A stretch of 64,000 nt of DNA from IMG/VR virus record IMGVR_UViG_3300012983_000034, positions 45,935 through 109,934 of that record. One strand, given 5' to 3'. Below, piece by piece: positions 1 through 64,000 of this stretch. Every line of letters begins with the position of its first letter. Position 1 is the stretch's first letter. This DNA is from a virus (Duplodnaviria; Caudoviricetes). The position numbers and the translations under genes were made by a program. The notes below the pieces were generated by a model, which saw only the letters and a program-made list of their open reading frames with translations, did not search any database and was not told the origin of the DNA.

Positions 1-474
1 ATGTGCCCTGCTGATGCAGTATTTACAAAGCAATCTGTTGGTGCTGGTGGCAATCCCAATAATTATTATGCGACATTTAAGACATATGCGCCTAATGACG
101 ATGTTGTTGGTTACATTGAACATTTGGGAAACCAAGTTGACAGCGAAGTTTTGACTGATTTAAAAATAGACGAGTACGGCAGAAAGTATCAACCTACTTG
201 GCTGGGCATTGCATCTTATGATGAGTCAACTGATACTTGGACTTATCTTGGTGAGAATTCATCGAAGGATAAGTATATTGGTTGGGACTATCAAATCGAC
301 TGGTACAATGCTGACGGTGTAATGATTGCATCGGATAGTATAAGAATTAATTTGTCTAACGAAAATTGTCATTCATCTATTGAACCTTATTATGTAGGCA
401 AGATGATGAATGAAGTTGATAAGAAAATTGAAACTGCTGTTGCCCAATACACAATTGAAGTCGTTGAATTTTAA
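1..474 (+). CDS. Putative virion/tail-associated protein (probably 5'-truncated)
   Basis: ORF at window edge in structural operon. Confidence 0.6.
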   Translation: MCPADAVFTKQSVGAGGNPNNYYATFKTYAPNDDVVGYIEHLGNQVDSEVLTDLKIDEYGRKYQPTWLGIASYDESTDTWTYLGENSSKDKYIGWDYQIDWYNADGVMIASDSIRINLSNENCHSSIEPYYVGKMMNEVDKKIETAVAQYTIEVVEF

Positions 475-532
475 GAAGGTGCAGCAAATATGAAAAACTT
501 AATATTAACAAGTAAGGAGGTGACGATGAAAA

Positions 533-1759
533 ATGGCTAATGTAGAAAATGGCGCATTACAATCTGCAATAAATAATGCCGCTGTTGGTGAGACACTTGT
601 ATTAACAAGTGATATGGTGCTGACAGGTCGGGTAACTGTGTCAAATGTGGTGACTATTGACCTTAATGGTCACGTTATTACTGGCAACGTTAACGACGGC
701 TATGGAGCGATTTATGTGGGGACAAATGGTGTTTTAACCATTAAAGATAGTAGTTCTGCTAAGACTGGTGCTATCATTAACACTGTTGGAAATGCCATTG
801 GTAACTTTGGTATTGTCAATATATATGACGGTACATTTACAGGAGATTATGCTTTGTATAATTTCCATTACAATGACTCTATTTATGGGACTTCCGTTAT
901 ATATGGTGGCACATTCAAATCTGCTGTTGACGGTCATCCATCAGTTGCAAACTGCGGTGATTTGACGGTTAATGGCGGTACTATTGAACTCCTTGATACA
1001 ACAAATGTGTTAAATGTTACTGGTGGCGCTATCGAATCTTTGTATGTTGGTATTGCAGATTATAATCCCGAAAAACAAAGAACTTCTGTTAGTGGCGGTA
1101 ATATTGTTAACTTAGATGTTGCAGAGGATAGCGACAATAAAGTTGTTGTCTCTGGTGGAACATTTGGTTGTGAAATCGATAGTCGGTATTTGGCTGACGG
1201 TTTTGAGCTTTCTTATAATGAAAGTACTGGCAGCTATGGTGCCATTGCGGATTCTAGTGTTGCAAGTAGTGGATTAAAAGTAATAGCCACATCGTCATCT
1301 AAAATCAGAGATTTGATTATTCGAGATAATCAGCTAATTTTCATTAGGGACTTAGGCAGAATTGCTTTTGATTCCAAAGGAAAGCGTGTCTTCTATAATC
1401 AGATTGTAGAATTAGAAACTGAAGCCGATAGATTGGCTTTGGTAAATCCTGCTGGTGGCTACTATTTTGTAATTGGGTCTGCGTGTTTATGGTTCTATAA
1501 AAACGGTTGGACTCAGATTACTGAAAGACCTCAAGAAGTTTTGTTTATCGGCGTTGAAATCCCTGAGCTTGGTCAAGAAGGTAAACTTTATGTCGATACT
1601 GATGATAGAGAAATTTCTGTATGGGATGACGAAACAGATAAATATATAAAAGTTTCCAATTTCACAGAAGAAGCAACAGATGTCGATATTGAGAGTTTAT
1701 TTGATACAGACTCTGATACCGATGCCGATGTAGAGACTGATACCGAGGTTGAAACTTGA
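533..1759 (+). CDS. Putative tail-associated protein with beta-helix-like region
   Basis: AAGGAGG RBS; 'LQSAIN..G.T..L...DLNGH' start and G-G-T-F repeats; acidic C-terminus. Confidence 0.65.
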   Translation: MANVENGALQSAINNAAVGETLVLTSDMVLTGRVTVSNVVTIDLNGHVITGNVNDGYGAIYVGTNGVLTIKDSSSAKTGAIINTVGNAIGNFGIVNIYDGTFTGDYALYNFHYNDSIYGTSVIYGGTFKSAVDGHPSVANCGDLTVNGGTIELLDTTNVLNVTGGAIESLYVGIADYNPEKQRTSVSGGNIVNLDVAEDSDNKVVVSGGTFGCEIDSRYLADGFELSYNESTGSYGAIADSSVASSGLKVIATSSSKIRDLIIRDNQLIFIRDLGRIAFDSKGKRVFYNQIVELETEADRLALVNPAGGYYFVIGSACLWFYKNGWTQITERPQEVLFIGVEIPELGQEGKLYVDTDDREISVWDDETDKYIKVSNFTEEATDVDIESLFDTDSDTDADVETDTEVET

Positions 1760-1807
1760 TTTGATTAAATCATTTAATTACTAATTATTATTATTTTATG
1801 GTAATTT

Positions 1808-1834
1808 AACTCTCACTTAAAATGAGGGTTTTAT
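1808..1834 (+). terminator. Possible rho-independent terminator
   Basis: AACTCTCA..TGAGGGTT hairpin followed by T-rich tract. Confidence 0.45.
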
Positions 1835-1918
1835 TTGGTATATTGTTATGTTTAATATTGCGTTTATCGCTTGGAAGTAAATTTATATATTATTAATTTT
1901 TTATTTAAAAGGAGAAAA

Positions 1919-3487
1919 ATGATTATGGCTACAAAAAAGTATGTATCTTTAGAGAAACTTGGTCTTTATGATGAGAAAATTAAGGGTGTAATTTCTGCTG
2001 GCGACGAAGCTGCTTTAGATGCTGCAAAGGCATATGCTGATGGTCTGGCTGGCAATTATGAAGCTGCTGGTACTATTGCTACCGCAAAGTCTGAGCTTGA
2101 AGGTAAAATTGCCACTGCTCAGGGCGCTGCTGATGGTGCCGCTGAAGCTGCTGCAAAAGCTCAGGGCGAAGTAGACGCTCTGGAAACTCTGGTTGGTACT
2201 CTTCCCGAAGGCTCTACTGTTACAAATGTTGTTGCTTATATCGATAAGAAGACTGAGGGTATTGCGTCCGAAGGTGCAATGACTGAGCTTTCTGGTCGTG
2301 TAAGCACCGTTGAGGGCAAAGTTACTACTATCGAAGGCGACTACCTGACTTCTGCTGACAAGACCGAGCTGAGCGATGCTATTGGCGCTGAGAAAACTCG
2401 TGCTGAGGGTATTGAGGCTGGTCTGCGTACCGATGTTGATGCTATTAAGGCTGACTACCTGAAGGAAGAGGATAAGACCGCTCTTCAGAATAGCATTGAT
2501 GGCGTTGCAGAGGATGTTGCTGATATCGTCAAGGACTATCTGACTTCTGCTGATAAGACCGAACTTCAGGGCAAGATTGACGCTAAGGCTGCTCAGACCG
2601 CTCTGGACGCTGAGGTTACTCGTGCTACTGGCGTTGAAGAGGGATTGCAGACTCAGATTAACACAATTATGAACAACCCTGATGCTGAGGGTGCTATCAA
2701 CTCTATTAATGAGTTTACTACTTGGGTTAGTGAGCACGGTACTATTGCTGACGGTATGAGAACCGATATCAACAAGAATAAGGATGATATCGCTGCAATG
2801 GATACCGCTTACAAGGCTGCTGACACCGCTCTGTCTGGTCGTCTGGACACTCTGGAAGCTATTGACCACGAGGCTTATGTCGCTGCTGACACTGCTCTGA
2901 AGACTGAGCTTGAGGGCAAGATTAATGCTAAGGCTGATGCTTCTGTCGTATCTTCTCAGGGCGAAGCTATCGCTGCTCTTCAGGGTGCTGACACCACTCT
3001 CTCTGGTCGTATCGACGCTCTGGAGGGTGCCGTTGGCGAGTCTGGTTCTGTAGCAGAGGATATCGCTGCTGCTAAGCAGGAGGCTATTGATGCTGCTGCT
3101 ACCGATGCTACTTCCAAGGCAAACGCCGCTGAGTCCGCTGCTAAGGGTCACGCAGATTCTCTGAATACTGCAATGAACACTCGTGTAGAGGCTCTTGAGG
3201 CTATTGACCACGACCATGCTAACAAGGCAGAGCTTGACCTGATTGCTACTGGCGATAAGGCTAAGTGGGATGCCGCTGCTGGCAAGGCTCACGAGCATAG
3301 TAATCTGTCTGTTCTTGAAGGTATTACCTCTGCAAAAGTAACCGCTTGGGACGCTGCTGAGGGCAATGCTAAGTCTTATGCCGATACAGAGATTGCTAAG
3401 GACAGAACTCGTCTCGACGCTGTTGAGGCTGGTCTTGCTTCCTTCGTAGAAGTAAGTGAGCAAGAAATTTTGGATTTATTTGCATAA
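1919..3487 (+). CDS. Coiled-coil tail fibre-like protein
   Basis: AGGAG RBS before ATG 1919/1925; Ala-rich heptad repeats (AEKTRAEGIE/AEVTRATGVE), HDHANK/HEHSN motifs. Confidence 0.75.
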   Translation: MIMATKKYVSLEKLGLYDEKIKGVISAGDEAALDAAKAYADGLAGNYEAAGTIATAKSELEGKIATAQGAADGAAEAAAKAQGEVDALETLVGTLPEGSTVTNVVAYIDKKTEGIASEGAMTELSGRVSTVEGKVTTIEGDYLTSADKTELSDAIGAEKTRAEGIEAGLRTDVDAIKADYLKEEDKTALQNSIDGVAEDVADIVKDYLTSADKTELQGKIDAKAAQTALDAEVTRATGVEEGLQTQINTIMNNPDAEGAINSINEFTTWVSEHGTIADGMRTDINKNKDDIAAMDTAYKAADTALSGRLDTLEAIDHEAYVAADTALKTELEGKINAKADASVVSSQGEAIAALQGADTTLSGRIDALEGAVGESGSVAEDIAAAKQEAIDAAATDATSKANAAESAAKGHADSLNTAMNTRVEALEAIDHDHANKAELDLIATGDKAKWDAAAGKAHEHSNLSVLEGITSAKVTAWDAAEGNAKSYADTEIAKDRTRLDAVEAGLASFVEVSEQEILDLFA

Positions 3488-3528
3488 ATAGCTTTAATTT
3501 AAAGTTGTTTAACTAATAAATATATACA

Positions 3529-3554
3529 AGGAGACCTCTTAATTGAGGTCTCCT
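3529..3554 (+). terminator. Hairpin/terminator
   Basis: AGGAGACCTC-TTAATT-GAGGTCTCCT perfect stem. Confidence 0.6.
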
Positions 3555-3599
3555 ATCTCTAAACAAAAATGAATGAAAAAATATTAATTTGAAAGGGGC

Positions 3600-4046
3600 G
3601 TGAATATCATGAAGATGTATTATAATAACGTTCCAATAAAATCTTTAAATGTTAAACATTATGAACTTGATACCAATTCGGCTACGATGGTTCCTTCTGA
3701 CCTTCAGACGGGTGTTACAGCATTCGCAAAAGGTAAGAAGGTAGAAGGCACAGGCAAAGCGTTTGAATTTGCAATGTATGGAGATTGGAATACAAATACT
3801 CCAATTGTTGTTCCCTCAACAATAAATGTTGTTCAAGTTGGAAGTCTTAACTACCCGATAAGAATGACTAATTCTGTATACAATATGAATTCTCTTGATT
3901 TTACGAAAACACAAAAAATAGCAGAAGTAACTATTGAAGGAACCGTATATTCTATTTCTGCATCTGTACAAAATGGAATGTTGACTATTTTTTGTGACAA
4001 TACAATAGAAATACAATTATTTTTTGGAAAGGACAATTATAGGTAA
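3600..4046 (+). CDS. Hypothetical tail-associated protein
   Basis: 'ATMVPSDLQTGVTAFAKGKKVEGT' motif typical of phage tail proteins. Confidence 0.65.
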   Translation: MNIMKMYYNNVPIKSLNVKHYELDTNSATMVPSDLQTGVTAFAKGKKVEGTGKAFEFAMYGDWNTNTPIVVPSTINVVQVGSLNYPIRMTNSVYNMNSLDFTKTQKIAEVTIEGTVYSISASVQNGMLTIFCDNTIEIQLFFGKDNYR

Positions 4047-4051
4047 ATATT

Positions 4052-4273
4052 ATGGATAAAAAAAATGTAAATCTTCAATATCGGTACGCTTACATAAATT
4101 TAGAAACTGGCGAATGTCTTGGTTGTGCAACATTTAGTTATGAAATTATTCATGAAGCTTATATTTCTGTTCCTCACGGAGATAACACTTATGTTGGTCT
4201 CTTTTATAATCAACAGGACGGTCTTTGGTATACAGATGGAACTTTCAGCGTATTGGCTGATGGATTCAACTAA
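4052..4273 (+). CDS. Small hypothetical protein (possible fibre assembly factor)
   Basis: Co-oriented ORF with RBS. Confidence 0.6.
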   Translation: MDKKNVNLQYRYAYINLETGECLGCATFSYEIIHEAYISVPHGDNTYVGLFYNQQDGLWYTDGTFSVLADGFN

Positions 4274-4319
4274 TTAATAACGCAAACAATAACAATTAAA
4301 TACAGAAAACAAAAATCTT

Positions 4320-4350
4320 ACGAGGGTAGTCCTCTACCCTCGTTTTATTT
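4320..4350 (+). terminator. Rho-independent terminator
   Basis: ACGAGGGTAG-TCCT-CTACCCTCGT then TTTATTT. Confidence 0.75.
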
Positions 4351-4464
4351 TAAATATAATTTTATTTTGTAATTATGTGTGATAGCTAGACACATAAAAA
4401 CAAATAAATAAAATTTTTAAAAATTAAATTCTCTATAATCTATATAGAAAGGAGAAAAAATAAA

Positions 4465-7400
4465 ATGGCAACAAGAAAATATGTGAGTTTGAATAAACTC
4501 TCAGTCTTCTTAGACAAGTTAAAAGCCACATTCGCCTCTCTCACACACACTCATTCATATGATGAGCTGAGAAACAAGCCGTTTTATGAAGGCACAGACT
4601 ACTCTTCTGTCTTCGCTTCTACGGTAAATTTCTATGAATGGGGCGGCGGAGTTTATGGTGCTGCTGTTACAGATGCACCGAAAGTGCTTACTCAAAGTAT
4701 ATCTCATAAAGTTATATGGGATGGCGTAGAGTATACTATGACTTCTGCTTTTGCTGGCAACAACGATGCTGGTAATCCTATTACATCTATTGGTGCTCCA
4801 TATGGCGACTATTCAAACTATCCATTTGGTATTGATAGTTATATGACCGCATCTGGCACATATGAGTTTAGTATTCATACAAATTCAACTACTTCTACTC
4901 ACACAATTGATATCTTAGAACTTGGTTCTAGTTTTGTGACTCTTGATGATAGATTTATTTCTGATAACATTGCTAGAACTCTTGATGTTGATACTGCAAT
5001 CGAAAACCTCAGAGATAATACTGATAAAGTTGCTAATGCTTTAAAAGGCTATGCAAGTGGGGAATCAGTGACTCTAACCGATGTTTCTCCATTAGAGCAT
5101 GAAATTAAAGTAAAAATACAAACAAATGGCGAACAAATTGGAAAAGAACCTGCTCTTATTGGTGAGGAAAATATGTTGCAGTATGAAGGAGACATTGAAT
5201 TTGGTAAAAGCTATACAATAGATTCTTATGGCTATAATGATGACGAGGGAACAGACTATATTGGTTTTTATAATGACTATGAAGAATATTGCCTTCTAAT
5301 AATTTATTCATATGAACATTCAATTTCTTCTATAGAAGAAATTAGTAATTATAATTTTATACGATTCGAAATGAAAGATGAAGAAGAAGGTTGGGAAGCT
5401 TATCTTGAACCAGATGATTTCTCTTCTGTTAGAGTAACCGTATCTGGTACAGGAGAAAAGTTCGCCTTGGGGAATTATGAGAATAGCGGTGGCGATTGCT
5501 GGGATAACAATGGAACTTTTATTGTAGAATCGGTAGAATCGGCTGATGATTTTGATTACGGAATAATCTATTTTACAAATGGCACATATTACGAGGGAAC
5601 AATAAGGAATGATAATATACAAGCGGGGGATAAAGCAAAAATTGAATACAACTATGACCCTGCTTATGAATACAACGTTCCTTGTCTTGTTATTATTAAA
5701 GGTGATTATATAGAACCTACAATATACACGCCAAATAAAGAAGGTGTTATTTCTGGTATTATTGGAGATGGAAAAGTTATAATCATTTCAAATAATAAAG
5801 ACTATATACTTGAAGTAGAATATAATAGAGACATAAATGGAATAATAAGCGATATTTCCAATGAGGTTGTCAGCGTACAAAGCAAAGCAGATAGCGCATA
5901 TAACATTGCAAATAACGCACAGACTACCGCAAATAACGCTCTTGATAAGGCAAATGGTGCACAGACTACCGCAAATAACGCTCTTGATAAGGCAAATGGC
6001 GCACAAAGCGTAGCAACTAATGCGCAGACTACTGCAAATAATGCTCTTGATAAAATAGAACAAATGTCTAATCCGAGCGTCATCACTGGTACAGCAAATG
6101 GTTCCGCCGTAGCATTGACTGATATTTCGCCTTTGGAACACGAAATCGGTGTGAAATTGGCGAGTGACACATTGACCGATTTTTCTTCCGTCACCTTGAC
6201 CAAGTACGGAAAGAACATTTTTAGCGATAGTATTCAGTTTACGGGCGTGAATTTTGAAGAAAACGGAGATAAGATTTTTGCTCCTCGTAACTACGATGTA
6301 GAGGGAGCAAGAAACGAATATATAGGTTTTACTATAACGGATATATGGCAATTAGCGTATGACAGAGGATTAAGCCTTACTGTTTCTTTTGATATGAAAG
6401 CCGCAAAAGAAGGGCAAATTCTAATTTATACTCTCGGAAAACCCCGTTTGACTCATAACCAATGGCACGATGTTACCACCGAATGGCAACATTTTAGTTT
6501 CACCGCAACAACTTATATCGAGCCGAATGCCGATGGAAGCGATGATTGCGATTTATCTTTTTATGGCACTTATGAAAGTGGTGTTACTCCTTTTTTGAAG
6601 AATATTCAAATAGAGATAGGCACAATGGAAACGGAATATGAACAATTCCAAAAGCAAACATACACACCCAATGCTGACGGAACGGTTGACGGTGTAACAA
6701 GCTTTTATCCCACAACTACACTTTTGACCAATGTAGAAGGTATAACCATTACAGCAGAATATATTAAAAATGTAAATGATGCTCTTAATATCGAACCCTC
6801 TAATGAAGCAGATACTTCTCTTGTAGTTGGTGCCAACATTTCTGATGTTCTTCGTTATACCAAACAAGATTTAACTGATGCTCAAAAAGCTCAAGCAAGG
6901 AATAATATTGAAGCGGTGAGTAGAGATGAAGTTGGTATTGTTATAGAAACATCAGTCAATTTATTCAATAGAAACGATGCAAGAAACAAATACAACACCT
7001 TCATTTTGGGCGGCTACAATGCTTTTAATGGCTATATTGTTTCTCACCCCATTTATATGAAAGCAGGCGTTTCTTATAAATATCGTTTCCACGGCAGTTT
7101 AGGAACAAATCAAGTTGTTGCTAGAGTTGAAGCCGATACAAGCGAAATTCTGCAAGAGTACACTTACAATGTTGAAAACGTTGAGTATGTTTCTTTCACG
7201 CCAACCGAAAGCGGTTATTATGTAGTAAATCTCGGTAATGCTTCGGATGTTTTGGAATATTTTATGGTATGCCGTGAGAACGAATATCCTAGCAATTTTG
7301 TGGAGTTTGGAACAAAAACGACAACAACGACTATGAGAAATCCTCTTTTGGGTAAAAGCATTGCTCTTAATGGAGATAGTATTTGTTATGGTGCAGGAGC

Positions 7401-7986
7401 AACTGGTGGATATGGTAAAATTCTTGCAGAAAACAACCAAATGACCTTGCAAAATGTCGGCGTGAGTGGAGGTACGATTACAGCAGAAACTTATGTTGAT
7501 GGAACAATCGCAAGGCATTGGATTTGTCGCACGATTGAGAATATGAACGCCGATGCAGATTATGTTATTGTAGAGGGTGGTGTGAATGATTGTTCTTTGA
7601 AACCTGCTTTTGGAGCAATCACTAACGGATTTAACGAAGCGCTTGATGATACAACTTTCTGCGGAGCAATGGAGTCTATATGCAAACAGCTTGTAACACG
7701 ATTCGCAGGAAAAAAGATAGGCTTTATAATCGTACACAAATGCTATCAAGGATATTCCAGCCAGTTTAATGGCGAAGAAAATTACTACAAAACCACCAAA
7801 GAAATTTGCGAAAAGTGGGGTGTTCCTTATTTGGATTTGAATACTTCTTGTCCTCCTTTTGGGGCTGGTGGAATTGACGAATTGCGCCTAGCATATACTT
7901 ATAACGGTGACGGATGGCATCCAAATGAAGCAGGTTATCGAGCCTATTATGTGCCGAAAATTGAGGCGTGGTTGAAAACGCTATAA
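4465..7986 (+). CDS. Tail fibre/receptor-binding protein with C-terminal SGNH/GDSL hydrolase
   Basis: GDSI, GVSG, GGVND, DGWHPN blocks of the SGNH fold; carbohydrate-binding-like central domain; coiled-coil repeats. Confidence 0.8.
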   Translation: MATRKYVSLNKLSVFLDKLKATFASLTHTHSYDELRNKPFYEGTDYSSVFASTVNFYEWGGGVYGAAVTDAPKVLTQSISHKVIWDGVEYTMTSAFAGNNDAGNPITSIGAPYGDYSNYPFGIDSYMTASGTYEFSIHTNSTTSTHTIDILELGSSFVTLDDRFISDNIARTLDVDTAIENLRDNTDKVANALKGYASGESVTLTDVSPLEHEIKVKIQTNGEQIGKEPALIGEENMLQYEGDIEFGKSYTIDSYGYNDDEGTDYIGFYNDYEEYCLLIIYSYEHSISSIEEISNYNFIRFEMKDEEEGWEAYLEPDDFSSVRVTVSGTGEKFALGNYENSGGDCWDNNGTFIVESVESADDFDYGIIYFTNGTYYEGTIRNDNIQAGDKAKIEYNYDPAYEYNVPCLVIIKGDYIEPTIYTPNKEGVISGIIGDGKVIIISNNKDYILEVEYNRDINGIISDISNEVVSVQSKADSAYNIANNAQTTANNALDKANGAQTTANNALDKANGAQSVATNAQTTANNALDKIEQMSNPSVITGTANGSAVALTDISPLEHEIGVKLASDTLTDFSSVTLTKYGKNIFSDSIQFTGVNFEENGDKIFAPRNYDVEGARNEYIGFTITDIWQLAYDRGLSLTVSFDMKAAKEGQILIYTLGKPRLTHNQWHDVTTEWQHFSFTATTYIEPNADGSDDCDLSFYGTYESGVTPFLKNIQIEIGTMETEYEQFQKQTYTPNADGTVDGVTSFYPTTTLLTNVEGITITAEYIKNVNDALNIEPSNEADTSLVVGANISDVLRYTKQDLTDAQKAQARNNIEAVSRDEVGIVIETSVNLFNRNDARNKYNTFILGGYNAFNGYIVSHPIYMKAGVSYKYRFHGSLGTNQVVARVEADTSEILQEYTYNVENVEYVSFTPTESGYYVVNLGNASDVLEYFMVCRENEYPSNFVEFGTKTTTTTMRNPLLGKSIALNGDSICYGAGATGGYGKILAENNQMTLQNVGVSGGTITAETYVDGTIARHWICRTIENMNADADYVIVEGGVNDCSLKPAFGAITNGFNEALDDTTFCGAMESICKQLVTRFAGKKIGFIIVHKCYQGYSSQFNGEENYYKTTKEICEKWGVPYLDLNTSCPPFGAGGIDELRLAYTYNGDGWHPNEAGYRAYYVPKIEAWLKTL
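5917..6052 (+). repeat. 42-bp tandem repeat (AQTTANNALDKANG) plus a degenerate copy
   Basis: GCACAGACTACCGCAAATAACGCTCTTGATAAGGCAAATGG occurs twice, then a diverged third unit. Confidence 0.85.
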
Positions 7987-8006
7987 GCAAAATAAATATG
8001 TCAAAC

Positions 8007-8044
8007 AAGAGTGGCAGAATTTTGTCTGCCACTCTTTATTTTTT
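8007..8044 (+). terminator. Rho-independent terminator
   Basis: AAGAGTGGCAGA-ATTTTG-TCTGCCACTCTT then T tract. Confidence 0.8.
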
Positions 8045-8072
8045 ATACAAATAAGATTAGAGGTGGTAAATA

Positions 8073-9446
8073 ATGGCTTGGAATCCGTTTGGTGTCGCAT
8101 TTGAACTCTCGGCATCTGGTAGTAATGTAACGAGAATATCTGCCACCCAATTTACTGTAAAAGTTAGTGCCTCTTGGGAGGTTTATTATTCTGGGAACAA
8201 AACAAATTATGGAATGAAAGTCACATCTGGCGGAAAAACCATATACATACCTGAATATGATGGAGAAAATCACTCCTCTGGTAGCGGCACTCTCACTGGC
8301 ACATATTCGATTAGCGGAAATGGCTCTCAAACAAAGAGTGTTTCTGTGGTTTTTGAAAACTATAAAACAAATCCAGATAGTTCTGCTACTACAACTGTTA
8401 CTTTTAATGTAACCGTACCAGCTTGGACATCTTACACGGTTTCATATAATGCCAATGGTGGTTCTGGCGCTCCTTCAAGTCAGACAAAATGGAAAGACCA
8501 AACATTAACACTGTCATCTACAAAACCAACTCGAACTGGCTACACATTTAGTAAATGGAATACAAAAGCTGACGGCAGCGGAACTTCTTATAATTCTGGA
8601 GCTGGTTATACTGCTAACTCTGCCGCTACACTATATGCGATATGGACAGAGAATAAATTAACTGTAAATTATTATAGCAACTATGCTGACTATGGTACTT
8701 ATAAAGGCGAAGCATTAAGTGTAAGCGCAAGTACCAATGTTAAAGTACATTCTCAAGATTTTTTATATGATAATTCGTATAGCAGCGCATTATCAAATGT
8801 TCAAAATGCAAGTTATTTGTATTTGTCACGCACTGGTTATACCCCTACTGGATATTGGGGAACTTCAACAAGTGGCGGAACGCTTATAGATGAAGATGCC
8901 AATTATTCAACTGGTCAAGCTCTTGCACAAGCATTTGGTAAGAGTCTTGCAAGTGGTAATGCATCTGTGAATGTATATCCGCAATGGAAAATAAACACTT
9001 ATACAATTGGATACGATGGTAATGGCGGCTCTGGCAGTATGGAAGTTCAATCAGTTAATTGGCAAGAAACGTTCACTCTTCTTGATAATAAATTTAAACG
9101 AGAAGGATATAAATTTATTGGATGGAATGCACAAAGAGAAGTCGATAGAAAATGGTATGTTAATGGACAAGGTTGGTTAACAGAAGATGAAATTACTACT
9201 AATGGATATGAGAAAAAGTTATATCTTAATCAAGATGAATTAATATTCGATTTGTCTTGGATTAGAGGAGAAACAGGAGTAATTCATCAATATACGATGT
9301 ATGCTATATGGGAAATATCTGGTGTTATTTATATAGATAACGGTACAGTATTTGAACCATATCTTGTATATATAGATAATGGAACAGATTGGGATTTATA
9401 TATTGCATATGTTGATAATGGCACAGATTGGGATATAATCTCATAG
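8073..9446 (+). CDS. InlB B-repeat (Listeria-Bacteroides repeat) virion protein
   Basis: YTVSYNANGG..P.RTGYTFSKWNTKADGSG..TLYAIW repeat units. Confidence 0.85.
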   Translation: MAWNPFGVAFELSASGSNVTRISATQFTVKVSASWEVYYSGNKTNYGMKVTSGGKTIYIPEYDGENHSSGSGTLTGTYSISGNGSQTKSVSVVFENYKTNPDSSATTTVTFNVTVPAWTSYTVSYNANGGSGAPSSQTKWKDQTLTLSSTKPTRTGYTFSKWNTKADGSGTSYNSGAGYTANSAATLYAIWTENKLTVNYYSNYADYGTYKGEALSVSASTNVKVHSQDFLYDNSYSSALSNVQNASYLYLSRTGYTPTGYWGTSTSGGTLIDEDANYSTGQALAQAFGKSLASGNASVNVYPQWKINTYTIGYDGNGGSGSMEVQSVNWQETFTLLDNKFKREGYKFIGWNAQREVDRKWYVNGQGWLTEDEITTNGYEKKLYLNQDELIFDLSWIRGETGVIHQYTMYAIWEISGVIYIDNGTVFEPYLVYIDNGTDWDLYIAYVDNGTDWDIIS

Positions 9447-9461
9447 TAAAGAGGTGATTTA

Positions 9462-10235
9462 ATGGCAGATATTAAAAATAAAGTTGTTACGGTTGAATCT
9501 TTGTCGGCTTTGCACGAACATAATAAAGAAACTTATATGTCAACAACTACCATTACAGTCCCAGCAGGTCGTATGCGTGGAGATGTTAATGGTGATGGAT
9601 ATGTTGATTTAGCAGATGCTCAACTTGTTAATAATCATATTTCTGGAGATAATATCATTACAGATAAAATACAATTATTATGTGCTGATACGAATAATGA
9701 TGGAAACATAGACGAAGAAGATGCGTCAAACATAGCATATATTTATCATTTTGGTTTTGAGGAATACTTGGAATTAGCAAATGATGTTTTGGGAAATTGG
9801 AAGCGCAATCCAGAATATGATATTGAAGGCAGCGAAACTAAAGATATGATGTTCTATACAGATATTGTTGTTGGAAATATAGACTACGAATCTCATTCTT
9901 TTATAATCACTATTGCAGATAAAAAATATGACAAAGACTTTTTTTGTGCAATATGTGTTAATGAAGCAATTAGATTATATGCAAAATTTTCCCCAACTTC
10001 CGAAGTAAAGGCTATAGTGCAATATTGGAATGGCAATGGAACAAATGTTGTCGTAGTTGATTCATTAGGTATTTTGTCAATGACTAACGGTGGTACAAAC
10101 GCTTCAAATGGGGCAGATGGTTTAGCAAATTTATTTGCTGACGGCAAAACAGTTCTTTCGTCTTATCAGTATGGCGACACTCTTCCCGAAGCTGGAACTG
10201 TTGGCAGAATATTTTTTAAGAAAATAAGCGAATAA
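9462..10235 (+). CDS. Dockerin type I domain-containing tail-associated protein
   Basis: GDVNGDGYVDLAD...ADTNNDGNIDEED paired Ca-binding loops; C-terminal 'LSSYQYGDTLPEAGTVGRIFFKK'. Confidence 0.8.
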   Translation: MADIKNKVVTVESLSALHEHNKETYMSTTTITVPAGRMRGDVNGDGYVDLADAQLVNNHISGDNIITDKIQLLCADTNNDGNIDEEDASNIAYIYHFGFEEYLELANDVLGNWKRNPEYDIEGSETKDMMFYTDIVVGNIDYESHSFIITIADKKYDKDFFCAICVNEAIRLYAKFSPTSEVKAIVQYWNGNGTNVVVVDSLGILSMTNGGTNASNGADGLANLFADGKTVLSSYQYGDTLPEAGTVGRIFFKKISE

Positions 10236-10241
10236 AAAATT

Positions 10242-10271
10242 AAGGATATCTTTACGGATATCCTTTTTTTT
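10242..10271. terminator. Bidirectional terminator
   Basis: AAGGATATC-TTTACG-GATATCCTT with A tract upstream and T tract downstream, between convergent genes. Confidence 0.7.
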
Positions 10272-10392
10272 ACATTTTTTGTTTCGTGTTTTTCTCATTA
10301 TATTTGTCTGCAAAAAACTTTGCTAATCTGCTTGTATTTATCTTTTTACTTTCTATAATTTTAATTGTTATCTCTCTTTCTTTTCTCGCCAT
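10270..10392 (-). CDS. 40-aa basic protein divergent from the integrase (candidate recombination directionality factor)
   Basis: Not in ORF track; AAGGAG RBS; MARKEREITIKIIESKKINTSRLAKFFADKYNEKNTKQKM. Confidence 0.55.
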   Translation of the reverse strand: MARKEREITIKIIESKKINTSRLAKFFADKYNEKNTKQKM

Positions 10393-10593
10393 ATTTAACT
10401 CCTTATTTTTATAACTTTATTTGTTAAATGGAAATACTTCTTACACTGCCTCTCTTATATTAGTATATTAAAATAATAATTTTATGTCCAATAAATTGGA
10501 CATTTTTTTAGTCAATAGGTAAATAGAATCATTTTATTTCACTTATTCTGATTATTATGTTAATATGAATTTAAGAGGAGGTGGTGTAATCTT

Positions 10594-10665
10594 ATGACAG
10601 TAATTAAAAAGGTTATAAGGAAAGAGGTGATGTGTTTCATTGTTTTTGCATTGTTTCATTTGTAA
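10594..10665 (+). CDS. 23-aa putative leader peptide upstream of the integrase
   Basis: Very strong RBS AAGAGGAGGTGG; MTVIKKVIRKEVMCFIVFALFHL. Confidence 0.35.
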   Translation: MTVIKKVIRKEVMCFIVFALFHL

Positions 10666-10705
10666 TGAGACAATGGATGTTTTAATGAAATAATCATCTA
10701 AGGAA

Positions 10706-12337
10706 GTGCATCCAATGGCGAGTATACAAAGAACGATAATAAGAGAAAATCGAAGGAGAGTTGCTGTTGCTTACGCTCGTTTCTCTTCTAACAATCAGCG
10801 TGAAGAAAGTATTGACGCTCAATTAAGGGCTATCCGTGAGTATTGTGAAAGAGAAAATATCGAGTTAGTAGCAGAGTTTACAGATGAAGCGCAGAGCGGT
10901 AAAACAGATGACCGTGAAGATTTTCAGAATATGATTAACAAATTATTGAAAGGTCATATTCAAGCAGACTATGTTTTAGTTCATAAATTCAACCGTTTTG
11001 CGAGGAACAAATTTGATAGTGCTTTATACAAGAAGAAATTAAGAGATATAGATGTTAAAGTTGTTTCTGTATCTCAGAAGATTGACGATACACCAGAGGG
11101 TGAATTGTTAGAAGGTTTTCTTGAAACCATCGACCAATACTACTCTGCTAACCTTGCTGCTGAGGTAAGGAAAGGTCTTAGAGAAAACGCATTAAAAGGC
11201 AAACATGCTGGTGGTCAAGTCTTATTTGGATACTCTCTTGATGAAGATGGATATTATGTACCAAATGAGAACGCAAAGATTGTTAAGCGCATCTTTGAAG
11301 AGTATGTACAGGGGTATCCTAAAACAGAAATTTGTGAAAGACTTAATAAAGAAGGATATCGCAACCAGCGTGGAAAGCCATTCAATACTCGTACACTCTA
11401 TGACCTTTTAAGAAATGAGAAGTATATTGGTAATTATGTCTACACAATAGACAAGAAAGAAACAGTTCGTCTTGATGGGATTATTAAAGACCATCCGATT
11501 GACAAGCAACTTTGGCATCAGGTTCAAGAACTTTGTAAAGACTCAAGCGAAAAGGCACAAGCTAGACAACGAACACAAAAACGCTTTTACTATTTAACAG
11601 GAAAGGCTTATTGCGAAGAATGTGGTAGCAGAATTTGTGCCAATGGTTCTAAGCGTTCAAATGGCAAAGGCAAGTTAAATTATTATTATCAGTGTATTGG
11701 AAAAGTAAAGCAAAAAAATGGATGCAAAAATCCAGCTCTTAACAAAGATTGGGTTGAGCCAAAGGTTCTTAAATCAGTAATGAATATTGTTATGGACGAT
11801 AACCAGCTTGAGCAAATTGCAAAAGTTGCATTTGAAGAGATTATTGCTATGAGAGATACACCAGTTGTAACCACTGCTCAACTTAAAAAGGAATTAGCAC
11901 AAATTGATAAAAAGCAAGAAAGATTAAGAGACTTGTATATTGATGGAAATATGAGCAAAGAAATGCTCGATGAGAAAAATGGAGAGTTAGCAAGACGAAG
12001 ATATCAAATTGAAGATGAATTAGAAAAAAGAAAAAATATCTTCGACGCAGAAGACATTACGCCAGAAGATATTAAAGAGTTTATTGTTCAATATGTTGAA
12101 GATGTTCAGAATGATTACGACCAGTCAGATGATGAATTCAAAAGAATTATGATTAACACCTTTGTAGAAAGGGTTGATGTAAGCAAGGAGAAAGTGACCG
12201 TTCATATCCATACGCCGTTTAGTCGTATGGATAGAGGTTATAAGGGGAATTTTACTGGGGTGCTACACCGCTTATCAACCGTCAAACTAACACGGTCTTT
12301 CCCTCGTAAAAAGAATATTCACGGTAGACTTGATTGA
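10706..12337 (+). CDS. Large serine recombinase (phage integrase)
   Basis: YARFSS catalytic motif, NRFAR, recombinase domain, zinc ribbon (CEECG..YYQC..C), coiled coil; likely start ATG 10715. Confidence 0.95.
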   Translation: MHPMASIQRTIIRENRRRVAVAYARFSSNNQREESIDAQLRAIREYCERENIELVAEFTDEAQSGKTDDREDFQNMINKLLKGHIQADYVLVHKFNRFARNKFDSALYKKKLRDIDVKVVSVSQKIDDTPEGELLEGFLETIDQYYSANLAAEVRKGLRENALKGKHAGGQVLFGYSLDEDGYYVPNENAKIVKRIFEEYVQGYPKTEICERLNKEGYRNQRGKPFNTRTLYDLLRNEKYIGNYVYTIDKKETVRLDGIIKDHPIDKQLWHQVQELCKDSSEKAQARQRTQKRFYYLTGKAYCEECGSRICANGSKRSNGKGKLNYYYQCIGKVKQKNGCKNPALNKDWVEPKVLKSVMNIVMDDNQLEQIAKVAFEEIIAMRDTPVVTTAQLKKELAQIDKKQERLRDLYIDGNMSKEMLDEKNGELARRRYQIEDELEKRKNIFDAEDITPEDIKEFIVQYVEDVQNDYDQSDDEFKRIMINTFVERVDVSKEKVTVHIHTPFSRMDRGYKGNFTGVLHRLSTVKLTRSFPRKKNIHGRLD

Positions 12338-12467
12338 TTTAGTTTAACAATGATTATAGCACACTACAGTATAAAAGGAAGTGAAAATATTTTACGCAAA
12401 GTTATCACAGAGTATGATGCTTTGTGGTAACTTTGTATCATATTAAACTTTCAGGTAGGTGAGATTT

Positions 12468-12701
12468 ATGAATAGCGATAAAGAGTTATTTGACCTTGCT
12501 AAAAGATATGCTCATTTAGAAAGTCTGTTTCAAACAGTTGCAACAGAGTTTGAGATTGAAGAAGTTAAAGAAGCTATGGAAGAAATATTGAACACTCTTT
12601 TAGAAAAGAGATATAATGCCGACAAATTCGTTCATTATAAAAAGATGTACAAAGAAATGACTATGGGAGAATATTTTGAGTTTATCAAAACACTTGAATA
12701 G
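12468..12701 (+). CDS. Hypothetical protein
   Basis: AGGTGAG RBS; downstream of integrase. Confidence 0.65.
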   Translation: MNSDKELFDLAKRYAHLESLFQTVATEFEIEEVKEAMEEILNTLLEKRYNADKFVHYKKMYKEMTMGEYFEFIKTLE

Positions 12702-12714
12702 GAGTTGGAACATC

Positions 12715-13110
12715 ATGACGGATAAAATAAATGTTATGCATTATATTAGAAGAGGTAGACCAGAAAGAGCTGTAATTTATGTTAGAGGTCATGACGAAGA
12801 AGTAGAAACAGCACAAGAATTAAAATGTAGAATGTACGCAAAAGACAAAGGATATGAAGTTGCATATGTAACAAGTCATATTGAAGATGTAAATTTATGT
12901 GATGTTTTGTTGGTTGCAAACTTTTCAAGAATTAGTCGCAAACAAATGGAGTTTGTAAAGATTTATAAATTGTTTAAAGCAAGAGGTATTAGAATTGAAA
13001 GTGCTACTGGACAACACGATATTAGCAAAGCATTTTCTGCCAAAGATATTTATAAGGCATTAGATTTATTTTTTAAAAAAGATTTTAATGAACCATTAAA
13101 AAAAGATTGA
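12715..13110 (+). CDS. Serine-resolvase N-terminal-like protein lacking the catalytic Ser
   Basis: RAVIYVRG in place of YxRVS; Q...C..YA...GYEV; FSRISR motif. Confidence 0.7.
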   Translation: MTDKINVMHYIRRGRPERAVIYVRGHDEEVETAQELKCRMYAKDKGYEVAYVTSHIEDVNLCDVLLVANFSRISRKQMEFVKIYKLFKARGIRIESATGQHDISKAFSAKDIYKALDLFFKKDFNEPLKKD

Positions 13111-13135
13111 CCTTAGATTATTATATTAGTATAAT
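13107..13135 (+). promoter_or_regulatory. SigmaA-type promoter
   Basis: TTGACC-N17-TATAAT. Confidence 0.75.
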
Positions 13136-13141
13136 AAAGAT

Positions 13142-13285
13142 ACCCTTTCTAAAGACCAAGAAATTACCATTTAGTATGTAGGGTTTGTCATTTCTAAACA
13201 TATATCATATATGTATCATCTGTTTATTTCCACGTTGAGATGACAAATTAAACCCCGTAGATTAATCTCTACGGGGTCTTTTTTT
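13142..13285 (+). ncRNA. Candidate small RNA (~145 nt)
   Basis: Own promoter, internal stems, ends in terminator, no RBS-led ORF. Confidence 0.5.
13252..13285 (+). terminator. Rho-independent terminator
   Basis: ACCCCGTAGA-TTAATC-TCTACGGGGT then C and T7. Confidence 0.85.
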
Positions 13286-13346
13286 ACCTTGCTGGATGTA
13301 CGAGCAGCCATTGATGCTAATTCTAATATTATTTATATCCACTTGT

Positions 13347-13550
13347 TTAAAATTTATGCGTCTTTTTATTTTTTTTATTTATTATTGACAACATTTTTCT
13401 GCCGTCTTTATAACCTTGATTGTATGCATTCTGTAAATTATCTTCTTGTTTATCATTAAACGGCGGAAAACTAATTGTGCACATTAATATTACAACATTA
13501 ATTAACACAATTGATGCAATAGCAATAAAGGATAGTATATACTCCATCAT
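13347..13550 (-). CDS. Small membrane protein
   Basis: N-terminal hydrophobic helix. Confidence 0.6.
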   Translation of the reverse strand: MMEYILSFIAIASIVLINVVILMCTISFPPFNDKQEDNLQNAYNQGYKDGRKMLSIINKKNKKTHKF

Positions 13551-13553
13551 TTT

Positions 13554-14111
13554 TTAATATTCACTTCTTAAAGAATTATTCAAGCAATCATTCATAAAAC
13601 AATTTGCTTTTACTTTTAGGTCTTCCAGTGTGCCGTTATTATTGATTACAATATCGTAATCATAATTATATACATTTTCATCTGCCATATTAGAAGTAAT
13701 GTGTTTTACCGAGTCTCTTTTAACCAAGATTGTCTTTGCGTTATATTCTTTAAATTCATTTAAAGCTTTCGAAATTTCTTTTGGTTCTCTAATATGTAAA
13801 AACAATATTTTTGAAATATCAACGCCATCATTCATAACGCTATTTGCAAATTTCTTCATATCATTTAAAGGCATATCATTGTATTCTGTGGTCAGTAATT
13901 TTAGGTCTGATAAAAACTTTCTATCTTTTTCTGTTTTTGCGCCATTCCAACCAATAATTTTAGCGACTTCTTTAACCTTTGAAACAGATGAATAATTATC
14001 CACTTTTGTAGAAATATCGGCTTGGTTTCGTACTTCTTCAACAAATGCGTCTTTGCCTACTCCACCTGAGCCATTAATAATAAAAATTTGTTGTTTCATA
14101 ATTTTCTCCAT
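13554..14111 (-). CDS. Deoxynucleoside monophosphate kinase (P-loop)
   Basis: IINGSGGVGKD Walker A; adjacent to thyA. Confidence 0.75.
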   Translation of the reverse strand: MEKIMKQQIFIINGSGGVGKDAFVEEVRNQADISTKVDNYSSVSKVKEVAKIIGWNGAKTEKDRKFLSDLKLLTTEYNDMPLNDMKKFANSVMNDGVDISKILFLHIREPKEISKALNEFKEYNAKTILVKRDSVKHITSNMADENVYNYDYDIVINNNGTLEDLKVKANCFMNDCLNNSLRSEY

Positions 14112-14113
14112 AT

Positions 14114-14980
14114 TTAAATGCCTAACTCTAATGTTAACTGAGGCTTAATAGGTTCATAGTTTAACATTGTAAAGTCGTCAATTGTCATTTCAAAAAAGTT
14201 TGTTACATCTGGATTTAGAATGAGATTTGGATTCGGCTTATACGCCTCATCTCTTTCTAAAAACATTTTTCCTTCTAAAAACTCAAATCTGTTTAATAAC
14301 TCATTTGCTTGCTCGGTATGTCTATCATAAATCTGTTCATTTGCGATAAAATGAGTAAACACACCAGCCTCATATCCACAATGTCTTGCAATCATCATAA
14401 GCAATGCGGCGTATTGAACTTCATTCATACAGCCAGCACCAGAAGCAGTAATCATATCCCCACTTCTCTGAATTAAGCACATATCAAGATACTTTCCTCT
14501 TACATTCCAAATTGTTAGAAACGCACAAGGGGCAAGACCTTTTGTTTCTCTCAAATCAGTTTCTTGCCAAAGAGACATAACTTTTCTTCTGCCATATGGG
14601 TCTTTCTTAATGTCTTCAATAAGATTATTAATTAAATCGTATCTTTTTACTGTAGCGCCATATCTTTGACCAATCGTGCCATCACCAATATCCCAAGGAT
14701 TCCACCATTTTACACCCATCTCTTCCATTTCAGAAATTACATTGGTAGGTTTCTGATAAATAGTAAAAATTTCTTTGATACCAGTTTTCCAAACAATTGG
14801 TCTTAGTGTTAAGATGGGAAATTCGCCTTTGGATAAATCATATTTTCTTGTAATATGATTAACAGATAGAGTATGTGCTGAACTTCCATCTGCATATTTT
14901 GGACGAGGGTTTTCATCCAAATATCCATTTACCAAAATATCTTTAATTGCATCATTCATATAAATATCTGCTTTATTCAT
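14114..14980 (-). CDS. thyA: Thymidylate synthase
   Basis: LAPCAF catalytic Cys, QRSGD, IYDRH. Confidence 0.95.
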   Translation of the reverse strand: MNKADIYMNDAIKDILVNGYLDENPRPKYADGSSAHTLSVNHITRKYDLSKGEFPILTLRPIVWKTGIKEIFTIYQKPTNVISEMEEMGVKWWNPWDIGDGTIGQRYGATVKRYDLINNLIEDIKKDPYGRRKVMSLWQETDLRETKGLAPCAFLTIWNVRGKYLDMCLIQRSGDMITASGAGCMNEVQYAALLMMIARHCGYEAGVFTHFIANEQIYDRHTEQANELLNRFEFLEGKMFLERDEAYKPNPNLILNPDVTNFFEMTIDDFTMLNYEPIKPQLTLELGI

Positions 14981-15009
14981 TATCTTACCTCTTATATATT
15001 TATGTCTTA

Positions 15010-15420
15010 TTAGATATAATCCCCATAGGTATGACCACTTAGAACGCCGTTATCCTGAAGAAACGCCATCCATTTTTCTACCTGTTCTTTAACAATATTT
15101 GCACATTCGTTTTGAGGATTTTTTCTTAATAAATGTTGATAATCATAAGGCTGACAAAAATCCAAATCTACAATCATAATGTCTATATCTGAGCCATCTT
15201 TAGGAATCTTTACCGTAAAATCAATTTCGATATCTTTCCACTTTTTATTATTAGGAAACTGAATCATCTTAGAAAACCACCAATAAGGACTTGGCTTTTC
15301 GTGGTCTGTTCCTTCATAGTAATTCTTTTTAAAACCAATCTCTTTCATCTTTTCATCTGAAAGAATATTGTACTTAATTAGTTTGTTTACTCCGTTGGAG
15401 TTTTTTTCTACATAAGGCAT
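15010..15420 (-). CDS. Hypothetical protein
   Basis: RBS-led ORF in operon. Confidence 0.7.
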   Translation of the reverse strand: MPYVEKNSNGVNKLIKYNILSDEKMKEIGFKKNYYEGTDHEKPSPYWWFSKMIQFPNNKKWKDIEIDFTVKIPKDGSDIDIMIVDLDFCQPYDYQHLLRKNPQNECANIVKEQVEKWMAFLQDNGVLSGHTYGDYI

Positions 15421-15435
15421 TTTAAATAATCTCCT

Positions 15436-15633
15436 TTAAATATCGCTATCTTCGATTACATCAAATTCTTTAAGAAGACATTCTTCACATATTTCATCGC
15501 TTCCATATTTATATAACTTAACATCTTCTTCGCCACAATAATCGCACTTGAAATGTTGAACCTTTTTATATTTACAGGAGCTACCCAAACACGGTAATCC
15601 GCAGCCTACACAATCATTTGAATAATATTTCAT
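15436..15633 (-). CDS. Cys-rich zinc-binding hypothetical protein
   Basis: Multiple CxxC motifs. Confidence 0.65.
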   Translation of the reverse strand: MKYYSNDCVGCGLPCLGSSCKYKKVQHFKCDYCGEEDVKLYKYGSDEICEECLLKEFDVIEDSDI

Positions 15634-15654
15634 TATTATACAACCTTTATAAGT

Positions 15655-16161
15655 TTAATAGTCTTCTGATTCAAACGGGATTTCTGTAGAATAAAAATCA
15701 TTGGACACAGTAACCTCATACATTTCATCACCGCTCCATCTGCGCACATTAATATAGAAATTACCAGTAATATGACCACCATAGGAATACTCTTCTTTGT
15801 TCGTTCTAAAATAATCAATTGCTTTTAAAATGTATTCTCTAATCATTTCATTATTGCAACAATCAACAGCGCCAGTTTCTGTGGAAAAGCGCCAAAAATG
15901 AACTGGAAATTCAACATTGTTTGCCGTTAATGCAATATTGTTTTCATTATCTTCAAGCATATTATCGTGTTTACACAACGGACAGTCAACAAATACACAT
16001 CCAAGAACGCCAATTCTTATATCTGATTTTTCATATTCCAATTCAGAACCACATTTTTCGCAAATTAATTTGCGAGGATACGGTTTTTCTTGCTTAATAT
16101 CTTCTTCCTTGATATGTTCTTCAATATTTGTTTCTTGATAATTATTTTTTAATACCTTCAT
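15655..16161 (-). CDS. Zinc-ribbon hypothetical protein
   Basis: CEKCG..CPLC; GGAGG RBS. Confidence 0.7.
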   Translation of the reverse strand: MKVLKNNYQETNIEEHIKEEDIKQEKPYPRKLICEKCGSELEYEKSDIRIGVLGCVFVDCPLCKHDNMLEDNENNIALTANNVEFPVHFWRFSTETGAVDCCNNEMIREYILKAIDYFRTNKEEYSYGGHITGNFYINVRRWSGDEMYEVTVSNDFYSTEIPFESEDY

Positions 16162-16172
16162 TTTTACCCTCC

Positions 16173-16466
16173 TTATTTATTTTCTTCCCACGAAATCATT
16201 ACATTATTGCTAAATTCAATTTCGTTATTTAAAACCTTTTCTCTTTGTTCAAAGTTGTCCCAGATAGTCTCTGGTCGAATCATTTTTATTTTTATAGGTC
16301 TTTTATCGTTTTGAATTTGTTGAACGGTTTGAAGAAAGTTGGCAATTAACATTTCTTTTGGTGCTTGCATTGTTTGTTTATTTGTCAATTTGTCTTCTAT
16401 ATAAACTTCAAATGTAACTTCAAACGGCTCAAATATATCGCCAAAATTTATAAATATATTAATCAC
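16173..16466 (-). CDS. Hypothetical protein
   Basis: ORF downstream of tRNA array. Confidence 0.65.
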   Translation of the reverse strand: MINIFINFGDIFEPFEVTFEVYIEDKLTNKQTMQAPKEMLIANFLQTVQQIQNDKRPIKIKMIRPETIWDNFEQREKVLNNEIEFSNNVMISWEENK

Positions 16467-16487
16467 CTACTTAAAATATGGATTTTA

Positions 16488-16563
16488 TGGCTGCCCCTAT
16501 TGGATTCGAACCAATGATGCAGGAGTCAAAGTCCTGTGCCTTAACCAGCTTGGCGAAGGGGCA
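16488..16563 (-). tRNA. tRNA-Gln(TTG)
   Basis: Cloverleaf; CAGGA CT TTG AC TCCTG; encoded CCA. Confidence 0.93.
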
Positions 16564-16568
16564 ATATA

Positions 16569-16643
16569 TGGTGACGCATACGAGAATCGAACTCGTGTTA
16601 CCGCCTTGAAGGGGCGGTGTCTTAACCGCTTGACCAATGCGCC
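16569..16643 (-). tRNA. tRNA-Glu(TTC), atypical C33
   Basis: CCGCC CC TTC AA GGCGG; encoded CCA. Confidence 0.88.
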
Positions 16644-16647
16644 ATAT

Positions 16648-16724
16648 TGGTATGCCTGAGAGGATTCGAACCTCCGACCCATTGATTAAAAGTCAATTGC
16701 TCTGACCAACTGAGCTACAAGCAC
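16648..16724 (-). tRNA. tRNA-Lys(TTT)
   Basis: ATTGA CT TTT AA TCAAT; encoded CCA. Confidence 0.93.
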
Positions 16725-16728
16725 ATAT

Positions 16729-16825
16729 TGGTGCAAGGCATTTCCTCCTTGCCAGAGAGCTTTTCATCTCTTATATATCCCCAAAAATATATAGCCTTTT
16801 GAAACGAGGATGCGCCCAAGTGGGC
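16729..16825 (-). ncRNA. CCA-terminated structured element inside the tRNA array (not a cloverleaf)
   Basis: Ends GCAAGG-AGGAAATG-CCTTGC-ACCA; occupies a tRNA-sized slot. Confidence 0.35.
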
Positions 16826-16902
16826 TGGTCTGGACAACAGGATTTGAACCTGCGGCATCTACATCCCAAATGTAGCGCTCTACCAAACTGAGCTATGTCC
16901 AG
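16826..16902 (-). tRNA. tRNA-Pro(TGG)
   Basis: CTACA TT TGG GA TGTAG; encoded CCA. Confidence 0.93.
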
Positions 16903-16905
16903 ATG

Positions 16906-16981
16906 TGGAGCTAGATAAGGGACTCGAACCCTTAACATCTTGATTACAAATCAAGCCCTCTACCAATTGAGATAATCTAGC
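16906..16981 (-). tRNA. tRNA-Thr(TGT)
   Basis: CTTGA TT TGT AA TCAAG; encoded CCA. Confidence 0.92.
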
Positions 16982-16985
16982 ATAT

Positions 16986-17079
16986 TGGCGCAGAGGGTGG
17001 GATTCGAACCCACGTGCCAGCTCATCACTGACAAACTGTTTTCAAGACAGCCTCGTTATGACCGCTTCGATACCTCTGC
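16986..17079 (-). tRNA. tRNA-Ser(TGA)
   Basis: CTGT CT TGA AA ACAG, long variable arm, G73, CCA. Confidence 0.92.
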
Positions 17080-17117
17080 ATAGTAAGTGAGTATTTGCCC
17101 TCACTAACGGCATTTAA

Positions 17118-17243
17118 TTAGCCTTTGAGCTTTCTAATTCTTCGTTCGAGCTTACGAACGATTCTACCATTCTCTCTACCTCTCTCCTTGAGAAGAGCAA
17201 TTCTACACTCACACTTCAAAATTTCAAGTTCAACTGCACTCAT
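17118..17243 (-). CDS. 41-aa Arg/Lys-rich protein within the tRNA operon
   Basis: AAAGGAG RBS; MSAVELEILKCECRIALLKERGRENGRIVRKLERRIRKLKG. Confidence 0.65.
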   Translation of the reverse strand: MSAVELEILKCECRIALLKERGRENGRIVRKLERRIRKLKG

Positions 17244-17279
17244 TTGTATTTCTCCTTTGTTTGTTTTGAATTTATAATA

Positions 17280-17356
17280 TGGTGGGTCTTCAGGGACTTG
17301 AACCCTAAACCTGCTGGTTATGAGCCAGATGCTCTGACCAATTGAGCTAAAGACCC
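17280..17356 (-). tRNA. tRNA with CAT anticodon (probably Ile2; Met not excluded)
   Basis: CTGG CT CAT AA CCAG; GGGTCTTTAGCTCA 5' end resembles Firmicutes tRNA-Ile2. Confidence 0.88.
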
Positions 17357-17451
17357 ATATTCAATCCAGCAACTTAATGCTGGATTGTTTTTATATAACC
17401 TTATTAGTTATACAAAGTTTGTTTTGTCGCTTTCTTCCCTCGACAGTGTGT

Positions 17452-17480
17452 ATTATACCACACTTAAAAGGTTTTGTCAA
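17452..17480 (-). promoter_or_regulatory. Consensus sigmaA promoter of the tRNA operon
   Basis: TTGACA-N17-TATAAT with extended TGn. Confidence 0.85.
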
Positions 17481-17503
17481 TAGTTTTTTTGAAATTTTTT
17501 AAT

Positions 17504-18085
17504 TTATTTTTCATTCATTACAATTATCTCTTTTAGTGTTCTTGGAGTCCAATCTAATATTGCGGCTCCAACATTGTATGCAACTGCTGTCGGACAATCG
17601 GTGTATCCCTTTAATTCTCTGTCTTTAAAAAATTCATTTAAATACTCCAAAGAATGTTTATATACATCCCATTCGTTGCTTGCGTGAACGTGACCATACA
17701 AATGAATCCATCCTTTATGTTGATTGTTCCACATTAAAATAGGATAGTGACACAAAACAAGGTTATGATTAAGACCGTTATAATTGTCTGTAATTTCTTT
17801 ATAAGGAACAACTTCTACAAACAATTGTCTTAACCTATTATCTTTTAACTTCTCGTGGTTTCCTTGAATTAAATGTTTATTTCCTTTAAGAGTAGAAATA
17901 ATTTCGCAAAGATATTCATTATCTTTATTGCTGCCTTCTCTGCCAATATCGCCAAGGATATACACATTATCGTTATTATGAATTTTGCTGTTCCAATTTT
18001 CTTTTATTATTTTATCGTGTTCTAATGTACGACCTTCATATATGTTTTGACAGCCTAAGTGCATATCTGATATAAAATAATTCAT
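17504..18085 (-). CDS. Calcineurin-like metallophosphoesterase
   Basis: SDMH, LGD, GNHE, HYP, GHVH motifs. Confidence 0.9.
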   Translation of the reverse strand: MNYFISDMHLGCQNIYEGRTLEHDKIIKENWNSKIHNNDNVYILGDIGREGSNKDNEYLCEIISTLKGNKHLIQGNHEKLKDNRLRQLFVEVVPYKEITDNYNGLNHNLVLCHYPILMWNNQHKGWIHLYGHVHASNEWDVYKHSLEYLNEFFKDRELKGYTDCPTAVAYNVGAAILDWTPRTLKEIIVMNEK

Positions 18086-18112
18086 TATTTACCTTCTTTA
18101 TTTGCTTTCTAT

Positions 18113-18310
18113 TCATGGTGCAATACCAACATCCCATTCCCAATAATCTTCGCCATCAGGAGTTTCATAGGACTTTATCCATTCTTTATACTTTTCTTTG
18201 CCAAGCAAAGCACGAACCATTTGGTCAATTACCCACATTTTATGATGATTACCATCAATCTGACCACAAGACCAAGCATAACTTAATGCCTTTTTGATTC
18301 TCTCTTCCAT
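18113..18310 (-). CDS. Hypothetical phage protein
   Basis: DGNHHKMWVIDQMVRAL..WDVGIAP. Confidence 0.7.
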   Translation of the reverse strand: MEERIKKALSYAWSCGQIDGNHHKMWVIDQMVRALLGKEKYKEWIKSYETPDGEDYWEWDVGIAP

Positions 18311-18337
18311 AGTTTATTTCCTTATAAAATTATCTTT

Positions 18338-18568
18338 TTAAATGCTAAGTGACAATGATTTCTTTTCGCCACACTTAAAACAAGTATAATAATTAATAAC
18401 ATCGTTCGATGTAACGGTGCTTCCAGTTAGCTCCCATTCGTGTTCGCATTCTTTCTGTTTCTCATTTTCTTCTTTTTCTTGAATATAAATTTCTAACAAG
18501 ACTGCTTCACACATCCTATCGTATTTGTCGCACCAATTACACGGCAATCTATACTTACAATCTTTCAT
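18338..18568 (-). CDS. Cys-rich hypothetical protein
   Basis: Bounded by TAAAA-N6-TTTTA sites; GAGGT RBS. Confidence 0.7.
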   Translation of the reverse strand: MKDCKYRLPCNWCDKYDRMCEAVLLEIYIQEKEENEKQKECEHEWELTGSTVTSNDVINYYTCFKCGEKKSLSLSI

Positions 18569-18591
18569 TCTTACCTCTTAAAATCTCAGTT

Positions 18592-19044
18592 TTAATTGTT
18601 GGTACTACCAAACCCACCAACTCTAACAGCATCAGTGTTGCCATTATCTGCAACTAAGAAATTAAAGAATGCTCCTTGCGCAATTCTTTCGCCCTTCTTA
18701 ATGAATTGTACATCGCTACTAATATTCTTTAAGAAAACGCCGATATTTCCATCATTACCCTCGTTAGAATAGTAATCTGCATCAATCCAGCCAGAAGTAT
18801 TTGCAAGCATAAACTTACCACCCATAGAGCTGCGAACATTAATAATAAGACATTCATTATCTTGCATATATGCTTTTACATCAGTCCATACTTTTGCAAT
18901 GGAGTTCGGTTCAATTATATAATCATCATTTGCATAGAAATCATATGCCATTGCAGTACTAGAACCTCTGGTGGGCAATATAACTTCACCTTTGGTTTTT
19001 CTCTTATCATCAACTACAACTTCAAACCCTCTAATCTTATTCAT
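18592..19044 (-). CDS. dut: Trimeric dUTPase
   Basis: AYDF, RSS, GWIDADY, RIAQG, RVGGFGST motifs. Confidence 0.93.
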   Translation of the reverse strand: MNKIRGFEVVVDDKRKTKGEVILPTRGSSTAMAYDFYANDDYIIEPNSIAKVWTDVKAYMQDNECLIINVRSSMGGKFMLANTSGWIDADYYSNEGNDGNIGVFLKNISSDVQFIKKGERIAQGAFFNFLVADNGNTDAVRVGGFGSTNN

Positions 19045-19086
19045 TTAATATCTCTCCCAATATAATTTTAATTGTATAAAACTTAA

Positions 19087-19932
19087 TTAAACCTTTTTAA
19101 TATCAACAACGTATCCTTTATATTTGCTTAACACAGCCATATTGCCCATCTTCCTTGCCGTAGAATTTAATTTTGCAATATCAACAATAAACTCACACCG
19201 ACAACCATTTGCTTTGCCAGTTTTATTTGCCGCATCAGTATGTCTATTAGATTTAATATCGCCAACTACAACTTTAAAACTATTTCCGTTTGCACAAGTT
19301 ACAATAGCAGTCTCTCCAACTGAAATTCCCCATCCAGTTCCAATCGCCACCATTGGGATTCCATTAATACATCTAACACCGTCAGAATCGGTTGTGGCTT
19401 GTTGTTGCAGCTTCCACTGCTTACTTGATTTACTTGTTATTGCCTTATAAGACATGTAAGTTTTAAAGTCTCTAGGCGTTGTAGTTGTGGTTGTAGTTGT
19501 AGTTGTAGTTGTAGTTGTATTATTAGTATTGTTCGTTGTATTGCTATCGGTCTTATTCGTAGTTGTGCTATTAGTCTTTTTTGATTTTGTAGTCGTATTC
19601 GACTTATTCAATTTAACAATCTTCTCTTCAAGCTCTTTAACCTTTGAAGTCAATTCTTGAACCTGAATATTCATAGCGTCATTATCTTGTTGCAATTTTT
19701 TACCTGCGTCTTCAAGTTTGACAATATTAGCATTTAAATTTTTATTGTCATTTTTTAATTTTTCAATATTATTTTTTTGCGCTGCAATTGTTGCTTCCAA
19801 TCTATTATTTAATGCATTATATTCTGAGTTTTTATATGCAAGATTTGCAACAACAAAAAGCATAACAAATAATAGAATAATAATTACAACATTAATAATC
19901 TTTTTAGTACAATAGTTTGTTTTAAAATTCAT
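19087..19932 (-). CDS. Membrane-anchored coiled-coil protein with Thr-rich linker and putative cell-wall-acting C-terminal domain
   Basis: TM helix, coiled coil, poly-Thr, 'FKTYMSYKAIT..S.QWKLQ' domain. Confidence 0.65.
   Translation of the reverse strand: MNFKTNYCTKKIINVVIIILLFVMLFVVANLAYKNSEYNALNNRLEATIAAQKNNIEKLKNDNKNLNANIVKLEDAGKKLQQDNDAMNIQVQELTSKVKELEEKIVKLNKSNTTTKSKKTNSTTTNKTDSNTTNNTNNTTTTTTTTTTTTTTPRDFKTYMSYKAITSKSSKQWKLQQQATTDSDGVRCINGIPMVAIGTGWGISVGETAIVTCANGNSFKVVVGDIKSNRHTDAANKTGKANGCRCEFIVDIAKLNSTARKMGNMAVLSKYKGYVVDIKKV
19478..19518. repeat. (GTAGTT)n-like microsatellite encoding poly-Thr
   Basis: gttgtagttgtggttgtagttgtagttgtagttgtagttgt. Confidence 0.8.
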
Positions 19933-19952
19933 ATTTTCACCTCTTATACTTT

Positions 19953-20156
19953 CTATTCAACTATTAAATTATATAATTCACAATGACACATTCCTGCTCT
20001 ACCTTCACTAATTTGGTCTCTAAAATCTTTGCACATACACATATTGTCGTCATTAAATGTTATGGCACAAGCACAATGTCCATTGTTTTCTTTGATTTTT
20101 TCACGAACTTCTTTTGCAAAGTTTTTATCTGGATTTGTTACTATCTTAATCATCAA
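19953..20156 (-). CDS. Ferredoxin:thioredoxin reductase catalytic-subunit-like protein
   Basis: CAC..CMC..CHC triad matching FTR CPC/CPC/CHC. Confidence 0.75.
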   Translation of the reverse strand: MMIKIVTNPDKNFAKEVREKIKENNGHCACAITFNDDNMCMCKDFRDQISEGRAGMCHCELYNLIVE

Positions 20157-20629
20157 CTAATCCTCTCTGCGTATTGATTGTCGCTGGCTAAGAATATCCC
20201 CAGCGTTTCGTCATAATGAGACTTTTGATTCGGAATAAATCTACCAAACTTAATAATGATATTGTTATAATTTTGTCTCAAATATTCTACATTATCGCTT
20301 ATTTCTGCTTCGTACCATCCAGTATAAATAACAATGTCGTCTTGTGTATGTTGTCTAAAAGTATGTATTAGCATACATAAGTCTTCCCATCTATCGAATG
20401 GTTCTAAGCCCCCTATGACAACTGCGTTTGTTATATTATTTTTTAGATACCTATTCACAATTGACTCGTAAGTTATATCAATTGGTTTGGATGTGGCAAG
20501 AGGCTTGTTTTGACACATCTTCTTGCCACACTCCATTTCGCATTTCCAAGTGCAAGTTGGAAACCCTATAAACATTGAAGCTTTTTTATAATTTGTAAAA
20601 TCTTCATCAATTAATTGTTTTATAATCAT
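20153..20629 (-). CDS. nrdG: Anaerobic ribonucleotide reductase activase (radical SAM)
   Basis: Cys cluster, GGLEP, IYTG, LASDNQ; follows nrdD. Confidence 0.85.
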   Translation of the reverse strand: MIIKQLIDEDFTNYKKASMFIGFPTCTWKCEMECGKKMCQNKPLATSKPIDITYESIVNRYLKNNITNAVVIGGLEPFDRWEDLCMLIHTFRQHTQDDIVIYTGWYEAEISDNVEYLRQNYNNIIIKFGRFIPNQKSHYDETLGIFLASDNQYAERIS

Positions 20630-22570
20630 TTAATCACTCATCACAGAAGTTTCGCCATACATTACACCAGTGTCATACCACTGTCTTGCTGAAAATTCTT
20701 TATATCTTTCTTTGCTATAAGACTTAGAAGGTGTTAAAAATCCTACTACTCTCTGATATGTATCAGACTTCTCTTCTCCGCATTCTGGGCAAATATCAGT
20801 TCCTACAAAACCGTGATGATTTTTGCATACATTAATCTTTGTATTGTAGCAGAAATAAATAACGCCTTGGCTTGCAATATAATTTAACATCTCCCAAGCC
20901 ATATCAGTATTGGGGAAATTATTGTCAATATTAATATGAGCAATGGCACCGCCAGAACACTTGTTATCAAGAATTGCGCTAGTTCTAATCTTTTCGTTGA
21001 TTGTACATTTTTCAGTAAGAGGTATCCACTGATTACTATAAATAAAGTCATCGCTCTTGCCGAACATTACATTATCTTTCGCACAAAGATTTACCGCTGC
21101 TCTTTCAGCAGGTACACTCTCGATGTTAAAAGAGTATTCGTCTGTAAAGTTGTCTTTAATGTCGTTTAAAACATTAAAAATCTTTTCTGAAAATTCAATA
21201 GCCTTATCAGTATAGAACTTATTACCAAATTCGTCAGTTGTAATATATCCAAACTTATCCATTACCTCGTATAATCCAAGGATTCCAACGGTACAATACT
21301 GCTTGTCCATTTCGATTCCGCCATTATCATAGTTAGGCAAAAGACCCTTTTCAATATTTCTCTTAATAATATGTCTAACTCTGTCAAGTGTTTTACAGCA
21401 CAAAGTAGTTCTCTTTTTAAGAATATTAAGATACTTCTTTTCGCTAATCTCTTCTTCAATTTCATAGAAGATGTGTACAAGATTAATGGTATTTACCTTT
21501 ACAGAGCCAATACTCAGAGCTGTTCCACCGATACTATTAATAAATCCCTTAAGTTTTGTTGTATCAGATAAAAGTCTACAACAATTACTCAGAGTTGTTA
21601 CATCTCCACTTACAAAGAAGTTGCTGTCATTCCACTTGCAGTTATGGTCTGAGCACCATCTTGCAAAGTCTTCATCAACAAATTTGCCATCTTTATATAA
21701 CAGACTATAAGTTAATACAGGAAAGGTAAACATGTTCTCTTGTCTGATTTCAGAAACAACTTCCATAAATATCTTTTGATGTTCAATAAACTCATCTACA
21801 TAGTCAATGGCAAATGTACCATCAGGAAATTCAAGACCGCCAAAAAGAGCTTCATAATACTCTCTGTCAAAGATAGAAACATTTACAAAAGCGCTTTGGT
21901 CAATTCTCATAAAAGGCTGATTTAATCTATAAATCAACTTTTGAAAAGACTGTCTAATGTAATAATCAGGATTATTAATGATATATCCAGTCTCACAATC
22001 TCTCTTCCAGAAATAATATGTCCAAACAAGGATATTGGGAATGCCAACCGCTCCAGAAGACCTGTTGCTCATAAAACTAATAAACTCAATAACATCGTCT
22101 ACAAATGTTGTAAGATGTTTAGGAGGCTGAGAATTATAATTCTTCAAAAAGAACAAACCTTCTCTTGCAAGTCTTCCAAGGTCATATGCATAGCAGTAAG
22201 GAACATATGTAGTAGACGGAAAGTCGTGAAGATAAAAGCCACCAGTATATTCTGTTTCAAGCCATTCTTTTGCCGTCTTTAAACCATATTTCTTTTTAAT
22301 TTCATAAAAAATCTTATTTGCAGCAATTACCTTATCAATAGACTTACCCTTCTCGCTACGAAAAGATGCAATATCCTTATTTGATGCATTTGCATTTGCA
22401 TCAATTGTTACATCTGCAACGTTCTTATCTACGAAAGCATCTATAAAATCTGAAAAATTCATTTGAGAATCGTGAATACCATTTAGAATCTCAAAATCTT
22501 CACCATATTTTTCTCTTAGCGAATTCAACGCTCTTTCAAAATCTTTATTAAATTTGAGTTCAACATTCAT
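20630..22570 (-). CDS. nrdD: Class III anaerobic ribonucleoside-triphosphate reductase
   Basis: YLHD, NCCRL, C-terminal Zn site, RVVGF glycyl-radical motif. Confidence 0.93.
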   Translation of the reverse strand: MNVELKFNKDFERALNSLREKYGEDFEILNGIHDSQMNFSDFIDAFVDKNVADVTIDANANASNKDIASFRSEKGKSIDKVIAANKIFYEIKKKYGLKTAKEWLETEYTGGFYLHDFPSTTYVPYCYAYDLGRLAREGLFFLKNYNSQPPKHLTTFVDDVIEFISFMSNRSSGAVGIPNILVWTYYFWKRDCETGYIINNPDYYIRQSFQKLIYRLNQPFMRIDQSAFVNVSIFDREYYEALFGGLEFPDGTFAIDYVDEFIEHQKIFMEVVSEIRQENMFTFPVLTYSLLYKDGKFVDEDFARWCSDHNCKWNDSNFFVSGDVTTLSNCCRLLSDTTKLKGFINSIGGTALSIGSVKVNTINLVHIFYEIEEEISEKKYLNILKKRTTLCCKTLDRVRHIIKRNIEKGLLPNYDNGGIEMDKQYCTVGILGLYEVMDKFGYITTDEFGNKFYTDKAIEFSEKIFNVLNDIKDNFTDEYSFNIESVPAERAAVNLCAKDNVMFGKSDDFIYSNQWIPLTEKCTINEKIRTSAILDNKCSGGAIAHINIDNNFPNTDMAWEMLNYIASQGVIYFCYNTKINVCKNHHGFVGTDICPECGEEKSDTYQRVVGFLTPSKSYSKERYKEFSARQWYDTGVMYGETSVMSD

Positions 22571-22573
22571 ATT

Positions 22574-22774
22574 TTACTGCTCCTTAATCCAATTAACTGC
22601 GTCCTTAAAATTATAAACAACACCGTCTACTTCAAGTACTGGAGCTGCCTTAAACCCCTTTTGAGTCATCAATTCTACATCGTTGATTTCTTCAAAACTA
22701 ATATTCTTTTGATTTAACTTTGTTTTGAGAACCTTACACATCGGACAGTTTGTACTATAAAATACAATATTCAT
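22574..22774 (-). CDS. Glutaredoxin/NrdH-like redoxin
   Basis: CPMC motif, APVLEVDG. Confidence 0.85.
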   Translation of the reverse strand: MNIVFYSTNCPMCKVLKTKLNQKNISFEEINDVELMTQKGFKAAPVLEVDGVVYNFKDAVNWIKEQ

Positions 22775-22799
22775 AATTATATTTCCTCCTATATATTTA

Positions 22800-24773
22800 T
22801 TACTTTAACATTTCAATCAAATCTTCTTCAGAAATAATTGGAATGTTTAATTCTCTTGCCTTTTTGTTCTTACCGCTTGTAGAGTTAATATCATTATTTA
22901 CCAGATAAGAAGTTTTTGTTGAAACAGAACCGCCCACTTTTCCGCCAGCAGATTCTATCTTCTTTACAGCTTCATCTCTATTAGCAAAATGATTAAGAGA
23001 ACCAGTAATTACAAAGATAAGACCATTCAACTTGTTACTTCCAACAACTTCTTCGTCCTCTTCAAACTCTAATTCGTCAGCAATCTTTCTTATTTCATCA
23101 ATATGGTCTTGAATAAACTCATCAATCTTTGACGCTGTTTGAATACCAATTCCATCAAGCTCTTCCCAATCAAAGCTTGGCGCTCTTACAATAAAATCTT
23201 CATAATTATTAAAGCGTGAAGCAATTGTTTTTGCCGTACTACGACCTACATCTGGAATGCTCAATGCATAAATAAATTTATCAAGAGTAGTGTTTTTTGA
23301 TTTTTCAATAGAATCAAGCAGCTTTTTTACTGACTTTTCACCGAAACCATCAAGCACAACCATTTCTTCTTTATTAACATCTAAATAGAATATATCAATA
23401 AAATTAGTCAGCCAGTCAAGTTCGATGAACTTTTCTAGCGTCTGCTCCGAAAGACCATCGATGTTCATTGCATTCTTAGAAACAAAGTGAGTTAACTTGC
23501 CAAGCAATTTGCCTTTACAGTTGTCATTAGTGCATACAAGAATCTTTGAATCGTTATCTTGTTTAATTTCTGTATCGCCACCACAAACAGGACATACAGA
23601 CGGAATAGAGATGTAATCAGATTCCTTTCCTAATGCCAATCTTTCATCGGCAGAAACATTTCTTTTTACTTGAGGAATTATCATATTCGATTTTATTACT
23701 TCAATAGTATCTCCAATATGTAAATCTAACTTTGTAAGAATGGAAATGTTGTGAACAGACGCTCTTTCAACAGTCGTACCATCTATCTCAACAGATTCGA
23801 AAATTGCTGTTGGAGTAATCTGTCCAGTCTTACCTACTGTCCAATCAATGTCAACCAACTTAGTTCTATGTACATCATCTTTTCTCTTATAAGCAATGCC
23901 GTTTTTAAAATGATGACTTGTTGCACCAAGAGATTTGCCATATTCAATATTATCAAATTTTACTACTACGCCATCATTAGGAAAGCCATTTTCTTCTGCA
24001 TAATCAAATACATAGTCAATATTGCTCTGAAGATTTTTAGGATGCAAAGCATTTGAAGAATTAGGATTATACCAAAACGGAACAATGTCAAAACCTAAAT
24101 CTCTTGCTTCACACAAGTTATCTTTGAGACTATTACATCCGCCCTCTACTATATCCCAAGCAAAAAACTTTAATCTTCTCTTTGCCACCAAAGATGTATC
24201 TAAAACAGAAAGAGTACCAGCGGCAAGATTACGAGAGTTTTTAAACTCACCATCTTTATTAATTTCAGAAAAATCTTCATCGGTAATGATTGCCTCCCCA
24301 TCTATAGTATATGTACCGCTTTTATTAATTTTAAATGGAACATTTTTAAACTGTTTGATATGCTCAGTGATATCAGAACCAACATATCCATTACCTCTTG
24401 TTTCTGCGCTTGCGAGAACGCCATCTTTATATGTAATAGACACCGTAAGACCATCAAGTTTAACACTCACAACCGTTTCTTTATTATTAATAAATTTTAG
24501 AAGTTCTTCGATTGTATGACATTTCTCTAAGCTTAACATTGGATGAGAATGCTCAACTTCTTTTAATTCAGTTAATACTTTGGCACCAACATTAATTGTT
24601 GGAGAATTAGAAAGCACAAACCCAGTTTCTTCTTCAAACTGTCTCAAGTCTTCAAGCCTGATATCAAACTGTTCATCTGTCATAATAGGAGTTCCAGTAT
24701 TATAATATGCTTCAGATGCCTCGTTTAAGATAGAGACCATACTTTTCATCATATCTAATTCAATTTTGTTCAT
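22800..24773 (-). CDS. ligA: NAD-dependent DNA ligase
   Basis: KLDG, RGNG, Zn finger, HhH, BRCT. Confidence 0.96.
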   Translation of the reverse strand: MNKIELDMMKSMVSILNEASEAYYNTGTPIMTDEQFDIRLEDLRQFEEETGFVLSNSPTINVGAKVLTELKEVEHSHPMLSLEKCHTIEELLKFINNKETVVSVKLDGLTVSITYKDGVLASAETRGNGYVGSDITEHIKQFKNVPFKINKSGTYTIDGEAIITDEDFSEINKDGEFKNSRNLAAGTLSVLDTSLVAKRRLKFFAWDIVEGGCNSLKDNLCEARDLGFDIVPFWYNPNSSNALHPKNLQSNIDYVFDYAEENGFPNDGVVVKFDNIEYGKSLGATSHHFKNGIAYKRKDDVHRTKLVDIDWTVGKTGQITPTAIFESVEIDGTTVERASVHNISILTKLDLHIGDTIEVIKSNMIIPQVKRNVSADERLALGKESDYISIPSVCPVCGGDTEIKQDNDSKILVCTNDNCKGKLLGKLTHFVSKNAMNIDGLSEQTLEKFIELDWLTNFIDIFYLDVNKEEMVVLDGFGEKSVKKLLDSIEKSKNTTLDKFIYALSIPDVGRSTAKTIASRFNNYEDFIVRAPSFDWEELDGIGIQTASKIDEFIQDHIDEIRKIADELEFEEDEEVVGSNKLNGLIFVITGSLNHFANRDEAVKKIESAGGKVGGSVSTKTSYLVNNDINSTSGKNKKARELNIPIISEEDLIEMLK

Positions 24774-24784
24774 TACCCATCTCC

Positions 24785-24958
24785 TTAAAACATAACAATT
24801 CTTTCATCAATCAAGTACGATTCACACTGAGAGAAATCAGTGTTTACCTGCTTACTACAATTTTCAATTTCTTTCTCATTGCAGAAATCTTTGTTCTTGT
24901 CGTAATAATGACAGGTACGACACTTAAGACTACATTTCTTTGCTTTGCATTCGCTCAT
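24785..24958 (-). CDS. 57-aa Cys-rich hypothetical protein
   Basis: GAAGGTG RBS; MSECKAKKCSLKCRTC... Confidence 0.55.
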   Translation of the reverse strand: MSECKAKKCSLKCRTCHYYDKNKDFCNEKEIENCSKQVNTDFSQCESYLIDERIVMF

Positions 24959-25035
24959 TTCTTCACCTTCTTTATATAACCTTATTAGTTTAAGAGTTGA
25001 AATGTATTTAACAACTCTTAAACTGTTGTGATGAT

Positions 25036-25064
25036 ATTATACATCAAAATTAGTTATTTGTCAA
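25036..25064 (-). promoter_or_regulatory. Consensus sigmaA promoter
   Basis: TTGACA-N17-TATAAT. Confidence 0.85.
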
Positions 25065-25072
25065 TAGTTTTT

Positions 25073-27316
25073 TCAATTTTTTAAAAATTTTTGCATAAAT
25101 GTATGGCGTGTGAGGTTCTCCTTCTTCTTAACCGCCTGATTCACACTTTGCAAACTACCTAAATGATACAACTTTTCTTTCATACGGGTTAAACCAACAT
25201 ACAGTAAATTTGAATTTAACATAAAGATATGTGACTGGGGAGAACATAAAATTACCGTTTTAAATCCGCCGCCCTGTGATTTATGAATGCTTATTGCATA
25301 TCCAAGCTTTACCATATTCATATCATTTCTATAATACTTAACACGAACACCATTAAAGTTTGCGATTATATAAGTATTATATATTTCTTCAATAATCGCA
25401 GTTTCGCCGTTAGCCACAAATGCTGTTTGAGGTTCATCATCAAAGCCCCAACCCACATCCTTTTCGTCTTTTACTAATTCTGCGTTGTAATTATTAACGG
25501 TCTGAAGAATCAAGTCGCCTTGATAATAAGTTGTTTCGCCAACCTTCATATTAATTTCACTTCCGTAGTTTGGATTAGCAACTCTTTGAATCATATTATT
25601 TAAAACGACAGAACCACAATCACCAACATTCTTAGCAGTTAATACCTGAATATCTTCAATACTGTTGCCATTATCCAATAACTTCTTGTACAATGCCACT
25701 ACATTTTTAGGAATTAATTCAGATGCTAAATCAATGAACATATAATCTTGATTATCACCAAATGTAGTTGCCTTAGACTTCATATCCTTTGTTAGATATT
25801 CTTTGCAACATCTTGTGTCGGTTGCAACACGCATCAAACCGCCACTTGAATATCTAAAAATCTTGTTCAATGTTACAGTAGGAATTATGTTTGCTTCCAT
25901 AAAGTCGTGAAGCAAATTGCCACACGATACGGATGGCAACTGTGCATTATCGCCAATCATAAGTAATTTAGTGTGCCTAAAATCAATTGCGTCAAGTAAC
26001 TTCTTAAACAACCAAATATCAACCATTGAAAATTCATCTACAATCACAATGTCACAATTAAGAGGTTGCTCCTCATTATATGTCCAAGTGTTAGGAGGAA
26101 TATAACCCAATCCTCTATGTATGGTTGAAGCAGGTTCATTAGTGTTCTCGTGTAATACCTTGGCAGCTCTACCAGTTGGACTCATTAACCTAAACGACTT
26201 ATTGTTATCTTTTAACATATTAATGATACCTTGTGTCGAAGCAGTCTTTCCTGCCCCTGCAAATCCATTAAGAATAGCAATATTGTTTCTACATACAACA
26301 TCTAGGATTTGCATTTGTTCATCGGACAATTCAAACTCCCCTACTTTCTTGTACTTATGAGTATCAAATTCCCATATATTATTTGAGCAATTTAAATTAT
26401 TGATAATTGTGTCAGCAATATATCTTTCAGTTTCATAAGTTTTACGAAGAGCAACAGTCATATCCTCTTTATTATAATAAATGTTATCGTCCTTAATAAC
26501 ATTAACAAAATGTTCAATACACGACGGAACAAGCTTTAAACATTGTTGTCTAAGGTCTGCAAGATTCATATTAGTGTGTCCTTCGTTTTCATTCTCTTCT
26601 AAGAGATATAGCATACAAGATAAACATCTATCTGGCGAAGTCTTAACATCATATTCAAAATTAATAATGTTTTCTTTCTGCAATTGAAGGATGATAGAAT
26701 CTGCCGTTTTGAAACCAATTCTACTTATTCTTGTTAATGCCGTATATGGCTGAGACTTTATTTTTTCTTTAAGTTTGTCAATCGAAGAATATTCATCATA
26801 AATCTTTTTGATAATACTCATAGACAAAACATTTTTAAATTCGATTACTAAATCCATAAGTGCAAAATTCGTTACTATCTTATCCTTAATAACCGCAAAT
26901 GTTTTTTCGCCTATTCCTTTTAGCTTAGACAGGTCTATATCGCCCAAATTATTGTCTTTAACTCTTTGAATAATGTCGGGATAATGTTCTACTAAAACCT
27001 TAGCCTGATTATATGTTAAGATTTCAGAAAGAAATAGAAATGTGCCTTCAGTAGTTGTAGGTATGTCACGCTTAATATTGATTACGTGATAACTTGTGCC
27101 ATACTTATTCACTTGTTCTTCGGCTGTAATTTCATATTCAACTCCAAGCGTAAGGTCGCTTAATTCGCCAAGGATGCTTACGTTGCCATATTTATTCTGC
27201 TTAATATCAGGATAATCTTTTTTATTTACATCGACAGCGTATATCTTATAATCTGGCGTGTCATAAGTACACCTAATAATTACCCCTTTAAATTTAAATT
27301 GTTTTATTTCACTCAT
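25073..27316 (-). CDS. recD2: RecD2-like SF1B helicase
   Basis: GFAGAGKT, VDEFSM, GDNAQL, YAISIHKSQG. Confidence 0.92.
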   Translation of the reverse strand: MSEIKQFKFKGVIIRCTYDTPDYKIYAVDVNKKDYPDIKQNKYGNVSILGELSDLTLGVEYEITAEEQVNKYGTSYHVINIKRDIPTTTEGTFLFLSEILTYNQAKVLVEHYPDIIQRVKDNNLGDIDLSKLKGIGEKTFAVIKDKIVTNFALMDLVIEFKNVLSMSIIKKIYDEYSSIDKLKEKIKSQPYTALTRISRIGFKTADSIILQLQKENIINFEYDVKTSPDRCLSCMLYLLEENENEGHTNMNLADLRQQCLKLVPSCIEHFVNVIKDDNIYYNKEDMTVALRKTYETERYIADTIINNLNCSNNIWEFDTHKYKKVGEFELSDEQMQILDVVCRNNIAILNGFAGAGKTASTQGIINMLKDNNKSFRLMSPTGRAAKVLHENTNEPASTIHRGLGYIPPNTWTYNEEQPLNCDIVIVDEFSMVDIWLFKKLLDAIDFRHTKLLMIGDNAQLPSVSCGNLLHDFMEANIIPTVTLNKIFRYSSGGLMRVATDTRCCKEYLTKDMKSKATTFGDNQDYMFIDLASELIPKNVVALYKKLLDNGNSIEDIQVLTAKNVGDCGSVVLNNMIQRVANPNYGSEINMKVGETTYYQGDLILQTVNNYNAELVKDEKDVGWGFDDEPQTAFVANGETAIIEEIYNTYIIANFNGVRVKYYRNDMNMVKLGYAISIHKSQGGGFKTVILCSPQSHIFMLNSNLLYVGLTRMKEKLYHLGSLQSVNQAVKKKENLTRHTFMQKFLKN

Positions 27317-30300
27317 TTAATTACCTCGTATTCAGCCATAACAATACGGGTTTCCTCACTGTCAACCCACTTATCTCCATCTTTTACCTTTTTATACTCA
27401 TATACAGTTACAGGCATATTAATTACTGAAAACAATCCAAATGGATTAGATTTAAATACATTAGACCTATTAACTCTTGTGTCGATTTTTTCACCATCAC
27501 ATATTCTATAAAGAGTACAATATGGACGAGTAGCGCTTTTACTATCGTCAAAATTTGTAACAATATAATAATGTTCTGATATATCTTTATTAGTATAGTT
27601 AGCATATCCAAGGAACTCAACCTCAGAAGAAATCTGTTCTACAATGCCAAGAGACTCATCACTTATTTGTTTGCACATCTCTTTTATCAAACCGTCATTA
27701 TCAATATCACGATACTGACTTTGGGTTTCTTTTCCAGAATATTTTGTCATAATATACTCTGTAACACCAAGCTCTTCCATCTTCTTTTTGGCAATAATTT
27801 TTGCATTAGCAAACTTATCGTAAATTTCGTTCATACCTAACAGATACTTATTATTACCAAAATCAGAAAAGAAGTTGAGTCGAATAAGAATGTCGAGTTG
27901 TCTTGAATTTAAAGTTGTTTTTTCTTTTATATCTCTTAATAAGTCTATAAAAGAACTATACTTGTTTTTAGATAATTCTAACAGCTCATTCGCCATTTGA
28001 GCATTGCAATATTTAATACTGCTAATACCTTTATAAATTGCATTATTTTCTTTATCTATGGTATAGAAGCTACCAGATTTGCCAAAGCGAATAGGTTTCA
28101 ATTCAATATTATGTTTTCTTGCATACTGTAATATTTCAAGGCATTTATCTGAATCGCCCTCATATATATTCAGAGCGGTTGTTACTGTTTCCAGTTTGTA
28201 ATAACATCTTAGCCAACCAACGACATACCCAAGAAAACTATAAGGTGTTGCGTGATTCAAAGAAAAGAGATACGAACTTGCATCAATAATGACTTGAATA
28301 AAGTTTTCAATGAGTCGATTCGACTCCTCTTCGTCAACACCGTATTTCTCTTTCATAGTTTTATTAAAACCTTCTTTAATCTTTGGTATAAATTTGTCGG
28401 TGCCAGTTTTCTTTGCAAAGCCTCTTCGTACAATGTCGGCTTCACCCATTGTATAACCACAAAAACTATGTAAGAATTCAATAATCTGTTCTTGATATAC
28501 CAAGTATCCAAGTGTTGGAGCAAGAAATTTATTTAATGCCTCGTGTCCATTATCACGGTATTCACCTCTTGATAGTTCATCACGATAACTCGCACCAGCA
28601 GGTCTAATAGCGCCATTTGCCATTGACATCAAATCTATATAGGAGAAGTTTTCGTTCTTTTCTTTGATTCTTGCAATTGTTTCATCGCTAAGCAGTTGCT
28701 TGATATAATCACCTGCATATGATGATTCAAACTGGAATATCATTGTACAATCATCTCTGATTTCATCCCAAACCTTTTTATCGTCAAATGAAATATTGTC
28801 TGGTGTGATTCTTGGAATGCCAGCCAAATCACAAGTTTCATTAATTAATCCTACGCAGTCAAGACCAAGGACATCTAGCTTAACGAACTGAAGACCATCT
28901 AACTCTTTCATATTAATTTGAGAAATCATATTTTCGTTTGTCTTTGTGCTACACAGACCAAACCATTCATCAATTGGAAACGGAGATACGACAAGTCCTG
29001 CTGGATGATTTCCAATAGAAACAATCGTACCTTTTACGATATCTACATACTTAAACAGTTCAGGATATTTCTTAATATAGAAATCATCAATGCAGTCTTG
29101 TTTGTTTTCGTCTTGATATACTGCATCGCTGATTGTTTGCGTTTCATCTACACTTAATCCCAACGCTCTACCAACATCTTTAATAGCGCCTTTTAATGCA
29201 ATGGTGTTGAATGTAATAATATCACAACAATACAAACCATCTTTATTAAATAAGTATTCTCTTACTTTGTATCTGTCTTTCTTGCTCCAGTCTGTATCAA
29301 CATCAGCAAGAGAAACACGTTCTTTGTTCATGAATCGTTCAAAGTTAAGACCGTATCTAATAGAGTCTACCTCTGTAATTCCAAGCAAATATGCAATTAT
29401 GCTTCCACTAACTGAACCTCTGGAATATCCATAGCTTACACCTTGTCTTTTTAGTTCTGACTTATAGTCTTCTTCAAGAAGCAAAAAGTCAATTGCGCCG
29501 TTATACTTGTAAGTTTCCAACTCATATTGAATCTTCTTTTTATATTCATTAAAGTTGTCATACTTATCAACACCTCTGTTTTTAATACCCTGTACAATCT
29601 TTTCTTTTAAAGCCTTTTCAGAATCGTTGTATAACTTTGGATACTTTTTTGAATAATCTAATTCAAATTTATCAATGGAGTTTGCCATTATATTAGTATT
29701 TTCAATGGCTTGTAAATAAACTTCTTCTGATAAAGCGTTCTGCTTTTTATATGCTTCAACCAATTCATCATATGTTTTAAATGTTAAGTCCCAAGACTCT
29801 TCATCGGAAAAGAATACATTCTTTGCCTTTTGCAGAATGCTTCTGCCCTCAATATGCGTATCATTTAAACAATGAGTATCAGTTCCTGCGATAAGCGGTA
29901 TACCAGTCTTTTGGTGAATCGCATAAAGAACCTTATTATACACAGCTTGGTCTGCACAGTTATGATGCTGTATTTCAAGATAACATCTATGTTTATTTTT
30001 AATTAAGAACTTTAAGAACTCTGTTTTTAAAGTGTTTTCAGCCTTGTTTAAAACTCCTCCTAAACAAGCTGTAGTAATAATAATGTTATCTGATGTAGCA
30101 TATAGTTCATCGAAGGTGATACGAGGCGCATAGTAATAATGGTAATCACTTCTATTAAAAGAGGCAGAAATTAATCTGTTTAATTCTTTAACGCCATCAT
30201 AATTTTTGGCAATTAAAACACAGTGATAATTATCTCTGTGTTTATCATCGATATCTTTGTCTGTCGTTAGATAAACTTCAGCAGCGTGTATGTATTTCAT

Positions 30301-30489
30301 ACCAGCAGCTTCAATCGTCTCTTTCTTATGAACCCACTCAAAAATATTACCGTGTTCCGCAAAAGCCAATGCAGTCATACCTAAAGATTTTGCATATTCC
30401 ACATACTCTTTATACTTGGTAACACTATCAATATTTGTAACTCCATTAGATAGGTCACTATGTAAATGATATACAGTATAATTACTCAT
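27313..30489 (-). CDS. dnaE: DNA polymerase III alpha subunit (family C)
   Basis: PHP domain (HLHSD, EHG, DTH), RGSVSGS, ADVDTD, KLDVLGL. Confidence 0.95.
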   Translation of the reverse strand: MSNYTVYHLHSDLSNGVTNIDSVTKYKEYVEYAKSLGMTALAFAEHGNIFEWVHKKETIEAAGMKYIHAAEVYLTTDKDIDDKHRDNYHCVLIAKNYDGVKELNRLISASFNRSDYHYYYAPRITFDELYATSDNIIITTACLGGVLNKAENTLKTEFLKFLIKNKHRCYLEIQHHNCADQAVYNKVLYAIHQKTGIPLIAGTDTHCLNDTHIEGRSILQKAKNVFFSDEESWDLTFKTYDELVEAYKKQNALSEEVYLQAIENTNIMANSIDKFELDYSKKYPKLYNDSEKALKEKIVQGIKNRGVDKYDNFNEYKKKIQYELETYKYNGAIDFLLLEEDYKSELKRQGVSYGYSRGSVSGSIIAYLLGITEVDSIRYGLNFERFMNKERVSLADVDTDWSKKDRYKVREYLFNKDGLYCCDIITFNTIALKGAIKDVGRALGLSVDETQTISDAVYQDENKQDCIDDFYIKKYPELFKYVDIVKGTIVSIGNHPAGLVVSPFPIDEWFGLCSTKTNENMISQINMKELDGLQFVKLDVLGLDCVGLINETCDLAGIPRITPDNISFDDKKVWDEIRDDCTMIFQFESSYAGDYIKQLLSDETIARIKEKNENFSYIDLMSMANGAIRPAGASYRDELSRGEYRDNGHEALNKFLAPTLGYLVYQEQIIEFLHSFCGYTMGEADIVRRGFAKKTGTDKFIPKIKEGFNKTMKEKYGVDEEESNRLIENFIQVIIDASSYLFSLNHATPYSFLGYVVGWLRCYYKLETVTTALNIYEGDSDKCLEILQYARKHNIELKPIRFGKSGSFYTIDKENNAIYKGISSIKYCNAQMANELLELSKNKYSSFIDLLRDIKEKTTLNSRQLDILIRLNFFSDFGNNKYLLGMNEIYDKFANAKIIAKKKMEELGVTEYIMTKYSGKETQSQYRDIDNDGLIKEMCKQISDESLGIVEQISSEVEFLGYANYTNKDISEHYYIVTNFDDSKSATRPYCTLYRICDGEKIDTRVNRSNVFKSNPFGLFSVINMPVTVYEYKKVKDGDKWVDSEETRIVMAEYEVIK

Positions 30490-30554
30490 TAATCCACACC
30501 TTCTTATATAACCTTATTACTTATAATTTAAAGACACAAATTTATTACGATGAC

Positions 30555-30583
30555 ATTATATCACAATAATAAACTTGTGTCAA
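30555..30583 (-). promoter_or_regulatory. Consensus sigmaA promoter of dnaE
   Basis: TTGACA-N17-TATAAT, extended TGn. Confidence 0.85.
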
Positions 30584-30607
30584 GTACTTTTTGAATTTTT
30601 TTAAAAT

Positions 30608-30892
30608 TTATTCTAAAGGAATCCTATACATAACTATCGGCGCTCTATCGCCAAGATATGGAAGAGCACGAATTGTATTATAATCAATGAATTCAATGGC
30701 TTCCATATCAGTCAAGCCATCTTTATCCATAAGATGTTCAACCATTTTGTCATAATCGTAAATAGCTCTGTCATCTTCTGAAATACCAATAAAAGCACTT
30801 GCATAGTTTGGGTTGCTAAAAATAACCACATCTTCATAGTCGTAATCTTCAATCAGCTTTCTAACATCTTCTTCTGTGTTTAACATTTTCAT
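30608..30892 (-). CDS. Hypothetical phage protein
   Basis: RBS; A.IG...AIYDYDKM..EAIEFIDYN motif. Confidence 0.75.
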   Translation of the reverse strand: MKMLNTEEDVRKLIEDYDYEDVVIFSNPNYASAFIGISEDDRAIYDYDKMVEHLMDKDGLTDMEAIEFIDYNTIRALPYLGDRAPIVMYRIPLE

Positions 30893-30923
30893 TTTTACCT
30901 CTTAAAACCTTTATTTTATTTGC

Positions 30924-31424
30924 TTAATTTAATCTCATTGTTCTATTATAAATAGGAACAATATCTATGTTTTTTATTTCGTCAATTCGTTTGCACAAAG
31001 AATCATAGATTGCAATCCCAAATCCATTCATTTCTATAAAAACCTGTCTTGCACCATACATTCTGCAAATTGCTGGTATATGTGCTGATGTTTCATCTAA
31101 TGATTTAAAATGTGCCACATAACCACACTCTTCGTCTGGTATCATAACTGTTACATTAGATTTGTCTCTTTCAGTTTCAACATATACAATCGCTTCTTTG
31201 TTTGTGTTTAATCTTCTTCTCTTTTCAATTCTTTCAAATTTATCTTTTTCTTTTTGGTCTACAGCCATTTCTTTGTATTGGCAAGCCTTATGTATACAAT
31301 CTCCATTACACCCGCAGCAAGGATTTTTACCATCTTTTATCAAAAGATAAACAAGCATACCATCCATTATACAATCTGCTGGCACATATCCTTGGTTGAC
31401 ACATAATTTCAACATTTCATCCAT
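30924..31424 (-). CDS. Hypothetical protein
   Basis: GAGGT RBS before ATG 31424. Confidence 0.65.
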   Translation of the reverse strand: MDEMLKLCVNQGYVPADCIMDGMLVYLLIKDGKNPCCGCNGDCIHKACQYKEMAVDQKEKDKFERIEKRRRLNTNKEAIVYVETERDKSNVTVMIPDEECGYVAHFKSLDETSAHIPAICRMYGARQVFIEMNGFGIAIYDSLCKRIDEIKNIDIVPIYNRTMRLN

Positions 31425-31450
31425 ATCTTCTACCTCATAAAATCTTTGTT

Positions 31451-31864
31451 TTAATTGTTTCCTTCTTGTTCTAATAACCAATCTAAACATTGACTATCCG
31501 AAAAAACGCCTACAATTCTAATTCTGTCTGGCAAGAACGGTTCACACTGCCAATTAACAATATTGTAATGTACTCCATTTCTCACCATACTCTTCTCATA
31601 TTCATAGCCGTCTTCCCAATAATCTTTATAATATATCTCTTCTACATATTCTGTAAGATAATTTTCATTATATTTGAATGGATATTTAGTTAATACACAT
31701 GGAGATTCAAACCAAACATCTTCAAATGGTGTGAAATAAATCGGCTCTATATGACTGTCGCATTCTACAAGAAAATATACACTTGATAACTTTGTATCTC
31801 TAACAGAGTCAAAGTCAAAATTATTTAGATAATCATATAACTCTTGCTTTGTATTAAACTCCAT
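31451..31864 (-). CDS. Hypothetical protein
   Basis: GAGGT RBS. Confidence 0.7.
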   Translation of the reverse strand: MEFNTKQELYDYLNNFDFDSVRDTKLSSVYFLVECDSHIEPIYFTPFEDVWFESPCVLTKYPFKYNENYLTEYVEEIYYKDYWEDGYEYEKSMVRNGVHYNIVNWQCEPFLPDRIRIVGVFSDSQCLDWLLEQEGNN

Positions 31865-31878
31865 ATCTTTACCTCATA

Positions 31879-32238
31879 TTAAAATCCCTGTTTTAAGCTC
31901 TCTTGCCTAAACTTATCTTCATATTCTCTGTAAGATTTTTCGAACGCCTTTGTCAAAGCGTCTAATATTTCGCCAGTATTTATAGCTTTCTCTCCGCAAG
32001 TAGTTATAGTTGTTGCCAAACTATTAACACACTCATAATCTGTGTTGCCGTGCAATGTTAGGTCGTCATGATTAAACGAATTACCACCAAAAGGAACTCT
32101 TATAACTTGTTCTGGTTCGCCAGTCCAGCTCCAACCACAATTAAAGCATTCCTTTTTGGGAATAGGAGGAAAAGACGCAAGAATTACATCGTGCAAATCG
32201 TGTCCACACTTAGGACAAGTTTCAATAATAATAGCCAT
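31879..32238 (-). CDS. Zinc-ribbon hypothetical protein
   Basis: CPKCG..CFNCG. Confidence 0.7.
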   Translation of the reverse strand: MAIIIETCPKCGHDLHDVILASFPPIPKKECFNCGWSWTGEPEQVIRVPFGGNSFNHDDLTLHGNTDYECVNSLATTITTCGEKAINTGEILDALTKAFEKSYREYEDKFRQESLKQGF

Positions 32239-32242
32239 ATAT

Positions 32243-32494
32243 TTACCTCTTGCCATACCGCTCTGTCAATTCTTCACGGATGCGTTCCTGTTCGTCATCG
32301 CCATAACTGATTTGCCAATACTCTTCCAAACCAATTAAATGCTTAATCTGCTTCTTGCTAAACAGATACAAATGACCAAAAACTACTTCCTTTCGCTTTG
32401 ACCTATCTGGATGGCAGCTACCACCAAATAAACATTGGCAATAATTTAGTTCATAATCACAGATAGGACATCTTTCTTTTCTAAACAGTTTCAT
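32243..32494 (-). CDS. Hypothetical protein
   Basis: GAGGT RBS. Confidence 0.7.
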   Translation of the reverse strand: MKLFRKERCPICDYELNYCQCLFGGSCHPDRSKRKEVVFGHLYLFSKKQIKHLIGLEEYWQISYGDDEQERIREELTERYGKR

Positions 32495-32526
32495 ATATCT
32501 TTACCTCTTAAAATGTTAGTTTTAAA

Positions 32527-32775
32527 TTATTGCACCCAACTAATAGTATAGAATGAATCAATCGAATAACAAGAATTATTGGTTTCAACCATATATCCTA
32601 TTCTTTCTAAATATCTTTTCACATACGGATGCAACACACCAGCCACATGTACTGAAAATTCACCATTAAATGCGGTCTCACTTATATACTTTTCAACTTC
32701 TTCAAACTGTTTAGATATCTTTTTATCTTCATCCAACGATATCTTTCTTGCTTCATCTGCTGTCAGCATCTTCAT
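32527..32775 (-). CDS. Hypothetical protein
   Basis: MLTADEARK..ISW; between repeat sites. Confidence 0.65.
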   Translation of the reverse strand: MKMLTADEARKISLDEDKKISKQFEEVEKYISETAFNGEFSVHVAGVLHPYVKRYLERIGYMVETNNSCYSIDSFYTISWVQ

Positions 32776-32797
32776 CCACCCTCTTAAAAACGATATT

Positions 32798-33031
32798 TTA
32801 TATGTTAATTTGTTTGTCTGGATGCCTTGAATTAAATATCTGATATGCTCTTTTAAGGTTATCATCATCCAATTCATCATGAAATATTTCAGTTTTGCAA
32901 ACATCACAAGTACAAACATTTGCTTTAATTGTAATCTTGTCTATGCCAAGAACATTATAAGTTTCCTCTTTTTCAACAATAGATATCGGTTGAATCTCCA
33001 AACATTCTGGACAAAAATACTTTTCTTTCAT
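32798..33031 (-). CDS. Stand-alone MqsA-type antitoxin zinc-finger domain
   Basis: CPEC..EETYNV.G..I......CDVCKTEIF.....D.NL..AY. Confidence 0.6.
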   Translation of the reverse strand: MKEKYFCPECLEIQPISIVEKEETYNVLGIDKITIKANVCTCDVCKTEIFHDELDDDNLKRAYQIFNSRHPDKQINI

Positions 33032-33058
33032 TAATAATAACCTCTTAAAATGAATCTT

Positions 33059-33352
33059 TTAATTGATGTAAGGAATCTTCTCAAGCAATCTGTCAAGAAC
33101 AGTTGGAAAAATTCTGCCATTAGAAATCAATAGTTCTCTTTCGTCAATTTCAAAATTCTTATATTCATTCAAAAACTCTTTGTCTTCTTCAGTTGGATTA
33201 TTCATCATGCGACTCAGTGCTTGCTCTGCTTCTTCGTGTGTTGTATCAATAGGAGTAAAACACATATCGCATTTACCAGTACCAACAATTCCATATAAAA
33301 TATGTTTCTCTTTATTATCGACATTGTTAATATAATAATCTTTTAATGTCAT
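33059..33352 (-). CDS. Hypothetical protein
   Basis: Between repeat sites. Confidence 0.65.
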   Translation of the reverse strand: MTLKDYYINNVDNKEKHILYGIVGTGKCDMCFTPIDTTHEEAEQALSRMMNNPTEEDKEFLNEYKNFEIDERELLISNGRIFPTVLDRLLEKIPYIN

Positions 33353-33368
33353 AACTTACCCCTTAAAA

Positions 33369-33539
33369 TTAAACTTTTAAATGTTCATCTTTTAACCAGC
33401 CTTTAAATGCATCCTGACAACTATTGTATTTATGGCAAACGCTTCTAGCTGGGCAACTACAGTCGTCAAAATTTATATACATAAGGAAGTTGATAAGCGT
33501 ATCTTCATCCATTGTTTTTATATATTCAAAATTTGTCAT
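33369..33539 (-). CDS. 56-aa hypothetical protein (MTNFE.IK.M family)
   Basis: GAGGT RBS; below ORF-track cut-off. Confidence 0.6.
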   Translation of the reverse strand: MTNFEYIKTMDEDTLINFLMYINFDDCSCPARSVCHKYNSCQDAFKGWLKDEHLKV

Positions 33540-33560
33540 AATTACCTCATAAAATTCAGT

Positions 33561-33839
33561 TTAACTACATTCTTTCATTTTAATGCCACAATTAGGGCAA
33601 TGATTAAGTTTGCCACTATTATTTTTTATAGCTGTTCGCTCAATAATTACGCCGCACTCAGGACAGACATTGCAAAACCCCACAATATTTTCATCCCATT
33701 GAGAACATTTAACCTCTACAACATCTGCCGTAGGTATATCGGCAAGGTGTTCAAATGGAAGCAAAACAAGCTTTTGACCACCTTCAATTGTCACTTCAAA
33801 ATTTGGCAATTCAGATATTTCTATATATCTCTTTTGCAT
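33561..33839 (-). CDS. Zinc-ribbon hypothetical protein
   Basis: PTADVVEV..CPECG..HCPNCG. Confidence 0.7.
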   Translation of the reverse strand: MQKRYIEISELPNFEVTIEGGQKLVLLPFEHLADIPTADVVEVKCSQWDENIVGFCNVCPECGVIIERTAIKNNSGKLNHCPNCGIKMKECS

Positions 33840-33865
33840 TTTTCTTACCTCTTAAAATTCAGATT

Positions 33866-34207
33866 TTATTTCCTTGTGCAGTTATCAACATCGCACCAAG
33901 TCTTACGCCAATCTTTTACAGCGTCATCAAAACACTGCAACACCATATCCATATCCATTTCGCACCATACAGGATAAGTTCTGCCGTATTTCTTTTTGGG
34001 AAGACCATAAATATCGCAATTCCTATTCCAAGCATCGACATCTTCTTTACTTTCATAATGAAATATTGCTTGATTAAAGTCTTTTCGTCTACGGTCATTG
34101 TGGTCGCTATCAACCGTCATTCTTTTGATAAACAGTTCTCTTAATTCTGCAAAGTTCTTTTTACCTTCTGCAATTTCTTGCTGATTATGTTTACAATTAC
34201 ATCCCAT
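33866..34207 (-). CDS. Hypothetical protein
   Basis: GAGGT RBS. Confidence 0.7.
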   Translation of the reverse strand: MGCNCKHNQQEIAEGKKNFAELRELFIKRMTVDSDHNDRRRKDFNQAIFHYESKEDVDAWNRNCDIYGLPKKKYGRTYPVWCEMDMDMVLQCFDDAVKDWRKTWCDVDNCTRK

Positions 34208-34216
34208 ATTTTTACC

Positions 34217-35407
34217 TCAAATATTATCAAGCCAGCTCAAATCAGGTTCGGAACTACCATTTTTTATAACATTACTACTTGAAGAAACAGTATCACTTCC
34301 AAGAAGTCCGCCAAACATATCCTCTCCCTTTTGAGCAGCTTCAAACTTCTCAAGATAAGCTTTATAAGGAAGATGCTTCGTAGCGCTATAACCACACAAA
34401 TTAGCAAAGTAATAACTCTGTGCCCTTACACTTTCTTCATCATCCCAGAAGCATTCAAGAGACTTAGTTTCTTCATAGTCCTTTTCTCTAAGCTCAATAT
34501 CCTTGATGGTTGTCGTAATAAGCTCAGTCCACTTCTCTACTATCTTATCATTCAATTCAACATCAACGTGACAGTCTCTAATTCTGTATTTTCCTTTAAC
34601 TTCGTCGGGCAAACAATCAATCCCATTAGTATCAAGCATCTTTTTAAGATACTCATCTGGTTCATAACCATATGTTTTCAACCAAGTTTTCGCATTGCTT
34701 TGAAGACTCTCGCCAATCTTACATCTTTCAACATTTCTATATTTAACCGCTCCATTCTTCTGCTCGTACTCAATGGTGCAATATTTTAAGAAATTGAAGC
34801 GAGGTCTAATTTTATCTAAAGGAATGCCCATCTGATTCAATCCGATAGCATAACCAATTAACTGTCCTGAATTTTCTTCAAGCGTCTTACCAGTATAGAT
34901 ACTGCTTGATTTAAAGTCCAAAGGATAAACATACCCATCCTCATCTTTATATAAAGCGTCAATATATCCTACGAACACATTACCGCCAACAACAAACACA
35001 ATAGGCTTTTCAATTAACAGCTTGTGTCTATATACTGTATGGTTCTCAAAGAAGTGAATAAGATTATTATTATACTTTTCACCAATGCTCTTATTCTTCT
35101 CTTCATCAGAGCGATTAAATTTAAGGTCTGCGATTGTAATTGCAGTAGTAAAACCATCATTATAATCGTCAATCATATCCTCGTATTTAATCTTGCCCTC
35201 ATAGAATTTATCTAATGTGTCATGGCAGATGGTACCTAAGGTAACATATGAGCTATCACATCTATCTTCTTTCGACTTTAAAATATACTTAAGAAGATAC
35301 TCGAATTTAGATGTTAAATAAGTATTCATTCTCGACCAACTCCAGAGCCTATCAACATTATATTTTTGTTTTATTTTTTCTAGTTCTTCGTGCGTTAATC
35401 TTGCCAT
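34217..35407 (-). CDS. PD-(D/E)XK nuclease (RecB/Cas4-like exonuclease)
   Basis: SWSR, GTICH, GYIDAL, DFKSS, QLIGYA. Confidence 0.85.
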   Translation of the reverse strand: MARLTHEELEKIKQKYNVDRLWSWSRMNTYLTSKFEYLLKYILKSKEDRCDSSYVTLGTICHDTLDKFYEGKIKYEDMIDDYNDGFTTAITIADLKFNRSDEEKNKSIGEKYNNNLIHFFENHTVYRHKLLIEKPIVFVVGGNVFVGYIDALYKDEDGYVYPLDFKSSSIYTGKTLEENSGQLIGYAIGLNQMGIPLDKIRPRFNFLKYCTIEYEQKNGAVKYRNVERCKIGESLQSNAKTWLKTYGYEPDEYLKKMLDTNGIDCLPDEVKGKYRIRDCHVDVELNDKIVEKWTELITTTIKDIELREKDYEETKSLECFWDDEESVRAQSYYFANLCGYSATKHLPYKAYLEKFEAAQKGEDMFGGLLGSDTVSSSSNVIKNGSSEPDLSWLDNI

Positions 35408-35408
35408 A

Positions 35409-36137
35409 TTATACCTCAATTCTCATACTATTATCATAACTGTATTCACCAAAGTATTTTTCTTCTGCTTGTTTTCTTGCTTTTTCGGCATCTTCAAATT
35501 TATCATACTCACCAAGAAAAATAAGTTGGTCATTTAATTTTATTTGAGACTTCCATTTGTTTCTATTTTTTACCCATACAACACCAGATATTCCAGATGT
35601 ATTATTAGAACTTTTAATACGGTTCATTGCGTTTTGACTCGCTGTAACAACTCTTAAATTTGATTTTCTGTTATCGAATGTGTTGTGATTTATATGGTCT
35701 ATATTCATACCTTCTGGAAATCCCATTATTAATCTATGAATATGAAACCTATCTTCTTTCTTTTTTCCTGAAGACCTAATATATCCATTGCTTTCTTCAT
35801 ACCAATGATATTTTTTAACCTTTTCATAATCATCTATGTCAAATATAAATTGCTTATGTGTGTTATTTGTATATCCAACAACATACTGATTATCGACAAA
35901 TTCATAATCATTTTGCGTTATTCCACTAACTTTATCTCTTTGCAAACATCCGCAAGATAAGGTTGGTCTTTTCTTTCTTGTTAAAGCACTTCCAAAAACA
36001 ACAACATCATTTCCACAATCGCAACTACAAAGCCATTGAGCAAATCTATTTCCTTTTTCTGTGATTGCGTCTTCGGCTCTTTTAATGACTGTCAATCTGC
36101 CGAATTTTTGACCAGTCAAGTCATTAAATTTACCCAT
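35409..36137 (-). CDS. HNH endonuclease with AP2 domain
   Basis: DLTGQKFGRLTV, HRLIM..DHINH..DNRKSNLR, AP2 C-terminus. Confidence 0.9.
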   Translation of the reverse strand: MGKFNDLTGQKFGRLTVIKRAEDAITEKGNRFAQWLCSCDCGNDVVVFGSALTRKKRPTLSCGCLQRDKVSGITQNDYEFVDNQYVVGYTNNTHKQFIFDIDDYEKVKKYHWYEESNGYIRSSGKKKEDRFHIHRLIMGFPEGMNIDHINHNTFDNRKSNLRVVTASQNAMNRIKSSNNTSGISGVVWVKNRNKWKSQIKLNDQLIFLGEYDKFEDAEKARKQAEEKYFGEYSYDNSMRIEV

Positions 36138-36148
36138 TTGTTTACCTC

Positions 36149-36439
36149 TCACTCAATCTCAATATCTAACGGAATTCCTCTGCGACTACTTAATTTAATC
36201 GTGCCATCTTGCAATTCTTTTAATCTATCTTTACAATCTTCATCGGTTTCATAGCCAAAACAGAAAATCATATTATCTGGTGCTCTCCACTTGTCTACTA
36301 AATCAATTATGAAATATAAAACAGTATGTTGTGGATTAAACGGCTTTGTGCAAATGATATATCGTTCATCTCTTGCTCTTACTCTGTACGGCTTCTTTTC
36401 ATTTGGTACATAAACTCTATCCCCTACTTCTGCTCTCAT
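36149..36439 (-). CDS. Hypothetical phage protein
   Basis: RBS-led ORF. Confidence 0.7.
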   Translation of the reverse strand: MRAEVGDRVYVPNEKKPYRVRARDERYIICTKPFNPQHTVLYFIIDLVDKWRAPDNMIFCFGYETDEDCKDRLKELQDGTIKLSSRRGIPLDIEIE

Positions 36440-36466
36440 TTCCCACCTCTTAAAACCTCAATTTTA

Positions 36467-36796
36467 TTAGTCTTCAAATGTGCAAAAATATGTTATCTGA
36501 CCCCAGCCGCCATTTGCCCAACACTTAATTATATTCTTGTTGGCAATTTCGTCAAACCAATTTTCAGGTTTTCGCTCAGTCCAATACCAATTGCCATCAT
36601 CTTTTTTTACTTCAAGTCTATTGCCAATCCAACCACCATAACATTTATTAGTTGCAACAAACTCGACCCTAAACGAATCTTCGTTTTTTAGCACCCACTT
36701 AAAGAAGTCAATAAACTTTACTGGAAATTCACCAACAAGGTCATAGTTCGATGTTGCATCGCCATTTTCTTGTGTTTTATTATATTTATAATCCAT
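36467..36796 (-). CDS. Hypothetical protein
   Basis: Between repeat sites. Confidence 0.7.
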   Translation of the reverse strand: MDYKYNKTQENGDATSNYDLVGEFPVKFIDFFKWVLKNEDSFRVEFVATNKCYGGWIGNRLEVKKDDGNWYWTERKPENWFDEIANKNIIKCWANGGWGQITYFCTFED

Positions 36797-36888
36797 ATAT
36801 TTTTACCTCTTAAAACTGCAATTTTAAGTGCTAATTTGCACTATATATTGTGTTTGTTTTTTTGTTTGAAACACTATATGTTGTAGTG

Positions 36889-37059
36889 TTATCCTCTTTC
36901 TTTCCCAAGTAAAATATAGAATGTTAAAAACATAATGTAAATTGGTCTAGTTTCTGCAAATCTATACTTCATAGGATTATATGTTATCGTTGGCAATAAA
37001 AACCATTGGTCGTTGCAAATACCAAATTCTAAATATTTACCTTCATAAAAAGCCCTCAT
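36889..37059 (-). CDS. Small hypothetical protein
   Basis: GAGGT RBS before ATG 37059. Confidence 0.55.
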   Translation of the reverse strand: MRAFYEGKYLEFGICNDQWFLLPTITYNPMKYRFAETRPIYIMFLTFYILLGKERG

Positions 37060-37084
37060 TATTTCTACCTCTAAAATCGTAATT

Positions 37085-37585
37085 TTATCTTGGAATTGAT
37101 TCACATACAATGGGTTCACATACCATCGCACACAATTCACACGCAGCTTTTACTGCTTCTTTTGGCGTTGCTCCCATATACAATGCGCCGCTTGCATAAT
37201 CTTGACCTGCACCAATTGCATAGTAGTCATCAATAGGAAATACCAGCATCCCCTCAATTGCAAATGCCTTGCCCTTATATGCAATTATGTACGGATTAAC
37301 AAAACTATTATCGCCAGTTAAATCATTCTTCCATCTTCTAAATTCAATGGCAAAATCTAATACGCTCTTCTCATCCATACTTTCAATAGTGTGCGTCTTC
37401 ATATAATGAAAGAACAAACTCGTTTCATCTGCATTGCCACAAGCACCAATAATCATATCGTTGTATTTCATCATCTTTACAACTTTATTTTGTGCATTGT
37501 TGAGTTTCGTCCAACCCTGAACAACAATAGAATCAGAAGCCATTTCAATCTTGTCTTTGCTCACCTTACATACTACTACACTCAT
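37085..37585 (-). CDS. Ntn-hydrolase (HslV/proteasome beta-like) protein
   Basis: S-VVV..MASDS, K, AIGAG..YA.GAL..GA...EAV.AA. Confidence 0.75.
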   Translation of the reverse strand: MSVVVCKVSKDKIEMASDSIVVQGWTKLNNAQNKVVKMMKYNDMIIGACGNADETSLFFHYMKTHTIESMDEKSVLDFAIEFRRWKNDLTGDNSFVNPYIIAYKGKAFAIEGMLVFPIDDYYAIGAGQDYASGALYMGATPKEAVKAACELCAMVCEPIVCESIPR

Positions 37586-37609
37586 TTTTTACCTCTTAAA
37601 ATCACCATT

Positions 37610-37819
37610 TTAAATTCTATCATCAAGTATAAAAAACTCTGTATGAGACCCAACATCATACCATTTGAGACCATCTGTGTCTCTCCATTCTCTTACATAT
37701 TGAATTGCAAAACATCTATCGTGACAGAACTTATGAATCTCTTTCCACGCTTCATCTTCTGTTTCTGGTTCCGCTATAATTCTTCTGTCGCCATAAGAAT
37801 TTTCAAAATATAACTTCAT
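37610..37819 (-). CDS. Hypothetical phage protein
   Basis: YDVGSHTEFF motif. Confidence 0.7.
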   Translation of the reverse strand: MKLYFENSYGDRRIIAEPETEDEAWKEIHKFCHDRCFAIQYVREWRDTDGLKWYDVGSHTEFFILDDRI

Positions 37820-37820
37820 A

Positions 37821-38891
37821 TTACTTATCCTTCAAACTTTCTTGATACTTTTTTTGTTCGTTTTTATCGTAAACAATTCTGTTGTCAAACAAGAATTGAT
37901 AATTTTTATTAGAAGCATCCATAGGTGCATCCTTATCGCCCAAGATTCCCATAAAGTCTTTTATGTAAGACACCTTTCTAATGTTCTTAAACTTCTCACA
38001 CAAAAACCTTGTTTCATTTACATCCACATCGTTATCTAATGCAATAACAATTTCTACATTTAATCCAATAAGCACTCTCGCTTGCTCATCCGATATGCTT
38101 TTACCAGACAAAGCAACCACCGTACTATCGCCAAGGGAATCTCTTTTTAAAACCGACTTTTCGCTTTCTGCAACCACAACATAACCAGCCTTTTGAATGG
38201 CATCATAGTTTTCATACAAACCATACAAGTTTAAACACTTTGGATATGTGGGAGTTATAAAATACTTACGAATTCCAAACTCTTTATAATTTTCAACAGT
38301 TGTTCTTTGATTAAATCCAAGCAGCTCTCCTGTAAGCCAGAATCTAAGAGGCACTACAATTCGCTTGTGTTTGTAACTGTAAGCAATACCAAACTTTTTT
38401 CTTGTTCTCTCTGTAATACCCTCTTTTACCCAACTAATATGCAGCATAGGAACATAGTCTTCAACCAACTTATCTTCTAAAATATGTATGTCATCTACAT
38501 TTACTATTCTTTGTCTATTCGCCACTTTTTTAAATATAGCCAGTGGGTCATACTTCTTTTCTGTTACCTTTACCTTCTTAAACTCAAAAGGTAAATCCAG
38601 TATTTTGTGTATATATTTAATTGCTTCAACAAAAGACATTTTTTTGTTATATTGAACCAATGTTATAATATCTGAATTGTCATCAAACTCTTTTGTTCTA
38701 GTCCAGTTTGTGACGCTTAAATACTCATTATTTTTTACATTAACTGCATTAGGGTTATCCCCATTGAAGTTTGAACAACTATAATAATCTTTATTGGGAT
38801 GATATTGAATATGTTTGCAGCCTATCTGTTCTAATATATATTCAATTTTGCTATTCTCAAAAATGTAATTTTTAAGGCTGATTGTATCCAT
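37821..38891 (-). CDS. DNA primase (TOPRIM)
   Basis: LYGLYEN, VAESEKS, IALDND; follows helicase. Confidence 0.85.
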   Translation of the reverse strand: MDTISLKNYIFENSKIEYILEQIGCKHIQYHPNKDYYSCSNFNGDNPNAVNVKNNEYLSVTNWTRTKEFDDNSDIITLVQYNKKMSFVEAIKYIHKILDLPFEFKKVKVTEKKYDPLAIFKKVANRQRIVNVDDIHILEDKLVEDYVPMLHISWVKEGITERTRKKFGIAYSYKHKRIVVPLRFWLTGELLGFNQRTTVENYKEFGIRKYFITPTYPKCLNLYGLYENYDAIQKAGYVVVAESEKSVLKRDSLGDSTVVALSGKSISDEQARVLIGLNVEIVIALDNDVDVNETRFLCEKFKNIRKVSYIKDFMGILGDKDAPMDASNKNYQFLFDNRIVYDKNEQKKYQESLKDK

Positions 38892-38909
38892 ATTTATCTC
38901 CTCATTATA

Positions 38910-40403
38910 TTAAAACGAATCTGGGCTAATATTTGTTATGCCAATTTCTTTAATGATGTTTCTACTCTTGTCATGTTCACAAACAATCTGGTAGCCATTC
39001 GCCTGTCCCTCTTGGTTCTTAACAATAAAGAACACCTGATACTTCTTATCTTTGGTTAAGTTCTGAACTATTTTGCTATTCTTGCCTTCTGGTCTATATA
39101 CATATAATGCATTCTTACCGCCCTCATACTCATCTTCAAAAATATCTCGTATCATAATACAAGTCGAAGCTACATCGACTATGTTCTTAGCCATACCAAT
39201 ATTGTTTTGAGTATAATATCTCATTACGGAACTACCTTTTTCTAACTGAAAAGTAATTAAAATATGTACATTAAGCGATTCGGCTTTAACAGTATCTTTA
39301 ATAGCAACCATTGCCTGTTGCATTTCCATCCAAGCACTTGCTGACACCTTACCAGCATCCATCTTAAAAGTATCAAGTATAAAATACGTAACACCCAAAG
39401 CTGCATATTTTTTAATTTCCTTTATCGCTTTTGATGTTTGATACTGAAGAAAAGGAATGATAGTAATCATATGGTTCTTCGTCTTCTCTTCTAACCAACT
39501 AGCAGCCTTATGTAATGTTTCTTTTACTTCTGGAGAATACTTACCATCTCTAATAACGTGTTTTTGAATATCGTATTTAAATACGTTATTACAAATCCAA
39601 ACAAGCATTTCTCTCTGCCATTTAGCAATAGAGTCTTCGTTTACCATAATTACAACTCTTTCGTTCTTTTCAATGATACTAGGAATAGTCGTAGAACGAG
39701 CTACGGTTGATTTGCCAGCATTACTAATACCACCCAACAAAGTAATAGAACCAGAATATTGACCACCAGTTTCCTTTGTAAGCATTGGCATATTATAATA
39801 GGGCAATCCAATTGCAGAACCAGCATCCAACTTTTCAATCAAGTCGTGGATTTTATAACAAATATCATAACTCTTAACATCGGAATCAACATTAACAAAC
39901 ACATCATTAAGATATGCAGAATGTTCATTATAGATATCTTCTGCCGTCATATCTGCATAATCAGATAGTCTTTGCTTAACTGGAAAACCTCTTTTACAAA
40001 GCTGTATTACAGCTCTCCACTTCCTTAATTCAGAAACATAACCATCAAAATTTTCAACCTTGATATATGTCATAGCATTTTGAATTGTGTTATATCCACC
40101 ATATTCTTCATACTTTGCTCTTAATTTGTGATGCTTTTCAAGATACAGACCAATTGTAATATCGTCAAGAGTATTTTTCTTTTCTACCAAAATAATATCG
40201 TGAGCAATCTGAAAAAACACCTTCCAAGTATTCTCTGAAAAATCATCTAAAGTAAGATTGGTATCAAATAATTTGTCTGGCGCTTTATATAAAATGGAAA
40301 CCACATTAGCTTCGGCTGCAATCTTGAACTCCAAAACCTTCTTTGCAGTGCCTATCATTTCTTTTTCAAATTCTGTCATTTTGTTTTGATTTTTCTCTGC
40401 CAT
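38910..40403 (-). CDS. Replicative DnaB-like helicase
   Basis: GGISNAGKST Walker A, ILDTFK, KNQEG. Confidence 0.85.
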   Translation of the reverse strand: MAEKNQNKMTEFEKEMIGTAKKVLEFKIAAEANVVSILYKAPDKLFDTNLTLDDFSENTWKVFFQIAHDIILVEKKNTLDDITIGLYLEKHHKLRAKYEEYGGYNTIQNAMTYIKVENFDGYVSELRKWRAVIQLCKRGFPVKQRLSDYADMTAEDIYNEHSAYLNDVFVNVDSDVKSYDICYKIHDLIEKLDAGSAIGLPYYNMPMLTKETGGQYSGSITLLGGISNAGKSTVARSTTIPSIIEKNERVVIMVNEDSIAKWQREMLVWICNNVFKYDIQKHVIRDGKYSPEVKETLHKAASWLEEKTKNHMITIIPFLQYQTSKAIKEIKKYAALGVTYFILDTFKMDAGKVSASAWMEMQQAMVAIKDTVKAESLNVHILITFQLEKGSSVMRYYTQNNIGMAKNIVDVASTCIMIRDIFEDEYEGGKNALYVYRPEGKNSKIVQNLTKDKKYQVFFIVKNQEGQANGYQIVCEHDKSRNIIKEIGITNISPDSF

Positions 40404-40428
40404 ATACTACACCTTCAACTAATTTTGT

Positions 40429-40887
40429 TTACCATAAATCATTTAATAATTTGCTATTTACCTCTTTTGTTTTTCTTTGATACTCTGCTCCCGTATGATT
40501 TGCAGTGTCTATCGTTGTATTCTCTGCTTCCTCTTTTGTCTTTTTAACCGACTTCATTCGCATATACACTGTATTAATATTTTTTTCTACAATCTTCAAT
40601 ATATAATTAAAACGATGCGATTCATCTTTGAAGTTGTTGGTTCTCAAAGCCTTTTGAATATCAGGCGAACAGAATTTAAAGGTATTTAATATCGTTTCAT
40701 AAGAATAATTGGCTGTTGAAGCAATGTTATTATTTTCCATGAACTTATTGGTCAACAAACCTTTTAGTCTAAGAACCATTGTGCTTGACAGCGCTTGGTT
40801 TTCGTCGTATCCCAACAGACTTTTCACATAGAAATATAGATTCTCCCAGTCTTGTTTTTCTTGTTCGCTCATCTTCTTCTTTGCCAT
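40429..40887 (-). CDS. Hypothetical replication-module protein
   Basis: Immediately upstream of helicase. Confidence 0.7.
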   Translation of the reverse strand: MAKKKMSEQEKQDWENLYFYVKSLLGYDENQALSSTMVLRLKGLLTNKFMENNNIASTANYSYETILNTFKFCSPDIQKALRTNNFKDESHRFNYILKIVEKNINTVYMRMKSVKKTKEEAENTTIDTANHTGAEYQRKTKEVNSKLLNDLW

Positions 40888-40973
40888 ATTCTCACTCCAT
40901 TCACATTATAATTTACCCAATTACCCCTATAATAGAATTATCATAGGGGTAAATTAGAGTATAACTTTAATAA

Positions 40974-42089
40974 TTACTTACAAGCTTTAAGAATTTTCTT
41001 TGCTACTTCAACATTGTCAATTTCAGTAGGATTGCTAAAACCATTTTCTCTGCAAAGCTCAAGCACAGGCTTAATTATATCAATTTCGGTTTTATTTGCA
41101 CTAAAGAATTCAACGATTTTTTCTTTAATCTCATCAAGTTCTTTCTGTTTACGAGCAGCCTCTTCAGCCTCTGCAATTCTCTTTAAATTTTCAGCATCTT
41201 CTTTATCATTTTCTTTCTTGCGGTCTTCTACAGACACACCGTTCTTATTAATCTCAGCCTTAATTGCATCGGTAATAGCGGTAATAAATTCATCGGGGTC
41301 AAGATTAATTTCTGAAACAATGTTAGAAAATCTCGAACCAGAGTCAACAACAAAAGAATCATCACGGAACTTAATCTTTCTCGTTTCATCCTTGATTACG
41401 GTCTTAATCTCTTCCTTCTTGGTAACGATATTTTTCTTACCAGTCTTTTCTTTCTGCAATTCTCTGTCGAAATAAGCGAGGCAAAGGAAGTGAAGATTCT
41501 TTTTAAGAGCGTTAAAATAGTTCTGCTGCTGGTCAGAAGTAAGAATCTGATAAGTTTCATCATTATAAATATTCTTAACTTCCTTGGTCTTTACGTGACC
41601 AATCCACCAAACCTTAACGCCAACACTTTCAAGTCTGTCTACCTGCTCGAAGATTAATTCAAGAGCCTTCTTATCTCCACCACCAAAACCATTCCAGCTT
41701 CCATTAATACTATCAGCTCTCTTATCGGGATTCTTTCGATTCCACAAAGCCAAAGCTTCCTGTTGAGCCATAAGAATCATTTGGTCATAAGTATCTCCAA
41801 AAACAACTCTGAGGTCTGCATAATCCGTAGTCTTGTTTTCTACGATATCATCAACGAATTCTACCCAATCATCCCAAGTTGGAATATTTTCAGCAACAAT
41901 TCCTTCAATTGCATCAGCACCTCTTTCTCTGAAAAGTTCGGCAAAAATATACCCGTCTTCACCAACAAGCTTTTCAGCCACCTGATACAACAAAGATGTT
42001 TTACCAATCTTAGGTTCGCCCAACATCATAAGCGAATAATTAAAAGGGTCTACCTTTACTTGATTCTTCTTACCAAATTTTCTTGCCAT
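40974..42089 (-). CDS. AAA-family ATPase (Sak4-like, recombination/annealing)
   Basis: GEPKIGKT Walker A, DTYD Walker B, IGH. Confidence 0.8.
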   Translation of the reverse strand: MARKFGKKNQVKVDPFNYSLMMLGEPKIGKTSLLYQVAEKLVGEDGYIFAELFRERGADAIEGIVAENIPTWDDWVEFVDDIVENKTTDYADLRVVFGDTYDQMILMAQQEALALWNRKNPDKRADSINGSWNGFGGGDKKALELIFEQVDRLESVGVKVWWIGHVKTKEVKNIYNDETYQILTSDQQQNYFNALKKNLHFLCLAYFDRELQKEKTGKKNIVTKKEEIKTVIKDETRKIKFRDDSFVVDSGSRFSNIVSEINLDPDEFITAITDAIKAEINKNGVSVEDRKKENDKEDAENLKRIAEAEEAARKQKELDEIKEKIVEFFSANKTEIDIIKPVLELCRENGFSNPTEIDNVEVAKKILKACK

Positions 42090-42161
42090 TCTATATACTC
42101 CTTTTCATTCACTTTGGAGAGGGATGGTTAAATCCCTCTCACTTTATAACCTTATGTATTA

Positions 42162-43340
42162 TTATTTAATGTTATTCAGCCAAGCCATTGAATCATCAGA
42201 ATCAGATTCATCTACATCGAAAGGAGGCTTGTCAGAATCGTCTACAGGATGTTCAGATGCAGCACTGTTATAAAGATAATCCAAATACAAATCGTCCTCA
42301 GTAAATCTCTCTTCAAACTTCTGCACTACGGGAGTCTTTTCATCTCCAACAAGCTTAATCATAGGCTTCTTAAGCACCATTCTGCGTTCACGACTTCCAT
42401 TTGCAGTACACTTAGCACAAGCTTCTTCTTCAGTGTATACGCCCATATCAACCAAATCTCTAATGTCTTGAGGAAGGTCATCGAGAGTTGCAGTCACCAC
42501 TGCTCCACCTTCAATGAACTCTCCTTCAAAAGTAATCTGAGTAATATCCTTCTTAACTTTAAACAACTTTTCATAAATGGTCTTACACTGCTTTTCGTTT
42601 TCAAGATTAAGTTCAAACTCAAACTGCTTCTTATAAGGGAACTGTCCTTTAACTTCAATACCGTTGTATTCCTTCAGATAATCAAGAACTCTTGCATCAA
42701 CATACATTACGCTCTTATCCTTGTCGATGCTCTTAAGACTTGCAGAATCCTTATCAACAAGAACAGTCTGAGTGAAACGAGCAGAATACTTGGAAGAATC
42801 ATCAACCTTAGACAGTACAATGCTCGTAATGTTCTTGCGAACCTGAGTATTTTCGTTGTAAGTAGAATACTTAAGATTTCCCTTAACATTTACAACCATA
42901 TCTTCGGAAAGATGTTCTTTTGCATATGCAATAGCATCATATGCAGAAAGGAATTTCTTATAAAAAGTCTTACCTTCGCTAGTTTTTTCAAGACCAACAG
43001 TAATAAATGAAAGTTCTCCAACCTCTTCAAGAACTTCGTCATCGAATCTGTCATCCCAATCTACAACAATCTGTTTTTCAAAGTCGTCTGAACCATCGTC
43101 CTTCTTGCCGTGTGCAAAGATTTTGTTTTCATTTTCTTCGCTGTATCCACCCATAAGTTCAGCGTAGACTGTACCGTGCTTTTCTCCGCAGTCAACTCCA
43201 ATATTCATGCTGTTATAAATCCAGCTACTCTTTTCTGACTTCTCATCAATCTTAAAAGTATAATCTCCAATGACGGGTTTGCCGACCAATGTGAAATTAG
43301 ACAACCAGTCGGACTTTTTAATTACTTTCTTTTCGCTCAT
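42162..43340 (-). CDS. Putative single-stranded DNA-binding protein
   Basis: OB-like N-terminus, acidic 'PPFDVDESDSDD' tail, next to the AAA ATPase. Confidence 0.6.
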   Translation of the reverse strand: MSEKKVIKKSDWLSNFTLVGKPVIGDYTFKIDEKSEKSSWIYNSMNIGVDCGEKHGTVYAELMGGYSEENENKIFAHGKKDDGSDDFEKQIVVDWDDRFDDEVLEEVGELSFITVGLEKTSEGKTFYKKFLSAYDAIAYAKEHLSEDMVVNVKGNLKYSTYNENTQVRKNITSIVLSKVDDSSKYSARFTQTVLVDKDSASLKSIDKDKSVMYVDARVLDYLKEYNGIEVKGQFPYKKQFEFELNLENEKQCKTIYEKLFKVKKDITQITFEGEFIEGGAVVTATLDDLPQDIRDLVDMGVYTEEEACAKCTANGSRERRMVLKKPMIKLVGDEKTPVVQKFEERFTEDDLYLDYLYNSAASEHPVDDSDKPPFDVDESDSDDSMAWLNNIK

Positions 43341-43414
43341 AATTTTCTCCTTTTTATTCATTATAACTTTATTTATTAAAATATTTTTTTTGCAACACAG
43401 ATTGTTACGATGAT

Positions 43415-43443
43415 ATTATACCACAATAATATATAATTGTCAA
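43415..43443 (-). promoter_or_regulatory. Consensus sigmaA promoter
   Basis: TTGACA-N17-TATAAT, extended TGn. Confidence 0.85.
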
Positions 43444-43467
43444 TAGTATTTTTAAAATTTATAAAAT

Positions 43468-43896
43468 TTAATTAAGAAAAAATTCTACGGTGTAGTCAAC
43501 TGCTTCTCTAATGCTTTCGCACATTCTGGTTGTAAATTCAATAAGCCACGGATGTAATTTCTTGTTGTCTTTGTTAATTCCAATAATAGGAATGTTCAAC
43601 TCCTTTGCTATTGCAAGCTCTGCACAAGTGCCAATGCTCTTTGGGTCATTAAAATTTACAATAACTAAATCAGAGTTCCTAAGAGCATTCAGGTCGAACT
43701 CCATCACTTCACGCTCAGAGCGATGTCGCTCTTCTTCAAAATTATAGTAATCTACTGGATTAAAAAAGACTGGTTTCTTTTCTAAGTCTTTGTCTCCATA
43801 CTTAATGGCATTGATGACTTGAGAACGCCACTTGCTTTGTTCTTCAAAACTAACGCCAGACATCGAGCCGCTAAGATATATTTTTACTGTTTCCAT
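43468..43896 (-). CDS. Nucleoside 2-deoxyribosyltransferase-like protein
   Basis: KIYLSGSM, FNP, D....SD, SIGTCAEL. Confidence 0.85.
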   Translation of the reverse strand: METVKIYLSGSMSGVSFEEQSKWRSQVINAIKYGDKDLEKKPVFFNPVDYYNFEEERHRSEREVMEFDLNALRNSDLVIVNFNDPKSIGTCAELAIAKELNIPIIGINKDNKKLHPWLIEFTTRMCESIREAVDYTVEFFLN

Positions 43897-43897
43897 A

Positions 43898-44644
43898 TTA
43901 CATCACTTCTTTCATACTATTATTATAACTATATTCACCAAAATATTTTTCTTCCCATTCTTTTCTTTGTTTTACAGCGTCTTCAAAATTAATGAATCTC
44001 TTTTTATACTTTTCATTGTTTATGCCAATATGAGCAATCCATCTGTTTTCTGTTCTACTATAGCTAACACCAGTGATACCAGATGTATTATTTGACAACA
44101 AACTTTTATTCATGCCATTTTGACTTGATGTAACAGGTCTTAATTCGGACTTTCTATTGTCGTGATTTATATGTTTTATATGGTCTACCTTTTCTGAATC
44201 TGGAAACAATATTCTATGCATTTTAATTCCTTTTCGATGACTTCTTGTTCCAGAACAATGAGAGACAACATATCCTTCTTTATCATAATACCAACAATAG
44301 TCTTTGATTTTATCATAATCTTCTAAATCAAAATAAAATTCTTCGCCTTTAGATGTGTATCCAATCCCATACTCTCCTGTTAAATCATATGTATTGTACC
44401 TTTTGCAAATATCCATATTTCTTTTTGCTATAGTTTCTGAGCTTAAACACCCACAAGATTTTGTGTTGTCTGATTTTAAACTGTTTCCTTTGACAATAAC
44501 ATTATTTCCGCAATCACATTTGCAGAGCCATCGTATATGTCGCTGACCACTTGGAGATACATACTCATCGGCTCTTTCAACTACTGTTAATTTCCCAAAT
44601 TTTTTACCAGTTAAGTCTACAAATTTTCCCACATTTCTTACCAT
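43898..44644 (-). CDS. HNH endonuclease with AP2 domain
   Basis: DLTGKKFGKLTV, MHR..DHIKH..DNRKSELR. Confidence 0.9.
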   Translation of the reverse strand: MVRNVGKFVDLTGKKFGKLTVVERADEYVSPSGQRHIRWLCKCDCGNNVIVKGNSLKSDNTKSCGCLSSETIAKRNMDICKRYNTYDLTGEYGIGYTSKGEEFYFDLEDYDKIKDYCWYYDKEGYVVSHCSGTRSHRKGIKMHRILFPDSEKVDHIKHINHDNRKSELRPVTSSQNGMNKSLLSNNTSGITGVSYSRTENRWIAHIGINNEKYKKRFINFEDAVKQRKEWEEKYFGEYSYNNSMKEVM

Positions 44645-44665
44645 TCACCCTTTAAAATTTCTATT

Positions 44666-44986
44666 TTATATTTCGTTATAACCTAAAATTTGATGTTGTC
44701 TTGCCAACTCTAAAATCTTTTTATATTCTTTGGGAGGCTCCCTGCCAGTATATTGATAATACCGTTTTATTTGTTGCGGACGAGCAATGAGTTTGGACAC
44801 AAGCTTTTTGCTATCTGCGTTATACACAACTATAATTCCGTTATCCGTTATCTCGTGTATCTCATTACCATTGATATGCCCTTTGTTGACAACAAAACTA
44901 TCAACCACTCGACCATCGCCACCAAGACACTCCTCAATGAACTTTTCTCGCTCATATCTTTCACTCTCGTAATGATTGCTCGTCAC
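44666..44986 (-). CDS. Hypothetical protein
   Basis: RBS-led ORF. Confidence 0.7.
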   Translation of the reverse strand: MTSNHYESERYEREKFIEECLGGDGRVVDSFVVNKGHINGNEIHEITDNGIIVVYNADSKKLVSKLIARPQQIKRYYQYTGREPPKEYKKILELARQHQILGYNEI

Positions 44987-45371
44987 TTTCTTTTACCTCT
45001 TCATAACCGTCAAACACATTGCCAATAATCTGAATTTCAGTAGATACATCGGAACCAAGAGTATAGAAAGTGTCACTATTTACACACAAAATCACATAAG
45101 CAGAAAGTTCGTGAGCGTAACAAACTAATCCTACCTCTTCTTTGTTCTCTTCTACACGAGCTTGAATATAATCCCCCTCAAAGATTTCTTCGCCGTTCTT
45201 GTCTTGGAGATTTATATCTTTATGAAAGATATATCTTTCTGAATCTAATGCTAAAGGAATTTTAATCATTCCAAATAATGATTGCTTGATTTTAAACAAT
45301 TCATCATTAGGACTAAGATAAATATTATCTTTAATCCAACATTTTTCTACATTATCATATACACGAAACAA
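44961..45371 (-). CDS. YopX family protein
   Basis: FRVYD, DKNGEEIFEGD, IIGNVFD. Confidence 0.85.
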   Translation of the reverse strand: MFRVYDNVEKCWIKDNIYLSPNDELFKIKQSLFGMIKIPLALDSERYIFHKDINLQDKNGEEIFEGDYIQARVEENKEEVGLVCYAHELSAYVILCVNSDTFYTLGSDVSTEIQIIGNVFDGYEEVKESDEQSLRE

Positions 45372-45384
45372 TTAACACACCTCC

Positions 45385-46533
45385 CTACACTTCTATAATC
45401 TTTATAGCCTTATCAATTTCCTCAACCACGTAATCAATATCTTCATATGTAATATCGCTTGGCATAGTCAACCTAATTGTTCTCATTGCCTCTTCATTTG
45501 ATAAACCAATCTCTTTGAGTACATGACTTGGCACAATAGATTGCGAATTACAAGCTGAAGCTGTTGATATTTTTATATCGCTCATATCAAGAGTGTACAA
45601 CAAAGACTCGCCCGTTATATTCTGTGGAAATGTTACATTTATGTTGTTTGGCAATCTATAATAACTGTCTCCATTTAATTCACAGTCAAAATTTCGCTCA
45701 AGAAGTTCAATAAAATAATTTCGTTTTTCACATAATTCCTGTATTTTTTTGTGACCAATATCACATAACTTCAAAGCTTCGTTCAATCCAATAATGCCAA
45801 ATGTATTTTCTGTACCTCCACGCAAACCGTTCTCTTGATTACCATAAATAAGAGGTTGAATATCTATTCCATTTCTTTTATATAAAAAGCCGACCCCTTT
45901 TAACACTGGAGAAATTTTATGACCGCTTACACTCATCATATCAATTCCCAATTCATCAACATCAATAGGAATGCGTCCAAACGTCTGAGTTGCATCAATA
46001 TGTAAGACACCACCATATCTATGAACCAACTCAGAAATCTGTTTAATTGGTTGAATCGTACCAATCTCGTTGTTAGCCATATGAATACCAACCAAGACAG
46101 GCTTTCCCTTTCGCATTATTAACATCTGCTCCAAAGACACACAATCAACAAATCCGTATTCGTCTACATTACAGTAGCCAACAACAGCGTCTAAATCACT
46201 ATTTTCAAGCAATTCTATAATGGATTTATGTTCTGCTCTAGTAGTAATAACATATGGTGTTTTATACTTGTTTATCCAGATTTCATCGACCCAGCCTCTA
46301 ATAGACATATTGTTGCTTTCGGAAGCACCACTTGTAAAAATAATCTCATTAGCTTCTGCACCTATAAATTTAGCGATATTGGTTCTACACTTATTTATCT
46401 CTTCTTTTACATCACTCGCATAGAGACTTGAAGGATTTTGCCAATATTTTTTCATTGCATTTGCTATCGTATCAACAATAATATCATCGTCACATTTATA
46501 TTCAGCGGTAGCAGCAGCGTCCAAATAAATCAA
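45385..46533 (-). CDS. iscS: Cysteine desulfurase (IscS/NifS family)
   Basis: IYLDAAAT, FTSGASE, SGHK (PLP Lys), STASAC (catalytic Cys). Confidence 0.92.
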   Translation of the reverse strand: MIYLDAAATAEYKCDDDIIVDTIANAMKKYWQNPSSLYASDVKEEINKCRTNIAKFIGAEANEIIFTSGASESNNMSIRGWVDEIWINKYKTPYVITTRAEHKSIIELLENSDLDAVVGYCNVDEYGFVDCVSLEQMLIMRKGKPVLVGIHMANNEIGTIQPIKQISELVHRYGGVLHIDATQTFGRIPIDVDELGIDMMSVSGHKISPVLKGVGFLYKRNGIDIQPLIYGNQENGLRGGTENTFGIIGLNEALKLCDIGHKKIQELCEKRNYFIELLERNFDCELNGDSYYRLPNNINVTFPQNITGESLLYTLDMSDIKISTASACNSQSIVPSHVLKEIGLSNEEAMRTIRLTMPSDITYEDIDYVVEEIDKAIKIIEV

Positions 46534-46547
46534 TCAAATCACCTCGT

Positions 46548-47048
46548 TTAAGACTCCAAAGAGTTTACCATCTTTTTCATAATGTTATTATTATTAAACA
46601 TCTCAACATTAATCATCTTTAACTCTTCCTCGTGCATAGTTGCTCTTTTAATTAGCGCCTTGTTAAGACATCTCAAATAAGCCAGTTGAATTCCGAAGGA
46701 AAGATTGAACTCATCTCCCTTATAGCAACAAGCCTCACTTCTAACCTTATCAGTTAAAAATTTTACTTGAACTTTACGCTTGTTCGTTCTGTAAAACACA
46801 TCATTGTGTCCATCAAATCCGACCATCGGAATCCAATTAGTCCATCCCTTAAAGTTTTCTTCGTGTACAAAGTGTTTTTCAAAATCTTCAAAGCTTACAA
46901 CACCAATTGCAGTTCTTGTCTTGGAATCTCTTAAAAGAAAAGAGTTGTCAAATACATTTGCAATCTCAAATACATCGCCAACTTTCTTAATCTTATCGTT
47001 CAACTCTTTAACCAAAACAACACGGTCATATTTTAATACAGTTTCCAT
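46548..47048 (-). CDS. Hypothetical protein
   Basis: First gene after promoter. Confidence 0.7.
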   Translation of the reverse strand: METVLKYDRVVLVKELNDKIKKVGDVFEIANVFDNSFLLRDSKTRTAIGVVSFEDFEKHFVHEENFKGWTNWIPMVGFDGHNDVFYRTNKRKVQVKFLTDKVRSEACCYKGDEFNLSFGIQLAYLRCLNKALIKRATMHEEELKMINVEMFNNNNIMKKMVNSLES

Positions 47049-47099
47049 TTTTTAAATACCTTTCTTAATTTATTATATAACATTATTTGTTACGAATGC

Positions 47100-47128
47100 A
47101 TTATAACATATTATATATCGATTGTCAA
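47100..47128 (-). promoter_or_regulatory. Consensus sigmaA promoter
   Basis: TTGACA-N17-TATAAT, extended TGn. Confidence 0.85.
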
Positions 47129-47272
47129 TACTTTTTTGAAAATTTAATTTTAGTTTTTCAAAACTGATAGGCTGAATAGCCTTATCAGTATCTACCTCCT
47201 TATCGGTCTCTGTTTCTATTGTCGTTGTTTTTTATTTCTTTTATAGTTTTCGTTTCCACTTATATAATTTTC

Positions 47273-47638
47273 TTAGTTTAAAATAGTTATTTTATAATAT
47301 ATATTCTGAACATTTAGGATAAATTCATAACAACCGTCAGATATTCTTGAAAAACACTCTGTTATTTTTGATGCTAACACATTCACAAAATGTGTTTCAT
47401 ATGCGTCATTTTTTTTAAAAATAATTCTATCGCCTTCTACAGAAATTGTTGCGTTTCTTTCAGAAGCTCTCAATATAAGCGAAAAACACTCTGGAGAATT
47501 AAGTGGATTTTCTGGATATACATCTATGTTTACTTCTTTTATTTTAATATTATTTTTTAATGATGACATTTTGTTTAAGTATAAATCGATTTCATCTTTG
47601 ATAAATCCAAATTTCGTTAAAGTTTTTTCAGTAACCAT
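47273..47638 (-). CDS. Hypothetical protein
   Basis: GAGAGG RBS before ATG 47638. Confidence 0.6.
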   Translation of the reverse strand: MVTEKTLTKFGFIKDEIDLYLNKMSSLKNNIKIKEVNIDVYPENPLNSPECFSLILRASERNATISVEGDRIIFKKNDAYETHFVNVLASKITECFSRISDGCYEFILNVQNIYYKITILN

Positions 47639-47805
47639 GTAACATACCTCTCCAACTATGTATAGTAGCATTACACCACGAGGCACTTATTCGTACCTCG
47701 TGGCTTCATTCTCTGAAATTATATTACTATAATTATTTGAAAATTGCAATACTAAATCGAACATTTGTTTGACAATTTACAATTTATTAATAACTACTTC
47801 ATAGT

Positions 47806-48756
47806 TTATTCAAAAGAGTCTAGGTGTCCCTTGACTAATTCACGAAAATTACCAACCTCAATACTGCTATTACATCTCATTAACTCTTTGGATATTATCA
47901 AATGCGCCATTCTGTTACGACTATTATCAGCAAATGCTTCATTTAACGATATATTATTTTTATCTAATTCAAGTTTGATTCGATGCATAATGCCGCTCGT
48001 ATATAATTGTAAAGGCAATAAAGAATATTCTAAATACTCTTTGGCTATCTTTCTTAACTTTGCGTAGTATGTGAATTTATAACTATCATTTGATGCAGTT
48101 GACCTGTTTTCAATTTTAAACACGCTGTCTGAATAAACACCACGCATATCAACTTTGCATATACCGAATCTATTTCTTCGCTCCCAAATATTAATATCTG
48201 CAAGATTTTTTAAATCAGACGCAAACTTTTCTGGCACTTTTATTTTGTAGGTATGCCCATTATCTTCTTGTAAGGTTATTATACCATCATCGTTTATATC
48301 GGACTTTCTTAAATTCTTTAAAACGCTCAAATCATCATTATACACACCCAAATAAATACAACTAAAAAGCAATTCATAATATAATGCATTGTATTCTTCA
48401 TATGTTGCAATATCTTTAATTACTCTTTGATATTCTTCATTGTTTATAAATTTCTTTTTTGCGTTTGGCTTTGCTTTCTTCCAAAGAAGTTTTTTATCCA
48501 AAGAATTAACCATTTGATATAAATTATCATTATCAACTATATTTTGTTCTTGCAACCACTTAGCATACATTCCTAATACATAACAAGTTGTTATAATTTC
48601 CTTTTGACTACTTGGTTTTCTGTCGAGTATAAACTGTTCAAGCTCCATTAAACTATAATTTTCGATATTGGTTTCAGCATTTTTAAGTACGAATTTAACC
48701 ACCTTGGCTGTGTTCGGCACTTGAACTGACTCCATAAATCGCTCTACATTATTCAC
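47806..48756 (-). CDS. Degenerate tyrosine-recombinase-fold protein (SPbeta MrpR/YopR-like repressor)
   Basis: Core-binding-like N-terminus, 'LLFSCIYLGV....L.NLRKSDI' and 'L.P.QLYTSG' boxes lacking the catalytic R/H-x-x-R; strong RBS. Confidence 0.6.
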   Translation of the reverse strand: MNNVERFMESVQVPNTAKVVKFVLKNAETNIENYSLMELEQFILDRKPSSQKEIITTCYVLGMYAKWLQEQNIVDNDNLYQMVNSLDKKLLWKKAKPNAKKKFINNEEYQRVIKDIATYEEYNALYYELLFSCIYLGVYNDDLSVLKNLRKSDINDDGIITLQEDNGHTYKIKVPEKFASDLKNLADINIWERRNRFGICKVDMRGVYSDSVFKIENRSTASNDSYKFTYYAKLRKIAKEYLEYSLLPLQLYTSGIMHRIKLELDKNNISLNEAFADNSRNRMAHLIISKELMRCNSSIEVGNFRELVKGHLDSFE

Positions 48757-48881
48757 AGTTTATCCTCCTTTCACTATTATATTGTTTTCTATATAATAAC
48801 ACTTATCGATAAACCAATCAACAATATAGACTTATTGCATTTTTTACTGTATATATTTAGGAATTATGAATAAATATAATT

Positions 48882-49232
48882 TCAACAAGATTTGTTCTCA
48901 TTATCAATACGTTCGATATCTACATTCTCATCATCGTCTACATATCCATCGTCTTCTATATATTCTTCATATACGATTTTGATAACATCGTAAGACAACC
49001 AATCAATAAAAAGTAATACTGGAACAAAATACCAAATTAAAAATCCAGCAAACCCATTACCCATAAACACTAAAATAAACGGATAAAAGAACAATGCAAT
49101 AGTGGCAAGACCATAGATAATCAAGTTTGCCGTGCAAAAGCACATTATAGCTCGTACAAAAAGCCACATCCAATTACTATATTTTTTATTAAATGATTCC
49201 AACATATTTTTAATTAGCTTCATATTTTTCAC
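48882..49232 (-). CDS. Membrane protein
   Basis: Two hydrophobic segments. Confidence 0.65.
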   Translation of the reverse strand: MKNMKLIKNMLESFNKKYSNWMWLFVRAIMCFCTANLIIYGLATIALFFYPFILVFMGNGFAGFLIWYFVPVLLFIDWLSYDVIKIVYEEYIEDDGYVDDDENVDIERIDNENKSC

Positions 49233-49291
49233 TCCTATTATTTATTTAATTTATTTTGTCGTGCATAAAACTATGTTTTTAAGTGGTAGAT

Positions 49292-49720
49292 TTACACCTC
49301 GTCATAGAACGAATCGTGTTCATCATCATAATAATAATCAGGTGCTTCGCAGCAATTATACCAACAGAACTCTACAAGACGAACAAAGTCCATATTAATG
49401 TCTGGGTCAATCTGCTGAAAGATTTTAGTGTATTTCTTCTTTTCGCTATCATACAAGGCTCTCGTCTTGCCATATCCACCATCTGCGTCCCACTCATAAT
49501 CAAGAACATAGTCAATATAATTCTCTTCAGTTGGGGCAATTTGAAACTTCCCAATAGTTCCGTAACTAAAAATATCAGGAAATGCCGATTCTAAATACCA
49601 AGAAAAATCATCTTCATGATTTTCGTTTGGATACTTCTGTACAATAATATCCTTAACATAATCCATGTTGATGCGTTCCATAGGAACACGCAATACCTTT
49701 TCTCTTACATATGTGCTCAT
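49292..49720 (-). CDS. Hypothetical protein
   Basis: AGGAG RBS. Confidence 0.7.
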   Translation of the reverse strand: MSTYVREKVLRVPMERINMDYVKDIIVQKYPNENHEDDFSWYLESAFPDIFSYGTIGKFQIAPTEENYIDYVLDYEWDADGGYGKTRALYDSEKKKYTKIFQQIDPDINMDFVRLVEFCWYNCCEAPDYYYDDEHDSFYDEV

Positions 49721-49974
49721 ATTTTATTCTCCTGTTTTTGTTTTCTATATTCGTGAAAAGCCGATTGGAAGAAGTTACACCTTTCCCACGAATTACGATT
49801 GTTGAAATAGCAATCTACACATCCACCATCCATACCATCACTATTTCCAAAGCCTTGGCAACCAGTTAAAAGAAACAACTTATCTCTAAGGCGTTGTATT
49901 TCATAATCTTGGTTTTTAAGAAAAATAATAAGTTGTTCTTTACTTTGTTGTTTGTAAAATTCGTCTTTTGTCAT
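49717..49974 (-). CDS. Hypothetical protein
   Basis: Translationally coupled ORF. Confidence 0.65.
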   Translation of the reverse strand: MTKDEFYKQQSKEQLIIFLKNQDYEIQRLRDKLFLLTGCQGFGNSDGMDGGCVDCYFNNRNSWERCNFFQSAFHEYRKQKQENKI

Positions 49975-49976
49975 TT

Positions 49977-50162
49977 TCAGTCCTCAACTTGACACCAATA
50001 ACTACAGTTGCCATTAGACACCTCTACATACTCTCTTGGAAATCTACCCTTGCCGTATTTATAAAGCTTCTCTGTCTTTTTAATGGCTTCTTGCATTGAA
50101 CTCGCTTTTACAGGCTCAATCCATGAACACGCCACACTAACCATATAAGTATCTTTTTTCAT
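49977..50162 (-). CDS. Hypothetical protein
   Basis: GAGGT RBS. Confidence 0.6.
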   Translation of the reverse strand: MKKDTYMVSVACSWIEPVKASSMQEAIKKTEKLYKYGKGRFPREYVEVSNGNCSYWCQVED

Positions 50163-50172
50163 ATTTTACCTC

Positions 50173-50664
50173 TTACTCATAACATCCAACAATTTTCAAA
50201 TTTTTACGCTTTTGGTCTGGTCTAAACTTATATTGCATATTGCTAAGTTCAATGTTAAATCCACCAGATTTCACCAAATCATAAGGGTCGTATGAATCAT
50301 CTGGGCTAACAGAATCAACATCGCATCTTACTAATACTTTATCCTTTTTCATACCATATCTCTTAAGCCACTTCTTATTAATACGAGGCTTCTTATGCCA
50401 ACGAGCCTGAATCCAAATAGGAATGTAATATTCAACATACAAGGGTTTATCATTTAAATCGGTTGTATAATTGAGAAGTGATGAACAATCTGTTAACTCG
50501 CATTCAAAAGATGCCTCGTGATTTAAAGACAATACTTCTTTTGAAAGAGAACTTGTATCTATTTCTGATTCAATTGTTACATTGTCAATATCACTAAATT
50601 CAGTAATGGGTTCTAATGTGTCTGTATTAAGTATTTGAAAACTATTTGTCTTAAATTCAATCAT
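50173..50664 (-). CDS. Hypothetical protein
   Basis: WHKKPRINKKWLKRYG motif. Confidence 0.7.
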   Translation of the reverse strand: MIEFKTNSFQILNTDTLEPITEFSDIDNVTIESEIDTSSLSKEVLSLNHEASFECELTDCSSLLNYTTDLNDKPLYVEYYIPIWIQARWHKKPRINKKWLKRYGMKKDKVLVRCDVDSVSPDDSYDPYDLVKSGGFNIELSNMQYKFRPDQKRKNLKIVGCYE

Positions 50665-50679
50665 TATAAATTTACCTCT

Positions 50680-51152
50680 TTATTCTTTGTATGGGTCTGG
50701 TTTATACATCCAAGCAATTATCTCTTGATTATATACGGCACTGCCACCATACCCACAACTCATCATCCAATCAACATCTTCTTTGGTTTTCCACTCATAT
50801 AATCTGTGCTAACAAAATAATGTATGCCATCACATTCATCAGATTTAACAGTTACTAAAACACTATCTGAAAAATACCCTTGCGGTCTATTAAAAACATC
50901 TCTCATCAAGTGACATTCTGGTAATCCCTCACTACAAGGAATCCACCCTTCTCTTTTTACAATTATGGGTTCAAACATTTTATAATTACCTTCTTTACCG
51001 CACCAATGTTCTATTTCGCAACCATTGTCCGTACATGTTCCAGTACCAAAAGAAGAATAATCTTCAACGCAATGTGTACCTTTATTATTTATAGAGTGAT
51101 TGGCACACCAAAGCTTCTTTTCGCATTTATCACTACAACAAAATGTTTCCAT
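50680..51152 (-). pseudogene. Frameshifted DUF551-like gene
   Basis: WIPCSEGLPE..VLVT in one frame; 'IIAWMYKPDPYKE' C-terminus in the -1 frame after GGAAAACC near 50790. Confidence 0.6.
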
Positions 51153-51175
51153 ATTTACCTCATAAAATTAAGTTT

Positions 51176-51478
51176 TTAAGCGTATGTCTTTTCACACAAA
51201 TACGCTAATTTCATCGTCACCATTCCAAATGGGTTTGTATGGTAACAACTTAAATGAAAATCATCATACTTAAACTCTGTTATATCTCCATATTTCGGAA
51301 GTGAATCTCCCCATAAATTAGTTAGAGACTTAAATTTACTATGCTGCCTATCGGTTTCAATGTTCTCTTTATAATAATTGACATACTCTTCCCAAGATTC
51401 TGCTTCAACCATTCTACTTTGATGGTCAAAAACTTTATCGTCTTTCATACTAAGATTTGTTTCAATAATTTTTACCAT
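51176..51478 (-). CDS. Hypothetical protein
   Basis: Between repeat sites. Confidence 0.7.
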   Translation of the reverse strand: MVKIIETNLSMKDDKVFDHQSRMVEAESWEEYVNYYKENIETDRQHSKFKSLTNLWGDSLPKYGDITEFKYDDFHLSCYHTNPFGMVTMKLAYLCEKTYA

Positions 51479-51504
51479 AACTTACACCTCTTAAAATATA
51501 ATTT

Positions 51505-51705
51505 TTAATCATCAATAAACTCTATTGGATACCAACCTGTTATACGATACCAATGTTCATTATATCTAGTAAGTTCATTATCTAAGAATCTATATTTTAC
51601 CGTAACCATCTCAAGCCATCGTACTTCATTGTCTACTTGTATGGGCAAGATGGCAAATTTCTTTTTGATTTTTATATCATTTGCGTTAGGTTTATTCCAT
51701 CTCAT
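51505..51705 (-). CDS. Hypothetical protein
   Basis: KKFAILP....RWLE motif. Confidence 0.65.
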   Translation of the reverse strand: MRWNKPNANDIKIKKKFAILPIQVDNEVRWLEMVTVKYRFLDNELTRYNEHWYRITGWYPIEFIDD

Positions 51706-52042
51706 TTTCTTGCCTCTCCAAAATTTCTTTTATTTCTTCAGATGTTAATTGAAAACTTGTGCAACCAATACTATTAAATTCGTCTACAATCCTATCAATC
51801 TCTTCGTCAGACATATCGCTACAATCAAGAGCACCTATATTTGTAGAACCAAAAATACTTTCAATTTCTGAAGGAGATAATTTTCTTTTGATTTCAATAA
51901 TATAAGGATTTTCTTCATAGGCATCAAACCAAAACTCATCTTGAAAATGATGGTCTTCAAAAACGCTCACCCTATATCTTCTTTTGTCTTTGTCATAATC
52001 AACAATAAAATTGTCATTTTCAAAAACTTTAATTAAACCCAT
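51692..52042 (-). CDS. Hypothetical protein
   Basis: RBS-led ORF. Confidence 0.7.
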   Translation of the reverse strand: MGLIKVFENDNFIVDYDKDKRRYRVSVFEDHHFQDEFWFDAYEENPYIIEIKRKLSPSEIESIFGSTNIGALDCSDMSDEEIDRIVDEFNSIGCTSFQLTSEEIKEILERQENEME

Positions 52043-52068
52043 ATGCTCACCTTAAAAGTATATTTTTA

Positions 52069-52257
52069 TCACTTTGTATTTTGGACAGTTCCAAACATTT
52101 TTTCAAAATAATCTTCTTGGCTTTTAAAGCGATATAACGCCTCTAGTGCATCAGCGACTCTTTCACACATCTGTCCATTGTGCTGAGTAGTATATCGCTT
52201 TTGCAAAGACTCAAAGTGTTTAATTGTTTTGTTTATATCATTCATATTACTCACCAC
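52069..52257 (-). CDS. Hypothetical protein
   Basis: Between repeat sites. Confidence 0.6.
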   Translation of the reverse strand: MVSNMNDINKTIKHFESLQKRYTTQHNGQMCERVADALEALYRFKSQEDYFEKMFGTVQNTK

Positions 52258-52271
52258 TTAAAACTTCATTT

Positions 52272-52502
52272 TTATTCACCTAAAATTTCTTTTAAACAAG
52301 CATTATAACCATAAGCCCATTCATCCATAAATACATCCACTTTGTCTGGAACTGATTTCAGAGGGCACCAATCTGGTTTGGTAGTATTATCGAAAATTGC
52401 AAATCTTGTTCTTTCACAAAAATTGGCTTTTGCACCAAGAACATAGCACATACAGTTTTTGCAACTATCTGGCATATCAATTACTAAAATTGCTTTACTC
52501 AT
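52272..52502 (-). CDS. Hypothetical phage protein
   Basis: MSKAILVIDMPDSC..PDWCPL..GYNACL.EI motif. Confidence 0.75.
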   Translation of the reverse strand: MSKAILVIDMPDSCKNCMCYVLGAKANFCERTRFAIFDNTTKPDWCPLKSVPDKVDVFMDEWAYGYNACLKEILGE

Positions 52503-52876
52503 AGTTTTACCTCTTCTTCCTCCATCTTAATTGCAAACTTATCAAAGAAATCCCTTTTCCACTTAGGCAACAACAAGGCTTTTTTGCTCAACTCTTTTTC
52601 ATATGCCAACCATAATGATGGACTCTCTTTCTTGATATAATAAGAAGAATCTCTATCACATTCATCTACTCTACCACAAATTGTACAAACTTTTGTGGGA
52701 GTTTTAAATTCTTCCACTCTGGGCTTACCAGTCTTAAAATCTGTTGTGTGCCAATATGTGTAAAGAAGTACAGTTTCATAAATATGCTTATGTTTTGAGC
52801 GAGGCAAACCTTTGTTCTTTGATTTCTTTTTATGTTTAGTTTCTACCTCTTCATAGCACACATTTTTATCATTCAT
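52499..52876 (-). CDS. Hypothetical protein
   Basis: KHKHIYE..CTICG. Confidence 0.7.
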   Translation of the reverse strand: MNDKNVCYEEVETKHKKKSKNKGLPRSKHKHIYETVLLYTYWHTTDFKTGKPRVEEFKTPTKVCTICGRVDECDRDSSYYIKKESPSLWLAYEKELSKKALLLPKWKRDFFDKFAIKMEEEEVKL

Positions 52877-52899
52877 ATTATTACCTCACTTATATGCTG

Positions 52900-53124
52900 T
52901 CATTTTGCATATTTCATTAACATTGCAATGTCACCCTTTTGAAGCTGCAACTTTTTAATATTTTCATCTATTCTCGCTTCTTCTTTTTGCAGTGCCTTTA
53001 ACATACAAGCATAATCAGCTTTGGCGTTGTAAACATCGCTCAACACTTGATTAGTGTAATTTGAATTATTCCATAAAGATATTTTTTCTTTTAATTTTTC
53101 TTCATCGATTATAAGATATCCCAT
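52900..53124 (-). CDS. Hypothetical protein
   Basis: GAGGT RBS. Confidence 0.65.
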   Translation of the reverse strand: MGYLIIDEEKLKEKISLWNNSNYTNQVLSDVYNAKADYACMLKALQKEEARIDENIKKLQLQKGDIAMLMKYAK

Positions 53125-53148
53125 ATTTTTTACCTCTTAAAACTCTTT

Positions 53149-53394
53149 TTAGTCCCTCTTAGGTTCTAACCTTGGAATTTCTACACTTAAATTTGCGTCG
53201 CAATATCTCTGTCTGTGCATATCTCCTCTTAAATATGAGTCGGAGTCATTAAACACCACACAGTCAATTGTGATACTTCCGTCCATTTCTCTTGTAGCAT
53301 TAGTAAACACACATTGATTAAATCTTGCTTTATCTTCATCGCACAGTCTATCCATAATGTCTTCTGGCGTAATATAAACTTTTAATCCATACAT
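53149..53394 (-). CDS. Hypothetical protein
   Basis: Between repeat sites. Confidence 0.65.
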   Translation of the reverse strand: MYGLKVYITPEDIMDRLCDEDKARFNQCVFTNATREMDGSITIDCVVFNDSDSYLRGDMHRQRYCDANLSVEIPRLEPKRD

Positions 53395-53420
53395 AATCCT
53401 TACCTCTTAAAACTCTATTT

Positions 53421-53648
53421 TTATTCTATCATCCACTTTCGTTTTGCTTCATTTACTCCATAACAAGAAGGACACACAAACGAATCACATGAACAAATAC
53501 AATTAGGAGACAAAACCGAACCATCAGAATTTTTGATTTCAAATGTCTTATTTCTAATATTGATATCACATTCTGAATATTTCAAAACAGCACCACAATA
53601 TTCACACTGTTGAATGTAACACTCAGGTGCTTCTTTTAATATCTGCAT
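53421..53648 (-). CDS. Zinc-ribbon hypothetical protein
   Basis: CEYCG..CPSC. Confidence 0.65.
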   Translation of the reverse strand: MQILKEAPECYIQQCEYCGAVLKYSECDINIRNKTFEIKNSDGSVLSPNCICSCDSFVCPSCYGVNEAKRKWMIE

Positions 53649-53677
53649 AATTTAATACCTCTTAAAATTTTATTTTT

Positions 53678-53824
53678 ATGTGGGTAGGGATTTGCACCCT
53701 ACATGACTCAGCAACTCATCGGATGCCACGACCATTTAAAGTGACTAGTGTTTAAAAGGTTAGGTTGCACTCATTATCGGCTTCGTTGTCTCGTGAATCT
53801 GTCTACCTATTCCAGCACCACATA
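53678..53824 (-). ncRNA. tRNA-like RNA with an enlarged anticodon arm
   Basis: Acceptor TATGTGG/CCACATA, D arm CTG-GAATAGGTAGA-CAG, T arm GTAGGG-TGCAAAT-CCCTAC, ~95-nt structured insert. Confidence 0.7.
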
Positions 53825-53835
53825 AAATTCGTATT

Positions 53836-53991
53836 TTATTTACTCTCTGTTTCTCTGCCACTTGGAATCCTACCATTTTCAACTTCATTGAAAAGATAAT
53901 CTAAATCTTCTCCAAATGTAGGATTTCCAGCCTCATCGCACAATCCACTATGATGGCTATATCGAGGATATTCATCTTTTATTGTATTCAT
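53836..53991 (-). CDS. Small hypothetical protein
   Basis: Between repeat sites; ATG 53991. Confidence 0.55.
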   Translation of the reverse strand: MNTIKDEYPRYSHHSGLCDEAGNPTFGEDLDYLFNEVENGRIPSGRETESK

Positions 53992-54019
53992 CGTTTTCAC
54001 CCCACATAAAATACGCTTT

Positions 54020-54217
54020 TTATGAATGAAATCCAAGCTTATATTCTTCATCGAAATCAAGCTCTATATCATTTTCATAAATAGAAAAAACACAATTACC
54101 CATTTCGTAGCAATTCCACCAGTGAATCTTGTACCAGCTTAAAACATCTTCAATATCATCACTTTCATATGTTGCAACCATACTATAATATTGCCATATT
54201 TCAATTTTATATTTCAT
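54020..54217 (-). CDS. Hypothetical protein
   Basis: GAGGT RBS before ATG 54217. Confidence 0.6.
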   Translation of the reverse strand: MKYKIEIWQYYSMVATYESDDIEDVLSWYKIHWWNCYEMGNCVFSIYENDIELDFDEEYKLGFHS

Positions 54218-54219
54218 AC

Positions 54220-54588
54220 TTACCTCACAAATACTACTTTGCATTTTCTTTGACCACAACCACAAAAATGTGAAGGTAAATATACCATAGGTTCTTCTCC
54301 TACAACATCTTCACATTCGCAAATAACACAATCATCTTTGAAATATTTTTCAGGTGATTTTGTTTTATCTATTGGTCTGCCGTGTTTACAATCCTTGCAT
54401 CTTACAACCTCAACTACATCTGGAGTATTTTCAATCACATCGGCAGTAGGTTGGTCTAATACCATTTTAATAAAATGTCTATGCTCGGCATTATGTGTTT
54501 GCGAAGCAATTCCATTGTTATGCTCATTATTTGCTCTGCTTCGTTCTATGTCTTGTATGAGAATATTTGCGTTAATGTATCTGTTCAT
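54220..54588 (-). CDS. Hypothetical phage protein
   Basis: PTADV..VVEVVRCKDCKH motif. Confidence 0.75.
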   Translation of the reverse strand: MNRYINANILIQDIERSRANNEHNNGIASQTHNAEHRHFIKMVLDQPTADVIENTPDVVEVVRCKDCKHGRPIDKTKSPEKYFKDDCVICECEDVVGEEPMVYLPSHFCGCGQRKCKVVFVR

Positions 54589-54611
54589 ATTTACCTCTTA
54601 AAATGCACATT

Positions 54612-54920
54612 TTAAATACTCATTTTGACACCACAATGACCACAGTAATTCTGGTAGTTATCATAGTCCCATACATTCTTTTGTGTCTTGCCACATTGGT
54701 CACAAGTTCCGCTTCCGTCTTTATTCAACTTCCACCTTCCTGTTTTTTCTTTAAGGTCTGCATAACCAGTAAGACAGTAATAAACGCCCATAGCAGCATC
54801 ACCTTGAATAGTGTTTAACACTCTGACTTTATTTTCTTCTTTTCTCGCAACCATTAAAGTCGGAACATCAGGCGGACAACTATCATAACTAATAATCAAG
54901 CAATCTTCCATATCTATCAC
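54612..54920 (-). CDS. Zinc-ribbon hypothetical protein
   Basis: CDQCG..NYCGHCG. Confidence 0.7.
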   Translation of the reverse strand: MIDMEDCLIISYDSCPPDVPTLMVARKEENKVRVLNTIQGDAAMGVYYCLTGYADLKEKTGRWKLNKDGSGTCDQCGKTQKNVWDYDNYQNYCGHCGVKMSI

Positions 54921-54940
54921 CTTAAATCGCTATTTTATTA

Positions 54941-55177
54941 TTAATAAATTTTTTCACCAATCTTATAAATTTCTTCGATTTTATCATCATAAGAATAAGT
55001 GTTGTCGTTTATGTATTCTATGAGTTCTTCTGTTGACATTTTATTACTGTCTACTAATATTTTAAAAATCTTTTTATCAACACAACCAACATATTCTACA
55101 TAAGCAATTAAAAAATCATTAATATTTTCGTAGTCATCTACAAAATGACCACCATTAACTAACAAAGCAATCATCAT
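54941..55177 (-). CDS. Hypothetical protein
   Basis: GAGGT RBS. Confidence 0.65.
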   Translation of the reverse strand: MMIALLVNGGHFVDDYENINDFLIAYVEYVGCVDKKIFKILVDSNKMSTEELIEYINDNTYSYDDKIEEIYKIGEKIY

Positions 55178-55194
55178 TATACCTCTCTGTTTTA

Positions 55195-55458
55195 TTATTC
55201 ATCTTCCCACAAAACACTTTCCCATTCTCTGGGTGACAACCAATACGGATAAGGTTCGCCAAATATTTGGTCATCAGAGTTATATTCGATAGCAACAATG
55301 CCAAGTCCCTTTTCATCATATCTTACTGTCATAATATAGTTATTATTGAGCAGCACCATAATCGCATCTCTAATAGCATTTTCAAACTCTTCTTGAGACT
55401 TGTATTCGTCCTTACAAATTACAATTTCATTTACTTTGTTCATATTATTCTTCTCCAT
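55195..55458 (-). CDS. Hypothetical protein
   Basis: Coupled ORF. Confidence 0.65.
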   Translation of the reverse strand: MEKNNMNKVNEIVICKDEYKSQEEFENAIRDAIMVLLNNNYIMTVRYDEKGLGIVAIEYNSDDQIFGEPYPYWLSPREWESVLWEDE

Positions 55459-55681
55459 TTATTTCATCGATAATTTTTCTCATTACGGTTGGATAACCAA
55501 TAATCATTTTCATTTCGTCTATGATATAAATTGAATTACTTGGAACAAGTTTATAACCATATCGTTTTAAAAACTTTTTGTCTATACGCTTTCTTTTATG
55601 TTTGCGAACTCTTATCTTATCGCAACAAGACTCTGATTCAACAAGTCTATAATCGTTATAGAAAAATTGTTTTTCTAACAT
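55445..55681 (-). CDS. Hypothetical protein
   Basis: KHKRKRIDKKFLKRYG motif shared with 50173..50664. Confidence 0.65.
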   Translation of the reverse strand: MLEKQFFYNDYRLVESESCCDKIRVRKHKRKRIDKKFLKRYGYKLVPSNSIYIIDEMKMIIGYPTVMRKIIDEINGEE

Positions 55682-55841
55682 CGGTTATTCCTTTCTTATT
55701 TTAAAAAATTCTTTATAATATTCATACAATTACAAAATCCAATTGCATAAGGGTCATGTTCACCATATTGCACTTTTAAATGTCTATATTTTTCTTCGGC
55801 AACCTTTAACAGTTCTTTGACATCTTTGTTTTCTTCCATAT

Positions 55842-56081
55842 TCATACTCCAATTTCAAAAGCATAATCATTAGGAGAAAATGAATCTTGCTTTTCTTTTA
55901 CAATTCTAATTATAAAATTATCAGCACCACCGCAAAAGTCTTCGCACGAATACCAACTCTTTCCATTGTATACTTCGATTTCTGATATATTTTTCATCTC
56001 ATCATCACACACAATGTTTAATACGGGTGAAACTCCAAATACTTCTTTACCATCTTTGAACCATACTGCTTCAAGTTTCAT
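55842..56081 (-). CDS. Hypothetical protein
   Basis: GGAGG RBS. Confidence 0.65.
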   Translation of the reverse strand: MKLEAVWFKDGKEVFGVSPVLNIVCDDEMKNISEIEVYNGKSWYSCEDFCGGADNFIIRIVKEKQDSFSPNDYAFEIGV

Positions 56082-56367
56082 AGTTGTCGTCCTCCGATTC
56101 GCTTTCTAACCACATCTTAATAATCTCTTCGTTGCTAGGTGCATAATCCATATCTTGAAAATATTTACATTTCTTATGCGCTTCACACCAAGCGCATTCT
56201 ACCTCATGGTCAAATGGTTCTACAATAGCAGATACTGTTTCGCATTTTCTACAATAATTTCTATCAAACCATCGAATCCAAGGATAATCAGCAAGCGTAT
56301 CCTTTTTGCTAATCCATTCTACAAGTTCATCGATACTCTTTGTTTTAAAGCTTTCAAATACTGTCAT
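56071..56367 (-). CDS. Hypothetical protein
   Basis: RBS-led ORF. Confidence 0.7.
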   Translation of the reverse strand: MTVFESFKTKSIDELVEWISKKDTLADYPWIRWFDRNYCRKCETVSAIVEPFDHEVECAWCEAHKKCKYFQDMDYAPSNEEIIKMWLESESEDDNYET

Positions 56368-56394
56368 ATTATTACCCCTTTTAAAATAAACTTT

Positions 56395-56595
56395 TTAAGT
56401 GTTAAATTTTCTGCCACACTTAGGACAGAACTTAATATTTATAATATCTTCTGAAAACCATACACGAGTATAATCATCATAATATCTAACTCGCAGCATA
56501 CCTTGTCTATTCAAAGCAATTTCCATACCACTGTATTCTTGGGTGTCATTAAATACTACAAAGTCATTGTCTTCGTGTTCGCAATATTTACACAT
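56395..56595 (-). CDS. Zinc-ribbon hypothetical protein
   Basis: MCKYCE..IKFCPKCGRK. Confidence 0.65.
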   Translation of the reverse strand: MCKYCEHEDNDFVVFNDTQEYSGMEIALNRQGMLRVRYYDDYTRVWFSEDIINIKFCPKCGRKFNT

Positions 56596-56620
56596 ATCTT
56601 TACCTCTTAAAATATTCTTT

Positions 56621-56914
56621 TTAATTGTTAATTTCATCGAATGTGTTTGTTTCTGGATTATATCTATATGGTAATCCATTTGGTGCATAATACGGAGTAT
56701 AAGCACACCATCCAGCATATGTAGTATTTTCAATGTATACAATTCTTGTTACAGAATCATAAACTAAATTACCACCAATATCTACAAAATTGCCAAATTG
56801 ATTTGACGATATGTTTTCACTATTTGACACATTTACTTGAACCGACTCTGAACAAGCCGTCAAAGAAAATATAAGAATACAACTAAATATAATTGCTATT
56901 AATTTCTTTTTCAT
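56621..56914 (-). CDS. Lipoprotein
   Basis: Signal peptide with LTAC lipobox. Confidence 0.7.
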   Translation of the reverse strand: MKKKLIAIIFSCILIFSLTACSESVQVNVSNSENISSNQFGNFVDIGGNLVYDSVTRIVYIENTTYAGWCAYTPYYAPNGLPYRYNPETNTFDEINN

Positions 56915-56940
56915 ATCTTTTACCTCATAAAATCTCGATT

Positions 56941-57135
56941 TTAACACATAGGAGGTTCAGGCAAGGACATCCAATGGGTAATAAATTCATCTTCGGTTCT
57001 ACCCCAATATCCATAAGCATCTTCCCATTCATCATTGCCCATATAAGTATAAACGCTAATCAAGTCGCCTCTATATACAAGAACCGTTTCGTCCTTAGTG
57101 GGCATCTGTTCCTCTACACTAATCCAATTTTCCAT
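56941..57135 (-). CDS. DUF551 family protein
   Basis: WISVEEQMP..VLVY..THWMSLPEPP. Confidence 0.85.
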   Translation of the reverse strand: MENWISVEEQMPTKDETVLVYRGDLISVYTYMGNDEWEDAYGYWGRTEDEFITHWMSLPEPPMC

Positions 57136-57247
57136 AATAAATACCTCTCTTGATTTATTTTCTTGATATAATTATAATCTTTTAATATGTACTATGCTTG
57201 AATAATTTGTAAACATATTGTAAACGCTTACAAATTATTTTATAATT

Positions 57248-57454
57248 TTATTTTTTAATATATTTTTCCTCTAATGTCGTAGGGCTAGCACCCTTTCCAA
57301 GCCGTTCAAAGCAATCGTCAATAACTTTATATATTGTAAACATTTTATTTGTTTGATTCTGCGTTAACTTATATATGTTTCCATTCAAACATTTATAAGT
57401 TACCATACCAACTTCATTATCTGGTATCTTTTTCAAAAGTTTATTTACAACCAT
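57248..57454 (-). CDS. Hypothetical protein
   Basis: RBS-led ORF. Confidence 0.6.
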   Translation of the reverse strand: MVVNKLLKKIPDNEVGMVTYKCLNGNIYKLTQNQTNKMFTIYKVIDDCFERLGKGASPTTLEEKYIKK

Positions 57455-57491
57455 ATATATTTACCTTATTCCAAAGCAAGAGCCAATCACG

Positions 57492-57815
57492 CTATTTTGC
57501 CTCGTCCTTCTGTCTTAAAGTTTTAAGCAATTCAATACCTTTATCCAATAACTCATTCCAGCTTAATTCGGACTTTAATGCATTCGTAGTATTAACTCTT
57601 GCATCAATGTCTCCAATAACTTTAAGCAGTTCTTCTACGATTTGTTCATCAGTCATTTCATTATCTTTTTCAAAAAGAGGTGAGTTGCTTTTTACAGGCA
57701 TACTTGAAATACGGTTTTCATCAAGAAAGCAAGATTTGCCTTTTTTAATTTTGGTGGATTTATGACGAGGAATAAAGACCTCGTTATCATTTTTTAAAAA
57801 ATCATAAATAATCAT
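57492..57815 (-). CDS. Hypothetical protein
   Basis: RBS-led ORF. Confidence 0.6.
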   Translation of the reverse strand: MIIYDFLKNDNEVFIPRHKSTKIKKGKSCFLDENRISSMPVKSNSPLFEKDNEMTDEQIVEELLKVIGDIDARVNTTNALKSELSWNELLDKGIELLKTLRQKDEAK

Positions 57816-58033
57816 ATTTATTTACCTTCCTTTTCTGCCAACATAAAACTGCCAAGAGATATCATAGATAAGCCTATACCTACTAAAAAATTTATTGCTA
57901 CAAAACCATATATAGCGGCATAAAGAGAGAAGCCGCTAAAAAAATAGAATATTTTTCCATCATTCCAAATTTTCATATTTAATATTTAACCTCCCTAATA
58001 TATTTACCAACGGACAAACAAAAAGTACTGATT

Positions 58034-58288
58034 TTATAAAGCAAAAAGCTTATAAAGCCAATAAAAAATAGCAACAGGCGGAATAAGTAAATGCATAAAA
58101 ATAACTTTAAGCCAAACACCAAACCAATTTAACTCACTATTGTAGTATATTTCAAAAGGATTAAAGTCATAATCAAATTCGTAAGGGCTGCTACTGGTCA
58201 TCCACACTCCAAAGCCAACAATATTAATAACTAAATAAATTAAAATAAAAGTATATAATACTGTCATATTTATTTCACTTCCCTCCAC
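58034..58288 (-). CDS. Membrane protein
   Basis: Two TM segments. Confidence 0.65.
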   Translation of the reverse strand: MEGSEINMTVLYTFILIYLVINIVGFGVWMTSSSPYEFDYDFNPFEIYYNSELNWFGVWLKVIFMHLLIPPVAIFYWLYKLFAL

Positions 58289-58294
58289 AGTTCT

Positions 58295-58597
58295 TTATCC
58301 ATAATAACCTCCATCAGGTGCATCTCTTTTATAATTTGGACATTTTCCTTCGTAGTCTTTATCTTTGCTACATACTACCTCATGAATACATTTATGGCAG
58401 CGAGATAGATTGGTAGAAGTTAATTTTTTAGCTAATTCCATTATTTTTTCATTTAATCTTTTAATTTCTGTAGCCGCATCATAACTGTCGTGGTTCCAGC
58501 GATAAGGGCATCCTTCAAACCATTCGGTACCAATGCCCTCACATCTTTGAGTACCACAATTATGACAATATTTTTCTATAAAATATTTATCATTCAT
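58295..58597 (-). CDS. Cys-rich hypothetical protein
   Basis: YCHNCGTQRC..YKRDAPDGGYYG. Confidence 0.7.
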   Translation of the reverse strand: MNDKYFIEKYCHNCGTQRCEGIGTEWFEGCPYRWNHDSYDAATEIKRLNEKIMELAKKLTSTNLSRCHKCIHEVVCSKDKDYEGKCPNYKRDAPDGGYYG

Positions 58598-58977
58598 CTT
58601 ACTTCCCTCCAGCCATTCCGCTCGATAATCCGTCTCATATTCTCCACACCTACTGGGTTTTGCGAGTGAATGCGAATAGGATAGTTGCGACCAAGCTCCT
58701 CAAGCCAGTCGAGGAGCTTGATATAATCCCCACCATCACAAGCATAATCACCAGCATCGTGGTCGATGTCAATGAGTTCAATAGTGTTATAGTAAATAGC
58801 TCTACGAATTTGCTCCACATAATAAGATAAATTACATTCAAAAGCTCTGTTATACTTTTCGCTCAAATTCTTGATACGCTCTTCGTGCTCAACGATTGAC
58901 TCTTTTGCTTCATTGACACTCTTACACCAAATATATCCATCTGGTGCTTCACGAAGGTCATCTATCCAAAGTTTCAT
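58594..58977 (-). CDS. Cyclic-phosphate-processing receiver domain protein
   Basis: LWIDDLR.AP, DIDHDAG, IHSQNPVG motifs. Confidence 0.75.
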   Translation of the reverse strand: MKLWIDDLREAPDGYIWCKSVNEAKESIVEHEERIKNLSEKYNRAFECNLSYYVEQIRRAIYYNTIELIDIDHDAGDYACDGGDYIKLLDWLEELGRNYPIRIHSQNPVGVENMRRIIERNGWREVR

Positions 58978-59159
58978 TATTATTCTTCCTCTTCAATTTC
59001 TCTTTCCGTAAACTCTTCACCATTCATAATTGCCGAAGCAATACTGTCAATAAAATCAAAATCATCACAATACATCAATTCTTCAATAATGTTGTTTGCC
59101 ATTCTCATAATTTCTGCCTTATTCATAATTAAAATCCTCCACTTAAAATCCTTCTTTTA

Positions 59160-59723
59160 TTAGTTATTAACTTTGTTATAAAATTCAATTGCATTTGCCA
59201 TATACTTGTCTCTAAACTCTTCCTTAAACACATTTAATGCTTTAATCATAGAGTCATAGTCTTTATTGAATACGGCAACAAACACTGGACAAAGACTTTC
59301 CCAATCACTAAACAAGCAAAAGTATTCTCCGTTTCTTTCAAAGGAACTTATATATCCAATTTCGTGAAATAATTTAAGAATAGATGAACCGCTCAACATT
59401 AAATTTCCATTCAACATTTCTTCTTTGATGTAATCCAAATCTTCGTTTCTTTCTTTAATGGTCTTGGCAATCTCTTCGCACTTTTTAATTTCATCTTCTC
59501 CGCCTTCAGAAACAAATTCCAAATAGTCTTCATCCCACCAAGCAGAGCTGCCACCAGTTTCTTTATCTAAGACACTATAACCACCGTAACATTCCCCCTT
59601 GCCATATCTTTCGCCATATGAATATTCAATTACACCAAGTCTGTCTGTATCGTATGAGTCTGGCTCTCCCCAAAATCCACATTTAAACTTAACAATATTA
59701 CCTCTCTTAAACATTTCAACCAC
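59160..59723 (-). CDS. Hypothetical protein
   Basis: Between repeat sites. Confidence 0.7.
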   Translation of the reverse strand: MVEMFKRGNIVKFKCGFWGEPDSYDTDRLGVIEYSYGERYGKGECYGGYSVLDKETGGSSAWWDEDYLEFVSEGGEDEIKKCEEIAKTIKERNEDLDYIKEEMLNGNLMLSGSSILKLFHEIGYISSFERNGEYFCLFSDWESLCPVFVAVFNKDYDSMIKALNVFKEEFRDKYMANAIEFYNKVNN

Positions 59724-60308
59724 TTAAAACCTTTCTTTTATTTGTTTCATAGCAAGTTTAAAAGCCAACATATACAAATCAAGAATGCCTGTTTCTTTCT
59801 TACCAATGTCATAAGCCCACTCCCAAGCATCACTATCTAATTCGCTTAGAACTTCATATCCATCTCTGCTGATTCCAGTTGCGTCAGAAAAGTCTGACAA
59901 TATATCGTCTAATATAGATTCTAATCTTTCTTCTTCATCTTTATAATAATATAAATCCGTACCATACAGCAGACCATATTCTTCTATGTATTTTGCCAAA
60001 TCTTTTCTTGCCAAGTCATCGTCGTAATAATAGATTGGTCTGTTATGACAATCTATTTTTTCTTCAAAATAACCCGTGTTATTCACAAAATCAGTAAACT
60101 TATCAAATGTCATATTACAATAATTAGACGCAATAAGTTCACCCAAATCACCAGATATATGTAAGCGATAGTAATCTTCTTCAAACAAAAATCGAATACG
60201 GTAATGGGATGATTCTGGATTTTTGAAATCAAGTATTTTTATATTTCCATAATCGGTGAAAGTTGCTATATGATTTTTGAAATTTTCCATTTGTCTTTCT
60301 AAATTCAT
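59724..60308 (-). CDS. Hypothetical phage protein
   Basis: LHISGDLG..YFEEK motif. Confidence 0.75.
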   Translation of the reverse strand: MNLERQMENFKNHIATFTDYGNIKILDFKNPESSHYRIRFLFEEDYYRLHISGDLGELIASNYCNMTFDKFTDFVNNTGYFEEKIDCHNRPIYYYDDDLARKDLAKYIEEYGLLYGTDLYYYKDEEERLESILDDILSDFSDATGISRDGYEVLSELDSDAWEWAYDIGKKETGILDLYMLAFKLAMKQIKERF

Positions 60309-60325
60309 AACTGCTTAATGCCTTT

Positions 60326-60547
60326 CTACACAATAATTCGTCCGTGCTCTTCTTCGAGTTCTCGACCACAATAAGGACAAAACTTAATACCAATATCTGC
60401 ACCAGACGGAACTTCTAAATGCCACAATCCGTTTTCATCAATCTGTATACAAGTGTCAAAGACTCTTCCAACAGGATAGCCGTCTATGATATGTTCTGGT
60501 AAGTCTTCATACTCTGTACAAAATCTACATCCAATGTTTCTTTCCAT
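60326..60547 (-). CDS. Zinc-ribbon hypothetical protein
   Basis: CRFC..IKFCPYCGR. Confidence 0.7.
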   Translation of the reverse strand: MERNIGCRFCTEYEDLPEHIIDGYPVGRVFDTCIQIDENGLWHLEVPSGADIGIKFCPYCGRELEEEHGRIIV

Positions 60548-60558
60548 TATCTTCCTCT

Positions 60559-61191
60559 TTAATCATTATAACTATCCCAGTCTTCTACTCTTTTATCGTT
60601 TTCTGGGTCATTATAATATTTATAAGCAAGTTTAGCTGGCATATCAGAGTCTTTTTGGTTATCCCACATAAGATATTCACACCAATTAGGCTTCTTGTCT
60701 TTATTATTCCAAGACCAAGATGGACTTTCAAACATCTCTGCATAAACATTGTGGTATCTGTCATTTTCACAAATAACACGATTACCTTTATCGTCGCTGT
60801 CGATATTTACGAGTACACTGCGTATATCAACTCGTTTTGCCAACCTACACAGCCACTTGATAAACTCTTTATAAGTATCATCGAATAACCTATCTCTAAA
60901 ATTACCTTCGACCACAAGAATATATGTGTCCTGTGTGCGCAACCACCCTCTTCTACGGCTGCGGTCTCCATAATCATCTTTCAAATTATTAGTAACCATC
61001 CCAAATTCATCACAAGAACTGCTTGAATTGTGCCCTGCTTTTTGAACAATATGCACATTCATATCTCTTTCCGAACCTGTTACAATAGGCAAATGCTCCA
61101 ATACAGTTTCAAGAATATATCTTTTTTCTGCCTGAGTTCTACCCATAGGAGTTACTTCAATCGTACCTGTTATATGCGTCCAATAACTCAT
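60559..61191 (-). CDS. Hypothetical protein
   Basis: GAGGTGG RBS. Confidence 0.75.
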   Translation of the reverse strand: MSYWTHITGTIEVTPMGRTQAEKRYILETVLEHLPIVTGSERDMNVHIVQKAGHNSSSSCDEFGMVTNNLKDDYGDRSRRRGWLRTQDTYILVVEGNFRDRLFDDTYKEFIKWLCRLAKRVDIRSVLVNIDSDDKGNRVICENDRYHNVYAEMFESPSWSWNNKDKKPNWCEYLMWDNQKDSDMPAKLAYKYYNDPENDKRVEDWDSYND

Positions 61192-61227
61192 ATTCCACCT
61201 CTAAATCTTCCACTTAAAAACCTTATT

Positions 61228-61935
61228 TTATGCGCCCAAGCCTTTCAGTTCCGCTACAAGTTCTGCCAACTTAGGATTATCAGAATACTTCTGAGCCATT
61301 TCCTCATAATATTCTACAGACTTTCTCTTATTAATTTCTTCTTCCAATTCTTTTTCAATAGCAGCCTTCTTCTTTTCAAGTTCTGCAAGTCTAAGCTTTT
61401 CTTCTTCTCTTGCAATATGTCCTCTCATATTTACAACGCCAACAACCTCTGCGGTAATTCTTCTTCCCTTGTTTGCCTCAATATCATAATATTCTTCAAC
61501 AGACATAATCTTCTTAAGAGTGCCAAGCAAACGATTGTTTTTTCCATTTGCATTAACCACTACCAATGCGCCGTCAATACGAATGTTCTCTTTGCAAAAA
61601 TAATCAAACTCTTCATCGTATAATGCGAAAGCATAGTCTTTCTTGTTATAATCCTCCAGCAAATTTACAATTGCAATATTCTTAAATCCTTCCATTTTAA
61701 TATCCTCACTTTCATCTTTAATAATTTTTACTTCGCTTTTGCTAAACCAATAAATACCATAAGTACTTGCCTTATTTCTCTTTCCTTCTATAAGAACACC
61801 AACATCATCGCTACTTATTCTTTCTACAATTCCGTGCTTGCCGATAACATTGTCTCTTATATAAGTAATTTTATCTGTGCTTTTAATTAAAACACATTTA
61901 CCCCTATAATGGTTATTCATATAATCTCTATCCAT
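61228..61935 (-). CDS. Hypothetical protein with C-terminal coiled coil
   Basis: Between repeat sites. Confidence 0.75.
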   Translation of the reverse strand: MDRDYMNNHYRGKCVLIKSTDKITYIRDNVIGKHGIVERISSDDVGVLIEGKRNKASTYGIYWFSKSEVKIIKDESEDIKMEGFKNIAIVNLLEDYNKKDYAFALYDEEFDYFCKENIRIDGALVVVNANGKNNRLLGTLKKIMSVEEYYDIEANKGRRITAEVVGVVNMRGHIAREEEKLRLAELEKKKAAIEKELEEEINKRKSVEYYEEMAQKYSDNPKLAELVAELKGLGA

Positions 61936-61969
61936 ATAACCTTACCTCTTAAAATTCTTGTTTTATATG

Positions 61970-62239
61970 TTACACTTCTTCAAAAAAGAAATCTCCAAGT
62001 TCTTGTTCGTTACCATTATCATCAATAAAAGTAATGTCTTCACAATCGCCAAACCCTTCGATTGCTACAACCTCATAAATTTTTCCTCTTGTAACTCCTT
62101 TTACTTGTTCTACATTTGGAGTTCCATTGAAAAATTTATCCAACCATTCGGCATTTTCTTTTACTCTTAAATATTTTCCACTCACTCTTCTTTTACCCGT
62201 ATACGGATTGGCATCAATATTTTCTCTTAATACACTCAT
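61970..62239 (-). CDS. Hypothetical protein
   Basis: GGAGG RBS. Confidence 0.65.
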   Translation of the reverse strand: MSVLRENIDANPYTGKRRVSGKYLRVKENAEWLDKFFNGTPNVEQVKGVTRGKIYEVVAIEGFGDCEDITFIDDNGNEQELGDFFFEEV

Positions 62240-62251
62240 AATAACCTCCAT

Positions 62252-62440
62252 TTAAAAATCTTCTTTTAATCGGCTCAATCGTTCTGCAAAATAACCAACC
62301 ATAAACAAGATTGACACAACGAACAGAACCCAAGCTGCCCTTTTATAATCTCCAGAAAATAAATCACGCATTGCAAACCCCAAACAAAAAGGACTAAATA
62401 CACGATTTATAACGCTCATTATATTTTTAAAAACTTCCAT
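62252..62440 (-). CDS. Small membrane protein
   Basis: Hydrophobic segments; between repeat sites. Confidence 0.6.
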   Translation of the reverse strand: MEVFKNIMSVINRVFSPFCLGFAMRDLFSGDYKRAAWVLFVVSILFMVGYFAERLSRLKEDF

Positions 62441-62471
62441 ATTTCCTACCTCTTAAAACTCTGCTTTTATG

Positions 62472-63146
62472 TTACTCTAAAACAACAATATCAACGCTGT
62501 CTCTTTCTTTGTTGGCTATAAATCTATGATAGCCATCAATCAGTCTATATTTATTTCCGTCCTTAACACATACAGCAATCGGCAATTCCCTATTTTGATA
62601 TTCTTCAATTACATTGTTTTCAAGTTTGATGAAATATTCCGTTTGAGGAAGTCGAATGTTATTGGGGGACACTTCGATGATAACTGCGGAAGTTGCGGAT
62701 TCTACACAATCAATAAGATAATTATATTCCAGCTTTAAACAATACTGAATCTTTTCAAGGACAGTATTTAATTCAAGTACTTCGTAGTAAGCATTAAAAA
62801 TCTTCTCTTCGTTCTCAAAGTAGACACCATACACTTCTTCACCATAATATCCGCCGCCTGTTTCAACCTCATAGAAATCCTTGTCATAGATTTTGAATGC
62901 ATAACAGATTCTATCAAAACAATACTCATCAATATAAGAGCCTGTTCTACTATGCTTACGATACAATTCATCTACCACATCACGAACATTAACCTTGTCT
63001 ACCCAAGCGTGTTCGATTGTGGTGCATCTGCAATAGTCATCATTTTCATAGGCATTACAATGACATTCACTTCTCTCATAATCGTAATCTACAATCCATT
63101 GCAGATTGGTCTTTTTAAAAATACATTTCTCCATAATATCCTCCAC
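62472..63146 (-). CDS. Protein with C-terminal ParB/Srx-like domain
   Basis: PQTE..PIAV....YRLIDGYHR. Confidence 0.7.
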   Translation of the reverse strand: MEDIMEKCIFKKTNLQWIVDYDYERSECHCNAYENDDYCRCTTIEHAWVDKVNVRDVVDELYRKHSRTGSYIDEYCFDRICYAFKIYDKDFYEVETGGGYYGEEVYGVYFENEEKIFNAYYEVLELNTVLEKIQYCLKLEYNYLIDCVESATSAVIIEVSPNNIRLPQTEYFIKLENNVIEEYQNRELPIAVCVKDGNKYRLIDGYHRFIANKERDSVDIVVLE

Positions 63147-63171
63147 TTAAAACTTTACTTTTATGTACTTA

Positions 63172-63372
63172 TTATTCCAACCACGGCTCTTCATTCCACA
63201 GATTCTCTCCGCAATACGGACAAAATTTCCAACCAACAATATCATCTCTTTCTTCTGTGTGTTTGTCTCCATAAATTATTTCTATCGCACCCAAAGAATT
63301 TCCACAATGGTCACATACATACTCGTAATATATATGTTCATTGGTAACAGAACTGTATCCGAATTTCACCAT
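63172..63372 (-). CDS. Zinc-ribbon hypothetical protein
   Basis: CDHCG..KFCPYCG. Confidence 0.65.
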   Translation of the reverse strand: MVKFGYSSVTNEHIYYEYVCDHCGNSLGAIEIIYGDKHTEERDDIVGWKFCPYCGENLWNEEPWLE

Positions 63373-63384
63373 ATCATATACCTC

Positions 63385-63666
63385 TTAAAATCTGTTTCTT
63401 ACAAAATCTCTTTGCTCTTTATTCAGTTCAAAACAAACTTCTATTGTATTAACATTGTCATAGTCAACCGTAAACGGCAAACCGCAAATAGTTCCAATGG
63501 TTGTTATATCACGCTCTGGATTAAACCACTGTAATCTAGCATCTCTGTTAAGGACATACAATATTCTCTCGCCCAAGATAACCTTGTTAGGCTTTATATG
63601 ATATAGCATTTCCATATGATAGTATTGTGTTTCAATGTTATTAATAATTTCATCAATATAATCCAT
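63385..63666 (-). CDS. Hypothetical protein
   Basis: GAGGT RBS. Confidence 0.65.
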   Translation of the reverse strand: MDYIDEIINNIETQYYHMEMLYHIKPNKVILGERILYVLNRDARLQWFNPERDITTIGTICGLPFTVDYDNVNTIEVCFELNKEQRDFVRNRF

Positions 63667-63692
63667 ACTTCTTACCTCTTAAAATCTGTCTT

Positions 63693-63908
63693 TTATTCTA
63701 TATCTACCAGTCTTCCACAATTAGGACAATAGTTAGGTGTACGGTTATCTTTTAGAACAGTAGAATCACCAAACATATAACGACTGTTCCAAGTTTCAAT
63801 TCTAATCAGCAAATCACAATCGGGACAGAAAAACTTTTTTCTATACCATCCTTCTTCTCTTGCTCTTTTTGTGTTTTTAAAATCTTCCGTATCAATTTCG
63901 ATTCTCAT
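63693..63908 (-). CDS. Zinc-ribbon hypothetical protein
   Basis: CPDC..NYCPNCG. Confidence 0.65.
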   Translation of the reverse strand: MRIEIDTEDFKNTKRAREEGWYRKKFFCPDCDLLIRIETWNSRYMFGDSTVLKDNRTPNYCPNCGRLVDIE

Positions 63909-64000
63909 ATGTTACCTCTCAAGCCAACTCGTTCAACATATTCTCTACTTTATCCAACTGTGCTTTATCCATAGCCTTGCCAGTTCTATTAAGCATCAAG

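Follow-up and report, generated by a model that had tools for sequence, protein, structure and literature searches.

A 64,000-nucleotide stretch (the window) of the large gut/rumen phage studied here, G0, carries 41 exact copies of a 16-bp site, TAAAA-N6-TTTTA, where 1.2 would be expected. Related phages have the variable 6-bp cores in the same order but with other genes between them, and the copies thus look like numbered crossover points. From these sequence comparisons, we tentatively suggest, at somewhat less than an even chance, that the sites are fixed, position-coded crossover joints at which genes are exchanged in order by a protein-directed, site-specific reaction. No paper describing the motif was found in the literature.

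A 16-bp site with exact arms at gene junctions

A preliminary description of this DNA had claimed at least 35 exact copies against one or two by chance. Both figures agree with our counts: dinucleotide shuffles of the window gave a mean of 1.17 sites (sd 0.93, maximum 3), and 39 of the 41 copies lie within 16472-63695, the remaining two being at 1818 and 10469. The full 109,934-bp record has 44 exact sites. Enrichment was confined to the predicted sharp peak at a spacing of 6, arm spacers of 0-5 and 7-14 being represented by only 0-4 copies apiece. One-mismatch sites at spacing 6 numbered 15, compared to 14-76 at other spacings, and a Shine-Dalgarno abutted 3 of these 15. As one-mismatch copies are no commoner than background, the arms are all-or-nothing. 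The cores previously given as examples are correct as + strand readings; core information is 0.01-0.14 bits per position, except that the final base is mostly A (26/39).

The coding (-) strand carries ~35 copies. At a typical junction the left arm begins with the TAA stop of the upstream gene, and AGAGGT abuts the right arm. This overlap, earlier said to be frequent, was observed at 19 of 32 scorable junctions. An A or T invariably precedes the site, the six bases 3' of it are A30 G32 A23 G33 G35 T25 (n=39), and the next start codon follows after 8-17 nt, most commonly 13. For the site hairpin, the calculated energy was +1.48 kcal/mol in RNA and +0.17 in DNA, and the median pairing probability was 0.08. 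An unaided RNA stem is unlikely at this instability (about +1.5 kcal/mol), and the weakness of the hairpin in both forms makes double-stranded recognition more likely, as had been proposed. Promoter-like and terminator-like sites were not in excess in the array, consistent with the promoterless units envisaged earlier.

The sites are concentrated in the early/accessory block, amid small early genes. The preliminary placement at accessory junctions holds for most copies but not for those at 25247 (inside recD2) and 47279 (at an ORF 3' end), nor for 1818 and 10469, both in the + strand late/lysogeny part of the window. The arms of the recD2-internal copy are probably held by the protein sequence, and this copy is probably not a junction. 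The features are listed below by position in the window; "address" denotes a position-specific 6-bp core, and G001, G004 and L-numbers are compared genomes or loci.

1818..1833, no strand: exact site; intergenic, + strand late region, without adjoining Shine-Dalgarno
10469..10484, no strand: exact site; upstream of large serine recombinase gene; core TAATAA, also in G001
16472..16487 (-): site directly 3' of tRNA-Gln end; core TCCATA
18325..18340 (-): junction site; core AGATAA
18579..18594 (-): junction site after dUTPase gene; core CTGAGA, also in L126
25247..25262, no strand: exact site within recD2 coding sequence; core CGGTAA; arms kept in relatives
30903..30918 (-): site, address TAAAGG; common to 10 other sources and 6/6 MAG relatives
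31438..31453 (-): site, address CAAAGA; common to 9 other sources
31880..31895 (-): site, address CAGGGA
32509..32524 (-): site, address CTAACA; TTAACA in L124, L125, L128
32785..32800 (-): site, address TATCGT
33046..33061 (-): site, address GATTCA
33364..33379 (-): site, address GTTTAA; common to 11 other sources
33853..33868 (-): site, address TCTGAA; relatives have GCTGAA there
34217..35407 (-): PD-(D/E)XK nuclease gene; sole gene within the 30.9-37.6 kb array kept in all relatives
36451..36466 (-): site, address TTGAGG
36811..36826 (-): site, address TTGCAG
37072..37087 (-): site, address TTACGA
37597..37612 (-): site, address TGGTGA
40974..42089 (-): AAA_24 (Sak4-type) protein, candidate annealing protein; PF13479, E 2.5e-16
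44653..44668 (-): site upstream of HNH/AP2 endonuclease gene; core TAGAAA
47279..47294, no strand: exact site at 3' end of called ORF, without adjoining Shine-Dalgarno
49266..49281 (-): junction site; core ACATAG; Shine-Dalgarno 30 nt beyond
51163..51178 (-): site, address ACTTAA; also in G001, L058, L092
51492..51507 (-): site, address ATTATA
52053..52068 (-): site, address ATATAC
52259..52274 (-): site, address ATGAAG; 8 other sources
53408..53423 (-): site, address ATAGAG; 10 other sources
53663..53678 (-): site, address ATAAAA; widest sharing, 21 loci; preceded by ~145-nt non-coding stretch
53823..53838 (-): site, address TACGAA; 16 loci
54007..54022 (-): site, address AGCGTA
54599..54614 (-): junction site; core TGTGCA
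56382..56397 (-): site, address AGTTTA; also in L095
56608..56623 (-): site, address AGAATA; L044, L095
56928..56943 (-): site, address TCGAGA; L044, L095
59144..59159 (-): site, address GAAGGA
59725..59740 (-): site, address GAAAGG
61215..61230 (-): site, address TAAGGT
61950..61965 (-): junction site; core CAAGAA
62253..62268 (-): site, address GAAGAT; 7 other sources
62454..62469 (-): site, address GCAGAG
63148..63163 (-): site, address GTAAAG
63680..63695 (-): site, address GACAGA

Cores keep their order while the neighbouring genes change

Core order was compared among G0 and six MAG relatives, giving 554 concordant and 2 discordant ordered pairs; among IMG/VR loci there were 409 concordant and 22 discordant pairs. 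G0 and G001 have 15 exact cores in common, in the same order, where we estimate about one or two chance matches. Identity at these same-core sites falls to background ~10 nt away on both sides, and the distances between sites differ. Every core is used once only among the oriented sites of each of these two genomes. The DNA between conserved sites is unrelated among relatives and varies in length: G0 and L095 have 10 addresses in common, and 0 of the 9 intervening slots align, tblastx included. Both flanks were unrelated in 762 of 967 same-core pairs. The integron analogy drawn in the preliminary description does not survive this result, since each core stays put in a conserved order while both neighbours change. 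Homologous genes do adjoin different cores in 4 of 13 left-flank and 10 of 27 right-flank similar pairs, so matching cores are not an absolute rule. A Tn916-like tolerance of core mismatch, also proposed earlier, runs counter to what these data suggest, since the cores behave as if a match were needed, although different cores adjoin homologous genes in about a third of cases.

Similarity between relatives stops at the sites, as had been predicted. In several pairs one flank is 70-93% identical as far as the site, beyond which the sequences are unrelated, and where one flank is common to non-identical relatives the opposite flank is usually unrelated. At 59725 the left flank matches L044 at ~80% identity as far as the site, and the right flank is unrelated; at 37597, similarity blocks to five relatives stop 22-30 nt past the site start. 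In a 23-kb comparison, 15 of 78 blastn block ends fell at sites, 4.5 times the 4.3% expected. The sites bound units of ribosome-binding site, ORF and stop, as first described, and such units are exchanged between phages. Exact identity at same-core sites with unrelated flanks had a median of 22 bp (IQR 18-24), compared to 8 bp at different-core sites (95th percentile 14).

The site in SPbeta and other phages

The motif is enriched in SPbeta (34 sites), c-st (31), PBC2 (23), pCD1602_4 (21) and LIBA6276 (19), and the arms are conserved from Bacillus to Clostridium and gut phages. Identity of the SPbeta yoqD unit (86073-86907) to Goe13/Goe14 is 100% and runs exactly between sites GATGCA and GTAAAA, the neighbouring DNA being unrelated; SPbetaL8 has a 2.2-kb gene between the same two sites. 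When this SPbeta stretch was compared with phi3T, Goe13, Goe14 and SPbetaL8, many block ends lay at site-free junctions. The SPbeta arms reach 11 bp, giving an 11-6-11 geometry. Here the sites stand 10-25 nt from the Shine-Dalgarno and are also present in late-gene intergenic regions, so the site is not part of the ribosome-binding site. The SPbeta operator SPBRE, bound by MrpR, was considered as the identity of the site and rejected, as the sequences differ. In TR-TP1, which has tyrosine recombinases, the motif was not enriched; in G004 the YomM-like gene is intact and the motif is present only as a weaker variant, TRAAA-N6-TTTYA.

A candidate recombinase and a possible mechanism

The preliminary description had suggested a search for a tyrosine recombinase in the rest of the genome, and one was found outside the window, in the late region (genome 14105-15139). 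It is the sole PF00589 protein of G0, with the RxxE-type Arg, KGxG, HxxR, W and Y all in place. Its best NCBIfam matches are full-length XerC/XerD/XerA, with scores far under the cut-offs. The central region of Xer-type sites is 6 bp. We infer that this Xer-like, YomM-type tyrosine recombinase is the best candidate enzyme for the sites.

In the proposed reaction, related phage genomes would come together through co-infection or when a lysogen is infected. The inverted 5-bp arms, common to all copies, would be recognised in double-stranded form by a dimer, and strand exchange would take place across the 6-bp core, which is unique to each junction and would serve as its address. The core would have to match between partners, as in heterospecific lox/FRT sites. 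Exchange between same-core sites would swap everything on one side of the joint in register, and repeated events would replace single slots (ribosome-binding site, one or a few small ORFs, stop) with gene order and reading frames intact. That exchange occurs at the sites, rather than being merely tolerated there, and that cores must match, are both suggested by these patterns. For a single recombinase to serve many non-cross-reacting sites, the arms would have to be alike and the cores unique.

Alternative explanations

The same joints and outcome could arise without a dedicated enzyme, each junction acting as a short homologous linker for annealing-type phage recombination by the Sak4-like AAA_24 protein, nucleases and a resolvase; the arms would then be conserved for the stop codon, for a U-rich tract before the Shine-Dalgarno or for an unrelated binding protein. 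We consider this possible, though on the unlikely side. The 22 bp of identity at same-core sites versus 8 bp at different-core sites would mean that the core decides whether usable identity exists, and genes beside different cores, together with a half-site scar, fit sloppy recombination. G0 encodes the AAA_24 protein and the PD-(D/E)XK nuclease. SPbeta is annotated with a Sak4-like annealing protein, RecJ-like and other exonucleases and a Holliday junction resolvase; its annotated Sak4-like gene, yorG, matches the G0 AAA_24 gene in its place in the replication module, the likeness being one of place and annotation. There is also a precedent in the shuffling of PeSLs by homologous recombination in T4-type phages (PMC2839356, PMC4122927). 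However, this explanation does not account for strictly identical palindromic arms at a fixed 6-nt spacing, without one-mismatch excess, or for their conservation from Bacillus to Clostridium and gut phages. Twenty-two bp is short for efficient homologous recombination, yet sites sharing one flank usually have an unrelated other flank. Under plain homologous recombination, identical arms and Shine-Dalgarno tracts within one genome would presumably only risk deletions. The stringency of the arms suggests specific protein recognition over a merely homologous linker, and of the two mechanisms we favour the Xer-like YomM-type recombinase over annealing on ~22 bp of identity.

Less probable still is a primarily regulatory site. 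It could be the operator of a dimeric DNA-binding protein of the phage, or act in the mRNA, where a protein would bind or cut it just ahead of each ribosome-binding site; its overlap with mosaic boundaries would then follow indirectly from selection that keeps genes intact. Strict arms fit a protein-binding site. Also in favour of a regulatory role are the concentration in the early/accessory block and, in the G0 clade, the fixed distance before the Shine-Dalgarno and the positions after tRNA genes and at stop codons. An operator spacer should drift, however, and the cores are kept letter-perfect and in order with both flanking genes replaced. The SPbeta positions outside the ribosome-binding site and among late genes, the instability of the unaided RNA stem and the different sequence of SPBRE also argue against regulation. 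Integron-like behaviour, in which promoterless cassettes are excised as circles and inserted or reshuffled by a tyrosine recombinase tolerating non-matching cores, is very improbable. The units look promoterless, the genome has a tyrosine recombinase, some genes lie beside different cores, and PeSL mini-circles show that phages can form such circles (PMC2839356). Against this, core order is almost invariant, sites do not move along with genes, no core recurs within the oriented sites of either G0 or G001, and an IntI-type integrase, attI, Pc and attC-like structures are all absent from G0, its only PF00589 protein being Xer-like and in the late region. The interpretation in the preliminary description is, as a whole, partly supported.

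Several observations count against crossover joints. These are TR-TP1, G004, the 63 of 78 block ends off sites, the homologous genes at different cores and the SPbeta-stretch block ends at junctions without sites. Phage mosaic boundaries generally lie at gene boundaries, and here little of the intergenic spacer is left outside the site. In the G0 clade each arm measures only 5 bp, and the right outer flank is the Shine-Dalgarno; such arms are short for a tyrosine-recombinase binding element.

Comparison with known systems

PeSLs of T4-type phages contain composite sigma-70 promoters and terminator hairpins (PMC2839356, PMC4122927) and are thought to act via homologous recombination (Arbiol et al. 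2010, PMC2839356; Comeau et al. 2014, PMC4122927). Like the present site, they are short, recur between genes and cluster among small early genes that are not essential. We rejected the site as a PeSL since it is 16 bp, with an unstable stem, no promoter or terminator excess, exact arms and a position-specific core kept in order across phages.

The crossover-joint reading resembles recombinase-mediated cassette exchange with heterospecific lox/FRT sites, which are engineered for Cre/FLP with 13-bp arms and an 8-bp spacer. Both kinds of site combine matching inverted arms with a short asymmetric spacer that varies by site, and recombination only between equal spacers predicts the ordered, in-register exchange that was seen. 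In the phages, by contrast, a 6-bp core lies between arms of 5 bp (11 in SPbeta), each genome has dozens of sites, and the enzyme is a candidate. Xer/dif and the pdif modules of Acinetobacter plasmids share the 6-bp centre of the SPbeta 11-6-11 sites, gene modules bounded by sites and, for Xer/dif, a recombinase to which that of the phage is most similar. The pdif sites have non-identical XerC/XerD halves, alternate in orientation and depend on host Xer, whereas the arms here are symmetric and the cores position-specific; the sequence is, we take it, unlike B. subtilis dif. Integrons likewise have promoterless single-gene units, palindromic bounding sites and a tyrosine recombinase. Their attC sites are long, imperfect and recognised as a folded single strand, and they move with the gene as cassettes reorder; here sites stay and genes change, and IntI, attI and Pc are absent. 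In the linker hypothesis that Botstein reportedly put forward in 1980, related phages exchange modules at conserved short sequences between genes, as they may here. That hypothesis named no such linkers, whereas the present sites are explicit, palindromic and individually coded.

Genome setting and relatives of the phage

The window is the final 64 kb of a 109,934-bp virus contig from IMG/VR (CheckV completeness 78%). From ~13 kb of the window onward, its minus strand carries an early and replication block in which small ORFs are interspersed by the dozen among the early and replication genes. The genes referred to here are listed below.

Features of the virus record (coordinates, strand or region, product)
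Window 10715-12337, plus strand: large serine recombinase
Window, early/replication block, minus strand: thymidylate synthase, dUTPase, NrdD, NAD-ligase, RecD2, DnaE
Window, early/replication block, minus strand: one PD-(D/E)XK nuclease, two HNH/AP2 endonucleases
Window, early/replication block, minus strand: Toprim primase, DnaB-like helicase, AAA_24 protein
Genome 14105-15139 (outside the window), late region: Xer-like (YomM-like) tyrosine recombinase

By DnaE comparison, the nearest named phages were Clostridioides phage pCD1602_4 (51%) and large Bacillus siphophages. Phage SPbeta and the present genome (G0) have in common a YomM-type recombinase, DnaE, the primase and the tape measure. Closer relatives than the named phages were 100-160-kb contigs binned in gut and rumen MAGs whose taxonomy is inconsistent. 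The bins holding six of these relatives (L124-L129) are labelled Clostridia, Lachnospiraceae, Bacilli and even Paludibacteraceae; these labels cannot all hold, so the host is uncertain. A complete relative, G001 (153 kb, DnaE 82%), has 57 sites, and its comparison with G002 was uninformative because the two are 99.998% identical. An HNH/AP2 endonuclease gene (window 43898-44644) follows the site at 44653 and has a homolog at L019:6041-6771 of a comparison locus. In G003, a 93% relative, the homolog lies between dnaE and recD2, which shows the gene to be mobile within the replication module.

A palindrome with exact arms and a fixed spacing

The preliminary description had reported an array of TAAAA-N6-TTTTA sites with a fixed 6-nt core, and this array proved to be real. 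The window holds 41 exact copies, compared to a mean of 1.17 in shuffled sequences, and in a scan of spacings from 0 to 14 every spacing but 6 yielded just 0-4 copies. The shuffles and the spacing scan rule out chance or base composition as the source of the sites. Read on the coding strand, the pattern is W-TAAAA-N5R-TTTTA-AGAGGT; the start codon follows 8-17 nt later, and the TAA of the left arm is the stop codon of the upstream gene in 19 of 32 scorable junctions. This fusion of the right arm to the Shine-Dalgarno sequence is found in the gut/rumen clade. The core has essentially no consensus. Copies with one mismatch at spacing 6 (n=15, three of them adjoining a Shine-Dalgarno sequence) were within the range of other spacings; with such copies at background, the arms are all-or-nothing. 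Recognition of double-stranded DNA had been judged likelier than an RNA stem, and folding agreed with this: as RNA, a 5-bp stem closing the 6-nt loop has an energy of +1.48 kcal/mol, and the arms seldom pair in context. An unaided RNA or DNA hairpin is ruled out on energetic grounds.

A site inside recD2 (window 25247-25262) has exact arms in five relatives, with the core CGGTAA, CAGTAA or CGGTGA, and is probably kept by the protein sequence. The two most widely shared cores, or addresses, are TACGAA, present at 16 loci, and ATAAAA, present at 21; between them lie ~145 nt of non-coding sequence (window 53679-53822). This stretch gave no match with ARAGORN or Rfam; the sole Rfam matches were seven tRNAs, none of them at 53.5-54.0 kb.

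Cores act like addresses, kept in order while the genes between them change

Each gene-junction copy of TAAAA-N6-TTTTA has its own core, and the order of the cores is conserved in relatives. Fifteen G0 cores were found exactly, and in unchanged order, in G001, and no core is used twice among the oriented sites of either genome. At the same-core sites of these two genomes, identity is at background within ~10 nt on either side, and the gaps between successive shared sites differ widely. An IMG/VR pattern search with the query site+AGAGGTAA returned 77 stretches on ~55 contigs, in which 114 distinct cores serve 359 oriented sites. Both flanks were unrelated in 762 of 967 same-core pairs from these loci, and the order of shared cores was concordant in 409 pairs compared to 22 discordant. 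G0 and locus L095 have ten addresses in common, across ~7 kb of G0 and ~9 kb of L095. The nine intervening slots all failed to align, even with tblastx. Six MAG contigs with a DnaE identity of 86-94% were used as an independent test set. Upstream of dnaE they carry the core series TGGTGA, TTACGA, TTGCAG, TTGAGG, T/GCTGAA, GTTTAA, GATTAG, GATTCA, TATCGT, C/TTAACA, CAGGGA, CAAAGA and TAAAGG, and across G0 and these six relatives 554 pairs were concordant and 2 discordant. For comparing core conservation with a neutral spacer, just two usable pairs had both flanks conserved.

The sites had also been proposed to form an integron-like cassette system, and this part of the proposal did not hold. In an integron, attC should travel with its cassette and cassette order should vary; here the sites stay while the genes change (762 of 967 pairs) and the order of cores is fixed (409:22 and 554:2). 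An IntI-type integrase beside attI and a cassette promoter (Pc) was not found in the record. A true integron-like shuffle is therefore very improbable.

Adjacent cores resemble one another, with a mean Hamming distance of 3.24 in G0 compared to 4.13 in shuffled order (p<2e-4) and of 3.68 compared to 4.07 in G001 (p=0.014). Along the array (window 16472-63695) the cores form runs that start with G, AT, TT and CA. Local duplication of a joint may be how new slots come about.

Similarity between relatives breaks off at the palindrome

Indels and replacements among relatives are bounded by sites, as is also a trait of PeSLs, the promoter-early stem-loops of T4-type phages. In several pairs, one flank is 70-93% identical up to the palindrome and the other flank is unrelated. 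SPbeta has 34 sites, at spacing 6 only, with longer arms (tctaRaTAAAA-N6-TTTTAtYtaga) and no adjoining Shine-Dalgarno sequence. Between SPbeta and phi3T, Goe13, Goe14 and SPbetaL8, the site cores and their order are kept and blocks end inside sites. From 1 base before GATGCA to 5 bases past GTAAAA, SPbeta and Goe13/Goe14 are 100% identical across the yoqD unit, with unrelated genes on either side, and in SPbetaL8 the yoqD slot holds a 2.2-kb gene. One SPbeta breakpoint, at first sight without a site, coincides with a one-mismatch copy whose core equals that of the relatives' exact site. The expectation that breakpoints among relatives map to the sites was borne out in part: further SPbeta breakpoints lie at ordinary gene boundaries, so the sites are favoured joints rather than the sole ones.

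Locus L105 (positions 30-75) contains a half-site scar, consisting of the left arm of address GTTTAA together with five bases of its core (TAAAAGTTTA), followed after 8 nt by a complete site with the core GAAAGG. The left flank of the scar matches L075 at 94% identity, and L075 has an intact GTTTAA site.

A candidate recombinase

The preliminary description had called for a search of the rest of the genome for an intact tyrosine recombinase, and one Xer-like candidate was found, the YomM-like protein of the late region. It is the sole PF00589 match in the record and carries the R, K, HxxR, W and Y active-site residues. Its best NCBIfam matches were XerC, XerD and XerA (52-55 bits, compared to cut-offs of 220-335), and a PDB sequence search gave no match. 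Xer/dif-type core sites have two inverted recombinase-binding arms on either side of a 6-8 bp centre; in the present sites the 6-bp centre is strict, and the arms, which may or may not bind a recombinase, measure 5 bp here and ~11 bp in SPbeta. An exact site at genome 15167-15182 (L001:2149), 28 bp past the recombinase gene, makes up the inner part, stem and loop, of a hairpin that is GC-clamped and resembles a terminator. A site lies ~29 bp after the YomM-like ortholog in G001 and ~400 bp downstream of yomM in SPbeta.

G004 (L030-L037), a relative with 55% DnaE identity, has a single exact site and 19 copies of the variant TRAAA-N6-TTTYA at spacing 6, compared to 1-9 at other spacings (e.g. 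L032:1983, L033:2218). Its YomM-like gene, of 353 aa and spanning the terminal repeat, is intact. In TR-TP1 a recombinase is present and the motif is not enriched. The link between the YomM-like recombinase and the sites is weak, because G004 combines an intact gene with only a variant motif and TR-TP1 has a recombinase without motif enrichment. When G0, G001 and SPbeta were compared to G004 in a phyletic profile aimed at a site-binding protein, no discriminating gene emerged; G004 carries the variant motif and so is not a clean negative in this profile.

Proposed exchange at the sites and its alternatives

The comparative data fit both site-specific exchange and annealing-type homologous recombination at same-address sites. 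Site-specific exchange is a plausible, if somewhat doubtful, reading: a dimer would bind both arms and strands would be swapped across the core, so that partner cores must match. All-or-nothing arms, the fixed spacing, the conservation of the arms from Bacillus through Clostridium to gut phages and the encoded intact Xer-like recombinase all point this way, and identical arms with unique cores would suit a single enzyme serving many independent sites. However, the arms are short, genes lie beside different cores in about one third of cases, and G004 and TR-TP1 weaken the tie to the recombinase. Annealing, which we consider rather unlikely, would draw on exact identity, with a median of 22 bp at same-address sites compared to 8 bp between different addresses, and the phage encodes a Sak4-type AAA_24 protein and nucleases, but annealing leaves the arms unexplained. 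A purely regulatory site is a still less probable explanation. The 15-kb array at window 49000-64000, with ~55 small genes, looks like one long transcription unit. It has no excess of sigma-70-like promoter sites (81 compared to 74.7 +/- 9.1 in shuffles) or of terminator-like sites (2 compared to 4.4, none on the coding strand).

With more caution, we propose that recombinase-mediated cassette exchange might have a natural equivalent in SPbeta-like phages. In each genome, dozens of sites with common arms and mutually incompatible 6-bp cores would be served by a single enzyme, either a Xer-like recombinase encoded by the phage or some other site-specific enzyme. Relatives in a co-infection could cross over at any of the numbered joints and would stay in register each time, and the accessory genome would thereby become a set of swappable slots. 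If true, this would put the old idea of phage module exchange at conserved linkers on a physical footing, and would explain the 'dedicated loci' with alternating counter-defence genes in large temperate Firmicutes phages. SPbeta-like phages have one dedicated anti-Gabija locus, holding gad1 or gad2 (10.1101/2023.05.01.538930); such alternative genes in one locus fit the slot idea. The palindromes are unmentioned in that paper, and we found no description of them in the searchable literature. In annotation, the sites mark slot boundaries and predict the whereabouts of fast-turnover genes of unknown function; 17 of 20 tested site-flanked genes (30.6-63.7 kb) had no PHROG family match. If a core-matching enzyme exists, it would be a ready-made tool for multi-site cassette exchange.

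Comparison with known systems

Each PeSL has a strong early promoter and a terminator stem-loop, whereas the G0 array has an excess of neither; the promoter and terminator counts and the unstable stem rule out a PeSL or a promoter-terminator composite. SPBRE, the 15-bp MrpR operator of SPbeta early promoters, is also set aside, as the sequence common to the promoters that MrpR binds, ACAAATACAAAWAATATGTATA, bears no relation to the palindrome. A REP/RAYT system is set aside because PF01797 (the Y1/HUH transposase) was unmatched in the 78%-complete record. The ComK box, AAAA-N5-TTTT, is likewise rejected, as zero copies occur at spacing 5. Heterospecific lox/FRT sites have identical arms and site-specific spacers, and exchange takes place between equal spacers only. 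For the present sites such behaviour is hypothetical: the arms are identical, the cores are distinct within G0 and within G001 and their order is conserved, yet genes also lie beside different cores.
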